A stretch of 64,000 nt of DNA from positions 3,264,001-3,328,000 of the forward strand of contig OY729428.2 of assembly GCA_963422375.2 (NCBI GenBank). Direction: 5' to 3'. Of the stretch, positions 1 to 64,000 are shown in pieces. Position numbers and translations under genes: made by a program. A model generated the notes under the pieces. The model did not search any database. It saw only the letters and a program-made list of their open reading frames with translations, and was not told where the DNA came from. The number at the start of each line of letters is the position of its first letter. Positions within the stretch are counted from its first letter, which is position 1. Source of the stretch: Bryobacterales bacterium. GTDB taxonomy: Bacteria; Acidobacteriota; Terriglobia; Bryobacterales; UBA6623.

Positions 1-1302
1 GCGACAACCGGATCCGCAACTTGCTCGACGATCTCGACCCGGCCGCGTTCGACCCGCTCTTCCGGCCGTGCCTCGCAACCGTGGCCGCGCAGGGCGCGCT
101 CGAGCCCTTCCAGCGCCTGCCGGCGGCTCCGGACGGCGTCCGGTTCCACCGCTCCGACAGGGTGCATTGCCCGCAGTGCTCGGTGCGGCGCGTCGGCAGC
201 GAGCGCCGGCCGCATCACTTCCACGCCATGGTCGCGGCCACCGCGGTGGCCGACGGCCACGCCACCGTCCTGCCGCTGATGCCCGAGTTCGCGTGCCCGC
301 AGCGGGACGCGGCCGCGACCCGCGCCGACATGAGCGAGGACGAGCGCAAGCGGGACTGCGAGCGCAACGCCGCCAAGCGCTGGCTCGCCGCTCACGGCGC
401 CTGGCTGCAGGCCTGCCGCCCCGTCCTGCCGGGCGACGACCTGTACTGCTGCCAGCCGGTCCGCGAGGCCGCCGCGGCGGCCGGCATGGACTGCATCCGG
501 GTAGGCAAGCCCGGATCCCGCAAGCGCTTGTACGAGGTGCCGGAGAGCCGGCGGGCGAGCGGCGCGAGCGGCACCGTTTTCGCCGGACGGCCGCGGTGCC
601 CCTGCGCAAGGGCCGCGACGCCCTGCGGGGCACTTGGCTCGAGTACGCCGTGGAGCGCGACGGCAAGCGCACCTGCGCCAACAGCTTCTTCACCGGTCTC
701 GCGGTCACCGCGGACAACGCGGAGCGGATCGCGCGCGCCGGCCGGGCGCGCTGGAAGATCGAGAACGGGGGCTTCAACTGCCTGGCGCGGCACGGCCGCA
801 ACTTCAAGCGCAACTTCGGGCACGGCAAGGAAGGGCCGGCCAACGTGCCGGCCGTGCCGAACCTGTTCGCCTTCGCGCTCCACGCCGTGGTGCAGTGCGT
901 CTGCGCGCTGTGGCAGCAGTGCCGGCGCCAGCCGGTCACGCGCCGCGCCCTGTTCCGGGAGCTGCAGGTCGCGCTGCGCTGGTTCCGCTTCCCGGACCGG
1001 CCGACGCTGCTGGCAGCGGTGCGCGACGGACGCGCGCCTCCGGGTTGCCAGGCGGCCGGGGCCTAGACTCCGCGCAGTTTCGTGCCGGCAGCGTCCGGCG
1101 AGCGGCCGACCGTCGCAGCCGGCTACCGCCGGAGTGCGTCCGGCCGCGGGCTCGGCACTCGGCGGGCCGCGCCACGGCCCTGCCCGCCGTCCGACGCTCC
1201 CGCGGGGCGGCCTCCGGAGCGCAACCTCTCGGTCAACTGATTCACCTCATCCTCCGAAACAACCTTCACGCACCCCCTTGACGGCCAAATTTAGAACCGC
1301 TG
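1..1302 (+). mobile_element. ISNCY-like DDE insertion sequence, copy 1 (5' part outside the window; transposase frameshifted)
   Basis: Motifs LPLMPEF, K(Q>R)DCERNAAKRWL, GDDLY and GRARWKIENGGFNCL..NFGHG are split over two frames, with a deletion/frameshift at ~570 relative to copy 2. Right end CCAAATTTAGAACCGCTG ends at 1302 and matches the end of copy 2 at 45653. Confidence 0.85.
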
Positions 1303-1434
1303 CCGCTGATGCCAGCAGCTCTCCCTTGCGCGACTCCAACTCTTGGTTCCGGCGTCTGGTCCCAGCAGCGTCGGCACGGGCCCCGCTGGCTCAAACCGGC
1401 ATCCCCTGATCCACGTGCTCCGTCTCGTCAAGTC

Positions 1435-4191
1435 TCAGAGTTCCGAACATAGGCAGTTTTAGGTTGTCCAAGAGTCTCGCGTCGGAGGGGAGCGGGACGG
1501 TGTGGCCGGGGCGATGGGCTGGCCGCAGGGACTCGCGGACGGCCTTGGGGCGAGCAGCCGCGGAGGCATGGATCGGGGCCTTGGTACCGGCACGTTCGAG
1601 CGAGAGAGCGGTGTCGCCGGTAACTGCGCCGGCCAGCCGGCGGGGACGGGTACCGGGAGCGGTCCGGTCACCTCCGGGGAAGGCCGTCGGCGGCCGCGAC
1701 CGCGGACGCTCCGCGCGGAACCCGTCGCGGTTGGTCGCGGCTGGCTCGGGACCCGGTCGGCGGCCGCGGCCGGGCCGCCGGGGAGGCCCGCGCTTCCAGC
1801 GCTCCGCCCGAGGAGCCGCGCGCCCGGCGCGGGCCGGCCGCGCCAGGCCCCCGCCGGGCGCGTCGGAGCGGTCGGCAGGATTTCGTAGACCAAGCGCAGG
1901 TCCGTGCCGGGGAACACCGCCCGGGCGCGGTTGAGATCCGCGGTCAGCGGCCCGAGCGCCTCGTCGCGGGCCCGCGTGGATTGGTGCAGCAGGCTCACGG
2001 CGAGGGTGCCCGCGGCCGGGTCCGGGCGCAGGCCGGCCGCGCTGCGGAACAGCGCCTGCAGCAGCTCGCGGGCCGGCTCGGCCGGCTCGGGCGCGACCAC
2101 GGCCGCCATGGCCGGCTCGGCCCGGCAGGCCGCCACGCGCACGGTCTCGAGCAGGTGGCGCAGCGGCGCGGGCAGGGCCGTCACGCGGTCCTCCGGGTCC
2201 AGCTCGCCCGCCGGGACGTGCTGCCGGCAGTCGCTCATGCCCCATGCCAGGCCCTTTTCGAGCCTGTCGGCCGCGGCCGGCTGCGCTTGCAGCCGGCGGC
2301 CCCGCTCGCTGTCGGGATGCTCTTCCCGGGCCAGCCGGCGGCGCAGCCGGCCGAGGCGCTCCTCGGTCTTCTCGCGCAAGTTCCCGGCCACGCGCCAGGG
2401 CGGGTTGGTCACCCGCGTGTCCGGAGCGACCTCCGCCAGGGCGTGCTCGGCCAGGGTGTCGAGCCCGAACTCGCTGCGCATGTACTTGAAGAAGTTCTCC
2501 TGCGTCCAGCGCGAGCGCAGCAGGCCCGCCACCTGCTCGGCGGACAGGCTCGGGTGCGTCGTCAGCGCGGACGGCTGGCGCCGGCCCGGGCCCGGCGCGC
2601 CGGCGCGTTGCAGGGGCTGGCGCGGCGGTCGCCGGCGGGCGGCTGGCGCCGGTCGATCCGGAAGCGGATCCCGCGCGCCTTGACGCCGCCGCCCGGGGGC
2701 GAAGGGCCGCTCGGCGATGCGGCCGCCTTGAAGTCGGCCTCGGGCCAGCGTTGCTCCCGCTTGTCCTTGATCCACGTGACCGCGGCCACGCCCTGCCGCC
2801 GCAGCTGGCGGAACAGTTCCGGGCTCCAGCCGTCGCGGTCGAACACCAGCGTCAGCCGCGGCGGCGGCGGCTCGCCCTCGGGCGGGTCCGAGCCCGCCGG
2901 CAGCAGCCCCCGCGCGAGCAGCGACCACGCCAAGTCCGCCAGCGCCCGGACCATGCCGGGGTCGGCCTGGCAGTGCAGGCACGGCAGAGGCGCGCCGCCG
3001 AGAGCCGCGACCCAGTAGCTGACCGAGGCCGGCAGGGCCAGCCTCAGCCGCGGCACGTAGTGCTTGAGCAGGTTGCCGCGGCCGTGGTAGACCTGCACGT
3101 GACCGTCGAGGAACAGCGTGGCCGCGGCCGCGGGATCGTCCGCGGCCCAGTCGCCCGCCAGGCCGGACCGCCAGGCCTGCAAAGCCTCGGGCTGCTCGCC
3201 GAGACGGTGCATCTTGCGCCGCAGGGTGCGCGGGCAAGGACAGCGGTCGAGGCCCGGCAGGGCGCCCCACTCGCCGGGCGCCTCGGCGCCGAGACGCTCG
3301 GGGTTGCGCACCCGGGCCGGCAGCAGGAAGGCCGGCACCAGCAGGGTCGAGTGCAGGCCGTAGAAGCCCTTGCCGACGCTCAGCGCGCCCAGGTGGCCGA
3401 GCAAGCCGGCCTGCAGCAGGGCGGGCAGGGCCGCCAGGATGCCGCCCTCGGCCACCGCCGCGGCCGGCGCGAAGCTCGGAGCACGCTCCTCCAACTGGCC
3501 GAGACTGGCCAAGGCGCGACCCTGCGAGTCGCAGGTGGCCCGGCCCCGGGGCGCGATCGCGGCGCGGCGGCTGCGCTCCTCGCGCCCCGGGGCCGGCGGT
3601 TGCTCCGCGACACTCGCCGCCCCGGCGGGTGCGGGCTCTTCTTCGGTCGCGGGGGCCTTCTCCGTCGCGGGCACCTCGGGGTCGCCGGCGCCTGCTCGCA
3701 GGCGGGCGTCGCGGCGAGCGCCGGGATGCCGGGCAGGCGACCGATCCGCTTGTACTGGCGCAGGGTCTCGTAGCACGCGCCCGGCTGGCGCCTTCCAGCA
3801 GAATCCGCGCAGCTCGGCGCAGGACCTCCCGGTCCTCGATCCCGTGCCGGCGGCGCGGGCGGCGCGGGCGGTCGAAACCGGCCGGGCCGTACTGCTCGAG
3901 GCGCTCCACGTCCCGGCGCACCGTGCGCGCGCAGACCCCGCCAGCCCGCGCCAGTTGCGCCGGCGTGGCCAGCTGCATGTGTGCCAAGTGCGCCAAGTGC
4001 GCCATGCAGCGGCGAGCGGCGCGGCGGTCGTCCGCTGCTTGCATGTCGATCGGCGAGATATCGAGGTAGTAGTACACGCGGTCGCCGTCCCGGAGCATGC
4101 TCGGGCGCTGGTTGACGGGGGTGGCCTCGGCGGGCTGCAGGCCGAGCGATCCGGGCACGCCGCGGGGCGTCTGCGGGAGCTCCGAGCTCAT
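1435..4191 (-). pseudogene. Large putative transposase (HTH N-terminus; LAALPALL..GFYGL..PGEWG.L.GLDR, DGHVQVY, VFDRDGW and RWTQENFFKYMR motifs), multiply frameshifted
   Basis: Motifs are spread over ORFs 1459-4191 and 2562-3776, with frameshifts near 3780 and 2560-2690. ATG at 4191. The right boundary (~1435) is approximate. Confidence 0.75.
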
Positions 4192-4332
4192 GTACTGACC
4201 TCGCCAAAAGTAATTTCACGAGATCGACGATAATACGTAAAACTTTAACTGTACTATAAAACAAACTATTCTCATTCACATCGCATCAATGTCCCGTTGC
4301 GGAATGCCAACCCTAAGTGCTATGATCGTACC

Positions 4333-5372
4333 ATGGACCTCCCTGCATTCCACGACTTTCGCAATGTCCCTCTTCGCGATCGACCAGCCATCCGGAAGTG
4401 GATCGTCATTCGCATCCGTCACGGCGAGTCCATCACCTCGATGGCCGCATCTCTCCGCATCGAATCCCGTACGATCCGCCGTTGATTCGCCAGCTATGTC
4501 AGCTCTGGATTCGCCGGACTTGTCAACAAGACAAGACAGGGAATACCGCGCATCATCTCCCAGAATAAAGTCGAATAGATCCGCGCGACTGTGCGCGACA
4601 AGGATCCGTCTCAGCTCAAGTTTCCGTTCGCCTATTCGACTTTGAAATCCGTGCGTCAGGCCATCCTCGAACGGTTCGGAACCCGGATCTCCGCATCGAC
4701 CGCGAGACGGGTATTGAAGCGCTTGGGATTCACCGTGCAGCGGCCGCAAGTGCGGGCCTTCCAGTGTAACGAGGAAGCAGTAAGAAATTGGAAGAAAAAG
4801 GTTTATTCGGACCTAGCCAAGCGGGCGAAGGAGTGCGGAACGACCATCTTATTCGCGGACGAGGCCGGAATGAACTCGCAGTATCACCGCGGGACGAACA
4901 TGGGCTCTTCGCGGCGAGACTCCGCAGGTGAAGTTCACCGGAGAGCGCTTTCGAATGAACATGATGTCGGCGATCAGCAGCGACGGAGACCTCTTACTGG
5001 AAGCTGCATGAGGGGAGTGGTACTGCGGTTGTATTCCGTGAATTTATCGAGCAGATTCTAGGCGAAATCGGTGGTCAAAAGGTTTGGATTATCGTGGACG
5101 GTCACCGGATTCATACGGCTCGTCCGGTGAAGGAATTTCTAGCGGAAAGGAAGGACGATGTGGAGCTCTATATCCTGCCAGCATACGCGCCAGATCTGAA
5201 TCCTGATGAATCGATTTGGTCGCAGATCAAGCGCCGTGTCGGGAAGGAATTTCTGCGGAAAAAGCAGGATATGAAGAGGCACATGATCGAGGACTTCGAG
5301 GATTTTAAGGCAAATCCTAGGAAGGTAAAAGGGTGCTTTTATCAAGCCGATTGTGCGTACACTCTGTGCTAA
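4333..5372 (+). pseudogene. IS630 transposase pseudogene
   Basis: DDE motifs FADEA, IVDGH and LPAYAPDLNPDE..W. Premature stops TGA 4483-4485 and TAG 4576-4578, plus frameshifts at ~4900 and ~5050. Confidence 0.88.
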
Positions 5373-5391
5373 CCGGTGCTGCAATTACTTT

Positions 5392-6424
5392 CCTGATTAC
5401 CCACAAGACGCAGCCAAGGTTAGGAGGCGGTAAGGCATGGGCGGGGTGCGCACGGAGGCGTGGAGCAGGCGGGGGACCAGCGCCTCCAGATCGTAGCGGC
5501 GGTTGAAGCGGTAGCGGAACTCGGCGAGGTAGCGCGGCAGGTGCTTGCCGTCGAGCGCATGGCAGGTTCCCGCCAGGGACCGCTTGACGTTCGCCAGCAT
5601 CGTGCTGACCCGGACGAAGCGGGAATCCCCGCAGCTCCGCTGCCCGCCTCCGGCGACGGTCGGCACGTGCTCGCAGCCGGCGCCGGCCACGCCCCGCAAG
5701 CAGGCCGGGCCGTCGGCATGCACCTCCGTGCCGGGCTGCAGGTGCCGCCCGGCCCACGCTGCCAGCGTCTTCTTGCGGAAGCCCGCCACGCTGCTCAGGC
5801 GCATCCTTGCCGGCTTGCCGGCGGCGGTGACCTGCACGGCGGCCACGAACGGCGTCTTGCCCGCCGCGCCGCGACCGCGCTTGCCGCCGCTCCGCTCCCC
5901 GCCCCGGTAGGCGTCGTCCACCTGCACGATGCCGCCCAGCGGCAGGCGCTCGTCGCGCTCCTTCATCACTTGCAGGAGCTTGTGCTTCATCTTCCAAGCC
6001 GTGTTCCGGCTGACCCCCGGCTGCCGCGCCAGTTCCAGCGACGCAACGCCGTGCTGGCCCTGCGTCAGCAGGTGGAGCGCCAGCAACCGGACGGTCAGCG
6101 GCAGCTTGGTGGCGGCGAAGATCGTGCCGGCGACGAGGGAGGTCCGGCGGTGGCAGGCATGGCACTGCCGGAGCTTGCGGGAGCGGATGCGGCAGTGCCG
6201 GCGGGAGCCGCACTCCGGGCAGCGGAAGCCGTCCGGCCAGCGGGCCTTGAAGACGGCCTGCTCGCATGGCCCCTCGCTGCCGTAGCGCTGCAGGAACTTG
6301 CCCGGACTGAGCCCCTTCTGGAATTGCACGCGATTGCGTTTCAGCTGCTATCCCCTTTCCTGTCAGAGGTTTCCGACCTCCTCCAGTATAGCATATCCTC
6401 GGCTGACGTTCGTTGGTAATCAGG
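5392..6424 (-). mobile_element. IS1595-family element copy A (1033 bp)
   Basis: Terminal IRs CCTGATTACC...GGTAATCAGG. 8-bp target duplication ATTACTTT at 5384-5391 and 6425-6432. Confidence 0.93.
5397..6329 (-). CDS. IS1595 transposase (open frame, but several conserved residues mutated)
   Basis: Zn ribbon RWPDGFRCPECG..QCHAC, QVDDAY, GKRGRGAAGKTPF and YLAEF.YRFNRR. The true start may be the CTG 15 nt upstream (CTG AAA CGC AAT CGC GTG). Confidence 0.85.
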   Translation of the reverse strand: MQFQKGLSPGKFLQRYGSEGPCEQAVFKARWPDGFRCPECGSRRHCRIRSRKLRQCHACHRRTSLVAGTIFAATKLPLTVRLLALHLLTQGQHGVASLELARQPGVSRNTAWKMKHKLLQVMKERDERLPLGGIVQVDDAYRGGERSGGKRGRGAAGKTPFVAAVQVTAAGKPARMRLSSVAGFRKKTLAAWAGRHLQPGTEVHADGPACLRGVAGAGCEHVPTVAGGGQRSCGDSRFVRVSTMLANVKRSLAGTCHALDGKHLPRYLAEFRYRFNRRYDLEALVPRLLHASVRTPPMPYRLLTLAASCG

Positions 6425-6570
6425 ATTACTTTTGGCAAGGTCAGTACCCAACTATTACACGGCGACGGTTCGCGTCCGACCCGCGTGTTGGTAAGGTAAT
6501 TCTTCCCGGCGCGCTCCCGAACGAGCGGCGCGCCTCCCCCTGACTATCTCTCGACGGACGGACTACGCAC

Positions 6571-7455
6571 GTGAACGAATCGACAGGCAACACCATGGAC
6601 TTCGGCGACAGGACGAAGCTGAACGCGCTGACGTTCTCGGTGCTCGCCCTGTTCCACGCGGGAGCGCTGGCCGCTCCGTTTTTCTTCACGTGGGAGAACC
6701 TGGCGGTGACCGTGGTCATCTACTGGATGGCGGTCAGCTGGGGCATCGGCATGGGCTACCACCGCCTGCACACGCATCGCGGGTACCGCGTGCCGAAATG
6801 GATCGAGTATTTCCTCGCGTTCTGCGGCACGCTGGCGCTGGAGGGCGGCCCGATCTACTGGGTCGCCGCGCATCGCTGCCACCACCAGCACTCCGACACC
6901 GACTTGGATCCGCACACGCCGCGGCATGGCGGGTTCTGGGCGCACGTGGGATGGATCATCTTCGGCAAGACGCTGCACAGCGACACGGCCCTGATGGGAA
7001 GATACGCACCGGATCTCCTCAAGGACCGTTACTACCGGCTGCTGAGCGAGTGGCACTGGGTCCCGCTGACGGTTCTGGGAATCGTGGCGTGGGCGCTGGG
7101 CGGTTTCGGCATGATGCTGTGGGTCGTGCCGCTGCGCGTCGTGGTCAGCCTGCACACGACCTGGCTGGTGAACGCGGCAACGCACATGTGGGGCAGTCGC
7201 AGGTTCCGCACGACGGACGACTCGCGCAACCTGTGGTGGGTGGCCCTGATCACGTTCGGCGAGGGCTGGCACAACAACCATCACGCGCACCCTGTCTCCG
7301 CGCGGCACGGCATGGCGTGGTACGAGTTGGACATCAGCTTCATTCAGATCTGGGTCCTGATGAAGCTCGGCATCGCGAAGGCGGTTTACGCCCCGGGTCT
7401 CGACGATCTGGGCGAGGCCGAGGATCCCGCGCCGGCGCTCAAGGTTCCGGCGTAG
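6571..7455 (+). CDS. Acyl-CoA/acyl-lipid delta-9 fatty acid desaturase
   Basis: His boxes HRLHTH, HRCHH and HNNHH; GEGWHNNHH motif; hydrophobic segments. Confidence 0.92.
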   Translation: MNESTGNTMDFGDRTKLNALTFSVLALFHAGALAAPFFFTWENLAVTVVIYWMAVSWGIGMGYHRLHTHRGYRVPKWIEYFLAFCGTLALEGGPIYWVAAHRCHHQHSDTDLDPHTPRHGGFWAHVGWIIFGKTLHSDTALMGRYAPDLLKDRYYRLLSEWHWVPLTVLGIVAWALGGFGMMLWVVPLRVVVSLHTTWLVNAATHMWGSRRFRTTDDSRNLWWVALITFGEGWHNNHHAHPVSARHGMAWYELDISFIQIWVLMKLGIAKAVYAPGLDDLGEAEDPAPALKVPA

Positions 7456-7692
7456 CGCCCCGCTGAATCCGTTACTGCTGGCGGCACCCGCTGGTTCCGC
7501 CAGCGCAAGAATTCGCATCCGGCGGCACCGTGCTGCGGGCCGACCCGCTCCTCAATCCCGGCACCGACAGCGAGTCGGCGCTGAAATTCAACGATCTGCC
7601 TCCGCCGGTGGCGGGTCAATCGCGGATTTCGCGCATGCCGCATAGCACCACGCCTTGGTTGTGTAGTACGCTGGCCTGCGAGCGGCGACAAG

Positions 7693-10527
7693 TTGGCGTA
7701 TCGAGACCCATGTAGCTTCGCGGCGGCAGCCGGATTCGCGTTGGCGGCGGCGGCAGCAGCCGCCACGCCGGAGCAGATCGAATTCTTCGAGCGGGACATT
7801 CGCCCGCTGCTCGTCGAACAGTGCTCCGCCTGCCACGGCGAGCACGTGCAAACCGGCGGCCTGGCACTGGACACGCCCGAAGCCTTCTACCGGGGCGGGG
7901 ACTCCGGTCCCGTCTTCTCGGAGCACGATCCAGCGAGCAGCCGGCTGCTGGCGGCGGTGCGCTACGAGGGCGACATCAAGATGCCGCCGACCGGCAAGCT
8001 GCCCGTCGGCGAGATTGCGGCGCTGGCCCGCTGGATCGAAATGGGCGCGCCATGGCCCGGCGCTCGGGCCGTGACCGTTTCGCCGTCCCAGTCCGCGAGT
8101 CCCGAGTGGACTGCCGAGCAGACGGGTCACTGGTCCTTCCAGCCCGTGCGACCCCACCAGCCTCCTGCCGTGATGCAGGAAGAGTGGGTGCGCACGCCGG
8201 TCGACCGCTTCATCCTGGCGAAGCTGGAGCGGCACGGGCTTGCGCCCCCTTCCGCGGCCGACGACCTGACCTTGCTGCGCCGGGCCAAGTACGACCTGCA
8301 CGGCCTGCCTCCGACGGAAGCCGAGATCGAGACCTTCCTGGCGGACACGGCCCCGGGCGCCTACGCGCGGCTGGTCGACCGCCTGCTCGGTTCGCCGCGA
8401 TACGGCGAGAAATGGGGTCGGCACTGGCTCGACATCGCGCGCTACGCCGACTCCACCGGACTCGACGACGACATCAAGCTGCCGCACACTTGGCGCTATC
8501 GCGACTACGTCATCGACGCTTGGAATCGCGACACCCCTTACGACCAATTCATCGTCGAGCAGCTCGCCGGCGACCACCTGCCGCCCGGCGGAGCGGAAGC
8601 GGTGAATCGCAAGGGCATCATCGCCACGGGCTTCCTGGCCGTGGGCACCAAGCCGCTTGTCCAGCAGGACAAGGTCAAGATGAAGTACGACGTGATCGAC
8701 GAGCAGATCGACACGACAGGAAAGGTGTTCATGGCATTGACGGTGGGCTGCGCCCGCTGCCACGACCATAAGTTCGATCCGATCGCCACCAAGGACTACT
8801 ACTCGCTGGCCGGCATCTACGCCAGCGCCAGGAACTTCGCGAGCCTCGATCCGGCGATGACGGTCTCGAAGGTTCACTTCGAGCCGCTCGTCGCCGAGGA
8901 GGTCTACCGGCGCTACAGGGACCATCAGGACAGGATCGGCCACGTCAAGCGGAGGGTCAAGTCGATCATCGACTTGGAGCGCTACCGGTACGTCCTCGAG
9001 CGTCGCAGTTCGCGGCTGGCGGACTACATGGTCGCGGCGCACGAGGTCTACGCCAGCGGCGCGGATGCCGCGATCGTCGGCGATCGCGAGGGCTTGGACT
9101 GCGAGGTGCTGCAGCTGTGGGCCGAGTACTTGGAGCCCGGCGACGACCTCCGACTGCACTTGAAGGAGTGGCACGAGGCCGGCGACCATGAGCGGGCCGC
9201 GACGGCCGCCGAGTACCAGCGCAGGTTCCGCGCCAGAGGAGAGGACTGGATCGCCCAGCTGGCCGCGTGGCGCGTCGAGATCGAGGGCTGGGACGGCGCC
9301 GGCGAGTTCCCCGAGGGGCCGGACTTGGCCCCCGGAGTGGACCGGTTCTTCTCCGAGGTCACGCTCTCGGCTGCCGGCATGGACGAGGGCGCGCGGAGAG
9401 CGGACGGACCCTTCGCGATCCCCAACCGCTTGGTCGACGCGATTCTCCCCCCGGCGGCCGGCGAGCGCGTAGCCGACCTCCGCAAGCAGCAGACCCAGCT
9501 GGAGGAGTCGGCCCTCCCCGAGCCGCCAATGGCTTATGCCGTAGGCCGCGGAGAGAGCGTCGAGCAGCGCGTCTTCGTCCGGGGCAACCACAACCAGCCC
9601 GGAGAGCCGGCTCCCCGGCAGTTCCCCGCGATTCTGGCCGGCGAGGACCAGCAGCCCGTTCCTGACAGCGAGGGCAGGCTCCGGCTGGCGGAATGGATCG
9701 CGAGCGGCGACCATCCGCTCACGGGACGCGTGATCGTGAACCGGCTCTGGCACTGGCACTTCGGCGAGGGGCTGGTGCGCACGCCCAACAATTTCGGCCT
9801 CATGGGCGAGCGGCCCAGCCATCCGGAACTGCTCGACTACATGGCGGGGCGGTTCGTGGCCGACGGCTGGTCGCTGAAGGCGATGCACCGGCTGATCATG
9901 CTCTCCAGCGCCTACCGCAGCCAGAGCACTGTCACGGACGAGGCTTGGGCGGAGGATCCTTCCAACCGTCTTTGGTCCCGTTTCAGCCGGCGCAGGCTGA
10001 CCGTCGAGGAAATGCGCGACGCGCTGCTGGGGGTCGACAGCTCCCTCGACCTAGCGATGGGCGGCGCGCTCACCGACAGCCTAGATTCGTACGGCTTCAA
10101 GAACGCCTACCTGCATCCGGACGACACCCGGCGGCGCACCGTCTACCTGCCGATCTACCGCAACAGGCTGCCGGGCTTGCTGACGCTGTTCGACTTCGCC
10201 GACCCGTCCGCCAGCATCGCCGCCCGATCCAAGACGAGCATCGCGCCGCAGTGGCTGTACTTCATGAACAGCGACTTCGTGCATGTCCGCGCGGCCTCGA
10301 TGGCGAGCCACCTGCTGACCGACAGAGAGTCCCCCGACAGGGAGCGCGTCAAGCGGGCGTACCGCTTGGCGCTGACGCGCGAGGCGCGACCGCGCGAGGT
10401 CGACGAAGCCGTTGCCTACATGGCCCAATACCCCGTTGCCGACGACGCGGACGACGAGCGGCTGGAGCGCTGGCGGAGCTTCTGCCGCCTGCTGCTAGGC
10501 TCGAACGAGTTCAACCACGTCAACTGA
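7693..10527 (+). CDS. PSD1/planctomycete cytochrome c domain protein (DUF1549/DUF1553)
   Basis: CSACH and CARCHDHKFDPI haem motifs; HWSFQP, YGEKWGRHWLD and PSHPELLD motifs; signal-like N-terminus. Start is uncertain (TTG). Confidence 0.9.
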   Translation: MAYRDPCSFAAAAGFALAAAAAAATPEQIEFFERDIRPLLVEQCSACHGEHVQTGGLALDTPEAFYRGGDSGPVFSEHDPASSRLLAAVRYEGDIKMPPTGKLPVGEIAALARWIEMGAPWPGARAVTVSPSQSASPEWTAEQTGHWSFQPVRPHQPPAVMQEEWVRTPVDRFILAKLERHGLAPPSAADDLTLLRRAKYDLHGLPPTEAEIETFLADTAPGAYARLVDRLLGSPRYGEKWGRHWLDIARYADSTGLDDDIKLPHTWRYRDYVIDAWNRDTPYDQFIVEQLAGDHLPPGGAEAVNRKGIIATGFLAVGTKPLVQQDKVKMKYDVIDEQIDTTGKVFMALTVGCARCHDHKFDPIATKDYYSLAGIYASARNFASLDPAMTVSKVHFEPLVAEEVYRRYRDHQDRIGHVKRRVKSIIDLERYRYVLERRSSRLADYMVAAHEVYASGADAAIVGDREGLDCEVLQLWAEYLEPGDDLRLHLKEWHEAGDHERAATAAEYQRRFRARGEDWIAQLAAWRVEIEGWDGAGEFPEGPDLAPGVDRFFSEVTLSAAGMDEGARRADGPFAIPNRLVDAILPPAAGERVADLRKQQTQLEESALPEPPMAYAVGRGESVEQRVFVRGNHNQPGEPAPRQFPAILAGEDQQPVPDSEGRLRLAEWIASGDHPLTGRVIVNRLWHWHFGEGLVRTPNNFGLMGERPSHPELLDYMAGRFVADGWSLKAMHRLIMLSSAYRSQSTVTDEAWAEDPSNRLWSRFSRRRLTVEEMRDALLGVDSSLDLAMGGALTDSLDSYGFKNAYLHPDDTRRRTVYLPIYRNRLPGLLTLFDFADPSASIAARSKTSIAPQWLYFMNSDFVHVRAASMASHLLTDRESPDRERVKRAYRLALTREARPREVDEAVAYMAQYPVADDADDERLERWRSFCRLLLGSNEFNHVN

Positions 10528-10535
10528 GGAGTAGC

Positions 10536-11977
<1,442 letters not shown>

Positions 11978-12014
11978 AGCGCAGAGCGCCCTAGGCCCCG
12001 CTACCGCACCGATC

Positions 12015-12330
12015 GGGGCGGCACGCTTCGAACCAGTGCCGCCAGGAAGCGCGGCGCCTCCGCGCCGCGAGAGGTCGACAAGCCGATCAGGAACCGGACC
12101 GCGAACGTCGAGTCACTAGGGCCTCCAGTCGAGACGCCGGTGCCGGGCTGCGACGAGTCCCGGCTGCCTCAGCGCCGTCGGCTGCGTGCAGTGGCGCGAC
12201 CTGCAGGCCGCGGTTCCGAAGTGGATCGGTTTCGATCCTTGGCAGCCAGCGCACCGCTTCGGCGAGCGAGCGGCCGCCGGCCGCCCAGTGAACTGGGCTC
12301 GGGCGCGCGGAAGGATGTCGCGTAGAGCGG
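12015..12330 (+). pseudogene. Heavily decayed duplicate of the 3' end of a DUF1501 gene
   Basis: GAGGTCGACAAGCCGATC matches GAGATCGACAAGCCGATC at ~11609. ORF 12186 (RDLQAAVPKWIGFDP..HRF) aligns with [18 protein letters not shown]. Both end in CGCGTAGAGCG. Confidence 0.7.
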
Positions 12331-12388
12331 GCAGCCCGGCTGTCGCATGGCGGTCGCCGCTTGCCGCGGCGACCGCCGTTCTTCCGCG

Positions 12389-15300
12389 TTAGAACGTCAC
12401 GCGCAGGCCCAACTGCATGAACCGGCCGTCGCGCGTGCCGGTGACCCAGCCGAAGTTCGTGCCGAGAACGTCGAGAAGGTGGTGTTGATGTTCTTGAACT
12501 GCGTGTGGTTGAACACGTTGTACATTTCTGCGCGCACCTCGACGTTCCACCGCTCCGTCGCGCTGAACGTCTTGGCCAGGTTGAGGTTCCAGTTGTTCAG
12601 CCCGGGGCCGCGCACCAAGCCGGGGCCGGCGTTGCCCTTCACGTCGATGCCGGGGTCGGCGAAAGCGCTGACGTCGAAGAAGCGATTCGGGCTGCGCTCG
12701 CCGCGCGGCAAGTTCGGGTCGCCGACGCGATTGGGCAGGTTCGGCTCGAAGTCGCGGGCCGATGTCTGGTCGTTGAAGACCGTCCAGGTGTTGCCCGACT
12801 CGAAGGTGGTGATCACGCTGGTGCGCCAGCCGTGCAGCAGCGCCTTCGGAATCGCCGGCAGGGCCTTGCCCCACTCCGGCTGCCACACCACGGCACTGAC
12901 GAAGCGGTGCGGATGCGAGTATTCCGCCTCGCCGCGCCCCAGATGGCGGTTGTAGTCCCACTGCAGCGCCGCGCCGACCGTGCGCCACAGCTCCAGGTAC
13001 TCCGCGGCGAACAGAACCGGATCCGTGACCGTCTTCGACCACGTGTAGTGCGTGGTGAATTGCAGGCCGTGGTTGAAGCGCCGCTCGAGCTTGATCGTGC
13101 CGGCGTTGTAGAACGAGTTGTTGCCGTGCCGGATGACGCGCATGTCGCGGAAGCGCCCGATCGAGTTCGGACGGAACTGGTCGACGAAGTCCGCATCGTC
13201 TGGCCAGCCGGTGCGGTACGGCGGTGCGTTCACCGCCTCGCGGTACGGCAGCTTCGTTCCGCGGGCGCCCTGGTAGGACAGCGACAGCACCATGTCCTGA
13301 CCGAGGCTCTTCTGGATGTCGATCATCCACCGCTGGTAGTACGGATCGACTTGGGACTGCTGGTCGATCAAGTGGCACTCGCCGGTGCAGCTGTACGGCA
13401 ACTCGTAGTAGCCCGTGCCCGTGCCCGTGCTCACCGGGAAGTTGCCCAGCACCAAGTCCCTGCTGGGATTGAAGATGTCCCCGAAGGTCAGCACCGGCTG
13501 GTCGTCGGGGACGCCCAGCGCTGAGTTGCTCACTGCCTGGCCTCCGGCCTCCGGCACGTTGCCCGTCGTCCGGGCGCGCAACTCGCTGATCCCGCCTTGG
13601 TAGAACAGCCCGTAGCTGGCGCGGACCACGAAGCCCGGCTGGATCCGGTACGAGACGCCGACCCGCGGCCCCAGGTTGTTCTTGTCCGACGAGAGCGCCT
13701 TGCGCGGCCAGCCGTCCGCGCGACCGGGAACCACTAGTTGCCACCCCGGATAGCTCTGGTCAAGGATCGCGCAGCAGTAGTCGCTCGGAGAGTAGGTCGG
13801 GATGATGGTGTCCCAGCGCAGGCCCAGGTTCAGGGTCAGCTTGGGAGAGACTTGCCACTTGTCGGCGATATAGGCGCCCCACACGTCGTTCCACGCCGTC
13901 CGCCAAGGCTCCTCGCCGCCGAAAGTGAACGGACTCCGGATGCTGCTGGGAAGGCCCAGCATCCAGGAGGCCATGCTGTCGCCGCCCAGCGAGGAATCGA
14001 TGCTGCCGGCCCTGGTGAACTGCTCGGTAAAGCCCACCGAGCGACCGCCAAGGCCAAGGACCCGCTCGCCCTTGCTGATGTAGCTGAAGCCGAACTTGAT
14101 GGAGTGGGCGCCCTTGAGCCAGCTGGCGTTGTTGCCGAACTGCAGCCCGGGGTTGTCGAAGATGGTCACCCCGCCGATGCCGTGGTCGCTATATCCGCTG
14201 CCGACATTGATGCTGTGAACGCCGAAGTCCGCGGCGCCAGGGGCGCCGATATTTCTGAAGTAGCGGTTGCGCGGGGAGTCGGGCTGCGCCAGCTTGTCCA
14301 GCGTCCCCTGGTCGACGCTCTTCAGCCCCGGCCGGGTCCAGCCGAACACGAAGTCGTTCGTCAGCGTGGGCGTGAACACGCGCGCGTAGCTCGCCGAGAT
14401 GACGTACGAGGAGTCCTCGACATTGCGATCCAGGTCCGGGAACAGTCCGCCGCGGTTATCGTCCAGGCCCAGCGATTCGGAGTAGGCGACGTAGACGTTG
14501 TCGTTGTCGGTGATGCGGTAGTCGAAGCGCGAGTCGATGCGCCAGTTATAGTTGGTCCGCTTGGAGATCACCCTGTGGTTGCGCAGGTCGTCCGGGTTGT
14601 TGGGGTTCGAGAAACCGTTGGACTGCGGGTAGATGTCGTTGATCTGCGCGAGCGCGTCCTGATTGATCATGCCGGTCGTGCGCAGGTCGTTGTTCACCAC
14701 CCGGTCCCTGATGCTATTGCCGTCCGCGTCGAAGCGGGTCGTGAACGGGTTGTACAGCAGCACGTTGGGATCGTTCGGGAAGCGGTTGACCAAGCCGCTG
14801 TAGTCGCCCTGCCGCTCCTCCGCCGTCGGCACGCGGAACAGGTTGCTGCCGCCGAACGAGCCGGAGTCCACGCTGCCGCTGTTGTTGTCGAAGCCCTCGT
14901 AGCCGACGAAGAAGAACGCCCGGTTGCGTCCGTTGAACACGCCCGGCAGCACGACAGGGCCGCCGATGTTGCCGCCGAACTGATTGCGCTGCAGCTTGTC
15001 CTTGCGCTGGCCCGGCTCCGACTCGGCCTTGGTGAACGGATCCCAGGCGTTCAGGGCCTCGTTCGAGAGGTACTCGAAGAAGCCACCGTGGAACTCGTTG
15101 GTGCCCGATTTGGTCACCACGTTGGTCGTCGAGATGTCGCGACCGCTGGCGGCCGAGAAGTTCGCCGTGTCGACCTTGACCTCAGTGACGTTCTCCATCG
15201 AAGGCGAATACTGCGTTCCGCCGAGCCACGAGTCGTTGATGTTGACGCCGTTCATGTACAGGCCGTTGTCGCCGCCGCCGCCGACCTGGATGGCGATGCC

Positions 15301-15855
15301 CCCGACGGTATGGTGCGAACCCACCGACCAGGTGGCGTTGGCCGCGCCCGAGCGCGGGAAGGAACTGACGTTCGGGGCCAGCGTCGAGAAGGCCAGGAAG
15401 TTGCGCCCCAGAGCGGGAAGCGCTTCGACGAGGGTCTCGTCCACGACCTGTCCCACCACCGTCTCCTCGGTCTGGATCAGCGGCGCCGCCGTGGTCACTT
15501 CCACGGTCTCGGTCACTTCGCCGACCTGCAGGGCCATGTCCACGCGAACGTTGTCGTTGGTCGAGATCACGATGAGGTCGGACACGCCGGTCTTGAAGCC
15601 CTCGCGCTCGACCTCGACTTGGTAGGTGCTGGCCACGATGTTGCGAAACGAGTACAGGCCTCCGTCGTTCGTCGTGCCGACGTAGGTCTGATTGCGGGCC
15701 ACGTCGGTCAGCGTGACCGAGGCGCCGACGAGAACCGCGCCCGTGCTGTCGGTCACGAGCCCGCTGATGGTGCCGCGCAGCAGGATCTGCGCCGCGCCGA
15801 GGGGAACCAATACCAAGGAAAAGATCGCCATTGCGGCGAATCTCCGAAAAGTCAT
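12389..15855 (-). CDS. TonB-dependent receptor (carboxypeptidase-regulatory-like N-domain, Oar type); -1 frameshift at ~12465 near the C-terminus
   Basis: RBS GAGGAGG, signal peptide, GTISGLVTDSTGAV, TKSGTNEFHG, NQFGGNIGGP and LTLNLGLRWD motifs. The terminal beta-strand RFMQLGLRVTF lies in a shifted frame ending at TAA 12389. Confidence 0.88.
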
Positions 15856-15923
15856 GTCAGCACCTCCTCGGGCCGAGTCAAGGGCGAGGCCCCTAGATGT
15901 GAGGGACTCCCGTGGCGCCAAAT

Positions 15924-15953
15924 ACCTTAACCCGTGCGGATGGCCTCTGTCAA
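15924..15953 (-). promoter_or_regulatory. Putative sigma70 promoter of the TonB receptor
   Basis: TTGACA-18 nt-TAAGGT on the minus strand. Confidence 0.5.
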
Positions 15954-16015
15954 CTGCCATCTGGTGTCCGGCGCCCTACGGCGAGACAAGGCGGCCTGCC
16001 ACCAGCCGCGGCGCG

Positions 16016-16044
16016 TTGACACGCCTCGGGGGCGTTGGTAGGAT
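16016..16044 (+). promoter_or_regulatory. Putative sigma70 promoter of the second PSD1/DUF1501 pair (divergent from the TonB receptor)
   Basis: TTGACA-17 nt-TAGGAT with extended TG. Confidence 0.6.
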
Positions 16045-16071
16045 CGGCGCAGTTCGGCTGCGCGCCAGGCA

Positions 16072-18993
16072 ATGGCGGCAGGCCGCCCGCGCATGCGTCC
16101 GCTGGCCCCTCTATCTCTTGTCGTCGTGCTTCTGTCGGGCGCCGCCGCGGCTCGTGCAGGAAAGGCACCGACCTTCCAACAGGATATCCTGCCCATTTTC
16201 GAGGCCCATTGCTTGGCTTGCCACGGCGCGGAAGCGCCGCAGCAGGACCTCGACCTTCGCAACGTGGGGGCGATGCTCGAGGGCGGCGCGTCGGGGCCAG
16301 CCATCGAGGTCGGATCCTCGGCCGAGAGCCTGCTCGTTGCGCGCGTCGCCGCCGGCACCATGCCTCCCGGGGACGGCGCCTTGGCCGAGGGCGACATCGC
16401 ATTGATCCGGCAATGGATCGATGAGGGCGTCGCGCGCGAGGCGGACGAGCTCGGAATAGCGCTGGTCACCGAGCGCGACGCGCTGCCCATTTTCCAAGCC
16501 CGTTGCGTGGTGTGCCACGGCAACCGCGAGCAACGCGGCGGCTTGGACTTGCGGACGCAGGAGGCCCGGCTGGTCGGCGGCGACTCCGGGCCCGCGCTGG
16601 TGCCCGGCAAGCCCGACGAGAGCCTGATCATCCGCAGGGTCGAGGCTGGGGAGATGCCGCCGCCGGACATGCAGTACGACTACGCGGTGCGGAACCCTAC
16701 CGATGCGGAAGTGGCGACCCTCCGACGCTGGGTGGCGCTCGGCGCGCGGCCCGCGCCGGCCAGGGAACCGTCGCCGAAGGGTGCCTCTGCACGGCAGCAA
16801 GAGGGCAGCGACCACTGGGCATTCCGGCCTCCTGTGCGCCCGGCGGTTCCCGATGTCGCCCACCAGTCGCTCGTGGCGAATCCCATCGACGCCTTCTTGC
16901 TGCGGCGGCTGGAAGGCGAAGGTCTGGCCTACTCCGACGAGGCGGAGCCGCTGGCATTGCTGCGCCGGGCCTACCTCGACCTGACCGGCATGCCTCCCTT
17001 GCCGGAAGTGGTCGAGCGCTACCTCGACGACGATCCCGCGACCCGCTACGAGCGCCTCATCGACCGCTTGCTCGACGCGCCGGAATACGGCGAGCGGTGG
17101 GCCCGGCACTGGCTGGACGTGGCCGGCTACATCGACACGGAGGGCTACGGCGAGTACGCGCCGGAGCGCAAGAACGCCTGGCGCTACCGCGACTACGTCA
17201 TCCGGGCATTCAATCAGGACAAGCCGTTCGACGAATTTCTCACCGAGCAGGTCGCCGGCGACGAGCTGGCCCCGTGGAGGGACCGGGAGATGACGCCCGA
17301 CCTGGTCGAGCGCCTGGCGGCCACCGGCTTCCTGCGCACGGCTCCCGACCCGACCTGGGAGATCGAGTTCGCGTTCCTGGGCGAGCGCATGAACATCATC
17401 GCGGACGAGGTGCATATCCTCGGGTCCGGCGTGCTGGGCCTGACCGTCGGCTGCGCCCGCTGCCACGACCACAAGTACGACCCGATCTCGCAGCGCGACT
17501 ACTACGCCCTGGCGGCGATCCTGCAAGCGGCCTACGACCCCTACGAGTGGCTGCAGCCGAAGGATCGCGAGCTGGACATCGGCGTGGAGAGCGAGAAGCG
17601 GGAGATCGCGAAGGCCAACGCTCCCCTGCAAGAGAAGATCGAGCGCCTCGAGGCCGCGCTGGAGAAGGCCGCGGCTCCCTACCGCAAGCAGCTGCTCGAG
17701 GAACGCCTGGAGCGGCTGCCCAAGACGGTGCGCGCGGACTTGCGTGCGCTGGCCGACACGCCCGAGGAGGAGCGAACCGAGGTACAGCGCTACTTGGCGA
17801 AGCAGTTCAAGGGGACATTGGAGGTCTCCCTGTACGTGCTCGGCGAGAGCTTCGAGCCCTTCAAGCAGGCAGCCGAGGAACTCAAGGAGCAGATCGCGGA
17901 ACTCAAGGGCCAACTCGAGCCCGAGCCGGGGGTTCGCGCGCTCGTGGACTTGGAGGGCGAGCCGCCCATCAGTTACGTGCTGCTGCGCGGGGACGCGATG
18001 AGTCCGGGCTCTCCGGTGGAGCCGGGCGTGCCCGCGGCGGCGAGCGGCGGCATCGCCCCTTACGAGGTGCTTCCTCCCTGGCCCGACGCCGACAGCAGCG
18101 GGCGGCGCCTCGCCCTGGCGCGCTGGCTGACCCAGCCAGGGCATCCGCTGACGGCCCGCGTGATGGTGAACCGCATGTGGATGCGCCACTTCGGGCGGGG
18201 CCTGGTGTCCACGCCGGACAATTTCGGGCGCGAAGGCGAGCCGCCGTCGCATCCGGAACTGCTGGACTGGCTGGCTACCGAATTCGTGCGCAGCGGCTGG
18301 AGCGTCAAGCACATGCAGCGCCTGATGACTACCTCCACCGCGTACCGCCAGGCCTCGCGCAAGGGCGGGTCCGCCCCGGACGCAGATCCCGGCAATATCC
18401 TGCTCGCACGCATGCCGCTGCGGCGGATGGACGCCGAGCAGCTCCACGATTCCATGCTGCGCGCCGGGGGGCGGCTCGACCCGGCCCGGTACGGACCGCC
18501 CGAGCCGCTGGAGGTCAAGGACACCGGGGAGGCGCTCGCCGAAGGCTCGCCAAGCGGGTACCGCCGCAGCATCTACACGCTGCAGCGGCCGCGCACGCCG
18601 ATCACGCTGCTGGAAGCCTTCGACTTCCCGCAGATGACGCCGAATTGCATCGTGCGCGGCCAGTCCAACGTCCCCACCCAGGCGCTGCAGTTGATGAACA
18701 GCGAATGGGCCTGGGAGCTGGCGCGCCACATGGCCGGCCGGGTCATCGACGGCGCGGGCGCCGACGCGCGGGCGCAGCTCGACGCCGCCTACCTGCGCGC
18801 CCTGTCGCGCCTGCCGACGGAAGCCGAGGCGAGCGACTCCCTGGCGGTCTTGGACGAGCTGTCCGGCCACTGGTCGGAGCGGCTGCGCGGCGACGGGCGC
18901 GACGCGCCCGTCGCCCAGACCGCGCGCTGGCTGGCCCTCGCGAACCTGTCCCACACCCTGCTGAACTCCGCCGAGTTCGCGTTCATCGACTGA
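16072..18993 (+). CDS. PSD1/planctomycete cytochrome c protein with two N-terminal cytochrome c domains (DUF1549/DUF1553)
   Basis: CLACH, CVVCH and CARCHDHKYDPI; YGERWARHWLD; PSHPELLDWLA. Alternative start at ATG 16093. Confidence 0.92.
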   Translation: MAAGRPRMRPLAPLSLVVVLLSGAAAARAGKAPTFQQDILPIFEAHCLACHGAEAPQQDLDLRNVGAMLEGGASGPAIEVGSSAESLLVARVAAGTMPPGDGALAEGDIALIRQWIDEGVAREADELGIALVTERDALPIFQARCVVCHGNREQRGGLDLRTQEARLVGGDSGPALVPGKPDESLIIRRVEAGEMPPPDMQYDYAVRNPTDAEVATLRRWVALGARPAPAREPSPKGASARQQEGSDHWAFRPPVRPAVPDVAHQSLVANPIDAFLLRRLEGEGLAYSDEAEPLALLRRAYLDLTGMPPLPEVVERYLDDDPATRYERLIDRLLDAPEYGERWARHWLDVAGYIDTEGYGEYAPERKNAWRYRDYVIRAFNQDKPFDEFLTEQVAGDELAPWRDREMTPDLVERLAATGFLRTAPDPTWEIEFAFLGERMNIIADEVHILGSGVLGLTVGCARCHDHKYDPISQRDYYALAAILQAAYDPYEWLQPKDRELDIGVESEKREIAKANAPLQEKIERLEAALEKAAAPYRKQLLEERLERLPKTVRADLRALADTPEEERTEVQRYLAKQFKGTLEVSLYVLGESFEPFKQAAEELKEQIAELKGQLEPEPGVRALVDLEGEPPISYVLLRGDAMSPGSPVEPGVPAAASGGIAPYEVLPPWPDADSSGRRLALARWLTQPGHPLTARVMVNRMWMRHFGRGLVSTPDNFGREGEPPSHPELLDWLATEFVRSGWSVKHMQRLMTTSTAYRQASRKGGSAPDADPGNILLARMPLRRMDAEQLHDSMLRAGGRLDPARYGPPEPLEVKDTGEALAEGSPSGYRRSIYTLQRPRTPITLLEAFDFPQMTPNCIVRGQSNVPTQALQLMNSEWAWELARHMAGRVIDGAGADARAQLDAAYLRALSRLPTEAEASDSLAVLDELSGHWSERLRGDGRDAPVAQTARWLALANLSHTLLNSAEFAFID

Positions 18994-19002
18994 GGCCGGA
19001 CG

Positions 19003-20493
19003 ATGCCGCAGAGAACATCCCCTACCTACTCGCGGCCCGCAGGGGGTCGCTCGGCGCTCACGCGCCGCGACCTGTTCGCGCGCGTCAGCGACGGCCTGCA
19101 CGGGGCCGGCCTGGCCTACCTGCTGGGCGCCGACCTGCTGTCGCCCTCCGCGGCGCGCGCCGCCGGCGCGGAGTCGGCCGCCTTCGACCTGTCGCCGAAG
19201 CAGCCGCATTTCGCGCCCCGCGCCAAGGCGGTGATCCAGCTGTTCATGAACGGCGGTCCCAGCCAGGTCGACCTGTTCGATCCCAAGCCGGCGCTGGCCA
19301 AGTACGTCGGCAAGACGCCCAGCCGCGACCTCACCGCCGTGGCGGTCAGCCCGCAGCAGAACGCGGGCATCCTGCCGTCGCCGTACAACTTCGCCAAGCA
19401 CGGCCAGTCCGGACTCGACTTCTCCGAGCTGCTGCCGCACACCGCCCGGCACGCCGACGACATCGCGCTGATCCGCTCGCTGCGCACGGACACGCCCAAC
19501 CACGAGCCCGCGCTGAACATGATCCACACCGGCCGGCTGCTCGGCAGCCGCCCGACGATGGGCGCGTGGATCGCCTACGGCCTGGGCAGCGAGAACCGCA
19601 ACCTGCCGGCCTACGTGGTGCTGGACGATCCCAAGGGCCTGCCCATCAGCGGCATCCACAACTGGCGCGCGGGCTGGCTGCCGCCCGTTTGCCAGGGCAC
19701 GCGCTTCCGCTCCGAAGGCTCGCCCGTGCTGAATCTCGACCCGCGACCGGAGTGGCCGGGCGCGGTGCTGGAGATCGAGCGTCGCCTCCTGCGCCGGCTG
19801 GACCGGGCGCACCTCGAGCGACGCCCCGGCGAGCCGGATCTCGCCGCGCGCATCGCCAGCTACGAGCTGGCGGCGCGCATGCAGGTCGAGGCCAGCGACG
19901 CGCTGGACCTGGCGCAGGAAAGCGAGCAGACCAAGCAGGAATATGGCCTGGATCACGAGCCGACGCGTTCCTACGGCACGCGCTGCCTGATGGCGCGCCG
20001 CCTCGTCGAGCGCGGAGTGCGCTTCGTGCAGCTCTACATCGAGGAGCAAATCTGGGACGCCCACACGCAGCTGGACAAGAGCTTGCGCTACTCCTGCGAG
20101 AAGACCGACCGGCCCACGGCGGCCCTGCTGGCGGACCTCAAGCGGCGCGGCCTGCTCGACAGCACGCTGGTGGTCTGGGGCGGGGAGTTCGGACGGCTGC
20201 CTCTGGGGCAGGGCGACGCGACCGACACGACGCGGCTAGGCCGCGATCACGGCCCCAACGGCTTCTCGCTGTGGCTGGCCGGCGGCGGGGCGAAGGGCGG
20301 CACCGTCTACGGCGCGACCGACGAGCTGGGCAACCACGCCGTCGAGAACCCGGTCAGCGTGCATGACCTGCACGCCACCGTGCTGCACCTGCTGGGCATG
20401 AGCGCACGCGATCTGGTGTACCGTCGCCACGGCCTGGACGAGCGGCTCACGGACCAGTTTCCGGCCCGCGTGATCGAAGAGCTGATCGCGTAA
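19003..20493 (+). CDS. DUF1501 family protein (Tat signal)
   Basis: TRRDLF Tat motif, FMNGGPSQVDLFDPKP, CLMARRLVERGVRFVQ, GGEFGR and HDLHAT. Confidence 0.92.
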   Translation: MPQRTSPTYSRPAGGRSALTRRDLFARVSDGLHGAGLAYLLGADLLSPSAARAAGAESAAFDLSPKQPHFAPRAKAVIQLFMNGGPSQVDLFDPKPALAKYVGKTPSRDLTAVAVSPQQNAGILPSPYNFAKHGQSGLDFSELLPHTARHADDIALIRSLRTDTPNHEPALNMIHTGRLLGSRPTMGAWIAYGLGSENRNLPAYVVLDDPKGLPISGIHNWRAGWLPPVCQGTRFRSEGSPVLNLDPRPEWPGAVLEIERRLLRRLDRAHLERRPGEPDLAARIASYELAARMQVEASDALDLAQESEQTKQEYGLDHEPTRSYGTRCLMARRLVERGVRFVQLYIEEQIWDAHTQLDKSLRYSCEKTDRPTAALLADLKRRGLLDSTLVVWGGEFGRLPLGQGDATDTTRLGRDHGPNGFSLWLAGGGAKGGTVYGATDELGNHAVENPVSVHDLHATVLHLLGMSARDLVYRRHGLDERLTDQFPARVIEELIA

Positions 20494-20532
20494 CGCCGGG
20501 GCGCCTGGCGGCGCCCCGGCCGCAGTTCAAGT

Positions 20533-21804
20533 TCAGAAGTCGGTCTGGACGACGTAGACGACTTCGCCGTCGCGCTTCTCCATCCGGCCGCCGTTCTCCA
20601 GGATCGCGTCCTTGGCGACGGCGGCGATGCGCTCGACAATCTCGCTGATCGGCGTCCGCAGCTGCAGCTCGTCGCGCGAGATGTTCACGTACTCGTCGTT
20701 GAAGGGCTTCGTCCACGGCCGCCGCTGCCACGCGGCGATGTCTATGGTCAGCTGCGTCGCGGCGCTGCCCATGCCGCTGAGGCCGTTGCGCACGCCGATC
20801 AGGCCGCCGGCGGTGGCGGCCTGGTTGTCGCAGTCGTACCCCGCCGAGGTGGCGATGCCGACGGTGCGCATGTAGTCGCCCTCGCCGTAGAGCACGGCCA
20901 TGATGCCGACCAGCCCGTTCACCAGCGAGGAGACCACGCTGACCGGAGCTTCGAAGTCGCCCTTCTTGTAGGCGTAGTACTTGTCGTGGATCTTCTGGCG
21001 AGTGACGCGCCAGTCGTCGTTCTCGCCGTGCCAACGCACCACGTCGCGCAGGCCCTCGGCAAAGGGGCCCTCGTCGGGCACCGCGGCCGCGCCGATCTCC
21101 ACCAGCTTCTCCACGTCCTGCTCGAAGAACGCCGCGCTGATCATCGCGCCGTAGGCGACGGTCGGGTGGGTGCCCCAGTCGTCGTTGGTAATGCGCGCTC
21201 CCCACTCCGCCCGCTGGGCGGCCTGGGCGGTCATGCCGGGGTAGAACGCGCTCCAGATCTCGTTGACCAGCTGCGGGTCGATCTGGAACCAGTGGCGGTT
21301 GTTCTCCTTGCGGCCGGTGTCGGGGGCCACCATGCCCTTCTCCATCAGGTCGCGCGCCTCGCGGTTGGCGACCCAGATGAAGTGATTGATGTGGGTCTTC
21401 CACATTTCGGTGATCTCGGCGTACGTGATATCGAGTCCGTACTTCTCGACGGCGTGCAGGGTGACGAACTCGATGTCGGTGTCGTCGTCGCTGAAGGCGC
21501 CGCCCAGCGAGCCGAGGAGGACCGGAACGTGGCCGCGACGGTCCCTGGTGTTGATCATGAGGGCCGGATCGCCGTCGTAGTCGGCGGTGTACACGCGGTC
21601 CACGAGAACCGGGACGGGCTCCTCGACATACTTGTTCTCGAACGGGAAGCCCATGTAGTTGCCCAGCAGCTGGCCGATCCAGAAGCCGGACACCTTATCA
21701 ATCAACTCGTCGTGGCTGATGCTCCGCTCCTCCGCGCGCAGTCCGCCGGACAAGGCCGACACTGCCAGCGCCACGATGGCGATCCATGGCGTTGCTCGTC
21801 GCAT
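20533..21804 (-). CDS. Secreted ADP-ribosylglycohydrolase (ARH/DraG-like) family protein
   Basis: Signal peptide; GQLLGNYMGFPFE, SDDDTDIE, IDPQLVNE and GYDCDNQAAT acidic metal-binding motifs. Confidence 0.8.
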   Translation of the reverse strand: MRRATPWIAIVALAVSALSGGLRAEERSISHDELIDKVSGFWIGQLLGNYMGFPFENKYVEEPVPVLVDRVYTADYDGDPALMINTRDRRGHVPVLLGSLGGAFSDDDTDIEFVTLHAVEKYGLDITYAEITEMWKTHINHFIWVANREARDLMEKGMVAPDTGRKENNRHWFQIDPQLVNEIWSAFYPGMTAQAAQRAEWGARITNDDWGTHPTVAYGAMISAAFFEQDVEKLVEIGAAAVPDEGPFAEGLRDVVRWHGENDDWRVTRQKIHDKYYAYKKGDFEAPVSVVSSLVNGLVGIMAVLYGEGDYMRTVGIATSAGYDCDNQAATAGGLIGVRNGLSGMGSAATQLTIDIAAWQRRPWTKPFNDEYVNISRDELQLRTPISEIVERIAAVAKDAILENGGRMEKRDGEVVYVVQTDF

Positions 21805-22305
21805 TCGATTGCTCTCCTCTGCTGGGCGGCGCTCCCTTGCAGCTTGCCCGGCCGACCTGCCGGCCCGGCCATCCTGTTTGTCGCGAGATGCTACGGATTT
21901 GCGCCTTGACTTGGACTATCAATGTACCAATCGAGGTGTCGCTGCATCGCTGCCCCGTGCGACGCACTCGCCGGAGATCAGATGCCAGCGGAAAGGGTCG
22001 GCGGGACCCCCGGGGGCTTTCCGATGCGCAACCCGACCGGTTTCCGGCGGCTATATCCGCGGCGGCCCGGCGTGGCCGCAGCTGCCTTGGAGGAGCAGTG
22101 CGCGGCGACCGAAGCTGCGCCCGCGATTGGGGGGGCGGAGGGAGGGCTCGGCTGGGAGATGCGGATCGACGAGCCGCCGAGCGAGTGGATGCGCCGGCGC
22201 ACCCTGTAGGGGCTCGGTCCCAGACTCGCAGTGGTCGTGCTACGGCGCCTCGCGGGCTCGTGGCGCGGTGCCGCTCGCAGTGCTCTCGCCCGCGGCGACG
22301 GCCAG

Positions 22306-23313
22306 CTACGACTCGACGGCCGCCAGGCGGTCGAACAGGTCGTTGAAGACCGCGTCCCGGTTGAGGTTGTTCGCTGCCCGGATGTTGTGGCGGCCGGCGG
22401 CGCTGTCCCAGCGCATGTCGTCCGTCAGCACAGGACTCGGCACGATCTCCGACGGCACCCACGCGGGTTCGATCAGCCACGCGATCGCCGAGATGTCCCA
22501 GATCACTTTCGAGTACGGATATCCTCGCGGCTTCCCTTTCGTCCGCACGGCGAAGTATTGCAGGAACTGGCCGTAGAGATAGTCCCCGATGCGCGACCGG
22601 CCGCGCATGTGCTCGCCCAGTTCCGGCACCGTCGTCCGCAAGTGCTCGGACACGTTCTTGGTCGGGATCTGCACCAGGGGCACTCCGCTGTCGAACAGCA
22701 CCTGCGACGCTGGCACGTCCTGCATCAAGTTGAACTCGCGCGCCGAGGGCCAGTAGTGCGTGGTCCCGCCCAGCCACACCACCACGATCCTGCTCTTGAC
22801 CCTGGGCTCCATCAGGATCGCGGAGGACACGTTCACCGGGCAGCCGATCGTCAGCACGTACAGCGGCTCGTCGGAGGGCTGCAGCGCCTTCTCGATCAGA
22901 TCCTTGGCGGCTGGACTCTCGACCGGCTTGCCCTTGCCCTCCATGAAGCGGCTCGATCCGCGAAACGCCGGCCGCCTCGTCGCATCGGGCAGGAAGTCCA
23001 GCAGCCGCAGAATCTCCTCGTAGCTCTTCTCCATGCCGATGGCTGCGCTCGCCGAGCGGTCGTTGACGAACGGCGCGGCGTAGATCGCCTCGACTGCCAT
23101 CCGCTCCGGCGACAGCAGGCTGTAGGCGACGGCGTACTGGTCGTCGATCTCGTTGTAGGTGTCCGTGTCGAGCACGACTCGGACACGCCCCGGCCCTGGG
23201 ATCGCCAGCAGGCGGTCGAGATCGACCGCCTGGGCCTGGGCGGAGGCCGCTAGCGTTCCGGCCGCCGCGGCGCCGAGGAAATTGCGGCGCGAAGTCGTTC
23301 CTGCGTGGGGCAT
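22306..23313 (-). CDS. Nucleoside hydrolase (IU-NH family), Tat-exported
   Basis: SRRNFL Tat motif; VLDTDTYNEIDDQYA, EFNL.QD and IWDI motifs. Confidence 0.87.
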   Translation of the reverse strand: MPHAGTTSRRNFLGAAAAGTLAASAQAQAVDLDRLLAIPGPGRVRVVLDTDTYNEIDDQYAVAYSLLSPERMAVEAIYAAPFVNDRSASAAIGMEKSYEEILRLLDFLPDATRRPAFRGSSRFMEGKGKPVESPAAKDLIEKALQPSDEPLYVLTIGCPVNVSSAILMEPRVKSRIVVVWLGGTTHYWPSAREFNLMQDVPASQVLFDSGVPLVQIPTKNVSEHLRTTVPELGEHMRGRSRIGDYLYGQFLQYFAVRTKGKPRGYPYSKVIWDISAIAWLIEPAWVPSEIVPSPVLTDDMRWDSAAGRHNIRAANNLNRDAVFNDLFDRLAAVES

Positions 23314-23347
23314 GATGTCTGGGATCCTCCTTGGCCTCGGTCGCGGC

Positions 23348-24928
23348 CTAGCGGAACACGATCAGGTTCTCGACCACCACGTCGTTGCCTTGCGACCCCT
23401 CGGCCGGCTCGCCGGACACCACTAGCCGGACGGTATGCCGGCCGTCCTCGAGGCCGAAGGCGTGCCACACGGAGTCGCCGTACTTGCGGCTGTCCTCGTC
23501 CGGGTAGACGTCGACCGACTTGTGCAACTCGCCGTCCAGGTAGACCTCGGCCCTGCCGCCGGTCGGCAGGTACGGCCCGGAGATGATCGCGCCGGTGCCC
23601 TCGAATGTGATCGTGGCCTGGGCGCCCTTGCGGGTCGCGAGCTTGCCCCTCCATTCGGTGCCGCGGCGGTCGGTGATGAGCTGATCTTTCCATGCCCCCC
23701 TGAAGCGCCAGCGGCGGTCCGCGGCCGGAACGCGCTCCATCGGCGAGCCGTAGTCGTCCCAAAGCTCCAGCTCGGCCGGCACCGCCTCCTGCTTGCGCAC
23801 GACGAGGGCGCCTCCCTCCACGCGCCCGCCATGGCGCTCGGCCAAGGCGATCGCCCGCTTCTGGGTGCTCTCGACTATGCCGGGGAAGGTGAAGTCGGTG
23901 AAGCTGAACTTCTTCTCGGAAATGGCCGGGATACCGCTCGTTAACCGCTCCGGCATCGCCGCGTAGCCCGTCATCACGCCGAGGATGCCGCAGGCGTTCG
24001 ACGGATTGCAGTCGGAGTCCTGGCCCGCCTGGGTGGAGATCCGCAGCGTGCGCTCGAAGTCCCGCTGGCCGTACAGCAGGCCGAGCGCGATATAGGCGCC
24101 GTTCAGCTTGGCGTCGATGTTGAAGGCGCGCAGCGCGCCGTTCGGGCAGGGCTCGCGCTTGTCCCACTTGTCGGCGATCAGCTGCCACGTCGCCAGCCAG
24201 TCGTCGGGGTGCTCCGCGGACCACTCCAGCACGTCGGCGATCAGCTGGGCGTAGGGGCTCTGCGGGGGCATGCAAGCCAGGCCGGCCTCGACGACCTTGC
24301 GCGGATCGTCCTCGAAGAAGGCCTCCGCGTACATGCACGACACGAACATGCCGCCGTAGATGCCGTCGCCGTGGTTCATGACGCGGCCGGCGCGCCAGGA
24401 GAGGTCGTTGACCGCCACCGGCATGCCCGGCGCCATCAGCCCGATGAAGTCGGCCTCGATCTGGAAGTCGATGTCGTTGGCGTGGGCGTTGTACGCGGGC
24501 GTCCCCGACAATTCCGCCGGCACGCCGCGCTTCAGCGCGCGCCGCGCCCCGAGGTTGGCATGCCACAGGCGGTAGCCGGCGTCGCGCAGCAGGTCGCCGA
24601 AATCCTGCGTGGTGGCGTCGAGGCCCTTCTCGTCGAGCACCGTGGCGAACGTCATCTCGACGTAGAGGTCGTCCTGGTCCAAGGCGGCCTCCACCATGTC
24701 GGGCGTCCACTCGGGCATCTCCTCCTCGGGCACGATGCGCTGGTTGTAGACGAACTCGGTCGGGTACCCGTAGGCCACGCCGACCATCTGGCCGGCCCAG
24801 CCTCCCGCGATGCGGTCGCGGAGGTCGTCCAGTCCGATCGCGGCCTCGCCCGGGCCCAGCGACGGGCCGCACGCGGCCAATGCAACGACGGCCAGCAGGC
24901 TCGCGCCCGCCGCGGAAACGGTTCTCAT
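23348..24928 (-). CDS. ADP-ribosylglycohydrolase family lipoprotein with C-terminal beta-sandwich
   Basis: ATG 24928, lipobox LAAC, GGWAGQMVGVAYG.PTEF, DQDDLYVEMT, HANDIDFQIEAD and GQDSDCNP. Confidence 0.85.
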   Translation of the reverse strand: MRTVSAAGASLLAVVALAACGPSLGPGEAAIGLDDLRDRIAGGWAGQMVGVAYGYPTEFVYNQRIVPEEEMPEWTPDMVEAALDQDDLYVEMTFATVLDEKGLDATTQDFGDLLRDAGYRLWHANLGARRALKRGVPAELSGTPAYNAHANDIDFQIEADFIGLMAPGMPVAVNDLSWRAGRVMNHGDGIYGGMFVSCMYAEAFFEDDPRKVVEAGLACMPPQSPYAQLIADVLEWSAEHPDDWLATWQLIADKWDKREPCPNGALRAFNIDAKLNGAYIALGLLYGQRDFERTLRISTQAGQDSDCNPSNACGILGVMTGYAAMPERLTSGIPAISEKKFSFTDFTFPGIVESTQKRAIALAERHGGRVEGGALVVRKQEAVPAELELWDDYGSPMERVPAADRRWRFRGAWKDQLITDRRGTEWRGKLATRKGAQATITFEGTGAIISGPYLPTGGRAEVYLDGELHKSVDVYPDEDSRKYGDSVWHAFGLEDGRHTVRLVVSGEPAEGSQGNDVVVENLIVFR

Positions 24929-24966
24929 GTCATTGGTCCTCTCTTTGGAAGCACGGTTGCCGATGC

Positions 24967-25962
24967 TCACAGTGTGGCGACGCCGATCAGCGTCAGGCCG
25001 CAGGCGTAGCCGAGGAACATCAGCACGATGAAGGGGGTCGCGCTCTTGGGCGCGCTCTTGAACTCGCGCCAGATGACGACGCCCCATATCGCCGCCACCA
25101 GAGTGGCGCCCTGGCCCAGCGCGTAGGAAATCGCCGGCCCGGCCACGCCCGAGGCGATGACGTTCAGGCCCAGGGCGACCATCCAGATCAGTCCGCCCAG
25201 CACGCCCAGGGAATGCAGCTTGGGGCCGCCGCCGAAGTAGCGCCCGTAGGTCTTCCGGCTGGCCTTCATGAACACCGTGTTGACCACTAAATTGCTGGCC
25301 AGCAGCCCGACGCCGAAGTACAGCAGCGCCGTGTAGGGCGTCAGGTAGCCGGCTTGGATCGGCACCGAGCCGAAGTCCGGCGAGACCGACTGCACCAGCA
25401 GCGGATAGAAGGCGCCCATCGTGCAGCCAGCGATCACGGCGAACAGCATGCCGCGCCCGAGGCGCCGCCCCTCCGCAGGCGGCAGCTTGCTGTAGGCCAG
25501 CGCCGACATGACCATGGCCACGACGATCAGCGCCACGCCCGCGAACAGCAGCGCCGGATCGCCCTTGGGCGTCTGGACGTAGCTGCGCACCGTGCCGATC
25601 ACCAGCGCCAGGCCGACGCCGACCGGGAAGGCCAGCGACATGCCCGCGGCGTCGATGGCGACGACCAGCAGGATGTTGGCCACGTTGAACAGAGCTCCGC
25701 TGAGCATGGCGTCGGCGATCGGCCCTCCGGCCGCCTGGCCGAGGTTCTCGGCCGTGCCCATGCCCGCCGCGCCGAAGCTGCCCAGCGTGAAGGCGAAGAC
25801 GAGGCCGGTCAGGAACACGCCGATCGCGTAGTCCCAGTAGTACAGCTCGAAGGGCCAGTCCTCGCGGCCGGCCAGCTTCTGCGTGTTGGCCCACGAACCC
25901 CAGCCCAGCATGGTGAGCATGCACAGCGCGATCGCCAGTCCCAGGCTCTCGACAACGAACAT
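24967..25962 (-). CDS. DMT-superfamily (GRP/ureide-permease-like) sugar or nucleoside transporter
   Basis: RBS GGGAGG, ATG 25962; WGSWANTQKL, FELYYWDY and ALGQGATLVAAIWG motifs; about 10 TM helices. Confidence 0.82.
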   Translation of the reverse strand: MFVVESLGLAIALCMLTMLGWGSWANTQKLAGREDWPFELYYWDYAIGVFLTGLVFAFTLGSFGAAGMGTAENLGQAAGGPIADAMLSGALFNVANILLVVAIDAAGMSLAFPVGVGLALVIGTVRSYVQTPKGDPALLFAGVALIVVAMVMSALAYSKLPPAEGRRLGRGMLFAVIAGCTMGAFYPLLVQSVSPDFGSVPIQAGYLTPYTALLYFGVGLLASNLVVNTVFMKASRKTYGRYFGGGPKLHSLGVLGGLIWMVALGLNVIASGVAGPAISYALGQGATLVAAIWGVVIWREFKSAPKSATPFIVLMFLGYACGLTLIGVATL

Positions 25963-25972
25963 CGTGACCTCC

Positions 25973-26911
25973 CTATGTCTTCGCCTCCGCGAGGAAGCTC
26001 TCCACTTCGCGGCGCGTCGGCACCGAGCTCTGCGCGCCGGGTCGGGTGACCGACAGCGCCGCCGCTGCGTTGGCGAACCGCGCCGCCTCCCGCGCCGGGC
26101 GCCCGTCGGCCAAGGCCGTGGCGAAAGCACCGTTGAACGTGTCTCCGGCGGCGGTGGTGTCCACCGCGTCGACCTTGAATCCCGCCACGCGCATCGTATC
26201 CCTGGCGGTGGCGATCAGGCAGCCGCGCGCGCCCAGCTTGAGCACCGCTGCCTTGGGTCCCAGCGCCAGGATGCGCCGGGCCGCCCGCTCGACCGCGCCG
26301 TCGTCGTCCAGCGTCCCGTCCGGCTCGCCCAGCAGCGTCAGCGTCTCGGTCTCGTTCGGCGTCAGGTAGTCCACGTGCCGCAGCAGCTCCGCGGGCAGCG
26401 GGCGGGCCGGCGCGGGATCGAGGACGGTCGTCGCCCCGCGCGCCTTGGCGGCTGCCAGGGCCGCCTGTACCGTATCGAGCGGGATCTCCAGCTGCGACAG
26501 CAAGTAGTCATCCGGGCGCAGCGCGCCCAGCCTGTCCGCAGCGACCGCGGGGCTGACTGTCGCGTTCGCGCCCGGCGCGATGACGATCACGTTCTCCCCG
26601 TCCGGCAGCACGAAGATCACCGCCGTGCCGGTCGAGCAGTCCGAAGTGCCGATCGCGTCGGTCCGCACGTCCGCGGAGCGCAGGCTGTCCAGCAGCAGCG
26701 CCGCGAGGCCGTCGCCGCCGACCTGGCCGATCATGCTGGCGCGGGCGCCCATGCGGCCGGCCGCGAACGCCTGGTTGGCGCCCTTGCCGCCGCTGAATGT
26801 CTGCAGGTCGCCGCCGAAGATCGTCTCGCCCGGCTTGGGCAGGCGGGCGACCTGCTGCACGAGATCGGCGTTGAGGCTGCCGATGACGACGATTGCCGGA
26901 CTCTCGCTCAT
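25973..26911 (-). CDS. rbsK: Ribokinase
   Basis: PfkB motifs GSLNADL, GGKGANQA, PNETE and DTTAAGDTFNG. Confidence 0.92.
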   Translation of the reverse strand: MSESPAIVVIGSLNADLVQQVARLPKPGETIFGGDLQTFSGGKGANQAFAAGRMGARASMIGQVGGDGLAALLLDSLRSADVRTDAIGTSDCSTGTAVIFVLPDGENVIVIAPGANATVSPAVAADRLGALRPDDYLLSQLEIPLDTVQAALAAAKARGATTVLDPAPARPLPAELLRHVDYLTPNETETLTLLGEPDGTLDDDGAVERAARRILALGPKAAVLKLGARGCLIATARDTMRVAGFKVDAVDTTAAGDTFNGAFATALADGRPAREAARFANAAAALSVTRPGAQSSVPTRREVESFLAEAKT

Positions 26912-26966
26912 GGCGCGGGAAGCCTCTCCGCGGTCGCGCCGCGGCGCGCGAATGGCGCGGTCGCGC

Positions 26967-28541
26967 TCATCGGAACACCACCAGATGAGTGAGGGCGATG
27001 TCGCTGCCGCCGGAGCCGGGGTACGTCTCGCCGCGCACCACGACGCGCAGGGAGTGCTTGCCGTCTTCGAGGTCGTAGTCGTGCCAGACGGACTCCCCGC
27101 CCTTCTGCAGGTCCTCGTCCGGATAGACGTCGACGGTGCGGCTCAGCTCGCCGTCCAGATAGACGTCGGCCTTGCCTCCGGTGGGCAGGTAGAAGCCCGT
27201 GACCATCGCTCCGCGGCCCTCGAAGTCGATGGAGGCCTCGGCTCCCTTGCTGTCGCTGGTCCGGACAGTGTTCGGGTGCCCCCAGCGAGGAGTCGTCTTC
27301 TCTGTCCAGTCGCCCTTGAACGTCCATCGCTCGTCGGTCACCGGGATGCGCTCCGCCGGCGCTCCGTAGTCGTCCCAGATGTCCAGTTCCGCGGGAACCG
27401 GATCCTGGGTGCGCACGGTCAGCCAGTCGCCGTCGACGCTTCCGCCGTGCCGCTCCGCCATGGCAACGGCGCGCTTCACGGTGCTGTCGACGATGGTGCG
27501 GAAGGAATAGTCGGTGTAGCTGAACTTCTCGTCGGCGACCCTGTCGAGACCGCGCTTGTACTCGTCCGGGATGCCCTCGAGGCCCATGGCCACGCCGAGG
27601 ACGCCGAGGGCGCTGGCGGGGTTGCAGTCCGAGTCCTGGCCGCAGCGCGTGGAGATGGTCATGGTCTTGCCGAAATCCCCTTCGCCGTACAGCATGCCCA
27701 GCGCGATATAGGCGCCATTGAGCTTGGCGTCGATGTTGAACGGGTTGGCCGCGCCCTCGGGGCACGGCTCGCGCGCGTTCCACTTGTCCTCGACGGCGTT
27801 CCAGACGCCGATCCAGTCTTCGGGCTGCTCCTCGGACCACGCCAGCACGTCGGATACGAGCTTGGCGTAGGGGCTCTCCGGCGGGAGGCAGGCCAGCCCC
27901 GCTTCGACCAGCGCGCGCGGATCGTCCTCGAAGAACGCCGCCGCGTACATGCAGCTGACGAACATGCCGCCGTAGATGCCGTCGCCGTGGTTCATGACCC
28001 GGCCCGCCCGGTAGCAGAGGTCGTTGGAGGCCTGCGGCAGCCCAGGCGTCATCAGGCCCACGAAGTCGGCCTCGATCTGGAAGTCGATGTCGTTCGCGTG
28101 GGCGTTGTACTTCGGCGTGCCGCTCAGCGTGGCGGGCACGCCGCGCCGCAGCGCCCGCCGTGCCGCCAGGTTGGCGTGCCACAGACGGTACTCGGCGTCC
28201 TTGAACATCGCGCCGAAGTCCTCCGTCGTCGCGTCCAGGCCCTTGTCGTCCAGCACCTGCGCGAAGGTCATGTCCACGTAGAGATCGTCCTGCTTGATCG
28301 CTCCCGCGATCATGTCCGGCTCCCATTGCGGCAGCTCGTCCTCGGGGATGATCCTCTCGCGGTGCCGGAACTCGGTGGGCGCGCCGTAGCTGACGCCGAT
28401 CATCTGGCCGGCCCAGCCGCCGGCGATCTTGTCCTCCAGCTCGGACAAGGAGATGCGCCGCTCCCCGGAATCGGTGCCGCCCGCGCAGCCGGCGAGAGCG
28501 ACGGCTGTGATCGTGACGAGGTTCAAGCGCGCGCTTCTCAT
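26967..28541 (-). CDS. ADP-ribosylglycohydrolase family lipoprotein (paralogue of 23348-24928)
   Basis: Lipobox LAGC; QDDLYVDMT, HANDIDFQIEAD and GQDSDCNP; colinear with the paralogue over its full length. Confidence 0.85.
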   Translation of the reverse strand: MRSARLNLVTITAVALAGCAGGTDSGERRISLSELEDKIAGGWAGQMIGVSYGAPTEFRHRERIIPEDELPQWEPDMIAGAIKQDDLYVDMTFAQVLDDKGLDATTEDFGAMFKDAEYRLWHANLAARRALRRGVPATLSGTPKYNAHANDIDFQIEADFVGLMTPGLPQASNDLCYRAGRVMNHGDGIYGGMFVSCMYAAAFFEDDPRALVEAGLACLPPESPYAKLVSDVLAWSEEQPEDWIGVWNAVEDKWNAREPCPEGAANPFNIDAKLNGAYIALGMLYGEGDFGKTMTISTRCGQDSDCNPASALGVLGVAMGLEGIPDEYKRGLDRVADEKFSYTDYSFRTIVDSTVKRAVAMAERHGGSVDGDWLTVRTQDPVPAELDIWDDYGAPAERIPVTDERWTFKGDWTEKTTPRWGHPNTVRTSDSKGAEASIDFEGRGAMVTGFYLPTGGKADVYLDGELSRTVDVYPDEDLQKGGESVWHDYDLEDGKHSLRVVVRGETYPGSGGSDIALTHLVVFR

Positions 28542-28807
28542 GAACTGGCCCTCCGGGGAGCATCAATCATACCCGATGCGCCGTGTCGCGCGTCACTTAG
28601 GTTCCCTCTCTTGAACTGGGCTCAGAGGCAAGCGAATCTGGCGGTGCTCAGCCAAGAGGCACAACGGTCGTTGGGATGACTCGCCGACCGCAGTCGACCA
28701 GTGCAGAAAGGCTCCTGACGAACTGCGGCCGAGCCCTTCCGCGTCGGCAAATCGCAATGGGGAGCCGGTGCCGACCCTCGCTGCATACTGAGAGGCGCAA
28801 AAGTCTT

Positions 28808-29840
28808 CCTGATTACCAACGAACGTCAGCCGAGGATATGCTATACTGAAGGAGGGCGGAAATCTCTGATAGGAAAGGGGATAGCAGCTGAAACGCAATC
28901 GCGTGCAATTCCAGAAGGGACTCAGCCAGGGCAAGTTCCTGCAGCGCTACGGCAGCGAGGGGCCATGCGAGCACGCCGTCTTCAACGCCCGCCGGCCGGA
29001 CGGCTTCCGCTGCCCGGAGTGCGGCTCCCGGCGGCACTGCCGCATCCGCTCCCGCAAGCTCCGGCAGTGCCATGCCTGCCACCGCCGGACCTCCCTCGTC
29101 GCCGGCACGATCTTCGCCGCCACCCAGCTGCCGCTGACCGTCCGGTTCCTGGCGCTCCACCTGCTGACGCAGGGCCGGCACGGCGTTTCGTCGCTGGAAC
29201 TGGCGCGGCAGCCGGGCGTCAGCCGGAATACCGCCTGGAAGGTGAAGCACAAGCTCCTGCAAGTGATGAAGGAGCGCGACGAGCGCGTGCCCCTGCGCGG
29301 CATCGTGCAGGTGGACGACGCTTACCGGGGCGGGGAGCGGACCGGCGGCAAGCGCGGTCGCGGCGCGGCGGGCAAGACGCCGTTCGTGGCCGCCGCGCAG
29401 GTCAGCGCCGCCGGCCAGCCGGCAAGGATGCGCCTGAGCAGCGTGGCGGGCTTCCGCCAGAAGGCGCTGGCAGCGTGGGCCGGGCGGCACTTGCAGCCCG
29501 GCACGGAGGTGCATTCCGACGGCCCGGCCTGCTTGCAGGGCGTGGCCGGCGCCGGCTGCGAGCACGTGCCGACCGTCACCGCAGGCGGGCAGCGGAGCTG
29601 CGCGGATTCCCGCTTCGTCCGGGTCAGCACGATGCTGGGGAACGTCAAGCAGTCCCTGGCGGGAACCTGCCATTCGTTCGACGGCAAGCACCTGCCGCGC
29701 TACCTCGCCGAGTTCCGCTACCGCTTCAACCGCCGCTACGATCTCGAGGCGCTGGTCCCCCGCCTGCTCCACGCCTCCGTGCGCACCCCGCCCATGCCTT
29801 ACCGCCTCCTAGCCTTGGCTGGGTCTTGTGGGTAATCAGG
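28808..29840 (+). mobile_element. IS1595-family element copy B (1033 bp); transposase 28903-29835
   Basis: Same IRs and length as copy A, in inverted orientation. Flanks AAAGTCTT and TCATGGAA show no target duplication. Confidence 0.92.
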
Positions 29841-29904
29841 TCATGGAATGAATCGCCCGCCGTCGACGGTGGTCAAGGCGGCACGTGGCGTGCATGCCGT
29901 CCAT

Positions 29905-30933
29905 CTAGCGATCGTCCGCCAGTTCCGCTCGCCGGATCTCCTCGGCGATGGCGAGCTGCCGCTTGGCGCGGTCGGGACGGCCTGCCTTGTAGTGGATGCG
30001 ACTCTGCAGGAAGTGCGCCTCGTAGCTCCGCGGCTCGATCTCGAGAGCGCGCTGCACGGAGGCCTCGGCGAGTTCCAGTCCGCCTTGGCCAAGATGGATC
30101 TTGGCCAGCAGGAGCAGGGATCGCGCCAGCCGCTTGTCGAGCCAGACGGCGCGCTTGAGCGCCTCGACCGCCGCTGCGGGCTGCCCGAGGGCGGCCAGGG
30201 TCTCGCCCAGCGCGTGCCACGCGAGGGCGTGCCCCGGGTTGCGCGACAGCTCGCTGCGCAGCAGCGCGGCGGAGCGGCCGTAGTCGCCGCCGCGGAAGGC
30301 CAGCACGCCCAGTTCGTAGGCCGCGCCGTGCAGGTCGGGCCGCCGCTCGACGGCGGCCCGCAGCAGCGCCTCGGCATCCGCAGGGCGATTCTCCCGCAGC
30401 GCGAGCCCGGCGGCGAGCGCGAACGCCTCCGCAGCTGCCGGATCGACGCCGAAGATCTTCGCGAAGGCGATCCTCGCCCGGTCGCGCTGGCCCAGCTGCA
30501 GGCGCGTCATGGCCAGCGAGTACAGCAGGTCGGAGTCGTCCGGCCGCCACGCCGCCGCCTGCTCCAGCAGCGGAGCGGCCTCTCGGAACTGCCCGGCGAA
30601 GTAGCGGGCGGGGCCCAGGATCTCCACCGTCTGCCGCCACGCGGCGGATTCCGCCCGCTCGAGCGCGAGACAGGCCGACAGGTGGTCGGCCGCGGCGGCG
30701 AAGTCCCGCAGGCGGTAGAGCGCCAGGCCGAGGAAGTGCCTTGCCTCGGGCCGCCCCGGCAGCCTCTCGGCCCAAGGCTCGAGCCGCTGGACGACGCCCC
30801 CGTAGTCGCCGCGCGCCAGCAGGGCGTCGGCGGCCCGCACGGCGTCGGCGTATCCCGCCAGGTCGGCGGTCTGGGCGCAGACCGTCCCGGCGGCGCAGGC
30901 CGCGACGAGCGCGAGCCGGAGGGCGGCGCTCAC
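29905..30933 (-). CDS. Secreted tetratricopeptide repeat protein
   Basis: GTG at 30933 overlaps the upstream stop (GTGA). Signal peptide followed by TPR repeats (ARHFLGLALY, AAYELGVLAF, AWHALGETL). Confidence 0.82.
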   Translation of the reverse strand: MSAALRLALVAACAAGTVCAQTADLAGYADAVRAADALLARGDYGGVVQRLEPWAERLPGRPEARHFLGLALYRLRDFAAAADHLSACLALERAESAAWRQTVEILGPARYFAGQFREAAPLLEQAAAWRPDDSDLLYSLAMTRLQLGQRDRARIAFAKIFGVDPAAAEAFALAAGLALRENRPADAEALLRAAVERRPDLHGAAYELGVLAFRGGDYGRSAALLRSELSRNPGHALAWHALGETLAALGQPAAAVEALKRAVWLDKRLARSLLLLAKIHLGQGGLELAEASVQRALEIEPRSYEAHFLQSRIHYKAGRPDRAKRQLAIAEEIRRAELADDR

Positions 30934-32750
30934 GGGGCGGGCGTTCCCCGGCCCTGCTCGAGGACCACCACGCGGTCCACCCCGGCGGGCGCGAACCACT
31001 CGGCCTCGCCGTTCGGCCACTTGACTTCGAGTCGCTCGACGAGCTCGGTGGCGCCCAGGCCGAAATGCACCCGCAGGTCGCCTTGGGACAGGTAGCTGCG
31101 GCCCGACGCCACTTCGCCCCGCTGCCTGAGCCCGTCGGCGACGCAGAACACCTTCGCTCCGATCGCGTCGGCGGGCGTGCGGCGATCCGGCCGGCCGACG
31201 AGCCTGGCCGCGATCCAGTGCGCTCCGTCCGGCGCGTGCCGGTTGCGCAGCACGGTGGGCGGGCCGTCGAGGTTGTTCAGGACGATGTCGGGGGTGCCGT
31301 CGTTGAACAAGTCCCCCACCGCGGCTCCCCGGGAGCTCTTCGGAGCGGCGAGGGCGGCGCCCGCGCTGCCGGACACGTCGGCGAATCTCCCGTTGCGCAG
31401 GTTGCGGAACAGCAGCGTGCGCTGCCGGTAGGAGGTGCCCCACGCCGCGCCGTCCGCCTGGGGGAAGATATGGCCGTTGGCCGCCAGCAAGTCCAGCCAG
31501 CCGTCGTTGTCGTAGTCGAGGAAGGCCGCGCCCCAGCCGAGGAACGGCAGGGTCGCCGCGAGCAGGCCGGACTGCAGCGTGACGTCGCTGAAGTCCAGCC
31601 CGCCCTCGTTGCGGTGCAGGGTGTAGTTGTCGCCGGCGAAGGTGGTGAAGAAGAAGTCGCTGCGGCCGTTGCCGTTGAAATCGCCCACGGCGACGCCCAT
31701 GTAGGCTTGGTCGCGACCGTCGCCGTTGGTGCCCAGTCCGCTGAGCACGCCGATCTCGGCGAACGTGCCGTCGCCCCTGTTGTGGAACAGGAAGTTCGGC
31801 ATCGAGTCGTTGGCCACTATCAAGTCCGGTCGGCCGTCGTCGTCGGCATCGACCCACGCTACGCCCAGCCCGTAGCTGGCCTCCGCCTCGTGCAGGCGCG
31901 CCTGCCGGGACACATCGCGGAAGCGCCCGCCCCCCTCGTTGCGGAAGAGCCGGTCCGCCGCCGGCGCCAGGCCCTTCGGGCCGCAGGCCACCGGGATACC
32001 GTGGTAGACGCAGGCCGGCAGGCCGGGATCGTAGGCCGCGCCCTTCGCCGGCTCCGCCTGTTCGAGGCTGCCGAGGGAACCCCTGCCCGGGACCCGCCCG
32101 GCGGCCGCGCCGCCCGGCGGCGGAGGATTGTCCCAGTCGAAGTCGACGTAGGCCGCCACGTAGAGGTCCAGCAGTCCGTCGCCGTCGTAGTCCCCGAAGG
32201 CGCAGCCAGTGGCCCAGGTGTCGGCCTGCACGCCCGCAGAGGCGGCACTGTCGGCGAAGATGCCGTCGCCGCGGTTCACATAGAGGCGGCTCTGTCCGAA
32301 GTTGGTGACATACAGGTCCGTCCAACCGTCGTTGTTCACGTCGCCGGCGCAGGCGCCGACTCCCCAGCGGTGGTTGGCGACGCCGGCCCGAGCGGTCTCG
32401 TCCGTGAAGCTGCCGTCCCCGCTGTTGCGGAACAGCGCGGCGGCATTCGGCGGCGCGGCACCCCGCCGGGCATCCTCGGACAGGGAATTGACCAGGTACA
32501 CGTCCAGCCAGCCGTCATTGTCGTAGTCCAGCAACGCCACGCCCGAGCCGAGGGTCTCCGGCAGGTACGGCTTCAGGTCGGATCCGGCGCGGTGCCGGAA
32601 CGAGTCCAGGCCGGCGGACGCGGTGACGTCGGCAAACGTCACGCCCGCCGCGGCATGCGGGGACGGCGGCGGGGCGACGACGGTCGGATCGCGCTGGGAG
32701 CCTTGCGCCGCAGCCAGCAGCCCGAGCGCGAGCAGGGCGCGGCCACGCAT
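30930..32750 (-). CDS. CRTAC1 family protein (FG-GAP repeats + ASPIC/UnbV)
   Basis: Repeated D(Y/V/F)(D/N)xDGxxD motifs, RGAAVGDLFNDG and SYLSQGDLRVHFGLG. The start may instead be 32834 or 32873. Confidence 0.9.
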   Translation of the reverse strand: MRGRALLALGLLAAAQGSQRDPTVVAPPPSPHAAAGVTFADVTASAGLDSFRHRAGSDLKPYLPETLGSGVALLDYDNDGWLDVYLVNSLSEDARRGAAPPNAAALFRNSGDGSFTDETARAGVANHRWGVGACAGDVNNDGWTDLYVTNFGQSRLYVNRGDGIFADSAASAGVQADTWATGCAFGDYDGDGLLDLYVAAYVDFDWDNPPPPGGAAAGRVPGRGSLGSLEQAEPAKGAAYDPGLPACVYHGIPVACGPKGLAPAADRLFRNEGGGRFRDVSRQARLHEAEASYGLGVAWVDADDDGRPDLIVANDSMPNFLFHNRGDGTFAEIGVLSGLGTNGDGRDQAYMGVAVGDFNGNGRSDFFFTTFAGDNYTLHRNEGGLDFSDVTLQSGLLAATLPFLGWGAAFLDYDNDGWLDLLAANGHIFPQADGAAWGTSYRQRTLLFRNLRNGRFADVSGSAGAALAAPKSSRGAAVGDLFNDGTPDIVLNNLDGPPTVLRNRHAPDGAHWIAARLVGRPDRRTPADAIGAKVFCVADGLRQRGEVASGRSYLSQGDLRVHFGLGATELVERLEVKWPNGEAEWFAPAGVDRVVVLEQGRGTPAP

Positions 32751-33149
32751 GCGCGGCGCCCGGAGTATGCCCGCGGGTGCCTTGCAAGCGTCGGCGTCGC
32801 GTCGGCCGCTTCGGAGCTGATTCCTCCTAGGCATCGATCCGGCCCGAGCCGTGGGCGTCAGGCGCGCCGTCACTGCCGACCAGCTGCGGATGCACCGAGG
32901 CGGGTGCGCGTCCGTGGAGCCGGTCCATCAGCGTACGGACTTCCGCCCGGCAGAATCCACCTTCCAAAAGCGCAACGGTGCCTCGCCTGGGCTCGTGCGC
33001 TGAATCCGGCCTCGTTCGCGACATCGTATCACGGGCCAACCGCCCGCCAAGCGCGTATCGAGGCGAGACGAGACAGTCGAGCTTCGCCACGCTCCAGCGA
33101 GCAAGCGAGCAAGTGGCGAGCGCGACAGGGGGTCGGTCCCGGCGTCCGC

Positions 33150-36100
33150 CTACTGGGGCTGCAGGCGATTCCTCAGCGCGAGGGCGGTGGGGTCGTCGGG
33201 CCGCACCTGCAGAAGCGCCTCAACGTTAGCGAGGGCGCTCGCCTTGTCACCCAGCGCCAGATGGGCCCTGGCTGCGTTCAGATAGGCCTGGGCGAGTTCC
33301 GGCTTGGCGCTACGGGCCTGCTCGAGCACGAGCAGGGCCTGCCGGTGCCGGCCGGTCTGGATGTACACGCCGCCGAGGTCGGTCAACGCCTCGGCGTACC
33401 CGTCGCGGAAGCGCACCGCCGCCCGCAGCGACTCCTCGGCCTTCGCGAAGTCTCCCTGCTGAGCGTGGACCAGGCCTAGGCTGTAGTGCGCCTCCGGGAA
33501 GTCCGGGTGCGCGGCGATCGCCGCGCCGAGGGACTGGGCGGCTTCCGCCCACGATCCGTTGCGCGCATGCACGATGCCGAGGTCGTGCAGCGCCTTGGCG
33601 TGGCTCGGCTCGATGCGGAGCGCCGCGCGCAGCGAGTCCACTGCCTCTTGCGTACGGCCCGCCTGCAAGTGCAGCCAGCCGAGGTTGTAGTGGACCGTGG
33701 CATTGTCCGGATCGGTATCCCGCGCGGCTTCCAGGGCGCGGCGGGCTGCCGCGAAGTCCCCTTGGCGCGCCGCGACGGTGCCCCAGACGCGCAGCGCGTC
33801 GGCATCTTCGGGAGCGCGTTCCAGCGCCGCCGACGCGGCGGCCCGCGCTTCGGGCAGGTCGCCGATCTCCGCCAGCGCGGTGGCGACATGGACCTGCGCC
33901 GCGCCTCCCGGCAGTCCCAGATCGACCGCCATGCGGTGCTTCTCGAGCGCTTCCGGCCAGCGCCCTTGCTCCGCGTACAAGCTCCCCAGCCGGTCGAGGC
34001 TCGCCGCATGGCGCGGGTGGACCGCGACAGCGTGCTCGAGCGCGGCCACAGCGTCCCCCCTGAGGCCGGCGGCGGCGTACGCGTCGGCCAGCTGGACCCA
34101 GTTCCGCTCGAAGCGGGTCACGTACGCGCGCCCCGGAAACGGCAGCCCGCGTTCCAGGAATTCGGTGTCGCTTTGCGGCCAGCGTTCCGCGTCGGACAGA
34201 ATGCGAGCCGCGGAAGTCCGTCCGAGATAAAGCTTGGCGATGCGGCCTTCCTCGTCGACGAAGAAGGTGGTGGGGATTGCCAGTTCGGCCGACTGGTCGA
34301 GAATGTGGCGGACCAGCAGGTCGAAGGCCGTCACGGTGTCCTCGTCGGGCAGCACCACGGGGAACGGCAGCTGCCGCTCGCGCACGTAGCGGCGGACGGT
34401 GTCGGCTTCGCCGGGCTCGTCTACGGAAACCAGCACCGGCAGCAGCGAGGCGCCTTCCAATGCCGCGCGATGCTCGGCGAAGTCGGCCAGCTCGGCTCGG
34501 CACGGAGCGCACCAGGTGGCCCAGAAGTTCAGTAGCAGCCGCTGGCCGCGGAAATGCCCCGGCTCGAGCTCGCCGCCGTCCAGAATGCGACCGCGCAAGC
34601 GCGGTGCCGGCATCGCCTCCGTCAGCCAAATGCCCGTCCGGGCCGGTTCGGGCCCGGTCGCGGGCTCCGCGGCGGACGAGGGAGCCGCGGCCGGCTCGGC
34701 GAAGAGCAGCGACCGGTAGTCGCTCTGCCCCTCCGTGATCGACACCAAGTGCCCGACCGGCACGCCGCGATGGCGGTCGACCGCGCCCGACGGCCAGTAG
34801 ATCGCCAGCTCGCGCACCTGGTCGTCGGCGCCCAGCCCGAAGTGAGCGGTCCGCGACGGCTGGGAGCGAAATCCCGAGCCGCTGCGCACCGACCGCGTGA
34901 GCCGGCGGCCGGCGGCCGTCTCCAGCACCAGCCGGGCGCCGACCGCGTCGCGGTTGCTCTTCGTACCCGCCAGTCGGACGGACACCGCCGCGCCCGACTC
35001 CGCGAGATCGTTGCGCAGCAGGCGCACCTGCGGGGAGTTGCGGCTGTTCAGGAGGATGTCCACATCCCCGTCGCGGTCGAAATCGAACGTCACGAATGCC
35101 CGGCCGTCCTGCGGGAAGTCCGCGCCAGCCACAGCGGACAGGTCGGCGAACGTGCCGTCGCCGCGATTCCAGTACAGGACGTTGCGTTCCTTGCCGCTGA
35201 GGCTGCCGTTGAGTCGGATCAGCCTGTAGAGCAGCGCCCAGCCGCGCTCGTAGCGCGAGGAGCGGGCTTGCGTTTCGGGCGACGACGACACGACCTGCCG
35301 CCAGAAGAAGCTTCAGAGGTCGGGCGCCCGCCCCTCGGTGCCGGTGACGAAGCCGTTGACGATGTAGATGTCGAGGTGACCGTCGTTGTCGAAGTCGACG
35401 AAGTCCGAGCACCACGCCCAGCGGCCCATCTCCACCCCGGTCGGCACGGTCACGTCGTCGAAGCTTCGGCCCTCGTTGCGGAACAGAGAGTTGCCCCGGG
35501 CGTGCCGCCGGTAGATGTCTGCCCTGGCTCCGGGGCTGTCCTCCTTGAAGTCGCGCTGCGCGGTGACCCGTCGCCCGGCCGACGACCACATGTTGCCGAA
35601 GTAGACATCCTCCAGCCCGTCGCCGTCGTAGTCTCCCAGCGCGACGCTCATGCCGGCCCCGTGGTCCTCGGTGCCCGCCTGCGCGGCAATATCGCGGAAC
35701 GTGGCGCCGCCGTTGCGGTAGAGATTCTTGCGTCCGAAGTCGTTGGCCACGAACAGGTCGGGCCAGCCGTCCTGGTCGTAGTCGCCCCAGGCGCAGGCGT
35801 GGCTGAAGCGGTCGTTGTTGTGGTCGAGGCCCGCGCTGGCGGTCGCGTCCGCGAAGGTGCCGTCGCCCTGGTTGCGGTAGAGGACGTTCGGCGGGCCGTT
35901 CGTCGCGTCATAGTAGGGGCGCGGCAGCTGGGAGGCTGCGTTCGGCCACAAGTACGCGGTCACGTACAAGTCCAGGAACCCGTCGCGGTCGTAGTCGCCG
36001 AGGCAGCCGCCCACCGCGCCCGGTTTGACGCCCAGCGGGAAGCCCTCGCGCGACAGGCTGAACCGGCCATGCCCGTCGTTGAGGAACAGCAGCGGCTGGC

Positions 36101-37091
36101 CCGCGGAGAGGATGAGGATCAGGTCCTGCGATCCGCTGTTGTCAATATCGGCGAAGAAGGCCGCCGAGGAGCCGTCGAGCGCGTCGAGCCCGGCGTCGGT
36201 GCTGGCGTCGGCGAACCGGCCGTCGCCCAAGTTGCGGAACAGGCGGTTGGGCAGGCCGCCAGGCTGGGTGAGGTAGAAGTCCTCCAAGCCGTCGCCGTCG
36301 TAGTCGCCGACAGCCAAGCCCTGCTGCCCGTAGACATCCATGCCGGATGCGGCATCCATGCGCGTCCGCCACACCTCGGTGCCGAAGCGCAGCTGCTGGC
36401 CGAACGAGGGGTTGTGCCCGAAGGCGGCCTGCGACACGTCGCTGAAGACGGCACTCCGCGCGCGGCTGCGCTGGCTGGGGCCGGCCTCGAGACCGGCCAG
36501 CAGCCACTTCCCCTCGGCCGGCTTGCGCCACTGGCAGCGCCACTGGGCGACCAACTGCTCGCGGAAGCCTCCGACCGCCTTGCCGGCCAGTTCGACACGC
36601 AGGTCGGTGAGCGCCGCGCCGGTGCCCCGAGACTCGATGCCGACGATCTTGAACTTGGCCCGGTCGACGGCGGCGAAGGGGGCGAGCAGCTCGTCGAGGC
36701 TCGCGGCAAACGTGCCAGCCTCCACGGTGGTGGCAGCGTGCGGGCTGCCGCGGTACGTCTCTAGCGCGCCGCGGGCATGGACGCGCTCCTCCGAAGCCGG
36801 TGCCAGCGGAGTTCCTCGGAACTCCGGGGCGATGCCGCCACGCCACCTCGGCGAGCTCGACACCAGGCCCGCGGCGATCTCGCCGAGTAGCGCCTCCAGC
36901 TCTCCCGCCTGCAGCTCGGAGAGCGAGCCGTCAGCGTCGGGGTCGACTTGTGCCAGCACCTGCTGGACAGGAGTGCCGCCGGACAACGCGTCCGCGCCCC
37001 GCAGCGGAGCGCTGGCGCCCTCGCCAAAGGACTGTGCTTGGCAGATTCCGGCCGCCGCGCAGATGCACAGCGCCACTAGGCCGTTCCGCAT
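33150..37091 (-). CDS. Exported FG-GAP/ASPIC-UnbV - TlpA-like redoxin - TPR protein with in-frame UGA at 35313-35315 (candidate selenoprotein)
   Basis: ORFs 35313-37091 and 33150-35291 share a frame and are separated only by TGA (RAPDL*SFFWRQVV). FG-GAP repeats continue on both sides of the stop. NFWATWCAPC redoxin motif and C-terminal TPRs. Signal peptide from ATG 37091. Confidence 0.75.
35284..35302 (-). promoter_or_regulatory. Putative bacterial SECIS hairpin
   Basis: UGA + 10 nt + GGCGGCA-GGUCG-UGUCGUC (7-bp stem with two G-U pairs). It shares GCAGGUC with the apical region of the E. coli fdhF SECIS. Confidence 0.6.
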
Positions 37092-37412
37092 CTCGAGTCC
37101 TTGCGCTGGCCAGGCAGCGTCGCAGCGGGCGCCTGCGGCAGGCACCCGCGCCATAAAGGTAGCAAGACAGGCGGCGGCACGCAACGGAGGGCAGGCGCTG
37201 GCCGGATCCCGCGGCACTTCGCGCCGAGACAGTGGGCCGCAGGCTTGATGCCTGCAGGTGGAGCAGGCGGCGCACCAAGCGAATCGGTCTCCCGAGACTG
37301 GGTCGGCGACGCTGCGATCCAGTCGGCAGGCGCGGCCGCGATAAGCGCGGTCATCGCCCGAGGCCGGAGCAACCGGCGAGGCCGACCGCAGCACCTACAC
37401 AACTCGCGATGC

Positions 37413-38270
37413 TCACATGCCCCACACTTCGATGGAGCCCCCCTGGATCGCCTCCGTGCGTCGGAAGATCTTGTCGGACCACGGTGAGCCCCGCTCGCCG
37501 AAGACTACCAAATGGCCCTCGTCGGCCCCCAGCCGGTCCATGTAGCTGGCCAGCTGGGCCGTGCCGTTCGCAACGGTCCGCTCCAGGGAGTCGCGGTGCA
37601 GCTTGCACTCGATGGCGATGCGCTGGTCGCCCTCCTCTCCGGGCCAGGCGACCAGCAGGTCCAGCCGCCCCCGCCCCAGGGCGTACTCCCGCTGGATGCG
37701 CCCGCCCCCGTTCGCCACCCGCTGCAGGAACGCCTGCAGCAGCAGGTGCGGCACCACCTCCAGATAGCCGGGCAGGTCCGCCAAGGTGTCGGCGCTCTCG
37801 CGGTAGTGCTGCCGGAACGCTTCCAGCAGCTTCGCCATGTCGAGGCCTCCCCCGGCGGTCGCGAAGCGGTATGCGCGCCGCTCCAGCAGCTTCTGATGGC
37901 TCGCCGTGAGCACGCGCGGCACCACCTCCGCGTAGATCGGGTTGGCGATGCGCGGCGGGTCGTCGGCCGCGAGCAGGCCCAGGTCCCTCGCGTATTCCAC
38001 GTCGTCGGAGTCGAATGCACGGTCGTCGCCGGCGAGCATGGGCCGGACGACGCGCGCCACGCGCTCGTCGCGCAGTCTCCTGCCGATCTGGTCGATGTGC
38101 GTCACCCGGCGCAGGATCAGGTCCTCCTGCGCTTCGAAGATGTCGCCCTCCGCGATCGCCCGCGAGCGGTCGCGCCCGGCCGGGCTGCGGAAGCAGGCCG
38201 CGTCGCACAGGGCGTTCACCAGCCACGGCTGCCCCCGGGTCTGGATCCTGCCTCGCCCACCGCCTCAGGG
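37413..38270 (-). pseudogene. C-terminal fragment of an AAA-ATPase / PD-(D/E)XK nuclease-domain protein
   Basis: TRGQPWLVNAL, IANPIYAEVVPR, PHLLLQAFLQRVANGGG and REYALGRGRLDL..IAIECK. The N-terminal P-loop part is missing. Confidence 0.7.
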
Positions 38271-39826
38271 ACTCGCGCAGCGCGATGGCCGGGCCCATCC
38301 GGTTCAGGACACCGAAGGCCGTCTGCTCCAGGAACTCGTCGCCGAAGGATTCTATAAGTGAGCTTACCATGCCTGCCTGGTAAGCGCAATGGACTTTCAC
38401 ATGATCGGAAGATACATTTGTGAAATTCAGCGAGAAGCGCATCATTTGCTCGAGTTGAATTGTCACAATATGTGATTTAATGAAAAGTATATAGAAAGAA
38501 ATCATGGAAATAATGGGAAAATTGCTTTCATTCCAACCAGATCCAATATTAATACAATAAGAATCTGATATAAAACTCTCGAAATGCGCCTCGGGACCGC
38601 GGCCGGAGCCGGTGCCCGGCACCTTCCCGGAGGTCCCGGCCAGCGCCGGCCGACCCGCTCGCCGGGCCGAGGCAGCGCCGCCCGTGCCCCGGGCCGGCCC
38701 GCAGGTCGCGCGCGGCAGCGCCGGCGGCCGTCGCGCGGGAGGGTCCGCCAAGGCGCCGGCTAGGGGCCGCCCGCCACGCCCTCGCGACACGCAGCGGGAC
38801 GGGGATCCTGCGCCGCGTGCCGCGTCGTCGGCGACGGCGCGTCTCGCGCCGGACCCTGACTGACCGCCGCCCCCTCGCCCCGATGTCAGGTCCGACCGCC
38901 GTTGCCACCTCGGGCAGGGGTGTTGCTCGGCAAGGCCCCTGCGGGTGCCCGGGCCGTCGGCCGGACATCTCCGCTAGCCGGGCCCCTCGGTCCGCCGTCC
39001 GCCGACTCGCGTCAGGACACCGCCTCAAGTGCCTGAATCGAAAGGCCTTGCGGAGAATCCCACGGCCTCACCCCGGGACGGCCGTACTTGACCAATCCTT
39101 CGATGTACGGAATTCTGAGGCAGTTCTCGCCGGGAGCCCGGCGGCAGCCCCCAGCGGCGACGGCGGCGACTGCCTTGGAGTGGCATTCCACGCACTAGCC
39201 CACGTAATGCTCGCTGTCCTTCCGGGCGTCCGCGTGCAGTTCTTGGCTGCTGAGGCACGAGAGCGACCGGCTCTCGGTAAAGCAGCGGCTGGCCAGAAGG
39301 CCGAGCGGCTGGAAGCGCACGTTTAACGGATCGTCCCTTTCCGGGGCGGGCGAAGCCTTCCGGCGGCCCGGCAGCCGATGGCACTCGCCGCGTGCGGCGA
39401 TGATCCCCGCCGCGTCCATGCGGCCCGGGTTGCCGATTTGACCCCGGGGGCGCCCGCGCCGAGCGAACGTGCTCCCCGCCGGGGCCGTGGGAGCGCTCGT
39501 AGCGCACGCCGGGCTCGATCCCCCTAGCGAGGGCCCGGTAGCGAGCAGCGGCAGCGCCTGCTCGGCGCGTTCGAGGAGGCAGTAGCAGCGGGCGAACTGC
39601 AAGTGGGCCACGTTGCCGGAGAGCCCAGACGCAGGGCGTTCTCGAGGTTGAGCGCAGCTTCCTACGGTCGACCCAAGCGTAGGAGCACCTGCCCGAGCAG
39701 CGCGTACGCCGACGCGTAGCCGGAATGCCAATCGATGGCCGCTCGCACGGAGGCCTCAACTCTCGGCGCGGACTCGTTCGAGCGAGGGCCTCCCGACAGT
39801 GCCACCGCTACCAGTACAATCGCGAG

Positions 39827-41239
39827 ATGCTTCAGATCGCTGTTGTGGCCTCGCTGCTCGGACTACTCGGGTCGCAGCACGTCCACGCGCAGGACCGAAC
39901 GAATTTCCTCCTTTTCCTCGTCGACGACCTTGGCTGGGCCGATCTCGGGATCTACGGGTCGGATCTTCACCGGACCCCTCGCATCGATGCATTCGCTCGC
40001 AACGCGATGCGCTTCACGAACGCATACGCGGCCTCGCCAGTGTGCAGCCCGACGAGAGCGTCGATTCTCACCGGCAAGCATCCCGCGAGGCTCGGCATGA
40101 CGGTGTGGCGGGAGGCCGCGAAGAATCCTCCCCTTCGCCGCAAGCTGGTTCCGCCGGTTACCCAGGACAGCCTGCCGCACGAGGAGGTCACGCTGGCCGA
40201 AGTTCTGCGCGGGGCCGGATACACGACCGCCCACGTCGGCAAGTGGCACCTCGGCACGGCCGAGTACTACCCGCAGACCCAGGGCTTCGACTACAACGTC
40301 GGCGGCACGCTCTGGGGCGCCCCGCAGACCTTCTTCTTCCCCTACGGGGGCACCGGGCCCTTCGCGGGCCTGCGATACGTCCCCCACTTGGGGGGCGGCC
40401 AGCCAGGCGAGTACCTGACGGACCGCCTGACCGACGAGGCGATTCGGATTCTGCGAAGGGAGCGCGGGAGACCCTTCTTCCTGCAGCTGGCATACCACAC
40501 GGTGCATACCCCCATCGAGGGCAAGCCGGAACTCGTGGCGCGCTACCGCGACCGGATTCAGGAGGGCATGCGCCACCGCAACGCGCACCTCGCCGCGATG
40601 GTCCATTCGCTTGACGAGAGTGTGGGCCGCGTGCTGGACGAGCTGGACTCGCTCGGCTTGGCGGGGCGCACCGTCGTCATCTTCACGTCCGATAACGGCG
40701 GCTACGTCAACAAGTTCGACGGCATGCAGGTCACGGACAACGCGCCCTTGCGCTCCGGCAAGGGCTCGCTCTACGAGGGAGGCATCCGCGTCCCCGCGTT
40801 GATTCGCTGGCCCGGCGTCACCTTACACGAATCGGCAAGCGACACGCCGATGAGCAGCGTCGACTACTACCGCACCATTCTTTCCATCGCCGGCCTCGCC
40901 GGGGACGCCGAGCACAACAGGGAGGTGGACGGATTCGATCTCGTTCGATTGCTGAGGGATCCCGGAACATCTCTCGACCGGGTCGCCCTCTTCTTTCACT
41001 ACCCGCACTACTACGCGACGACCTCGCCCGTGAGCGCCGTGCGGGCCGGCGACTGGAAGCTCCTGCGGTATTACGAAGACATGCGCGTCGAACTCTACGA
41101 CCTAGCGTCCGACCTCGGCGAGACTCGGGACCTGTCGTCGCAGAGACCCGAGATCGCGGCCGCCCTCCTCGGGCGGCTGGAAGCATGGTGGGAACTCGTC
41201 GACGCGCAACATCCCGCGCCCAATCCCGCCGCGCCCTAG
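39827..41239 (+). CDS. Secreted formylglycine-dependent sulfatase (arylsulfatase A-like)
   Basis: DDLGW, CSPTRASILTG, GKWHLG, SDNGG and GKGSLYEGGIRVP; signal peptide. TACAAT lies 6 nt before the ATG. Confidence 0.93.
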   Translation: MLQIAVVASLLGLLGSQHVHAQDRTNFLLFLVDDLGWADLGIYGSDLHRTPRIDAFARNAMRFTNAYAASPVCSPTRASILTGKHPARLGMTVWREAAKNPPLRRKLVPPVTQDSLPHEEVTLAEVLRGAGYTTAHVGKWHLGTAEYYPQTQGFDYNVGGTLWGAPQTFFFPYGGTGPFAGLRYVPHLGGGQPGEYLTDRLTDEAIRILRRERGRPFFLQLAYHTVHTPIEGKPELVARYRDRIQEGMRHRNAHLAAMVHSLDESVGRVLDELDSLGLAGRTVVIFTSDNGGYVNKFDGMQVTDNAPLRSGKGSLYEGGIRVPALIRWPGVTLHESASDTPMSSVDYYRTILSIAGLAGDAEHNREVDGFDLVRLLRDPGTSLDRVALFFHYPHYYATTSPVSAVRAGDWKLLRYYEDMRVELYDLASDLGETRDLSSQRPEIAAALLGRLEAWWELVDAQHPAPNPAAP

Positions 41240-41278
41240 CCATCGGCCGCGAGTCTCGCCTCCTCAGCCAATCGCCGG

Positions 41279-44053
41279 ATGCGACGCGCCCTCCCGCTCG
41301 GCGCCATTCCGGACCACCCACTACAATTGGGGCCAGCGGTCACGCGCGAAATCCGGTGCGGTCGCCCCGGCCTCGGCTGGCAGCGGCATTGCCTCCGAGC
41401 AGGGCCGGGCCAGCCATCAATCGTGCGACGCAGACCCGGCCAGGCTCCCCCGAGAGCGCGCTCGCACCGGCGCCCGGCGCTTGTCGCATGTCTGGCGTGG
41501 TTGCAGCTTCTCGGCGCGACCTCCGACGCGGGTCGAGCCGAAGCCTCGGGCCGCGTCAGCAACGGCTTGGTCGCGATCTACGACTTCCGCCCCGACGGGA
41601 GCGGTCTCGTACGAGACCGGACGCTGCATCTTGAGCCCGTGGACCTCAAGGTGGGGGATCCGACTGCGGTGCGCTGGACCGACGGCGCACTCGAATTCAC
41701 GGCCCCCACGAGAATCCGTTCGACAGACCGGCTGGCGAAAATCGCCAACCTAGTGCGAGTGTCGGGCGAGATCACCGTCGAAGCGTGGATCGATCTATCC
41801 GCCACCGACGCAGGCCAGTCCGCTTGCATTCTGGCCCTGTCCAACGGGTCGGACCAAGTCAATTTCGAGCTGCGGCAGCGCGGCCGTAGCTACCGCGCCC
41901 GCTTCCGGACGTCGCTGACCGCGAGGGGAGACGGAGCGCAGCTGGCCGTCGCCGCGGGCGAGTCCGAAACAGGGGCGACGCAGGTTGTCTTCACACGGGA
42001 CCGCACGGGCCGGTCACGCATCTTCCTTGACGGCACGCTCTCGCAGGAGGGCTGGATACCCGGCTCGGCCTCGGACTGGGAGAAGACCACCCTCACGCTA
42101 GGAAACGGTGCCAAGGGACGGCGACCGTGGCTGGGATCGGTCCATTTGCTGGCAGTCTACGGCCGCGACCTGCTGCCTGCGGAGGTCGCGCGCAACCGCG
42201 AAGCGGGCTCGCAGCTGCCGCCCCCCGAGGCGACGCGGCTTTCCGAGAGCGCCGTCCTGTTCGAGACCGAGGTCGCGCCGCTGCTGGCGAGCCGGTGCCT
42301 CGACTGTCACGACTCCTCGGTCAGGCAAGGCGGGCTAGACCTGACCAAGAGGGCAAGCGCTCTCGAGGGCGGGGACCGCGGCAACGCGATCAAGCCGGGC
42401 GACGCCTCCTCAAGCCTCCTCTGGCTGATGGTGCAGTCCGGGGCGATGCCGCAGAGCCGGCCGCCCCTCTCCGACCCGCAGAAGCAGGTCCTGCGGGACT
42501 GGATTGACGGCGGCGCGTCCTGGACCCGCGAGGCGATCGGCGCCGCGGCCCGCCCCCGTGTTGGCAGCGGCGCAGACAGCTGGGTGCGACGTCTCACCGC
42601 AGGCGAGTACGTCGAGACGGTCCGTGCCGCCTTGGGCGTCGATCTCTCGGACGAAGCGCGGGATGCCCTGCCCGCCGAAGTGCGCGCGGACGGATTCGAG
42701 AACACGGCGTACAATCTCACCGTCGATTTGGCGCACGTGGAGGCGTACGCCAAGCTCGCCGCGGCTGCGGCCACTCGCGCGGAGGTCGGCGAATTCGTCG
42801 GCCAGGGCGGGCAGCTGGACGAGAGGTGGATCCGCGCCATGGGTCGACGGGTGCTGCGCGGGCCGCTGAGCGAGCGCGAGGTCGGCCCTTACCGGAATCT
42901 GGCCGATCAGGTCGGTACCCAAGGCGGCACCGTCGACGAAGCTGCCCGCATCGTTCTCGAGGCAATGCTCCAGTCGCCGCGATTCCTCTATCGCATCGAG
43001 CAGCAGCGCGGCGACGGAACGGCATGGCCCGCCGACGCCTTCGAGCTGGCCTCCCGGCTGAGCTACGTCGTCTGGGGAGGTCCGCCCGACGACGAGCTAG
43101 CTGCGGCGGCTGAATCGGGCAGCCTGACCGCCAAGGCGGAAGTGCGTCGACAGGTCCGGCGCATGCTGGACGATCACCGCGCCGTGGCGCGATCTCTCGA
43201 GTTCATTGGCCAGTGGCTGGACGTGGGCCGCCTAGCCAACCTGCAGCCGGACAGGCACCGATTCCCGGCCTGGCATCCGGGGCTGGCCGTCGACATGCGC
43301 CAAGAGACCTTGTCCTTCTTCAAGGATCTGGCATGGCACCGGAAGCGACCGCTGCACGAGTTGCTCAACGCCCAATTCAGCTATCTGACACCGAGGCTCG
43401 CTCGACACTACGGTCTCGCCCCGGCCGGATCGGGACTCAGGCGCTACGACCTCGCGGGCGTGCCAAGTCGCGGCGGGCTCCTGACCCAAGGCACGCTGCT
43501 GACGGTCGGCGGCGACGATGCCTCGATGGTCACGCGCGGCCTGTTCGTGCTGCACGATCTCCTGTTCGGGGAGGTCGGATCCCCGCCGCCGGGCTTGGAC
43601 ACCAGCCCCGTGCCGGCCAGTCCCGGCCGGTCGCGCCGCGCCATCGCCGCCGAACGCGTCGAGAGCGCGGCCTGCGGCGGATGCCACAGCAGATTCGAGC
43701 CGCTTGCGTACGGCCTCGAGAAGTTCGACGGGCTCGGGAGCTACCAAGACGTCGACGAGCACGGCAACCGCCTAGGCGAGGACGGAGAGGTCCTGTTTCC
43801 CGGCGCGGCCGAGCCTGTGACATACGACAGCATCGGGCAGCTCATGGAGCTGCTTGCGGCCAGCGACCGCGTCCGACAGACGATCACTCGGAAGCTGGCC
43901 CAGTTCGCCGTCGGAAGGCCACTCGCGGCTGCGGACGAGCCCGCCATCCAACGGATCCATCGGGAGGCCGCGCGGGCGGGCGCGACGTACCGAGACCTAG
44001 TAACGGCTATCGCGACGAGCGAACTGGTACTTGAGGTTCAGACCGAGCCGTGA
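41279..44053 (+). CDS. LamG-like + cytochrome c + DUF1587/1595/1592/1588/1585 domain protein
   Basis: CLDCH and CGGCH haem motifs; RRLT..EY, LQSPRFLYR, ELASRLSY..W and RGGLLTQG. Start is uncertain. Confidence 0.85.
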   Translation: MRRALPLGAIPDHPLQLGPAVTREIRCGRPGLGWQRHCLRAGPGQPSIVRRRPGQAPPRARSHRRPALVACLAWLQLLGATSDAGRAEASGRVSNGLVAIYDFRPDGSGLVRDRTLHLEPVDLKVGDPTAVRWTDGALEFTAPTRIRSTDRLAKIANLVRVSGEITVEAWIDLSATDAGQSACILALSNGSDQVNFELRQRGRSYRARFRTSLTARGDGAQLAVAAGESETGATQVVFTRDRTGRSRIFLDGTLSQEGWIPGSASDWEKTTLTLGNGAKGRRPWLGSVHLLAVYGRDLLPAEVARNREAGSQLPPPEATRLSESAVLFETEVAPLLASRCLDCHDSSVRQGGLDLTKRASALEGGDRGNAIKPGDASSSLLWLMVQSGAMPQSRPPLSDPQKQVLRDWIDGGASWTREAIGAAARPRVGSGADSWVRRLTAGEYVETVRAALGVDLSDEARDALPAEVRADGFENTAYNLTVDLAHVEAYAKLAAAAATRAEVGEFVGQGGQLDERWIRAMGRRVLRGPLSEREVGPYRNLADQVGTQGGTVDEAARIVLEAMLQSPRFLYRIEQQRGDGTAWPADAFELASRLSYVVWGGPPDDELAAAAESGSLTAKAEVRRQVRRMLDDHRAVARSLEFIGQWLDVGRLANLQPDRHRFPAWHPGLAVDMRQETLSFFKDLAWHRKRPLHELLNAQFSYLTPRLARHYGLAPAGSGLRRYDLAGVPSRGGLLTQGTLLTVGGDDASMVTRGLFVLHDLLFGEVGSPPPGLDTSPVPASPGRSRRAIAAERVESAACGGCHSRFEPLAYGLEKFDGLGSYQDVDEHGNRLGEDGEVLFPGAAEPVTYDSIGQLMELLAASDRVRQTITRKLAQFAVGRPLAAADEPAIQRIHREAARAGATYRDLVTAIATSELVLEVQTEP

Positions 44054-44086
44054 CGGTCGGCGCGAACACGAGGGAGAGGGAGAATC

Positions 44087-45496
44087 ATGACGACGAGACG
44101 AGTGAGCCGACGGACCGTGCTACACGGGGCCGGAGGCGTCGCGGTCGGGCTGCCCCTGCTGGAGGAGATGCTCGTCGCAGGCACCGCGGCGAAGCCCCCG
44201 GCCCGGGCGTTCAATGTATTCTTCGGCCTCGGGATCCCCGCGCCGCTGCAGACCGAGGGCTACGAAGGGGTATTGGAGCCGCTGCGCCCATTGGCCGACA
44301 AGATGCTCGTCCTGCGCGACGTCGACCAGATTCGTTGCGATGAAGCGGGCATCAACGCGCATTTCGACGGTTCCAGCGGAGCCTTCACGGCGGAACCGCC
44401 CCTGGGCGAGGCGCGCTCCGGCGGGCCCTCGATAGACCAAGTGGTCCGCAAGACGTTCTATCCCGAGGGCCAGCCCGCCGACGTGGTCCCGACGCTGGTC
44501 GGCGGCACGTACTTCCGGCGCAGCAGGGTGTGCCGCTACGTCCATAGCTACAACGACGACGGCACGGCCGCGGCTGCGATGCAGGAGAAGCCCCGGGATC
44601 TGTTCGACAGGGTATTCGGGGCGATCCAGTTGCCCGACGGGCAGGGGAACGGACGGCGCCAGCGAATGCGTCGCAGCGTGCTGGATGCGGTGGTGGGCCA
44701 GTACCAGCACTTCACGGGCCCGAACTCCCCGCTGGGGGCCCGGTCGAGGGCCCGGCTGGCCGACCACTTGGACCGCATCCGCGAACTCGAGCAGCGGGCG
44801 TTCGAGGCGCAGCCGAAGGCGGCGGGGCAGCCCCAGCTGCCGCCACGCTCGCGCATCGCTCACGGCGGCTACGCGGATCCCGGCGGCGAGGGGATCGACA
44901 TGGAGCTAGCCGAACTGACAAGCGAATGGCGGCTCATGGCCGACCTCTACGCACTGGCAGTCGAAGTTGACCGAGTGCGGTTCGGGTCGGTGACGTTCCT
45001 CGCTGCCGGCGAGCGCCTGCGCATTACAGGCGACTACGCCTACAACGGTCGCAAGATCTTCCGTTTCGACGACGCCGGCCAGCGCAAGGCCTCGGGCGCG
45101 CAAGCATGCAGCCACGAGTGGTGGCACGACTTCGAGCCGGACGAGCGCAACCCGCAACTGCGGGCGCACGCGCACATGCATCTGCGCGAGATCGCTTACT
45201 TTCTGCGGCGGCTCGACGAGATACGCGACAACAACGGCAAGTCCGCGCTCGAGAACTCGATGGTGACGGTCTCGACCGAGTCGGGCGACGGGCGGCATTC
45301 GGACGTTCGACGCGAGCTGTCGGGTGTCTTTCACGCGATATCCTCGGCCGGTGGACGCTTCAAGACCGGCGAAATCGTCGACGTCGGCGCGGAGGGACTC
45401 GACGTGTATAACACCATGCTCGAATCGATCGGAGCGAGTGGACGCCTAGGCCCTGCCGACCGCGAATTCCGCAGAATCGACGCGATTCTCGCCTAG
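44087..45496 (+). CDS. DUF1552 family protein (Tat-like signal)
   Basis: SRRTVLHGAGGVAVGLPLLEEM, SIDQV and RLADHLDRIRELE; typical partner of DUF1592 genes. Confidence 0.82.
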   Translation: MTTRRVSRRTVLHGAGGVAVGLPLLEEMLVAGTAAKPPARAFNVFFGLGIPAPLQTEGYEGVLEPLRPLADKMLVLRDVDQIRCDEAGINAHFDGSSGAFTAEPPLGEARSGGPSIDQVVRKTFYPEGQPADVVPTLVGGTYFRRSRVCRYVHSYNDDGTAAAAMQEKPRDLFDRVFGAIQLPDGQGNGRRQRMRRSVLDAVVGQYQHFTGPNSPLGARSRARLADHLDRIRELEQRAFEAQPKAAGQPQLPPRSRIAHGGYADPGGEGIDMELAELTSEWRLMADLYALAVEVDRVRFGSVTFLAAGERLRITGDYAYNGRKIFRFDDAGQRKASGAQACSHEWWHDFEPDERNPQLRAHAHMHLREIAYFLRRLDEIRDNNGKSALENSMVTVSTESGDGRHSDVRRELSGVFHAISSAGGRFKTGEIVDVGAEGLDVYNTMLESIGASGRLGPADREFRRIDAILA

Positions 45497-45652
45497 CCGG
45501 CTGAGCGGGCTGTCTCCGGGCGGGATCTCGCGACAGCAGCGCCGCACCCTGCCTCGTGCTCACAGGGCTAATCCCGGCTCAGAGATTCATGCGCCGCTGC
45601 CCGGCCCGGCCCAATCACCCCCAACCGGAGCATGCGCTCTTACGTCTGCACC

Positions 45653-47383
45653 CAGCGGTTCTAAATTTGGCCGTCAAGGGGGTGCGTGAACGTTGTTTCG
45701 GAGGATGAGGTGAATCAGTTGACCGAGAGGTTGCGCTCCCGAGGCCGCCCCGCGGGAGCGTCGGACGGCGGGCAGGGCCGTGGTGCGGCCCGCGTCGCGG
45801 GTCCGCCGAGTGCCGAGCCCGCGGCCGGACGCACTCCGGCGGTAGCCGGCTGCGACGGTCGGCCGCCCGCCGGACGCTGCCGGCACGAAACTGCGCGGAG
45901 TCCAGGCCCCGGCCACCCGGCCGCCTGGCAGCCCGGAGGCGCGCGTCCGGCGCGCACCGCCGCCAGCAGCGTCGGCCGGTCCGGGAAGCGGAACCAGCGC
46001 AGCGCGACCTGCAGCTCCCGGAACAGGGCGCGGCGCGTGACCAGCTGGCGCCGGCACTGCTGCCGCAGCGCGCAGACGCACTGCAGCACGGCGTGGAGCG
46101 CGAAGGCGAACAGGTTCGGCACGGCCGGCACGTTGGCCGGCACGTCCTTGCCGTGCCCGAAGTTGCGCTTGCAGTTGCGGCCGTGCCGCGCCAGGCAGTT
46201 GAAGCCCTCGTTCTCGATCTTCCAGCGCGCCCGGCCGGCCCGCGCGATCCGCTCCGCGTTGTCCGCGGTGACCGCGAGACCGGTGAAGAAGCTGCTGGCG
46301 CAGGTGCGCTTGCCGTCGCGCTCCACGGCGTACTCGATCCAAGTGCCCCGCAGGGCGTCGCGGCCCTGGCGCAGGGGCGCCGCGGCCGTCCGGCGAAAAC
46401 GGTGCCGCTCGCACCGCTTGCCCTTCCCGCGCCGCGGCAGCCAGCCGGTCGAGCGCACCGCGCCGCTCGCCCGCCGGCTCTCCGGCACCTCGTGCAAGTG
46501 CTTGCGGGATCCGGGCTTGCATACCCGGATGCAGTCCATGCCGGCCGCCGCGGCGGCCTCGCAGAGCGGCTGGCATCAGTACAGGTCGTCGCCCGGCAGG
46601 ACGGGGCGGCAGGCCTGCAGCCAGGCGCCGCGAGCGGCGAGCCAGCGCTTGGCGGCGTTGCGCTCGCCGTCCCGCTTGCGCTCGTCCTCGCTCATGTCGG
46701 CGCGGGTCGCGGCCGCGTCCTGCTGCGGGCACGCGAACTCGGGCATCAGCGGCAGGACGGGGGCGTGGCCGTCGGCCACCGCGGTGGCCGACGGCCATGG
46801 CGTGGAAGTGATGCGGCCGGCGCTCGCTGCCGACGCGCCGCACCGAGCACTGCGGGCCATGCACCCTGTCGGAGCGGTGGAACCGGACGCCGTCCGGAGC
46901 CGCCGGCAGGCGCTCGTCGAGGCGCTGGAAGGGCTCGAGCGCGCCCTGCGCGGCCACGGTTGCGAGGCACGGCCGGAACAGCGGGTCGCACGCGGCCGGG
47001 TCGCGGTCGTCGAGCAAGTTGCGGATCCGGTTGTCGCAGGGGATGCGGCCCGCGCCGCACAGGGTCCGGCAGTTGCAGCGGGAGCCGTTCCGCTCCATGC
47101 GCCGCTGGAACGCGAGCAACGACTCGCACCGGGTGAAGAAGCAGGCCGGGGCGCACCAGGGCGCAACCGGCGGCGTCGCTGACCTCGTAGCGCTTGTTGC
47201 GACCGTCGCGCCGGTCGGGCCGGCCGGCGGCCGTCTCGCGGAAGGCGCTCAGCAGCACGTCCAGGACATGGGGCATTCACCCTAGCTCACAAATTCCGCA
47301 AGCAAAAGTCGAGTGCCAGACTGCCTTCGACACCTTTCTCAGACACTCTGGAAATCCCAAAATGCCCAAATTGAGAATCGCTG
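45653..47383 (-). mobile_element. ISNCY-like DDE insertion sequence, copy 2 (1731 bp; transposase pseudogene, start ~47276)
   Basis: Imperfect IRs CAGCGATTCTCAATTTGG / CAGCGGTTCTAAATTTGG. Homologous to copy 1. In-frame TGA at 46576 and frameshifts. No target duplication. Confidence 0.88.
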
Positions 47384-47770
47384 ACTTCCAGCACGAAGTC
47401 CGGAGCCTTGCCCTCCTCCCACACGAAGTACGACATGCGGTCGCCTCCGCGGACGCCCAAGGCCACCATCACGTCCGGCACGACCCTCTTCTTAGGCTTG
47501 TCCTTGACGTAGTACACCAGCAGGTTGTTGGCCACCAGCACGTCCTCGCGCCCGCGGAAGTGATGCCTCAGCATCAACGTGGCATCCCTATTCACCTTTT
47601 CCTGGAGGGTGTTGTCCGCCATCGGCCGACCGTCCGAGCAAGGGTACTGCACTTCGGCGGCTGCAGGTGCCGGCCTGCGCCTCCTCCGGAGGGGCGGGCC
47701 CGTCGGTGGGATGCGCCCGCGGCCCGCGGTCAACGGCACCTGTCTGCTCAATCTGCTTGCCGGGCATGGG
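47384..47770 (-). pseudogene. Uma2 (DUF820) family endonuclease truncated by the IS
   Basis: YPCSDGRPMADN, NLLVYY..PDVMVALGV..SYFVWEEGKAPDFVLEV; the frame is cut exactly at the IS end (47383). Confidence 0.85.
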
Positions 47771-48590
47771 ACCCATCGACGCGCCGCAGCGAGCCCGCCA
47801 ATGGCGGGCCGGGAGACAAGCAAGCCCGGGGCGGGCTCGGGATCAGCGAGCGACCCCTTGGGCTCGGCGACCGCCCCTAGCGGGGCAGCGGCCGCTGCCG
47901 AGTGCGGGGTTGCCGCGGTGGCGCTCTGCCGCTTCGCAGCCCGAATCCGCGTGGTGACGGCGTGCGGACCGCAAGGGATCCGGCGACCCCGCAGTCGCGA
48001 GCGACAGCGTTCCGCGCATGGATCCACATGGAGGCGGCTAGCTGTTTGGGTATGTCATGCCTATTCCGAAGGCAAGAAGCGACGATCCGGCGGCGGTGCC
48101 GAATCGGCAGGTGACGCGCTGGAGAGTCAGGCCTGCTCAAGGGGGCCCTAGATTCGGGTGCGAGAACCCGCGAGCTCGTTGGTCGCCCTCAGGCGGTGCC
48201 AACCTCAGCTCTCCTGCAAGCGGGCATGCGAGTGCGAGCAGGCTGTCTTCGGAAATCGCTCTGTTGGACCGTCGCTCTCCGACCGCGAGCCAGCGGCGAA
48301 GCCGGCCTCAAGTCCTGGTTGCGAGCACACACCCGGTGGCACCGCCCTGCGGATTCGTAATCAGTTGACCCGGGCCCTCCCAGCGGCGCTCTACGACCCG
48401 GGCCGCGGCCTGCAGGGCTCAGGGAGAGCATTCGCTTGCCCGGACGGCCGACGCGAGACCCTCGCGCCCGGAAGCTCGCGACAGAAGCCGGGCCCTCGGC
48501 CCCGTCATAACTCGTGCCGTCAAGCCGACGCCGCCGGCACACCCTAGACTGGTTGTTGCCAGTCGGCAGACTCAACGGCTGGAGCGGCGC

Positions 48591-49766
48591 GTGAGGATCC
48601 TAGTTTCCGCGGGCGAGGCGTCCGGAGACCGCTACGCGTCGTGCCTCGTGCGGGCTCTGCGGCCTTGGATCCCCCACGCGCGATTCGCCGGCTGCGCCGG
48701 GCCACGCATGCGCGACCAAGGAGTCGAACCCCTCGTCAAGACGGAAGACCTCGCGGTCGTGGGCCTGTTCGAGGTACTGCGCCACGTGCCCCGGATCCAC
48801 GGCATGTTCCGACGCGTCGCCAAGGAGCTCGCGCGGCACCCTCCGGATCTCGCGATCCTCGTCGACGCTCCGGACTTCAACCTCAGACTGGCGGCTCGCC
48901 TCCGCCGGGCGGGCGTGCCAGTCGCGTACTACGTGGCCCCGCAAGTATGGGCGTGGCGTCGCTGGCGCGTCCGGCAGATCCGGAAGCTCGTGGACCAGCT
49001 GCTCGTGATCTTCCCGTTCGAGGAAGCGTTCTTCCGAGAGCGCGGCATCGAGGCGTCGTTTGTCGGTCACCCGCTAAGCGACATCGCACGGGTGTCGACG
49101 AACCGAGGCACCTTCTTCAGTCAGCACGGGCTCGACCCGTCCAGGAAGCTGGTGGCACTGTTGCCCGGCAGCAGGAAGAGCGAGTCACTCCGCCACCTAC
49201 CAGTGCTGCAGGACGCCGCGGAACGGCTGGCAGTGGCCGGGATCCGCCAGTTCGTCCTGCCGGCCTCGGCCACCACGGGCAAGCCCTTCTTCGAGGCTCG
49301 CTGGCGGGGGCGCCGCATAAGGATCGTGGAAGGGCAGGCGCAGGACTGCCTCGGCCATGCCGACGTTGCCCTGGTCGCGAGCGGAAGCGCCACCGTCGAG
49401 ACGGCGATCCTCGGCACGCCAATGGTGACCTTCTACAAGCTGGCCTGGCCGAGCTACTACCTTGCCAAGCTGCTGGTCGACGTGCCGTATTACAGCATGG
49501 TCAACATCCTGGCCGGGAAGCCCGCCGTCACCGAATGCATCCAAGGCGACTGCAGCGGCGCGAAACTGGCCAGCGAAGCCATTCGTCTACTTGATAGAGG
49601 GACCGAGAAATGCCGCATGACCGAAGATCTAGCCCGCGTGAGCGCGATGCTGCGAACGGAGGTCCCCGCCTCCGAGCGCGCCGCGCAGGTGATCGCAGAT
49701 CGGTTCGCGGTTCGACTCGCCGCGCCGCAGCGGTTGCGGCCGCGCTTCTCCTTGCCGCCGGCCTGA
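48591..49766 (+). CDS. lpxB: Lipid-A-disaccharide synthase
   Basis: SAGEASGD, VDAPDFN, YYVAPQVWAWR, LLPGSRKSE and SGSATVE. Confidence 0.95.
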   Translation: MRILVSAGEASGDRYASCLVRALRPWIPHARFAGCAGPRMRDQGVEPLVKTEDLAVVGLFEVLRHVPRIHGMFRRVAKELARHPPDLAILVDAPDFNLRLAARLRRAGVPVAYYVAPQVWAWRRWRVRQIRKLVDQLLVIFPFEEAFFRERGIEASFVGHPLSDIARVSTNRGTFFSQHGLDPSRKLVALLPGSRKSESLRHLPVLQDAAERLAVAGIRQFVLPASATTGKPFFEARWRGRRIRIVEGQAQDCLGHADVALVASGSATVETAILGTPMVTFYKLAWPSYYLAKLLVDVPYYSMVNILAGKPAVTECIQGDCSGAKLASEAIRLLDRGTEKCRMTEDLARVSAMLRTEVPASERAAQVIADRFAVRLAAPQRLRPRFSLPPA

Positions 49767-51703
49767 CGCCGCGCCCCGCGCTGGCTCAGGATCCGGACAC
49801 CGATCCGCTCATCGATGTGGAGCACTACGAGATCGAGGTCCGCGTGGATCTCGGCGCCCAGCTGCTCGAGGCCACCGCCGCGGTGCACTTCGTGCCTCGC
49901 GACCCGGCCAAGACCGCCCTCTTCGAACTGCACGGGGCTCTCAACGTGGACTGGGCGGAAGACACGGAAGGCGAGGACCTCTACCCGCATCGCGGCCCGG
50001 GTGACTCGACGGTGAGAGTGACCTTCCCCGAGGCGCTGCCGGTGGACGAACGGCACACCGTGCGGTTCAAGTACGGCGGCAGGCTGGTCGGATACGAGGA
50101 TTCGCCGGTCGAGGGCTACGCCGTCGCCGAGATTGCCTCCGACCGCGCAATCCTGCTCTATGCCGGCCGCTGGTTCCCGGTCAACGGCTACGGCGCGGAC
50201 CGCTTCACTGCGGACATCCGGGTCACGGTCCCGGAGGGCATGACGGTGCTCGGAAGCGGCATCGGTGTCCGCTCCGAGGCCATGGAGGGCATCGAGCACC
50301 GGTTCGAATTCAACTACGCCTCGTTCCCGGGCACGGTCGCCGTCGTCAGCGAGAAACCCGTGCAAGCCGGGTCCGGCAGCGGGTCGAGTTCCGTCTACAT
50401 GCCGGGAGCCAGCGAAGAACTGGCCTTGGAGTACGGGGAGACCGCGGCCGAGATGGTCGATTTCTACACAGACCTGTACGGGGCCCCGTACTCGAAGGCG
50501 CTCGCGATCATCGAAATGGGGGAGTTCGCGCCCAACGGGTACTGGGCGCCCGGGATGGTCCTGATGAGCCCGTACGGGCGCAAGGAGACCGTGAACCGGG
50601 AACTGCTGGGCCGGCTGGTGGCGAACCAGTGGTGGGGCAGCCTGGTGGGTGCCGGCAACCGCAACCACCTCTGGCTCGTGGACGGTGTCGCGCAGTACTC
50701 GGCCCTGTTGGAGATCGAGGAGTCCGAGGGCGAGGAAGCCTTCACCAAAGCGCTCGGGAACACCCGGATCAACGCCCTGACGTTCGACGAGGTCCCGCTG
50801 CGCCAGTCCAGCCGGGTCGCGGACCTCTCGCCGCAGATGGAATCGCTGACCGCAGCGCGGGGCGCGATGGTACTGCACATGCTGCGCTGGGGAGTCGGCG
50901 ACGAGGTGTATTTCCAAACGTTGCGGGAACTGGTGGCGGACCGCACCTGGGGCACGCTGACCACGGACGCGTTCCGCGAGCTGTTCGAGACGGCGTCCGG
51001 AAAAGACCTCGACGGGTTCTTCCTGCAGTGGACGGAGACGAACATCACGCCGGAGTTCGAGCAGGAATACACCATTTACCGGCTGGGCGGCAACGAGGGC
51101 TTCCGGGTGATAGGCAAGATCAACCAAGACATGGACACGTTCAGCATGCCGGTCGAGGTCAAAGTCGAGACGGAGGGCGAGCCGGAATTCCACGTGGTGC
51201 AGGTCTCGGGCAGCTCGTCAGACTTCGCCTTGGAGACGTTCGGGAAGCCGCGGCAGGTCGTCCTGGATCCGAACCACCGGGTATTGCGCTGGGACGACGA
51301 CACGCGCGTGCGGGTCGCCATCCGGCGGGGCGAGCAGCTGATCGAACTGGGCTACTACTCGGACGCCCTTGTCGAATACTCCAAGGCGCTGGACATCAAC
51401 CGCTTCAGCTCGCTCGCGCACTACCGCACCGGCGAGGCGATGTTCCTGAGGAACAACTACCAAGCGGCCGCCAACGAGTTCCGCGAGGCGCTGAACGGCG
51501 ACCGCGACCCGGAATGGGTCGAGGTCTGGTCTCACATCAATCTAGGCAAGATCTTCGACATCACCGGCCAGCGCGAGCGCGCGGTGAACGAGTACCAGCT
51601 CGCCATCCGGACGCGGGACAACACCCAGAACGCCCAGGACGAGGCGAGCAAGTACCTCGCGGCCCCGTACAGGCGACCGCGGCCCAAGGAACGGACCTAC
51701 TGA
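49610..51703 (+). CDS. Secreted M1-aminopeptidase-fold + TPR protein lacking zinc ligands
   Basis: M1-like DVEHYEIEV, QWWG, RGAMVLHMLR..VGD and FFLQW motifs; C-terminal TPRs. HExxH is replaced by RLVAN. Start is uncertain (overlaps lpxB). Confidence 0.8.
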   Translation: MPHDRRSSPRERDAANGGPRLRARRAGDRRSVRGSTRRAAAVAAALLLAAGLTPRPALAQDPDTDPLIDVEHYEIEVRVDLGAQLLEATAAVHFVPRDPAKTALFELHGALNVDWAEDTEGEDLYPHRGPGDSTVRVTFPEALPVDERHTVRFKYGGRLVGYEDSPVEGYAVAEIASDRAILLYAGRWFPVNGYGADRFTADIRVTVPEGMTVLGSGIGVRSEAMEGIEHRFEFNYASFPGTVAVVSEKPVQAGSGSGSSSVYMPGASEELALEYGETAAEMVDFYTDLYGAPYSKALAIIEMGEFAPNGYWAPGMVLMSPYGRKETVNRELLGRLVANQWWGSLVGAGNRNHLWLVDGVAQYSALLEIEESEGEEAFTKALGNTRINALTFDEVPLRQSSRVADLSPQMESLTAARGAMVLHMLRWGVGDEVYFQTLRELVADRTWGTLTTDAFRELFETASGKDLDGFFLQWTETNITPEFEQEYTIYRLGGNEGFRVIGKINQDMDTFSMPVEVKVETEGEPEFHVVQVSGSSSDFALETFGKPRQVVLDPNHRVLRWDDDTRVRVAIRRGEQLIELGYYSDALVEYSKALDINRFSSLAHYRTGEAMFLRNNYQAAANEFREALNGDRDPEWVEVWSHINLGKIFDITGQRERAVNEYQLAIRTRDNTQNAQDEASKYLAAPYRRPRPKERTY

Positions 51704-51716
51704 GCCAGAGCCGGTC

Positions 51717-53171
51717 TCAGTACTTCGGCACGGCGGGATCGACCTCGTCGCTCCAGCGTAGGATGCCGCCGGCCAGGTTGGTCACGCGGCTGAATCCCAT
51801 GTCCTTGAGAAGGCGCTGGGCCTTGCCGCTGCGCGCGCCGCTCTTGCAGTGGATAACGATGTCGGCCGTGGCGTCGAGCTCGTGGACGTGCTGCGGCAGG
51901 GTACCGAGCGGGATCAGCGTCGTGCCCGGAATCCGTGCGATCTCGAACTCGTGCGGCTCGCGCACGTCCAGCACGAACACGTCATCGCCCGCGTCGATGC
52001 GCGATTTCAGCTGGGTCGGGGCGATCTCGGGGAGCCGCTCGCGGGCCGCTTCCTCGGCCGCCTGCTGGGGGATGCCGCAGAACTGCTGGTAATCGATCAG
52101 CTCGCGCACGGTCGGGTTGTCCCCGCATACAGGGCATTCCGGGTTCCGGCGCAGCCGCAGCTCGCGGAATCGCATGCCGAGGGCGTCATAAAGCAGCAAG
52201 CGCCCGCTGAGCGACTCGCCCTTGCCCAGGACGATCTTGACGGTCTCGGTGGCCTGGATGCTGCCGATCACGGCCGGAAGAATGCCCAGAACCCCGCCCT
52301 CCGCACAGCTCGGGACCAAGCCCGGCGGAGGCGGTTCCGGGTAGAGGCAGCGGTAGCAAGGGCCGCCCAGGTGATGGAATACGGTCGCCTGACCTTCGAA
52401 GCGGAAGATAGACCCGTAGGCGTTGGGCTTCCCAAGCAGCACGCAGGCGTCGTTGACGAGGTACCTCGTCGGAAAGTTGTCGGTGCCGTCGACCACCAAA
52501 TCGTACCCGGAGATGATTTCGAACGCGTTCGAACTCGTCAGAGCGACTTCGAACTTGTCGATAATGAGGAGGGGGTTGATGTCCTGCATCGTCTCCGCCG
52601 CAGAATCGATCTTCGGTCGGCCGACGTCCCCGGTGCCATGGATCACCTGGCGCTGCAGGTTGGTCTCGTCGACCACGTCGAAATCGACAATCCCGATCCG
52701 CCCGATGCCGGCCGCGGCTAGGTACAGGCCGAGGGGAGCCCCCAGCCCCCCCGTCCCCACCATCAGTACCTTGGCGCCCTTCAGCTTCCGCTGGCCGTCC
52801 AAGCCCACCTCCGGGAGAATCAGATGCCGGCTGTAACGCAGGATTTCCTGGTTCGAAAGCTCCGGCAGGCCGACCGCGGGCGCTAGCCTCGCAGCGGCGG
52901 ATCCGCCGGCGATCGACGGAACGATGCTGATCGTGCTGGTCGGCTCCAGCGCAGTGTTCTCCCGGTCCAGATAGCGGATGTCCTCGTCATCTACGTAGAC
53001 GTTGACGAAGCTCCGCAGGCGGCCCTGATCGTTGAACAGGTTGCGCTTGATCTGCGGGTGCGAGGAAACCAGGTGCTCGAGGGCCTCGCCGACGGTGGCC
53101 GCGCTGACTTCGACGGCGTCCGAACCGCCGGCAAACTGCCGCAGGGGCGTGGGAATGAGGATCGTAGCCAT
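51717..53171 (-). CDS. moeB: MoaD/ThiS-MoeB-rhodanese fusion (MoeZ-like sulfur-carrier adenylyltransferase)
   Basis: Ubl domain ending IVPSIAGG; RYSRHL, GTGGLG, NLQRQ, CYRC, SCAEGG and CPVC motifs; rhodanese CKSGARS. Confidence 0.92.
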   Translation of the reverse strand: MATILIPTPLRQFAGGSDAVEVSAATVGEALEHLVSSHPQIKRNLFNDQGRLRSFVNVYVDDEDIRYLDRENTALEPTSTISIVPSIAGGSAAARLAPAVGLPELSNQEILRYSRHLILPEVGLDGQRKLKGAKVLMVGTGGLGAPLGLYLAAAGIGRIGIVDFDVVDETNLQRQVIHGTGDVGRPKIDSAAETMQDINPLLIIDKFEVALTSSNAFEIISGYDLVVDGTDNFPTRYLVNDACVLLGKPNAYGSIFRFEGQATVFHHLGGPCYRCLYPEPPPPGLVPSCAEGGVLGILPAVIGSIQATETVKIVLGKGESLSGRLLLYDALGMRFRELRLRRNPECPVCGDNPTVRELIDYQQFCGIPQQAAEEAARERLPEIAPTQLKSRIDAGDDVFVLDVREPHEFEIARIPGTTLIPLGTLPQHVHELDATADIVIHCKSGARSGKAQRLLKDMGFSRVTNLAGGILRWSDEVDPAVPKY

Positions 53172-53185
53172 GACCTTCTCCTCTC

Positions 53186-53214
53186 ATGCTAGCAATCACC
53201 CTATTCCCAGTCAA
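53186..53214 (-). promoter_or_regulatory. Putative sigma70 promoter of moeB
   Basis: TTGACT-17 nt-TAGCAT with extended TG; RBS GAGGAG/AAGG. Confidence 0.5.
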
Positions 53215-53524
53215 CAAACTAGAGATTGACGGGGGCACCCGCGCGGCGGCGGTCCGGCAGGCGGCGGAAGCCTCTCGGGGAGTAGCTTGCCCGACCCGAA
53301 TGCGGCGTGCCGGAGCGGGCGGCCGGTCCCGATTCAGGGGCGCGTACGATGTGCTGGCACCACTTGGAGGACAGCTACCTCAACCGGACGGATCGTCCTG
53401 AGACCCGGCTGGGCACCGCTGCCCTGCACGGAGCGCCTTCGGCAGCGCCTTCCCGATGGCTAAGGCGCGTCTGCCGGCAAAGAGATTAGCCAAGATCGGA
53501 TCGGACGGCTGCAAGACGCGCCCG

Positions 53525-53797
53525 TTAATTCTTGCGATTGCCCCGCTCGGTTGAACCGCGACCGTAGCGATTGCTAGCGCCCTCGGTCGAATGCCGGCTC
53601 CCGTACCGGCCGTGCGGATTGTTGACCGAATCGGGCGAATGGCGGCTGCCGTATCGCCCGTACGGATTCGCTACCGAGTTCGGATCGGAGCGGTTCGCGT
53701 TCAGATTGCCGAGAAACTTCCCGTCGGAACTGTAGACTTCAGGAGACTGCGCGCCGAGGACGAGGGCTGAAATAAAGAGAAGCAGGGAGACTCTCAT
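53525..53797 (-). CDS. Small secreted protein with NP(Y/H)GRYGSRHS repeats
   Basis: Signal peptide, DGKFLGNL and 2-3 tandem repeats; 90 aa. Confidence 0.7.
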   Translation of the reverse strand: MRVSLLLFISALVLGAQSPEVYSSDGKFLGNLNANRSDPNSVANPYGRYGSRHSPDSVNNPHGRYGSRHSTEGASNRYGRGSTERGNRKN

Positions 53798-53813
53798 CTC
53801 GCATCGTTTCCAC

Positions 53814-56570
53814 CTAGGCCGAAGTCTGGCACGTCGAGCATTCGCATGCAAGAATCTCGCGAGACTTTCTGTTCCACCGCAGCTCGAGGACGGACTCCGA
53901 GAGGCCGACCCAATCGACCAGCAACACCCGGCCCGACGCCTGCCTCGCGGCATCCCGGTAGGCTTCGTTCGCCGGCAGCAGGGGAGCCTCCCGAAACTCC
54001 TCGAAGATGCGCTTGGCCGTCAGGATCCGGTCCGTCCCGAGGCCGCGGGGGTCGATCTCGACTAGATCCGGCAGGCGGCTGATCGTGATCCTCGCACTAC
54101 CCTGCTGCTGGAGCGGCCCGGACCACGAGAGCGCCATCAGTCCCAAGGTGGCGTTGCGCCGGGGCACAAGCACTTCATCCCAGTCCCACTGCATGAGAAA
54201 GCTCGGCCACGGTGTTCCGCCGATCTCGGGCTCGGCGGTCAGGAAGGCCGCCAGAGACTGCGAATGCATCCGGAAGTCCCGGTCGAAGTGCAGACGCGAG
54301 GCCGTCCGCTCCCACGCCTGGGCCGCCCGGTCCCAGCAGCCGGCCCGGGGTAGGCCCTCGCTGTCGGGCGCGACCACCAGCAGGCGCTCGCGGACGGCGT
54401 CATGCCCCCACAGCGCCGAGTGGGTCGGCGGGCCCGCCGGCGGCGGGATGTCGAAGGGCCTGCTTGGCATTCCGTCCGCCGCACGCTCCTCGCCGGAGAT
54501 ATCCCTCTCAACCAGGCCCCTCGATCCGAGTTCCCCCAATGCGACGACTGGCAGCGGCTCCTCGCGATGCCGGCCGAGCTTGAGCCGCCCGGCTGCCAAC
54601 GCTTCCATCGTCACCGCGAAGCACGGCTCCGCGAGGCCCGAGCAGCCCCGGCCGGTGATTGAGCGAAGGTACGACCCCGCCCGCTCGCTGCCCCCGAGCG
54701 ACGGGCGCCGCCGGCGTCATGCGCTCGATCACCCGGCCCGTTGCGTAGGCTTCGAGCAGCGGCCGACGCGCCAGATTGACGAGCAATGTCGGAGTGCGCG
54801 CCGCGTCGCCCTCGCCGCGGCGCGTCGCGATGACCAGCGACTCCCCACATCCCGGCGTGGGCCGATAACGCCCGCTCGGGCGCGCCTGTCGCCGCCATCG
54901 ACACAACCGTCACGTCGCTGTCGAACCGGCTCGCGTGCGCCACGTCGATGAAATTCGACGCGATCCCTGCATTGCCGTGCTCCGTCGGTGCCTCGCAATG
55001 CTGCCGCAACTCCCACAGCCGCTGTGACATCGCCCCCTGCTCGGCCTCGCCGGTCTTGATTCCCGCGAACGACTGCACCGGCACCTCGGCCGACTCGTGG
55101 TTAGTCGGGCCTGCGAAGGGCGGGTTCATGATCACCCGGTCCGCAGGCCGGTGCGGAAGATCGAGGTCGAGCACATCCTCATCGGCTCCCTTGCCGCGCG
55201 CCGGCATGCGGCCCGTTCCGACCCGCGCCTACGTCGGCTCCTCGCGGATCAGCTCCAGCGACCCCGGGAACGCCGTCCGAGCGGTCTCAACGGGCTGCTC
55301 CCCGTACGGCCGCGGGTAGATCCGCGGGATCGCGAACGTCGCCTTGGGATGCGCGCTCGCCAGCGTCTAGGCGGCCAAGTGCGTCGCCGCGTGAACGATG
55401 TCCGCCGCGACCAGCGGCCCCTCCATCGTCGGGCGGTGCAGCCGTGAGTCGCCGCCGCCCGATACGCCGCCTTAGGCAGCGCTCCGGGTCTGCCTGCCAG
55501 GTCCGAGATCCGCAGCGCTGAGACTTGCCGCGGCTTGGACGATTCGACTGCCAAACGGGACACCGCCTGCTCCGCCAAGCGAGCCGCCGACGCCGGCAAC
55601 GTGTAGGGTGTCGCTAGGAACTTGCGGTCGGCGATGAGGCGCTGGAACCTCTGTCCCGACATATCCTCGATACCCGTCGCGCCCATCGTCGCCAGCCGGC
55701 TCGCAACCTGCGTCAGTCGCCCGAGAATCTTCCGCGCCGGAAGCTCCGGCAGCTCTCGCGGCAGGTCGGACGCGTTTCGGAAGCTTCGGCCAGTAGTTGA
55801 TCTCGCCCAAAATGCTCTCCCAGCACTCCAGGACTTCAAGCCGCGGCGTCGATGCCTCGCTCCGAAGGCACCCTTTGGGCGTCTTGATGCAATAGCAGCG
55901 GGCGATCAGCGGGCCCAAGACCAGCGCGCTGGCGATGATCGCCAGCGCCATGCGCGCGGTTCGCATCTCTGTCCTGCTGGCGCAGGATGCGGGCGGGGCG
56001 CCCCGCGGCCACGCCCATCCCAAACGCCACCTCGGCGCGGAGTGTCGATGTCGCGCCTCGCACGCCCGCCTTCCTGCAGGCACATGCCTTTGGCGACTCG
56101 TCGCTGCGACAGGGCGACGTGCTCGATGCAGGTCGCGAGCCTGTCGACGCTCTCCCGAATCCAGCCTGCAGCCGGCACCGGCGCCAGGGGCCCGACAGGG
56201 CGCAGATCGGAGACTCGGCCCGCTCGAAGCGGCTCGCGAGAGCGCCCTGCCCCTCGCGCAGATCTGCCCGAATCCTGACCGCGACAACTTGCTCGACGGC
56301 GGCGGCGCGCTCGTCCGTCACGCGGCCGAGCCGCTGCAAGGCGTCCCGTTCGACGGTCCGGGCTGGCTCGAACTCGGTCTCGATGACGACTGAGAGCCCG
56401 CCGGGGTGATGCAAGACCATATCCGACTGGAGGGCCGACCGTTCACGGAGGGCCGCTCGGAGCGACCGATCGTTCCGCGGCTCCGGCCTAGGTGCCGAGA
56501 GAAGGCATCTCGCCCGGAATCGCCCAACGTTCAGCGAGCCTGAATTCGATCCAATACGGCAGGCTAGCGA
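53814..56570 (-). pseudogene. Decayed type IIG-like restriction endonuclease / N6-adenine methyltransferase fusion
   Basis: Fragments in several frames: VVIETEFEPARTVERDA, ILGEINYWP, FQRLIADRKFLAT.YTLP, VIMNPPF, HSALW.HDA and QQQG.ARITISRLP. Confidence 0.75.
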
Positions 56571-57114
56571 CGTGCTCTCAGGCCATGGAGTGAACGTCCA
56601 CCTCGGGCAAGCTGTGCGGCAAGCAAGCGCTGGCGGCATGGGCGGTGCCGGTGCGAGAGACGGCGGGCGCGGGCCAGCGGGGTTGCGGGACCGGCTGCCG
56701 TTGACAATCGGAGAGCAGCGGGCGCGGGCAGGCGGGCCGAAATGCTTCCGCCGCGTCACTTCTCGGACCGCCGCCAAGCGATTCCTCGGCTCGGAACCTC
56801 GTCCCGATGCCTGGGGCCACCCGTCCCAGTCGCCTTGCCGAGTCTCGGTGGGCCGGAGCGTCTGCTCTCCAGCCATCCGCAGTTGCCAGAGGACGCTCTG
56901 GATTGCCTCGCGCCTGGCATCTTCGGTACTAAGTTCACCGTCACCCAGCACACCTAGGATTCGATTGCGGGATGGCCAGAGGTCAACGGGGACACGTTGA
57001 AATCACGGGCACATACGATGTGCGGATTGTGTGTTCGGATCTGCTTCTCCTTGGCACGATTGCCTCGGCTCGACTTGGAGGAATTGAGTCGCGAGGCGTC
57101 GAGTCTGCCAGATA

Positions 57115-58206
57115 CTACTTCAAGACAGCGAAGTCCTCCAGTGTCAGGTCCTTATAGGTATGCCACACGTACGTCTTCCTCAGTTCGAGAATAGCCGCCT
57201 GCGCTTTTTCAGCCTCGGGATCGATCCTTGTGTTCTGTCTAACTGGCGTATCCGGAGCCTCCGAGATCTGCGGTGCTGTGGAGCTACAGCTGTTGTAGTA
57301 GTCTTGAAGCCTGTTCAGGTCAGGAAAGATCTCCTTTGGTGTCTCATGTCCAAAGTAATGGTGATGGTATACCTCGATATCCCGCCATGTGGACGTACCA
57401 TATAACCTCCATTTAGGTGCCATAAAAGAGTCATTATAGTGACGTAGATACGAGTAATCTCCACTGAATGCTACGATCCTACCTTGCATTTTGATGAGAT
57501 ATTCCTTCGGAGAGGTCACATCCTTGACGGGCCACACAATGACATCCATCCAAGTCTTCTCCGGCATTAAGGTATCCGTCGCGAGGCTACTCGCAGTCGG
57601 ATTGTCGAAGCGGTCACTCGTCTTCTGCCTAGACCTGAGCTGCGCCCAGAGCTGCTCGCGTGAAACTTCGAACGTGAATAGGTCGCCCAGACCCGGCCAC
57701 CGCACCGGCCCGCTCGTAAGGGCGCTCTTAAGCACTGGCCTACCCCCTGCGCCGAACCAGATGTCCATGGGGCTCAGCAGTCTCGCGTCGAGCATGGAGT
57801 AGCCGCGACTCCTAATCCTTTTTGCCGTGCGGACATCCACGCGGACTCGCTCTCCGTCATGGTCGAACTCGACAATGCCAGCGGGGTTCACTCGCCTCTT
57901 GCTCGGCATCGTGACTCGGATGTAGTCAGAATCACAGGACACTTCCAGAACCAACGGATATGCGAGGTCGTCGACGGTGGATTCTGGCGTGCAGTGAGCG
58001 AAATCTGTTCGGTCGCTGCCTGGTGCCCAGCACAGCGCCGAGGCGTTCGACGCGTCCACCCAATAGCTCTGCGCGTTGACCGGGACGATGAAAGTCTCGG
58101 ATTGAGCAGACGGGGAGGCCAGCAGAGCTGCTGCGGCGAGCAGGCCACCCAGACTCATCGACGCGTTCGTGTGCGCCGGGTTGGGGGAGCAATGGCTTGG
58201 ATTCAT
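57115..58206 (-). CDS. Hypothetical secreted protein, lower GC than the flanks
   Basis: 363-codon open frame with signal-like GLLAAAALLASPSAQS. Atypical composition; no motif recognised. Confidence 0.55.
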   Translation of the reverse strand: MNPSHCSPNPAHTNASMSLGGLLAAAALLASPSAQSETFIVPVNAQSYWVDASNASALCWAPGSDRTDFAHCTPESTVDDLAYPLVLEVSCDSDYIRVTMPSKRRVNPAGIVEFDHDGERVRVDVRTAKRIRSRGYSMLDARLLSPMDIWFGAGGRPVLKSALTSGPVRWPGLGDLFTFEVSREQLWAQLRSRQKTSDRFDNPTASSLATDTLMPEKTWMDVIVWPVKDVTSPKEYLIKMQGRIVAFSGDYSYLRHYNDSFMAPKWRLYGTSTWRDIEVYHHHYFGHETPKEIFPDLNRLQDYYNSCSSTAPQISEAPDTPVRQNTRIDPEAEKAQAAILELRKTYVWHTYKDLTLEDFAVLK

Positions 58207-58799
58207 CGAAAGTCTCCGGTCCGAGTGTCGGCGGGACGCGACGGGCATCGTAAGCGTGAGACGCCTCAGGTGATCGATTCGGGTACAACAGTCGCAATCC
58301 CGGACGGGGCATGATCAGGAAGTCGCTGTGGCGCATCGTCCCTCCGGGGCCTGCGCACAGAACAACGGACGCGGACTTCCGTTAGCAGACGCGCCCAGAA
58401 ATGATTGACTACACCGGCAGATCACGTCTAACCCATTGGAATAACGAAACTTACGATCACACCACCGTCAGGATCGGTGCGAGACACGCTAGAGTGCTTG
58501 ACCGCTTGACTTGCCCACTCATCCGGAGTGCGGAACGTTCGGGCCTCATCGTCGCCGTCGGTCGATGGCGGCCTCGGCTCGCCTGGAAGCGATGGAGCGC
58601 GATCGCGAACCGGTATGATGCCCGCCGACGCGGTTGCGTCGTCTGATGCACCATTGTATTCGAGTCCGAGGTGACAGGACGGCACGCGATACAGGCTCGC
58701 GTGCATATGCACGGTTGATTGCGGCCAAGCACCGAGACACAGGGGCAGTGTTTCGGAATGCGCCATGCCATCGCCCGCGGCCCCGAGCGGCCACGGCTG

Positions 58800-59540
58800 G
58801 TCGATCGATCCATCCCGGATTTCTTCGAACCGTGCATGACGAGCCTGGGCCGACCGGGACGCCTTGCCGCCATGGACGCTCGGCTCCGAGCAACGCTGCC
58901 GCAGCAGCACGTCCGGCGAGGCAATGATTCTCGGCGAGGATGCCGCGCCAGCACTTCAGCACTTCGCGACAGGGTGTCGACTCGTCGGACCCGAGGTACT
59001 TCATGGGAGTCTTGATGTGGTAGGACCCGCAATTCAGCGTGTCAAGTGCCAGCGGATTGGCGAGAATCGCTCTGGACATCCGCGACGTCTGAACGCCGGA
59101 TTGCTGATGCATGGCGCGAGCGATGCTCTCAGCTGCCGCCGGCCGGTCCGCTTCCAGTTCCTCGCGCAGGATCGACGTCGCGCCTCGCGTGCCGAGCTCC
59201 AGCTGGCGCATGTCCTACTCGATGCGGTCTGCGAGTTTCCCGTGGGCCCTCGAGCAGGACGGACGGAATCCTGACCGCAGGCACCTGCTCGACTGCCGAG
59301 CTGAGGTCGTCCAAGACTCGGCCGAGCCCCTTCGGAGCGTCCTGCTCTACGCTTCGGGCCGGTTCAAACTCGGTCTCGATGACGACCGAGAGCCCGTCGG
59401 AGTGATGCAGGACGCCATCCGGCTGGAGGGCGCGCCAGTCGAATACCCGGCTCTGCGCGGCCGCCTGCGCATCGCGGCAGTGCGGGTGCTTTTCGCGCAG
59501 GACTCGCACGAAACCGAAGTAAGGCTTCTGCTCGGACATG
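58800..59540 (-). pseudogene. Second decayed N-terminal fragment of the same type IIG-like R-M gene
   Basis: LREKHPH, LQPDGVLHHSDGLSVVIETEFEPARSVEQDA and QTSRM.RAILAN; colinear with 55700-56460. Confidence 0.75.
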
Positions 59541-59927
59541 CGCTGCGGCGGCCCCTACCTCTGCGGAGCAAGATCGACGGGCCTGCCGCTCTGTGGGCGT
59601 CGCGTCACGCCCGAGGGGGAAGCGAAGGCGGCCGGGCCACTTCCCTGACCCGCAACACCGCGCGCGACGGTGGCACCGGCACGGCATCAGCGCGGTCCGT
59701 CATGCCCGCTCTTGCGGGGACTTGCAGGTCGAGCCCCCTGGCGCCATCTTTCGTTGGTATCGCCGAGAGTCGTCCCGGCATTGAGACCCACTCGAGTTCG
59801 ACAGCGTTCGGCCGGTCCGCCGGCTGCGGCCGAATGAGTGGCGCGGCCGCTCGCTCCGTGACGCGATAGCATGTGCCTACACGCTCGGACCGGTAGGGGC
59901 CGAGCCCCGGATGCTTCGTTGCCAAGG

Positions 59928-60554
59928 GTGACTCCACGGTTTTTCGCTAGCGCCGAGGAGCTCAGGGCATGGTTCCGTGATAATCACGACAAGCTCGACG
60001 AGCAGTGGTTCGGGTACTTCAAGAAGGGCACCGGAATACCTAGCGTCGACTGGCCGCAGTCTGTCGATGTCGCTCTCTGCTTCGGCTGGATCGACGGGAT
60101 CCGCAAGAGCCGCGACGCCATCAGCTACATGATTCGCTTCACGCCCCGCCGCCCGCGGAGCCGCTGGAGCGCCCGAAACGTCGCCCGGATCGAAGAGCTG
60201 GCGGCCGCCGGCCTCGTCGAGGAGGCCGGACTCGCGGCCTTCAGTGGACGATCCGCCGAGCCAACCCTGCCGGCGACCGCATCCGACCGGTTGCCGGCCC
60301 GGTTCGAGAGCGCGGTCCGGTCCAATCCCTCCGCGTGGAGCTATTACCGCTCCGCCCGGCCCTCCTACCGCAAGCAGGTCGCACTGTGGGTGACGAGCGC
60401 CAGCAAGGAGGTGACAAGGCTCCGTCGGCTCGAAACCCTGATCGAATGCTGCGCCGGAGGCGAGCCCGTCCCCCCGCTGCGCTGGATCCAGAAGGGCGGG
60501 CGCCGAGCGCGGGTTACGGCCTCGTCAGCCGCGCCGCGACGGACCCCTTCGTGA
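59928..60554 (+). CDS. YdeI/OmpD-associated family protein
   Basis: FFASAEELRAWF, ALCFGWIDG, RFTPRRPRSRWSARN and WVTSASKEVTR. Confidence 0.85.
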   Translation: MTPRFFASAEELRAWFRDNHDKLDEQWFGYFKKGTGIPSVDWPQSVDVALCFGWIDGIRKSRDAISYMIRFTPRRPRSRWSARNVARIEELAAAGLVEEAGLAAFSGRSAEPTLPATASDRLPARFESAVRSNPSAWSYYRSARPSYRKQVALWVTSASKEVTRLRRLETLIECCAGGEPVPPLRWIQKGGRRARVTASSAAPRRTPS

Positions 60555-61119
60555 TGGCTTCCGGGCTTTGGAACATGCCGATCCCCGCGATAGCGGCCGC
60601 CCCGGCATCCAGGCACGCCCCGGCCCGGTCGGCCCTGACGCCTCCCAGCGCGTAGACGGGTATGTCCGCGAGGCGGCAGGCGCTCCGCAGTCCGTCCAGG
60701 CCGGGGATGCAGGTCGTCCCGGGCTTCGACTCGGTAGGAAAGACCGGCCCGAAGACGACGAAGTCGGCCCCCTCGCGCTCGGCCCGAAGCACCTCGCCCA
60801 CGTCGTGCGTGGACGCCGCGATCAGGAAGCCTCGGGGCGCCACCGCCCGGAGATCCGGGACCGGCGGCGCGTCCGCGGGCAGGTGGACGCCGTGCGCGCC
60901 GGCCGCAAGCGCGACGTCAAGCCTGCCGTTGACCAAGAGCTTCGCCCGGCGGCCTCGGATCCTGCGCAGAGCCGCCCGGGCGAGCGCGAGCAGGTCCCGT
61001 ACGGGAAGGTCCTTCTCGCGCAGCTGGATCCGCTCGACTCCCGCCCGGGCGTTCGCCTCGACGCAGTCCAGCAGGTCCGCGGGACAGCGGCGACGGTCCG
61101 TGATGTAATACCGCTTCAT
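60514..61119 (-). CDS. thiE: Thiamine phosphate synthase / TenI family
   Basis: YYITDR, IQLREKDL, GAHGVHL, STH, FGPVFPTESK and PVYALGG. Confidence 0.85.
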   Translation of the reverse strand: MKRYYITDRRRCPADLLDCVEANARAGVERIQLREKDLPVRDLLALARAALRRIRGRRAKLLVNGRLDVALAAGAHGVHLPADAPPVPDLRAVAPRGFLIAASTHDVGEVLRAEREGADFVVFGPVFPTESKPGTTCIPGLDGLRSACRLADIPVYALGGVRADRAGACLDAGAAAIAGIGMFQSPEAITKGSVAARLTRP

Positions 61120-61156
61120 CGCTCGACGCTCCAAGGAAGCCGGATTGGATCCAATG

Positions 61157-61196
61157 TTGACAACGATTGACTAAAGTAACGTCATGAGTGTATACT
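61157..61196 (+). promoter_or_regulatory. dnaK promoter region
   Basis: TTGACT-18 nt-TATACT (extended TG); a second TTGACA lies 10 bp upstream. Confidence 0.6.
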
Positions 61197-61255
61197 AAGA
61201 ATCCAGCGGGGACCGCGAGGGCGGTCACCATCCGAAGCCAAGGGGGAGGCAAGCA

Positions 61256-63163
61256 ATGGGCAAGGTGATCGGAATCGACCTCGGAACCACCAACTCCGTA
61301 GTCGCGGTGATGCAAGCCGGCCAGCCTACCGTGATCGCGAACCAGGACGGAGGGCGCACCACGCCGTCGGTGGTCGCCTTTACCAAGAGCGGGGAGCGCC
61401 TGGTCGGCGAGACAGCGAAGCGGCAGTCTGTCACGAATCCCGAATCGACCATCTATTCGATCAAGCGGTTCATGGGCCGGAGGCCTGCGGAAGTCCGCGA
61501 GGAGACCGAGTTCGTACCGTACAAGACAACCGTCGGCGGCGGCCTGCTCAAGGTGATGGCCGCGGGCAAGAACTACTCGCCGCAAGAGATTTCGGCGATG
61601 GTGCTGGGCAAGCTCAAGACGGCCGCCGAGGACTACCTCGGCGAGAAGGTGACGCAAGCGGTCATCACCGTCCCGGCGTACTTCAACGACTCCCAGCGCC
61701 AAGCCACCAAGGACGCCGGCAAGATCGCCGGTCTGGAGGTGCTGCGCATCATCAACGAGCCGACCGCCGCGGCCTTGGCGTACGGCCTCGACAAGAAGGA
61801 AAACGAGACCATCGTGGTGTACGACTTCGGAGGCGGCACCTTCGACATCTCGATTCTCGAGGTGGGCGACGGCGTCGTCGAGGTCAAGTCGACCAACGGC
61901 GACACCCATCTCGGCGGCGACAACATCGACAGCCACCTCGTGCAGTGGATCGTAGACGAGTTCCGCAGAGAGCACGGGATCGACCTGTCCAAGGACACCA
62001 TGGCCTTGCAGCGCCTGCGGGAAGCGGCCGAGAAGGCCAAGATGGCGCTCTCGGGCCTGATGCAGACCGAGATCAACCTGCCCTTCATCACCGCCGACGC
62101 CACCGGGCCGAAGCACCTCCAGCTCAACCTGACCCGGGCGCGCTTGGAGCAGATGATCGAGCCGCTGATCCGCCGCACCCTCGAGCCCTGCAAGAAGGCG
62201 CTGGCCGATGCCGGGCTGAATCCGAGGCAGATCGACGAAGTGGTGCTGGTCGGAGGTTCCACGCGCATACCCAAGGTGCAGCAGCTGGTCGAGGAGCTGT
62301 TCGGCAAGGAGCCGCACAAGGGCGTCAACGCGGACGAGGTCGTGGCGATCGGCGCGGCCGTGCAGGGCGGCGTCCTGGGCGGCGAGGTCAAGGACGTCCT
62401 GCTGCTAGACGTCACCCCCCTGTCCCTCGGAATCGAGACGCTCGGCGGGGTGTTCACCAAGCTGATCGACCGGAACACGACCATCCCCACGCGCAAGTCG
62501 GAGACCTTCTCGACGGCCGCGGACAGCCAGACCTCGGTGGAGGTCAAGGTCTTCCAAGGCGAGCGGTCGATGGCGTCCGACAACCGCCTGCTGGGCGTAT
62601 TCCAGCTCGTGGGCATCCCGCCCGCGCCGCGGGGGGTCCCGCAGGTCGAGGTCACCTTCGACATCGACGCCAACGGCATCCTGAACGTGTCGGCCAAGGA
62701 CAAGGCCACCAGCAAGCAGCAGCAGATCACGATCACCAGCTCGTCGGGCCTGTCCAAGGATGAGATCGAGAAGATGGCGCACGAGGCGGAGGAGCACTCC
62801 GCCGACGACGCCAAGCGCAAGGAGGAAGTCGAGGCCCGCAACCAAGCCGACGCGGTCATCTACTCCACCGAGAAGACCCTCAACGAGAACCGCGACAAGG
62901 TCGACCCGGCCGACGCGGTGAAGATCGAGCAGGCGATCAGCGCGGCGCGCGAGGCGGTCAAGAACGGCTCGACGGCGCAGATTCGCAGCGCCGTCGAGGA
63001 TCTGACGAAGGCGAGCCACAAGCTGGCCGAAGCCATGTACACTTCCGAGGCGGGCGGCGCGGGGCAGGAATCCCCGGACGAGCCCGCGGCAGGAGCGCCG
63101 CAGCCGGACGACGACGTGGTAGACGCCGAGTTCGTCGACGGCGACGAGAAGCCGAAGCGCTAG
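61256..63163 (+). CDS. dnaK: Chaperone DnaK (Hsp70)
   Basis: [35 protein letters not shown] and [18 protein letters not shown]. Confidence 0.99.
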
Positions 63164-63196
63164 ACGGAGGGCGGCGGGCCGGGCCGCCGTCTCGCA

Positions 63197-64000
63197 ATGG
63201 CGACCAGACGCGGCACGGACCACTACGCGACGCTCGGCGTCGGGCGCGACGCTAAGCCGGAGGCGATCCGCAAGGCCTACCGCCATCTGGCCCGCAAGCT
63301 GCATCCGGACGTCAATCCGGGCGACGCCGCCGCGGAGGAGCGCTTCAAGCGGGTCCAGGAGGCGTACAACGTCCTCGGCGACGAGAAGAAGCGCGAGTTC
63401 TACGACCGGCACGGCTTCTATTCCGAGCAGGCGCAGGCCGCCGGGCCCAGTCGCGGGGCCCGGCGCGGAGGCTTCGGCTTCGAGGGCTTCGACTTCGGCG
63501 ACGTCGCCCGCGGGGCGGGGCCCGACGTCGAGTCGATGTTCGAGTCGTTCCTCGGCGGAGGGCGCCGCCGCAAGACGGCCCCGGAGGAGCCGCGCAAGGG
63601 AGAGGATCTGGACTACGAGCTCGAGATCGGCTTCTTCGACGCGATTCGCGGTACCACCGTCACCCTGAGCGTGGAGCGCATGGCCCGCTGCGCGCCGTGC
63701 GGCGGGTCCGGGTCCGCCCTGGGAGCGTCGCCTCGGCAATGCACCCGCTGCGGCGGCGCCGGCAGCACGCAGGCTGCCATGGGCAACATGCAGTTCCAGG
63801 TGCCCTGCGCGTCATGCGGCGGCACGGGCCGCTCCCGCACGCCCTGCCCGCGCTGCCGCGGCGACGGACGGGTCCGCAAGAAGGGGACCGTGGAGGCGCG
63901 GATCCCTCCTGGCACGGGCGAGAACTCGCGCCTGCGCCTCCCCGGCAAGGGGAACGCGGGCCTCCGGGGAGGCTCTGCCGGGGATCTCTACATCGTGGCG
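63197..64000 (+). CDS. dnaJ: Chaperone DnaJ (runs off the window end)
   Basis: J-domain DHYATLGV..LHPDVNPG, G/F-rich linker and four CxxCxGxG repeats. Confidence 0.93.
   Translation, partial: MATRRGTDHYATLGVGRDAKPEAIRKAYRHLARKLHPDVNPGDAAAEERFKRVQEAYNVLGDEKKREFYDRHGFYSEQAQAAGPSRGARRGGFGFEGFDFGDVARGAGPDVESMFESFLGGGRRRKTAPEEPRKGEDLDYELEIGFFDAIRGTTVTLSVERMARCAPCGGSGSALGASPRQCTRCGGAGSTQAAMGNMQFQVPCASCGGTGRSRTPCPRCRGDGRVRKKGTVEARIPPGTGENSRLRLPGKGNAGLRGGSAGDLYIVA

Follow-up and report, generated by a model that had tools for sequence, protein, structure and literature searches.

Known systems

Very-short-patch repair is known from the marker-biased correction of lambda heteroduplexes, and fungal RIP introduces context-specific transitions into repeated mobile DNA in the C:G to T:A direction. 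In bacteria, a gonococcal Vsr is described as cleaving a CTGG/CCGG substrate, and Vsr enzymes of this kind as potentially multispecific (PMC6116569, PMC12907096), while for E. coli it is described that Vsr is able to promote mutations from CTAGG to CCAGG (PMC2715241). Cordaux 2009, listed in PMC3205602, treats gene conversion in Wolbachia between IS copies that no longer function. A literature search, covering mostly freely readable newer papers, found no report of motif-biased conversion in bacterial IS families, nor of T>C decay in such families. The wider question is whether mismatch-repair bias in recombination raises bacterial GC, and via which enzyme.

The stretch of DNA analysed here (the window) comprises 64,000 nt of contig OY729428.2 of a Bryobacterales bacterium, positions 3,264,001 to 3,328,000, and coordinates below refer to the window. 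A preliminary description had reported CTGG/CCAG to CCGG substitutions in its decayed transposases and had proposed a CCGG-specific methylase/Vsr pair that silences IS elements. The observation is confirmed and is wider than first described, and the interpretation is supported in part.

Decayed transposons in the window

The whole genome contains hundreds of broken transposon copies, including two IS1595-type families of about 100 copies each and dozens of other IS copies, and the members of a family are about 3% diverged. IS1595 copy A (5392..6424, minus strand; ORF 5397-6329; NF033547, 175 bits, cut-off 75) was one among 105 genomic matches, and copy B was found at 28808..29840 on the plus strand (ORF 28903-29835; NF033547 over cut-off). 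Both carry a Zn-ribbon and an ISXO2-like DDE domain (PF12760 and PF12762), and 43 substitutions separate them. Intact IS1595 relatives have L14, W86, L136, L213 and W245; copy A has W86 together with L213P, W245R and other changes. The CCGG producing W245R (motif FVRV; 5610..5613, minus strand) is derived in 95/96 copies, with W at this position in 11/12 relative alignments. Indels are carried by 75/99 IS1595 copies, and none of the 86 complete copies keeps all eight scored conserved residues intact.

Copy 1 of the family labelled ISNCY (1..1302, plus strand, 3' part), whose element start lies 338 bp outside the window upstream, has CCGG at 932-935, and the full-length copy 2 (45653..47383, minus strand) has CCAG at 46041-46044. 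Relative to copy 2, copy 1 has internal deletions of 12, 49, 8 and 13 bp, and the family gives 53 matches across the genome. The ISNCY label was not confirmed: for L026, an intact relative, an NCBIfam search returned nothing but a weak IS4 match below cut-off. In addition, a large transposase pseudogene in three pieces was located at 1819..4158 on the minus strand by Pfam (PF21804 and HTH_29) and by tblastn with intact relatives, and one to three partial paralogues occur elsewhere in the genome.

All six 4-mers quoted for the paired copies were found where they had been placed. CTGG of copy A (6054..6057, plus strand) faces CCGG of copy B (29175-29178), with C in 1 of ~99 copies, and CCAG of copy A (6237..6240, plus strand; W36 retained) faces CCGG of copy B (28992-28995), derived in 13/92 copies. 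The paired copies alone are weak evidence, since only 2 of the 43 differences between A and B are CTGG/CCAG against CCGG. The quoted peptide motifs were located in window copies for 18/18, and 'ALRQQ' has an additional chance match near IS1595. At the sites checked, intact relatives have W, L or Q and not the R or P of the decayed copies: the L026 protein reads ALDG, LLGDD, FRWM, LANLLA and FPGW, and relatives of the large transposase read LLLLAFLLLAR and GALLGLDR. The L>P changes of the large transposase (3344-3312 and 3266-3243, minus strand) are real, and their bases agree with contigs of two public runs; the excess at the motif is not significant in this low-copy element (5/27 vs 13/162, p=0.15).

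Context of T>C changes in IS families

Changes were polarised by outgroup relatives, and a site was called mid-frequency when the derived C was present in 10-95% of copies. In four families, mid-frequency C was found at 22/54 ancestral CTGG and 11/34 GTGG sites, compared with 26/568 other T sites; for STGG as a whole, T>C reached this range at 33/88 sites and C>T at SCGG at 0/97. In IS1595, at least 10% of copies had C at 10/19 ancestral CTGG and at 6/148 other T (p=1.5e-7). Two held-out families replicated the result (5/15 and 5/13 vs 10/250; p=6e-4 and 3e-4).

The change from CTGG to CCGG stands, and its restriction to CCGG does not: GTGG to GCGG is about equal to CTGG in three of the four families, IS1595 being the exception (0/9 sites), so that the motif is S[T]GG. 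Of the half-sites previously suggested, CTG without GG was not enriched (NTGH 9/199 vs NTH 14/347). The Dcm-type C[Y]WGG context was weaker than C[Y]GG, and so were [Y]CGG, G[Y]GC and GG[Y]C; no clear rule emerged from the wider surroundings of CTGG.

Singletons did not share the preference, either polarised (CTGG 4/54 and GTGG 1/34 vs 37/568) or unpolarised (9/87 vs 229/2305, p=0.86), whereas unpolarised mid-frequency variants were raised at the motif (17/87 vs 127/2305, p=9e-6). Derived-allele frequencies are shifted at STGG, then, with the rate of new mutation unchanged, and the ongoing directional mutagenesis that had been proposed is not supported, singletons being flat across contexts. 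The reverse C>T change reached 10% at 0/97 SCGG sites and at 22/913 other sites, a difference that is not significant. Mid-frequency alleles occur in every change class, and W>S alleles reach higher frequencies than S>W alleles (p=1.5e-8); this general W>S component may be ordinary mutation bias. The directional T>C signal at the motif goes beyond the general AT>GC bias and is tied to IS DNA, as the preliminary description had held.

Majority-consensus polarisation was dropped in favour of the outgroups, because CCGG alleles are often the majority and the signal was hidden. Tree-based counting was abandoned for IS copies because they are too mosaic, and maximum-likelihood bias values (B 40, interval 10-40) were not used as estimates, since the grid edge was reached and the data violate the equilibrium model. 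A constant mutational hot spot was rejected by simulation, and a past burst was not.

Exchange between IS copies

Ectopic gene conversion occurs among the IS copies, as seen from mosaics, linkage decay and shared alleles. In 87 IS1595 copies, linkage r2 was 0.22 at 1-5 bp, 0.06 at 6-15 bp and about 0.02 beyond 30 bp, with all four gametes in 96-98% of distant site pairs; among the differences within sister clusters, 74/83 were alleles present elsewhere in the family. This is direct evidence of short-tract exchange, and heteroduplexes between copies must therefore form, as had been suggested. Over 1-5 bp, CYGG sites are uncoupled from their neighbours, with D' near 0.6 against 0.78-0.87 (permutation p=0.024). 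Very short patches would give such a pattern, and so would repeated mutation. In three sister clusters, which are small and unrooted, recent conversions at STGG comprised 3 T>C and 4 C>T, and overall 25 W>S and 33 S>W; this lack of direction counts against a drive.

Distribution of the signature

The context comparison gave an excess in IS families and IS remnants, and no excess in non-IS pseudogenes or at synonymous sites. In non-IS pseudogenes, whose background T>C is similar, the count at CTGG was 9/165 vs 200/3184, and in those with at least 3 lesions it was 1/40 vs 20/351, both with paralogue-based polarisation and small numbers; another count at the motif gave 0/63. Genome-wide, synonymous CTGG/CCAG was not depleted and synonymous CCGG was not in excess, nor was CCGG in excess by whole-genome 4-mer O/E (1.01-1.06). 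Single-copy genes retain CTGG (31/1484 changed vs 914/30241). A three-way synonymous comparison with relatives G005 and G003 was discarded, being saturated and leaving 3 informative CTGG sites.

The signature was not seen in the transposons of 26 relatives (6/1284), and in one relative with 10 mosaic IS copies, variable CYGG sites were 0/42. Single-copy IS remnants of the present genome show the excess (13/37 vs 36/486, p=6e-6), which weakened the initial view of an effect limited to currently multi-copy families; this sharing of the excess also speaks against a drive. The dependence on copy number is non-monotonic, with 9/63 vs 44/510 for IS having 2-3 copies.

Vsr, methylases and mismatch repair

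An intact vsr was identified as a 145-aa ORF (G000:C2:2578398-2578835, minus strand; TIGR00632, 154 bits, cut-off 98), which aligns with PDB 1cw0 and has the GRPD, HGCFWH and WEC motifs. It is an orphan, with no methylase gene beside it, unlike its orthologues at L047 and L049, where a methylase is present, of two different kinds. The C5 methylase family (PF00145) gave 18 matches, four of them with full open frames, whose homologues carry no specificity names. The vsr that had been looked for is present, and no CCGG methylase was identified among these matches. The proposed CCGG-specific methylase/Vsr pair is not supported, given the orphan vsr, a motif that takes in GTGG, and C>T singletons that are not raised at CCGG (31/341 vs 627/5713). 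Since vsr is present in 24/24 congeners and their IS lack the signature, vsr alone is insufficient. CCWGG is depleted in the genome (O/E 0.66), as is GTGCAC, which makes both of them predicted candidates for methylated motifs. Of the other repair genes called for, mutS and mutL are intact, as is recA, and a search of the genome for NucS did not find it.

Origin of the signature

The reading preferred here, with a probability of about one half, is gene conversion between IS copies, in which Vsr-type short-patch repair of T:G to C:G sets the bias. RecA-type pairing among the tens to hundred copies of a family would give heteroduplex DNA and shuffle alleles in short tracts, the shuffling being seen directly in the sequences. 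When an STGG copy pairs with an SCGG copy, one of the two possible mismatches would be T:G in 5'-S[T]GG/5'-CC[G]S. An enzyme of very-short-patch repair, for which the orphan Vsr is the likeliest candidate, would excise the T, so that C would win over T more often. A single T>C change of ordinary rate could then sweep through a whole family, and in most copies the codons of conserved W, L and Q would come to encode R, P and R. Single-copy genes and pseudogenes would be spared because the drive needs repeats, and the IS remnants that are single-copy today would be what is left of formerly larger families. Transposase decay would thereby be a by-product of biased conversion; that RecA pairing and the orphan Vsr instead serve as a RIP-like defence, converting S[T]GG into S[C]GG across all repeated mobile DNA and crippling entire IS families together, is doubtful. 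The silencing of IS elements that had been proposed is likewise not supported; the indels in 75/99 IS1595 copies are present as well.

A past, repeat-restricted mutagenesis, which would come nearest to RIP, is a possible but less probable origin. STGG to SCGG would have occurred at about 10 times background in IS DNA and been shuffled later by unbiased conversion, and Vsr may have nicked the T on the template strand where copying left a G:T error during pairing or recombination-associated synthesis, comparable to the Vsr-stimulated CTAGG to CCAGG change described for E. coli (PMC2715241). The IS-only distribution, single-copy remnants included, and the undirected recent conversions agree with it, and repeated origin also explains the low linkage. 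In a simple Moran simulation, pure drive left about 0.25 of sites at mid-frequency vs 0.41 observed; old-burst simulations yielded 0.40-0.49 and fitted as well as or better than pure drive. However, the burst must have ended, because singletons are flat; for 100-copy families old bursts predict 0.11-0.29 low-frequency sites where 2/25 were seen, and near-fixed damaging alleles (W245R, 95/96) are easier under drive.

It is improbable that an STGG wave passed through the whole genome and was over before the present non-IS pseudogenes died, so that among neutral DNA IS alone would be of sufficient age to have kept its trace. The excess in those single-copy IS remnants that look oldest (T>C at 7.4% in the background) would suit such a wave, as would the surplus of T>C over C>T that certain counts gave for non-IS pseudogenes (53/1261 vs 26/1432 radical), a surplus from which plain GC bias is seen not to be repeat-specific. 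Against it, pseudogenes with at least 3 lesions have a background T>C of 5.7%, vs 2.6-4.3% per copy in high-copy families, and their 1/40 at CTGG has a binomial probability of 2e-6 against 33%; synonymous CTGG/CCAG is also undepleted.

Imported or ancestral variation, with CCGG/GCGG alleles coming from another host or from few defective masters amplified in trans, would account for the near fixation of certain alleles and for mid-frequency alleles in all change classes, but one motif is common to four unrelated families and many remnants, the signature is in none of the sampled relatives, and a motif-specific source is still required, which makes this very improbable. Long-read error is unlikely as the cause, and an artefact introduced into repeats by sequencing, basecalling or polishing is the least credible origin of all: two Hi-C raw-read runs gave just 0 and 12 reads, but all 30 bins are covered by contigs from two further public runs, which agree with pieces of the large transposase (both L>P sites included) and with the IS flanks at 0-1 differences, these being the parts for which the bases are confirmed, CTGG is retained in single-copy genes at the rate given above, and linkage decays over distances far below read length.

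Biased conversion would provide a route by which a damaging allele comes to occupy almost every copy of a transposon family, a point of relevance to the ending of IS expansions. Several IS families here, with 25-110 copies each, amount to 'populations' of neutral DNA, so that one assembly is enough to tell mutation from fixation. Their signature is sharp, enzyme-like and 4 bases long, and its candidate enzyme is assayable.

Comparison with known systems

The closest likeness is to the very-short-patch systems of E. coli (Dcm/Vsr), N. gonorrhoeae (V.NgoAXIII/XIV) and Caulobacter (VsrA), with the T:G to C:G direction, a short motif and, to judge from the linkage at CYGG, possibly very short patches. 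Caulobacter VsrA is described as unlinked to a methylase (PMC12907096), like the vsr here. The E. coli Dcm/Vsr motif is C[T]WGG, whereas the motif here is S[T]GG, and the effect here is in IS families only, with no genome-wide excess of synonymous CCGG. The Wolbachia case (Cordaux 2009) appears alike in that intragenomic conversion keeps dead IS copies similar where IS relics abound; in the present genome, about 100 copies per family behave as a recombining population and have a motif-specific directional bias. GC-biased gene conversion likewise places W>S alleles above S>W in frequency, but here the exchange is ectopic, between the repeats of one genome, and one 4-base context is dominant. 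As in RIP, context-specific transitions are concentrated in mobile repeats and transposases are damaged, but the excess is also present in IS remnants that are now single-copy; unlike RIP, the direction here is T:A to C:G, the density is low (about 3% divergence), the rate of new mutation is not raised, and neither a dedicated gene nor a sign of defence was found.

IS families and gene content

The Bryobacterales genome (6.0 Mb, 67% GC, 96% complete, three contigs) holds repeats with at least five copies over about 8.6% of its length. The window, G000:C2:3264001-3328000, contains two IS1595 copies (A, 5392-6424; B, 28808-29840) and two copies of a family labelled ISNCY (1-1302 and 45653-47383). 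It also carries, at 1819-4158, the pseudogene of a large transposase with few copies. Genome-wide, 105 IS1595 and 53 ISNCY-labelled matches with at least 300 aligned bases were identified, each about 2.9% from its family majority, and each of the 86 complete IS1595 copies had a change in at least one of the eight conserved residues scored, the median being five. Insertions of 8-14 bp and deletions of 5-30 bp were numerous in both families, some common to up to 21 copies. In run contigs, IS1595 ends abut internal positions of the other elements, indicating nested insertions elsewhere. Two further families were F3, called IS1595-like from the translation of relatives only (113 matches, 4.2% from its own majority; for example L165:2016-3483, G000:C1:75115-76583), and the IS5/IS1182-like F4 (25 matches).

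Two pairs of DUF1549/DUF1553 cytochrome and DUF1501 genes were located at 7693-11465 and 16072-20493; the first DUF1501 covers only profile positions 1-223 of 390 and appears to be disrupted. Two ADP-ribosylglycohydrolases, a nucleoside hydrolase, a permease and a PfkB kinase are clustered at 20533-28541, and 23405-24811 is 74% alike to 27024-28427. The segment 37412-38256 has a 98.5% duplicate at G000:C2:3003405-3004249; its ORF has several 65-72% paralogues and no Pfam or NCBIfam match. Very GC-rich tandem repeats were found at G000:C2:2430857-2431294 and C2:1330811-1331271, the latter reading like a collagen-type Gly-X-Y repeat.

T to C substitution at S[T]GG

All six 4-mers and 18 peptides quoted in the preliminary description were found in the window, and intact relatives carry W, L or Q at the quoted R/P positions that were checked. 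The CTGG/CCAG against CCGG contrast between paired copies was visible but thin, with 2 of the 43 differences between IS1595 copies A and B. Sites were polarised where at least five relative loci exist and all agree, and the 10-95% allele frequency class was tested. Ancestral T at CTGG had 10-95% C at 22/54 sites (p=3e-13; 6 more at >=95%) vs 26/568 other T sites (16 more at >=95%), sites within one family being not fully independent; this bears out a CTGG>CCGG excess beyond other T>C. The motif is not CTGG alone, since GTGG was also affected (11/34, p=1e-6; 4 more at >=95%), with GTGG in IS1595 unaffected (0/9 sites); because relatives are only about 70% identical, some alleles at >=95% may predate the expansion. 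CTG without GG was not enriched, so the excess at CTG half-sites proposed earlier did not hold.

F3 and F4, examined only once the pattern was set, gave 5/15 and 5/13 vs 10/250. When no outgroup was used, CYGG was the top N[Y]NN context over 37 repeat tiles (52/595 vs 471/12691 overall, p=7e-9). In the reverse direction, C>T reached at least 10% frequency at 0/97 ancestral SCGG sites vs 22/913, a difference that is not significant. In general, W>S alleles were more frequent than S>W alleles; as T>C also exceeded C>T in some non-IS pseudogene counts and not in others, a general W>S shift is not claimed as repeat-specific.

A second, weaker motif, T[T]>G, was present in the IS families (20/126 sites at 10-95% vs 13/530, strongest at T[T]C) and was likewise elevated in singletons (13/126 vs 20/530). 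A MutY- or MutT-related origin is possible, and MutY-type correction of A:G to C:G could underlie it.

Distribution of the signature

Synonymous CTGG/CCAG sites were not depleted in 3281 single-copy genes from our own codon-model gene calls, where the weak-allele fraction was 0.066 when GG followed and 0.057 when GA followed; CCA+G gave 0.071 and CCA+A 0.061. No excess was found in 19 broken single-copy alignments to orthologues of two relatives, G005 and G003 (0/63), in 73 paralogue-polarised broken non-IS segments (9/165 vs 200/3184, p=0.87), or among radical changes in non-IS segments with at least three lesions (1/40 vs 20/351). For IS DNA the copy-level counts, which are not independent, were 9/63 vs 44/510 with 2-3 copies, 7/20 vs 17/217 with 4-9, 62/191 vs 61/2388 with 10-29 and 844/1916 vs 773/18070 with at least 30. 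IS remnants without a paralogue at >=85% were also positive (13/37 vs 36/486, p=6e-6), which speaks against a strict dependence on a high copy number at present. Since these remnants are positive and non-IS pseudogenes negative, the signature follows IS DNA.

Among IS loci of 26 congeneric genomes, between a few and 31 of them per genome and not all their copies, CTGG>CCGG was 6/1284; the eight most decayed sets gave 1/145 vs 54/1360, and ten mosaic copies of G021 were variable at 0 of 42 CYGG sites. The S[T]GG signature is specific to the lineage under study among those sampled. The congener G012 (L018, L220, L221) has a different decay signature in its IS, with T>C 18/195 in other contexts (several Y>C) and 0/20 at CTGG. 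In G046 (L147-L155), GTGG>GCGG was 10/54 over nine related copies, probably reflecting one or two shared sites.

Frequency shift and exchange between copies

Singletons were context-flat (CTGG 9/87 vs 229/2305, p=0.86) and the 10-50% class was not (17/87 vs 127/2305); the excess at S[T]GG points to fixation rather than new mutation. A constant hot spot, simulated in 100-copy families, was rejected: 0.3-0.5 mid-frequency sites would imply at most 13% untouched and 22-47% low-frequency sites, against 20/54 and 2/54 observed at CTGG.

Polymorphic sites were shuffled among 87 near-complete IS1595 copies, and r2 fell from 0.22 at 1-5 bp through 0.06 at 6-15 bp to about 0.02 at distances above 30 bp; 96-98% of distant site pairs showed all four gametes. 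Linkage in the ISNCY-labelled family was similar, and its decay was slower in F3. Indels were common to several copies too, one 12-bp insertion occurring in 14, and in three near-identical sister clusters 74/83 differences were alleles found elsewhere in the family. From the sequences, the shuffled alleles, mosaic copies and shared indels indicate that heteroduplexes between IS copies form in this genome, which we take as fact subject to a read check. D' was lower within 15 bp for pairs including a CYGG site (64 vs 481 pairs; p=0.024 by permutation within tiles).

Vsr, methylases and other repair genes

Of the methylase and vsr pair put forward earlier, the vsr is intact, present once and adjoined by a phosphorylase gene, presumably of purine salvage; no methylase is adjacent. 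The synteny is kept in six relatives, and vsr was found in 24/24 congeners searched. This is a cassette site: in two relatives (L047, L049) vsr is followed by C5 methylases unrelated to each other, which are missing here and in others (L001, L045, L164). The genome yielded 18 methylase matches; four have full frames, and three of these are identical. An intact C5 methylase is present in three copies of identical score, one per contig (L002, L003, L004); that of L002 adjoins another methylase, which is broken, and an uncharacterised ORF of 460 aa. As to mismatch repair, whose status had been raised, mutS and mutL have open frames, as does recA, and no NucS was found. A MutY-like gene was just below the cut-off and MutT-like genes below it, with family 4 UDG and Nth above.

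Compared with 400 kb each of two relatives, CCWGG (O/E 0.66 vs 0.83) and GTGCAC (0.19 vs 0.76-0.91; absent from repeat tiles) were depleted, which suggests that these sites have long been methylated or restricted. C[C]WGG>T was raised in repeats (4.0% vs 1.4% of cells), and together with the CCWGG depletion this suggests that Vsr does not protect Dcm-type sites here.

Possible mechanism and comparison with known systems

The decay of these IS families is real, lineage-specific and motif-directed. Conversion between IS copies was observed, as was a shift in allele frequencies at S[T]GG with no matching shift among singletons, restricted to IS DNA of this lineage. The best explanation, with a probability of about 0.5, is biased gene conversion between IS copies: short-patch correction would turn T:G mismatches in heteroduplexes into C:G, Vsr may be the enzyme, and single-copy IS remnants would once have been multi-copy. 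Against it, recent conversions in the three sister clusters show no direction (3 T>C vs 4 C>T at STGG; 25 vs 33 W>S vs S>W), and its simulation fit is imperfect. An old burst of mutagenesis restricted to repeats does as well in simulation and is a tentative second choice, the context-flat singletons placing any such burst in the past. An old genome-wide wave, to be set beside positive single-copy remnants and undepleted synonymous sites, is doubtful, and import, with the sampled congeners lacking the signature, is quite unlikely. An artefact is the least credible: Logan contigs of public runs X2 and X5 extend over all 30 bins of window positions 1-6900, with zero differences in pieces at 1275-1491, 2816-3331, 3302-3782 and 4146-5421, matching window pieces, not individual IS1595 haplotypes, and both quoted L>P sites of the large transposase lie inside such pieces (two Hi-C runs contributed 0 and 12 reads).

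Known parallels are biased correction in lambda crosses, the effects of VSP on oligomers in E. coli, bacterial gBGC and the features of RIP. Our literature search found no report of S[T]GG-biased decay in bacterial IS families. A gonococcal Vsr is multispecific and cuts CTGG/CCGG (PMC6116569), VsrA is unlinked (PMC12907096), Vsr can stimulate CTAGG>CCAGG (PMC2715241), and conversion among dead IS is the topic of a title cited in PMC3205602. Motif-directed IS decay is a new variant made of known parts.

Follow-up and report, generated by a model that had tools for sequence, protein, structure and literature searches.

An in-frame UGA predicted to encode selenocysteine in an exported CRTAC1-like protein of a Bryobacterales bacterium, and its possible partnership with a tethered thioredoxin fold

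The locus and its product

The gene considered here lies in a window of 64,000 nucleotides (the whole stretch of DNA analysed) on contig OY729428.2 of a Bryobacterales bacterium. It is read from the minus strand, from an ATG at 37091 to a TAG at 33150, a frame of 1313 aa in which the sole internal stop is a TGA (35315-35313) at codon 593, in the context RAPDL-U-SFFWRQVV. In databases it appears as two separate entries, 592 and 713 aa long (P0003 and P0004). The original prediction was of a ~1313-aa readthrough frame that joins FG-GAP, ASPIC, redoxin (WCAPC) and TPR regions, and translation and Pfam agree on this architecture (Table 1). To judge by the signal-like N terminus, the product would be one exported chain. 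A scan for promoters and terminators found nothing on the strand of the gene.

Table 1. Features of the gene, with positions in the window
Feature	Positions	Strand	Basis
Whole gene: signal peptide, NTF2-like, FG-GAP propeller, ASPIC/UnbV, ResA/TlpA-like redoxin and TPRs, with UGA read as Sec	33150..37091	-	
Probable signal peptide, aa 1-19	37035..37091	-	Read by eye from translation
NTF2/SnoaL-like domain, about aa 57-211	36459..36923	-	AF2 (pLDDT 87.4) and Foldseek
FG-GAP beta-propeller, about aa 252-697	35001..36338	-	Pfam; AF2; Foldseek
Predicted selenocysteine 593, in-frame UGA; first helix residue in model	35313..35315	-	Codon comparison, AF2
SECIS hairpin GGCGGCA-GGUCG-UGUCGUC, 7 bp	35284..35302	-	Folding and stem comparison over homologues
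ASPIC/UnbV domain, aa 716-781	34749..34946	-	Pfam PF07593, E 2.4e-16
ResA/TlpA-like thioredoxin-fold domain, aa 829-960	34212..34607	-	Pfam PF08534, PF00578; Foldseek ResA 1st9
CxxC motif C861-A-P-C864 (WCAPC)	34500..34511	-	Translation; invariant in 73/73 aligned Sec forms
TPR array, about aa 1024-1311	33159..34022	-	Pfam and NCBIfam profile search

The N-terminal domain has no match in Pfam and no named match in the Atlas; its Foldseek matches are NTF2-like folds (E 1.5e-4 and weaker, 7-16% identity). The TPR array is missing from shorter Sec forms of about 950 aa. The propeller is modelled by AF2 with a pLDDT of 93.6, and the pTM of 0.93 for propeller, ASPIC domain and redoxin suggests that the three adopt a fixed arrangement. 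The best Foldseek match is murine CRTAC1 (9etn; E 4.3e-30, TM 0.73 by target length). In the model, the predicted Sec593 is borne by a two-helix insertion in the propeller (aa 593-603 and 612-626). Because the modelled propeller strands run on past the Sec, a product ending at the UGA would be an incomplete propeller rather than the propeller-only form first envisaged.

Decoding of the in-frame UGA

The expectation that TGA or Cys codons would be found at this site among homologues was borne out: across 165 homologous loci the codon is TGA in 98, Cys in 17, another sense codon in 50 and TAA or TAG in none. The terminal stops of the 42 TGA-site genes with their end in view are TAG (23), TGA (18) and TAA (1). 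TGA at the site was found in 70/101 genomes read, spanning 20 family codes and identities down to about 36%, and in the source genome itself two further paralogues have TGA and one has Cys. In 8 orthologue pairs, dN/dS is 0.04-0.20 both before and after the UGA.

No sense codon appeared in the sequencing data, a check that rests on contigs because the raw reads of run X12 gave only three partial reads at the locus. A 142-nt contig of run X2 corresponds to 35286-35427 with zero differences, its short side having 27 letters against a 31-letter bridging rule. A second contig, of X6 and from a separate study, covers the codon, and none of the differences listed falls there (the table has 11 more). 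On the basis of these two contigs, an assembly error is unlikely.

The hairpin starts 11 nt past the UGA. Bacterial SECIS rules call for a loop of 3-9 nt with G in its first two positions, a stem of 4-16 bp, a spacing of 16-37 nt and a minimum free energy of -7.5 kcal/mol or lower; here the 5-nt loop GGUCG follows a spacer of 17 nt, on a stem of 7 bp, and the 19-mer folds at -7.9 kcal/mol. Folded as a single sequence in a 60-nt window, it gives z = +0.87, with 164/200 shuffles folding as well, so that the hairpin alone is at chance level. The fdhF-like GCAGGUC apex, originally offered as evidence, does not serve as such by itself. The same apex occurs in the Cys paralogue of this genome, and its likeness to fdhF is therefore a consequence of the encoded peptide. 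A similar hairpin also lies in the FdhA-like gene of the same genome (CNRTUHAP).

It is the comparison across homologues that separates the hairpin from its coding background. In 62 distinct TGA rows, stem pairing reaches 93.0% vs 85.1% after shuffling, a value attained by 0/500 shuffles, and 23 stem cells are changed on both sides, i.e. compensatory changes. In sense-codon rows (n = 62), pairing is no better than in shuffles (55.9% vs 56.2%). With the peptide fixed as WR[QH]VV[SAPT], all three wobble-dependent pairs are preserved in 84/91 TGA vs 4/34 sense rows. Conservation of the hairpin, with compensation, is thus confined to TGA forms.

The presence of selABCD, likewise put forward as a check, was confirmed: selA, selB, selD and tRNA-Sec (selC) all score over their cut-offs in the genome. 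In the 50 genomes with a TGA copy that were tested, selA is present in 47, and selB and tRNA-Sec in the remaining 3; 6 other genomes, which lack selA, carry sense codons only. Counting against the link, 19 genomes with selA yielded only sense-codon copies. A TGA copy occurs in 43/400 sampled genomes of the phylum, and the source genome has three. These comparative codon, stem and machinery data support the candidate selenoprotein as first proposed, with its in-frame UGA and SECIS-like hairpin, and we consider it very probable that SelB and tRNA-Sec insert selenocysteine at the UGA under the direction of the intragenic hairpin.

Three other accounts of the UGA were weighed. Readthrough by a near-cognate tRNA (Trp or Cys), or a regulated leaky stop, would proceed without Sec and fits the many residues tolerated at the site in sense-codon homologues. 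However, Trp occurs there in none of 67 sense-codon loci, 117 proteins and 95 representatives, the hairpin lies within the SECIS rules, and the machinery genes accompany the TGA in 50/50 genomes and leave the six selA-less ones with sense codons; this account is very unlikely. Termination at the UGA, with re-initiation at a GTG eight codons on, would make two genes of one. That GTG is present in 91/96 TGA rows, it is the gene callers' start of the second half and the point at which database entries split, and purifying selection downstream is equally compatible with it. Yet the seven codons between UGA and GTG differ mostly at silent positions with the peptide kept, and are thus translated; the G of the GTG pairs in the stem, and compensation in the rest of the stem is confined to TGA rows; no stop other than TGA occurs at the site; and the split would fall inside the modelled propeller and leave the second half without a signal peptide. 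We regard this account as extremely unlikely. A pseudogene, whether by nonsense mutation (at first left open) or assembly error, has a damaged counterpart in paralogue C1:943001-946856 of the source genome, which has the TGA and several frameshifts, but is refuted by the conservation of the TGA over the genomes, family codes and identities given above and runs counter to dN/dS of at most 0.20 on both sides, so that its probability is negligible.

Possible roles of the selenocysteine

In the mechanism that we propose, the Sec593 selenolate would attack a substrate in oxidised form, be it a disulfide, a sulfenic acid or a peroxide, which the propeller, the NTF2-like domain or the TPRs might hold in place. 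C861 in the tethered ResA/TlpA-like redoxin would then resolve the oxidised Sec, and the C861-C864 disulfide would be re-reduced from the membrane by DsbD/CcdA, a domain of which type is present in the genome. From sequence and model, the case for Sec decoding combined with such a Sec-to-CxxC redox relay inside one chain appears evenly balanced.

With a redoxin profile built from Sec forms, the CxxC was found intact in 78/78 Sec forms with a readable redoxin, 0/17 Cys forms and 4/44 others (4/61 Sec-less). Across 73 aligned Sec forms, invariance among cysteine-type columns is limited to the Sec site and the CxxC pair, and there is thus no other conserved resolving thiol in the aligned region; the N, W, E and SxD positions typical of ResA are retained in Sec forms. 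The 17 Cys forms among the loci, which fall within the Sec-less clade of the tree, no longer have the first half of the redoxin. Of 38 sense-codon representatives in which a redoxin is present, the Cys orthologue P0187 alone retains a canonical motif, WCEPC. The CxxC distribution, the invariant columns and P0187 lend indirect support to the redox relay first suggested. On the tree (FastTree, 137/161 rows, Sec column masked, long-branch warnings), the Sec state changes 5 times and the CxxC twice, and the link between them is mostly one clade event; the independent pairs went the same way in 1 case, the opposite way in 0 and showed no difference in 2, which is not significant.

A coupling analysis of 270 rows (effective 180) gave noise and no usable contact. 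A few of its top pairs join redoxin helix 710-724 to propeller loops 292-325, which we do not count as evidence. The neighbourhoods of 20 loci (ORFs selected with our own filter, some 195 in all, of which 37 were scanned against Pfam) had nothing in common beyond the genus save a TonB-like barrel at 5/20; no substrate is indicated.

Alternatively, Sec may be inserted yet act independently of the redoxin, in binding a soft metal or ligand or as a redox sensor, with the CxxC domain reducing other exported proteins in the manner of TlpA/ResA. At least two lineages (L130; L134/L136/L137) have lost Sec but retain two cysteines, two cysteines also persist in 10/117 Sec-less database homologues (P0006, P0008 and P0033 with full WCPPC), and the divergent TGA form L189 stops after the ASPIC domain, without a redoxin. 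Substitutes other than Cys also predominate: Cys is found at the site in 17/165 loci, 3/95 representatives and 0/117 Sec-less database homologues, and the residues commoner there are mostly N, S, A, D, E and G. Such rarity of Cys would be unusual for a catalytic Sec. Against an independent role are the intact CxxC of every readable Sec form, across deep branches, and the lack of a Sec-form-specific conserved Cys/His column to complete a metal site. It falls, in our estimate, just short of an even chance.

Were the Sec-to-CxxC relay correct, lineages losing Sec would mostly take up small helix-capping residues instead (N, S, D and G, as well as A and E); the CxxC would be lost after the Sec, and the proteins would persist as non-redox scaffolds. 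Tentatively, and with somewhat more doubt than confidence, we suggest a family of exported CRTAC1-like selenoenzymes, ancestral and often present in several copies, whose catalytic centre would be a Sec that caps a helix on the propeller and is recycled by a thioredoxin fold of the same chain. If true, this would be the first enzyme function for bacterial ASPIC/UnbV proteins, expanded in Acidobacteriota, and the many Sec-less copies would be derived pseudo-enzymes. The site also directs attention to one particular residue, with a chemistry open to testing, in the bacterial CRTAC1/ASPIC-UnbV proteins, whose function is obscure.

Relation to known systems

The earlier suggestion that CRTAC1-type proteins are not among the classical selenoprotein families holds in Table 1 of a 2026 review (PMC13188914), whose 119 families (with those of Haft and Tolstoy 2025 as listed there) include no FG-GAP, ASPIC or CRTAC1 entry, and in the BSepDB paper, from which a CRTAC1-like selenoprotein family is absent. 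A literature search returned nothing on such a family among the matches listed, and no NCBIfam selenoprotein model came near its cut-off among the best 25 of 33 matches or all 11 for the core region. The proteins almost certainly constitute, on sequence grounds, a widespread bacterial selenoprotein family uncatalogued in that table and the BSepDB paper. The bacterial selenoproteome would gain a large family on a new scaffold, whose genes annotation splits in two. Searches for Sec/Cys pairs would tend to overlook it, since the usual residue in homologues is N, S, A, D, E or G, not Cys; that most sense-codon relatives have neither member of the pair is a blind spot of the approach.

The decoding resembles the SECIS-directed type of E. 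coli fdhF, for which PMC13188914 gives a consensus model: an in-frame UGA, a hairpin in the coding sequence, GG at the first two loop positions, a 17-nt spacing and SelABCD in the genome. Unlike in fdhF-type systems, the host here is a propeller/ASPIC scaffold.

That scaffold is shared with CRTAC1/ASPIC-UnbV proteins (murine, PDB 9etn), in which an FG-GAP propeller is likewise followed by ASPIC/UnbV (phmmer E 6.8e-22; Pfam over cut-off). Structural identity is 19%, however, the gene adds the NTF2-like domain, redoxin and TPRs, and the stretches matched to CRTAC1 by phmmer omit the Sec-bearing insertion.

With ResA, TlpA and StoA the redoxin has in common the NxWATWCxPCxxE motif, SxD and the position of the cis-Pro (Foldseek ResA 1st9, E 4.2e-10), but it is fused into a 1313-aa chain. 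The NCBIfam equivalog scores all fall far short of the cut-offs (score/cut-off: ResA 55/170, StoA 54.6/210, TlpA 48.6/230). Catalogued thioredoxin-fold selenoproteins (UxxC redoxin, UGC-containing TlpA and the WAxxUGC ResA-like NF041054, for which the score is 40.5 bits vs a cut-off of 300) also combine redoxin and Sec in one chain. Their Sec lies in the redoxin motif, whereas here that motif is an ordinary CxxC, with the Sec in a different domain, 268 residues towards the N terminus.

An exported enzyme recycled within its own chain is exemplified by PilB of Neisseria, an MsrAB with a fused thioredoxin-like domain. The match to the PilB-type NCBIfam model is weak and, unlike PilB, the present protein has no Msr domain; the analogy is one of possible working mode, not of membership.

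The gene and its conservation

Translated with TGA as U, the gene has only one recoded codon, U593 within RAPDL-U-SFFWRQVV, and this translation together with the Pfam domains bears out the original prediction of an in-frame TGA in the gene of a putatively exported FG-GAP/ASPIC-redoxin-TPR protein. Protein databases split it into 592 aa up to the UGA and 713 aa from eight codons later. The putative signal peptide was recognised by eye; in its place many Sec-less forms, which have a sense codon at the site, carry RRxFL-like leaders that we take to be Tat-type. In an AlphaFold2 model of residues 208-983 (140 rows; pLDDT 93.6, pTM 0.93), where Cys stands in for Sec, this residue opens helix 593-603, part of an insertion of two helices, and the propeller strands go on beyond it. 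Foldseek returned murine CRTAC1 as the top match to the model (E 4.3e-30), while the redoxin domain matched ResA; the N-terminal domain is modelled as an NTF2/SnoaL-like fold, with weak matches.

Coordinates of the selenoprotein gene, its domains, its neighbours and related sites (window positions unless a contig C or locus L of origin is given)
Feature	Position	Strand	Remark
Selenoprotein gene	ATG 37091 to TAG 33150	-	1313 residues when TGA = U
Hairpin GGCGGCA-GGUCG-UGUCGUC	35302-35284		candidate SECIS
FG-GAP repeats			Pfam
ASPIC/UnbV	aa 716-781		Pfam
Redoxin	aa 829-960		Pfam; WCAPC = C861/C864
TPRs			Pfam
647-aa FG-GAP + ASPIC/UnbV gene, then TPR-like ORF	29905-32873	-	directly downstream; no Sec helix
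Gene cluster with membrane transporter	20533-28541	-	apparently two more ADP-ribosylglycohydrolase-like genes
ADP-ribosylglycohydrolase-family gene	26967-28541	-	in this cluster; Pfam
84% TGA paralogue (L017, L019-L022)	C1:943001-946856		followed by FG-GAP gene, as is the window copy
Paralogue L018	C2:1411729-1415139		Cys/other clade
TGA + hairpin site	C1:502794	-	presumably peroxiredoxin TxxU
TGA + hairpin site	C2:884406	+	presumably redoxin UxxC
TGA + hairpin site	C2:2609581	-	presumably FdhA-like
TGA + hairpin site	C3:336656	+	presumably ArsC-like
Divergent TGA form	L189:1968-2000	+	DG-U-PCLWQAVV
DUF3179 gene	L297:4191-5222		beside a Sec copy
Vanadium haloperoxidase-like gene	L295:9160-10758		beside a Sec copy
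Multicopper oxidase with FTR1 iron permease	L290:4007-11091		beside a Sec copy

A search of 61 related genomes gave 86 matches, 53 of them with one TGA; 400 further genomes of the phylum yielded a TGA match in 43 and sense-codon matches only in 21, counts that are lower bounds because at most 11 candidates were scored per genome. Most, not all, of these matches were pooled with 79 metagenome loci, and of the 221 loci examined 165 were included at ≥55 bits (161 after removal of four duplicates). At the aligned position 98 of the 165 have TGA, 17 a Cys codon and 50 some other sense codon, and neither TAA nor TAG occurs, as the selenoprotein reading had anticipated. TGA copies occur in 70 of the 101 genomes read, under 20 family codes. 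Final stops of the 42 TGA-site genes with their end in view are TAG (23), TGA (18) and TAA (1), and the internal TGA therefore differs from ordinary stop usage. Against eight orthologues, dN/dS is 0.04-0.20 both upstream and downstream of the UGA, with synonymous sites near saturation. In 95 more distant representatives the site holds E (26), D (18), S (15), N (14), A (10), M (5), C (3), Q (3) or G (1). The divergent form at L189 has a Cys two residues past Sec; its frame stops 223 residues after Sec, without a redoxin.

Two unpublished genomes, G109 (L110, TGA) and G212 (L136, sense codon), contribute one row each to the homologue counts and were also counted for selA presence, the redoxin/CxxC tallies, the tree and the coupling analysis; they are absent from the alignments of the AlphaFold2 model and both stem-pairing tests, and no conclusion rests on them.

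Decoding of UGA 593

The search for selA, selB, selC and selD succeeded, with tRNA-Sec, selA, selB and selD each above its curated cut-off in this genome (6.0 Mb, 96% complete). selA was present in 71 of 80 genomes tested and in 47 of 50 that bear TGA, the remaining three having selB and tRNA-Sec; the six other selA-less genomes have sense codons only, as do 19 with selA. The DL-x-SFFWRQVV segment occurs four times in the genome: in the subject gene, in two more copies with TGA (segment identities of 84% and 53%) and in one with TGC. The 84% paralogue keeps TGA and hairpin and has several frameshifts, making it either a pseudogene or an assembly error. L018 belongs with L258-L277 to a paralogue clade in which Cys or another residue occupies the site; the redoxin's front half, with the CxxC, has been lost there, and RRxFL-like leaders are frequent. 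The Cys of this clade may be secondary, because it nests within a Sec-less one. A rough in-frame-TGA scan of the genome kept 289 candidates, ten of which have a hairpin at least as stable as -6, and also showed FdhA-like, peroxiredoxin TxxU, UxxC redoxin and ArsC-like sites, their families named by motif.

The hairpin lies 3' of the UGA as described and satisfies the consensus rules in PMC13188914. By itself it proves nothing, since shuffling the 60-nt region 200 times gave 164 sequences that fold equally well and the GCAGGUC apex, offered as fdhF-like support, recurs in the Cys paralogue and loses that value. The predicted covariation, by contrast, was found. All six inner pairs are intact in 85/96 TGA rows, 3/17 Cys rows and 2/48 others. 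Stem pairing across 62 distinct TGA rows reaches 93.0% of cells, compared with 85.1% when shuffled (0/500 as high), and 23 cells have changed on both sides (slid controls, 19-68%); relatedness can beat shuffles, so the better control is 62 sense-codon rows, where pairing stays at shuffle level (55.9% versus 56.2%). Compensation falls mostly on one pair, the clearest of the stem, in which the wobble position of the Arg codon meets position 1 of the codon for residue +9 (CGG-TCG 47, CGC-GCG 16, CGA-TCG 9, CGG-CCG 8, CGT-ACG 4). With the peptide fixed as WR[QH]VV[SAPT] (125/161 rows), the full set of three wobble-dependent pairs is kept by 84/91 TGA rows versus 4/34 sense rows. Termination at the UGA with re-initiation is argued against by the seven codons that follow, which vary mostly at silent positions. 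We are thus highly confident that UGA 593 is decoded as Sec; that this is a real selenoprotein gene is well supported.

A proposed relay and the gene neighbourhood

We give about even odds to a relay in which Sec would attack an oxidised substrate, C861 would resolve the oxidised Sec and DsbD would recycle the redoxin. It is favoured because, among 139 loci with at least 300 residues downstream (22 shorter ones omitted), the CxxC is intact in 78/78 Sec forms, 0/17 Cys forms and 4/44 others, the full W-x-x-[WFY]-C-x-x-C-x-x-E pattern occurring in 78/78 versus 0/61; because 73 Sec forms share no invariant cysteine-type column besides the Sec site and both cysteines of the CxxC; because the Cys orthologue P0187 has WCEPC; and because the genome encodes a DsbD/CcdA-type domain. 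Against it, the tree has five changes of Sec and two of CxxC; of the independent pairs, one is for, none against and two show no difference, so that the correlation is largely one event. In addition, 10 of 117 Sec-less database proteins keep two cysteines (three as WCPPC), and Cys occupies the Sec site in none of the 117. Coupling analysis gave noise. In that noisy run the top partner of the Sec site was Ser632 (P0002 425, with Sec at P0002 386), invariant in 73/73 Sec forms and kept in 20/58 others; it is a candidate for a neighbour in the active site, with common descent as a confounder.

The neighbourhood points to no substrate: the 20 loci compared have nothing in common except a TonB-like barrel in 5. 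In the subject's genus another CRTAC1-type gene often comes next after the Sec gene, and the genes directly downstream here possibly form one operon with it. Downstream of the orthologue at L278 and, by clustering, L279 lie a similar ADP-ribosylglycohydrolase-like gene and a PfkB kinase. The neighbours tabulated for L297, L295 and L290 each come from a single locus; DUF3179, at L297, is a family with known Sec forms.

Comparison with known systems

Among the 119 selenoprotein families in Table 1 of PMC13188914 there is no FG-GAP, ASPIC or CRTAC1 entry; within that table the gene is a member of no listed family, as had been suspected of CRTAC1-type proteins. Term searches of deep-Sep (PMC12013277, main text and four supplements), BSepDB (PMC13326102, main-text passages and one supplement of 4.0 million characters, perhaps incomplete) and the main text of the Haft and Gwadz preprint (10.1101/2022.07.06.499078) found the family unmentioned. 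Solibacter paralogues with ASPIC/UnbV are named in the passages of PMC3174227 covered, where selenium does not come up. Literature searches returned nothing on the family, which is uncatalogued in the selenoprotein catalogues covered and may have been annotated elsewhere. Atlas clusters of ~365 aa that combine ASPIC with redoxin are most frequent in Planctomycetota and Verrucomicrobiota and resemble the half encoded after the UGA, a lead only. The recoding works like the fdhF type and the core is of the CRTAC1 type: this is known decoding on a new scaffold, with a predicted function.
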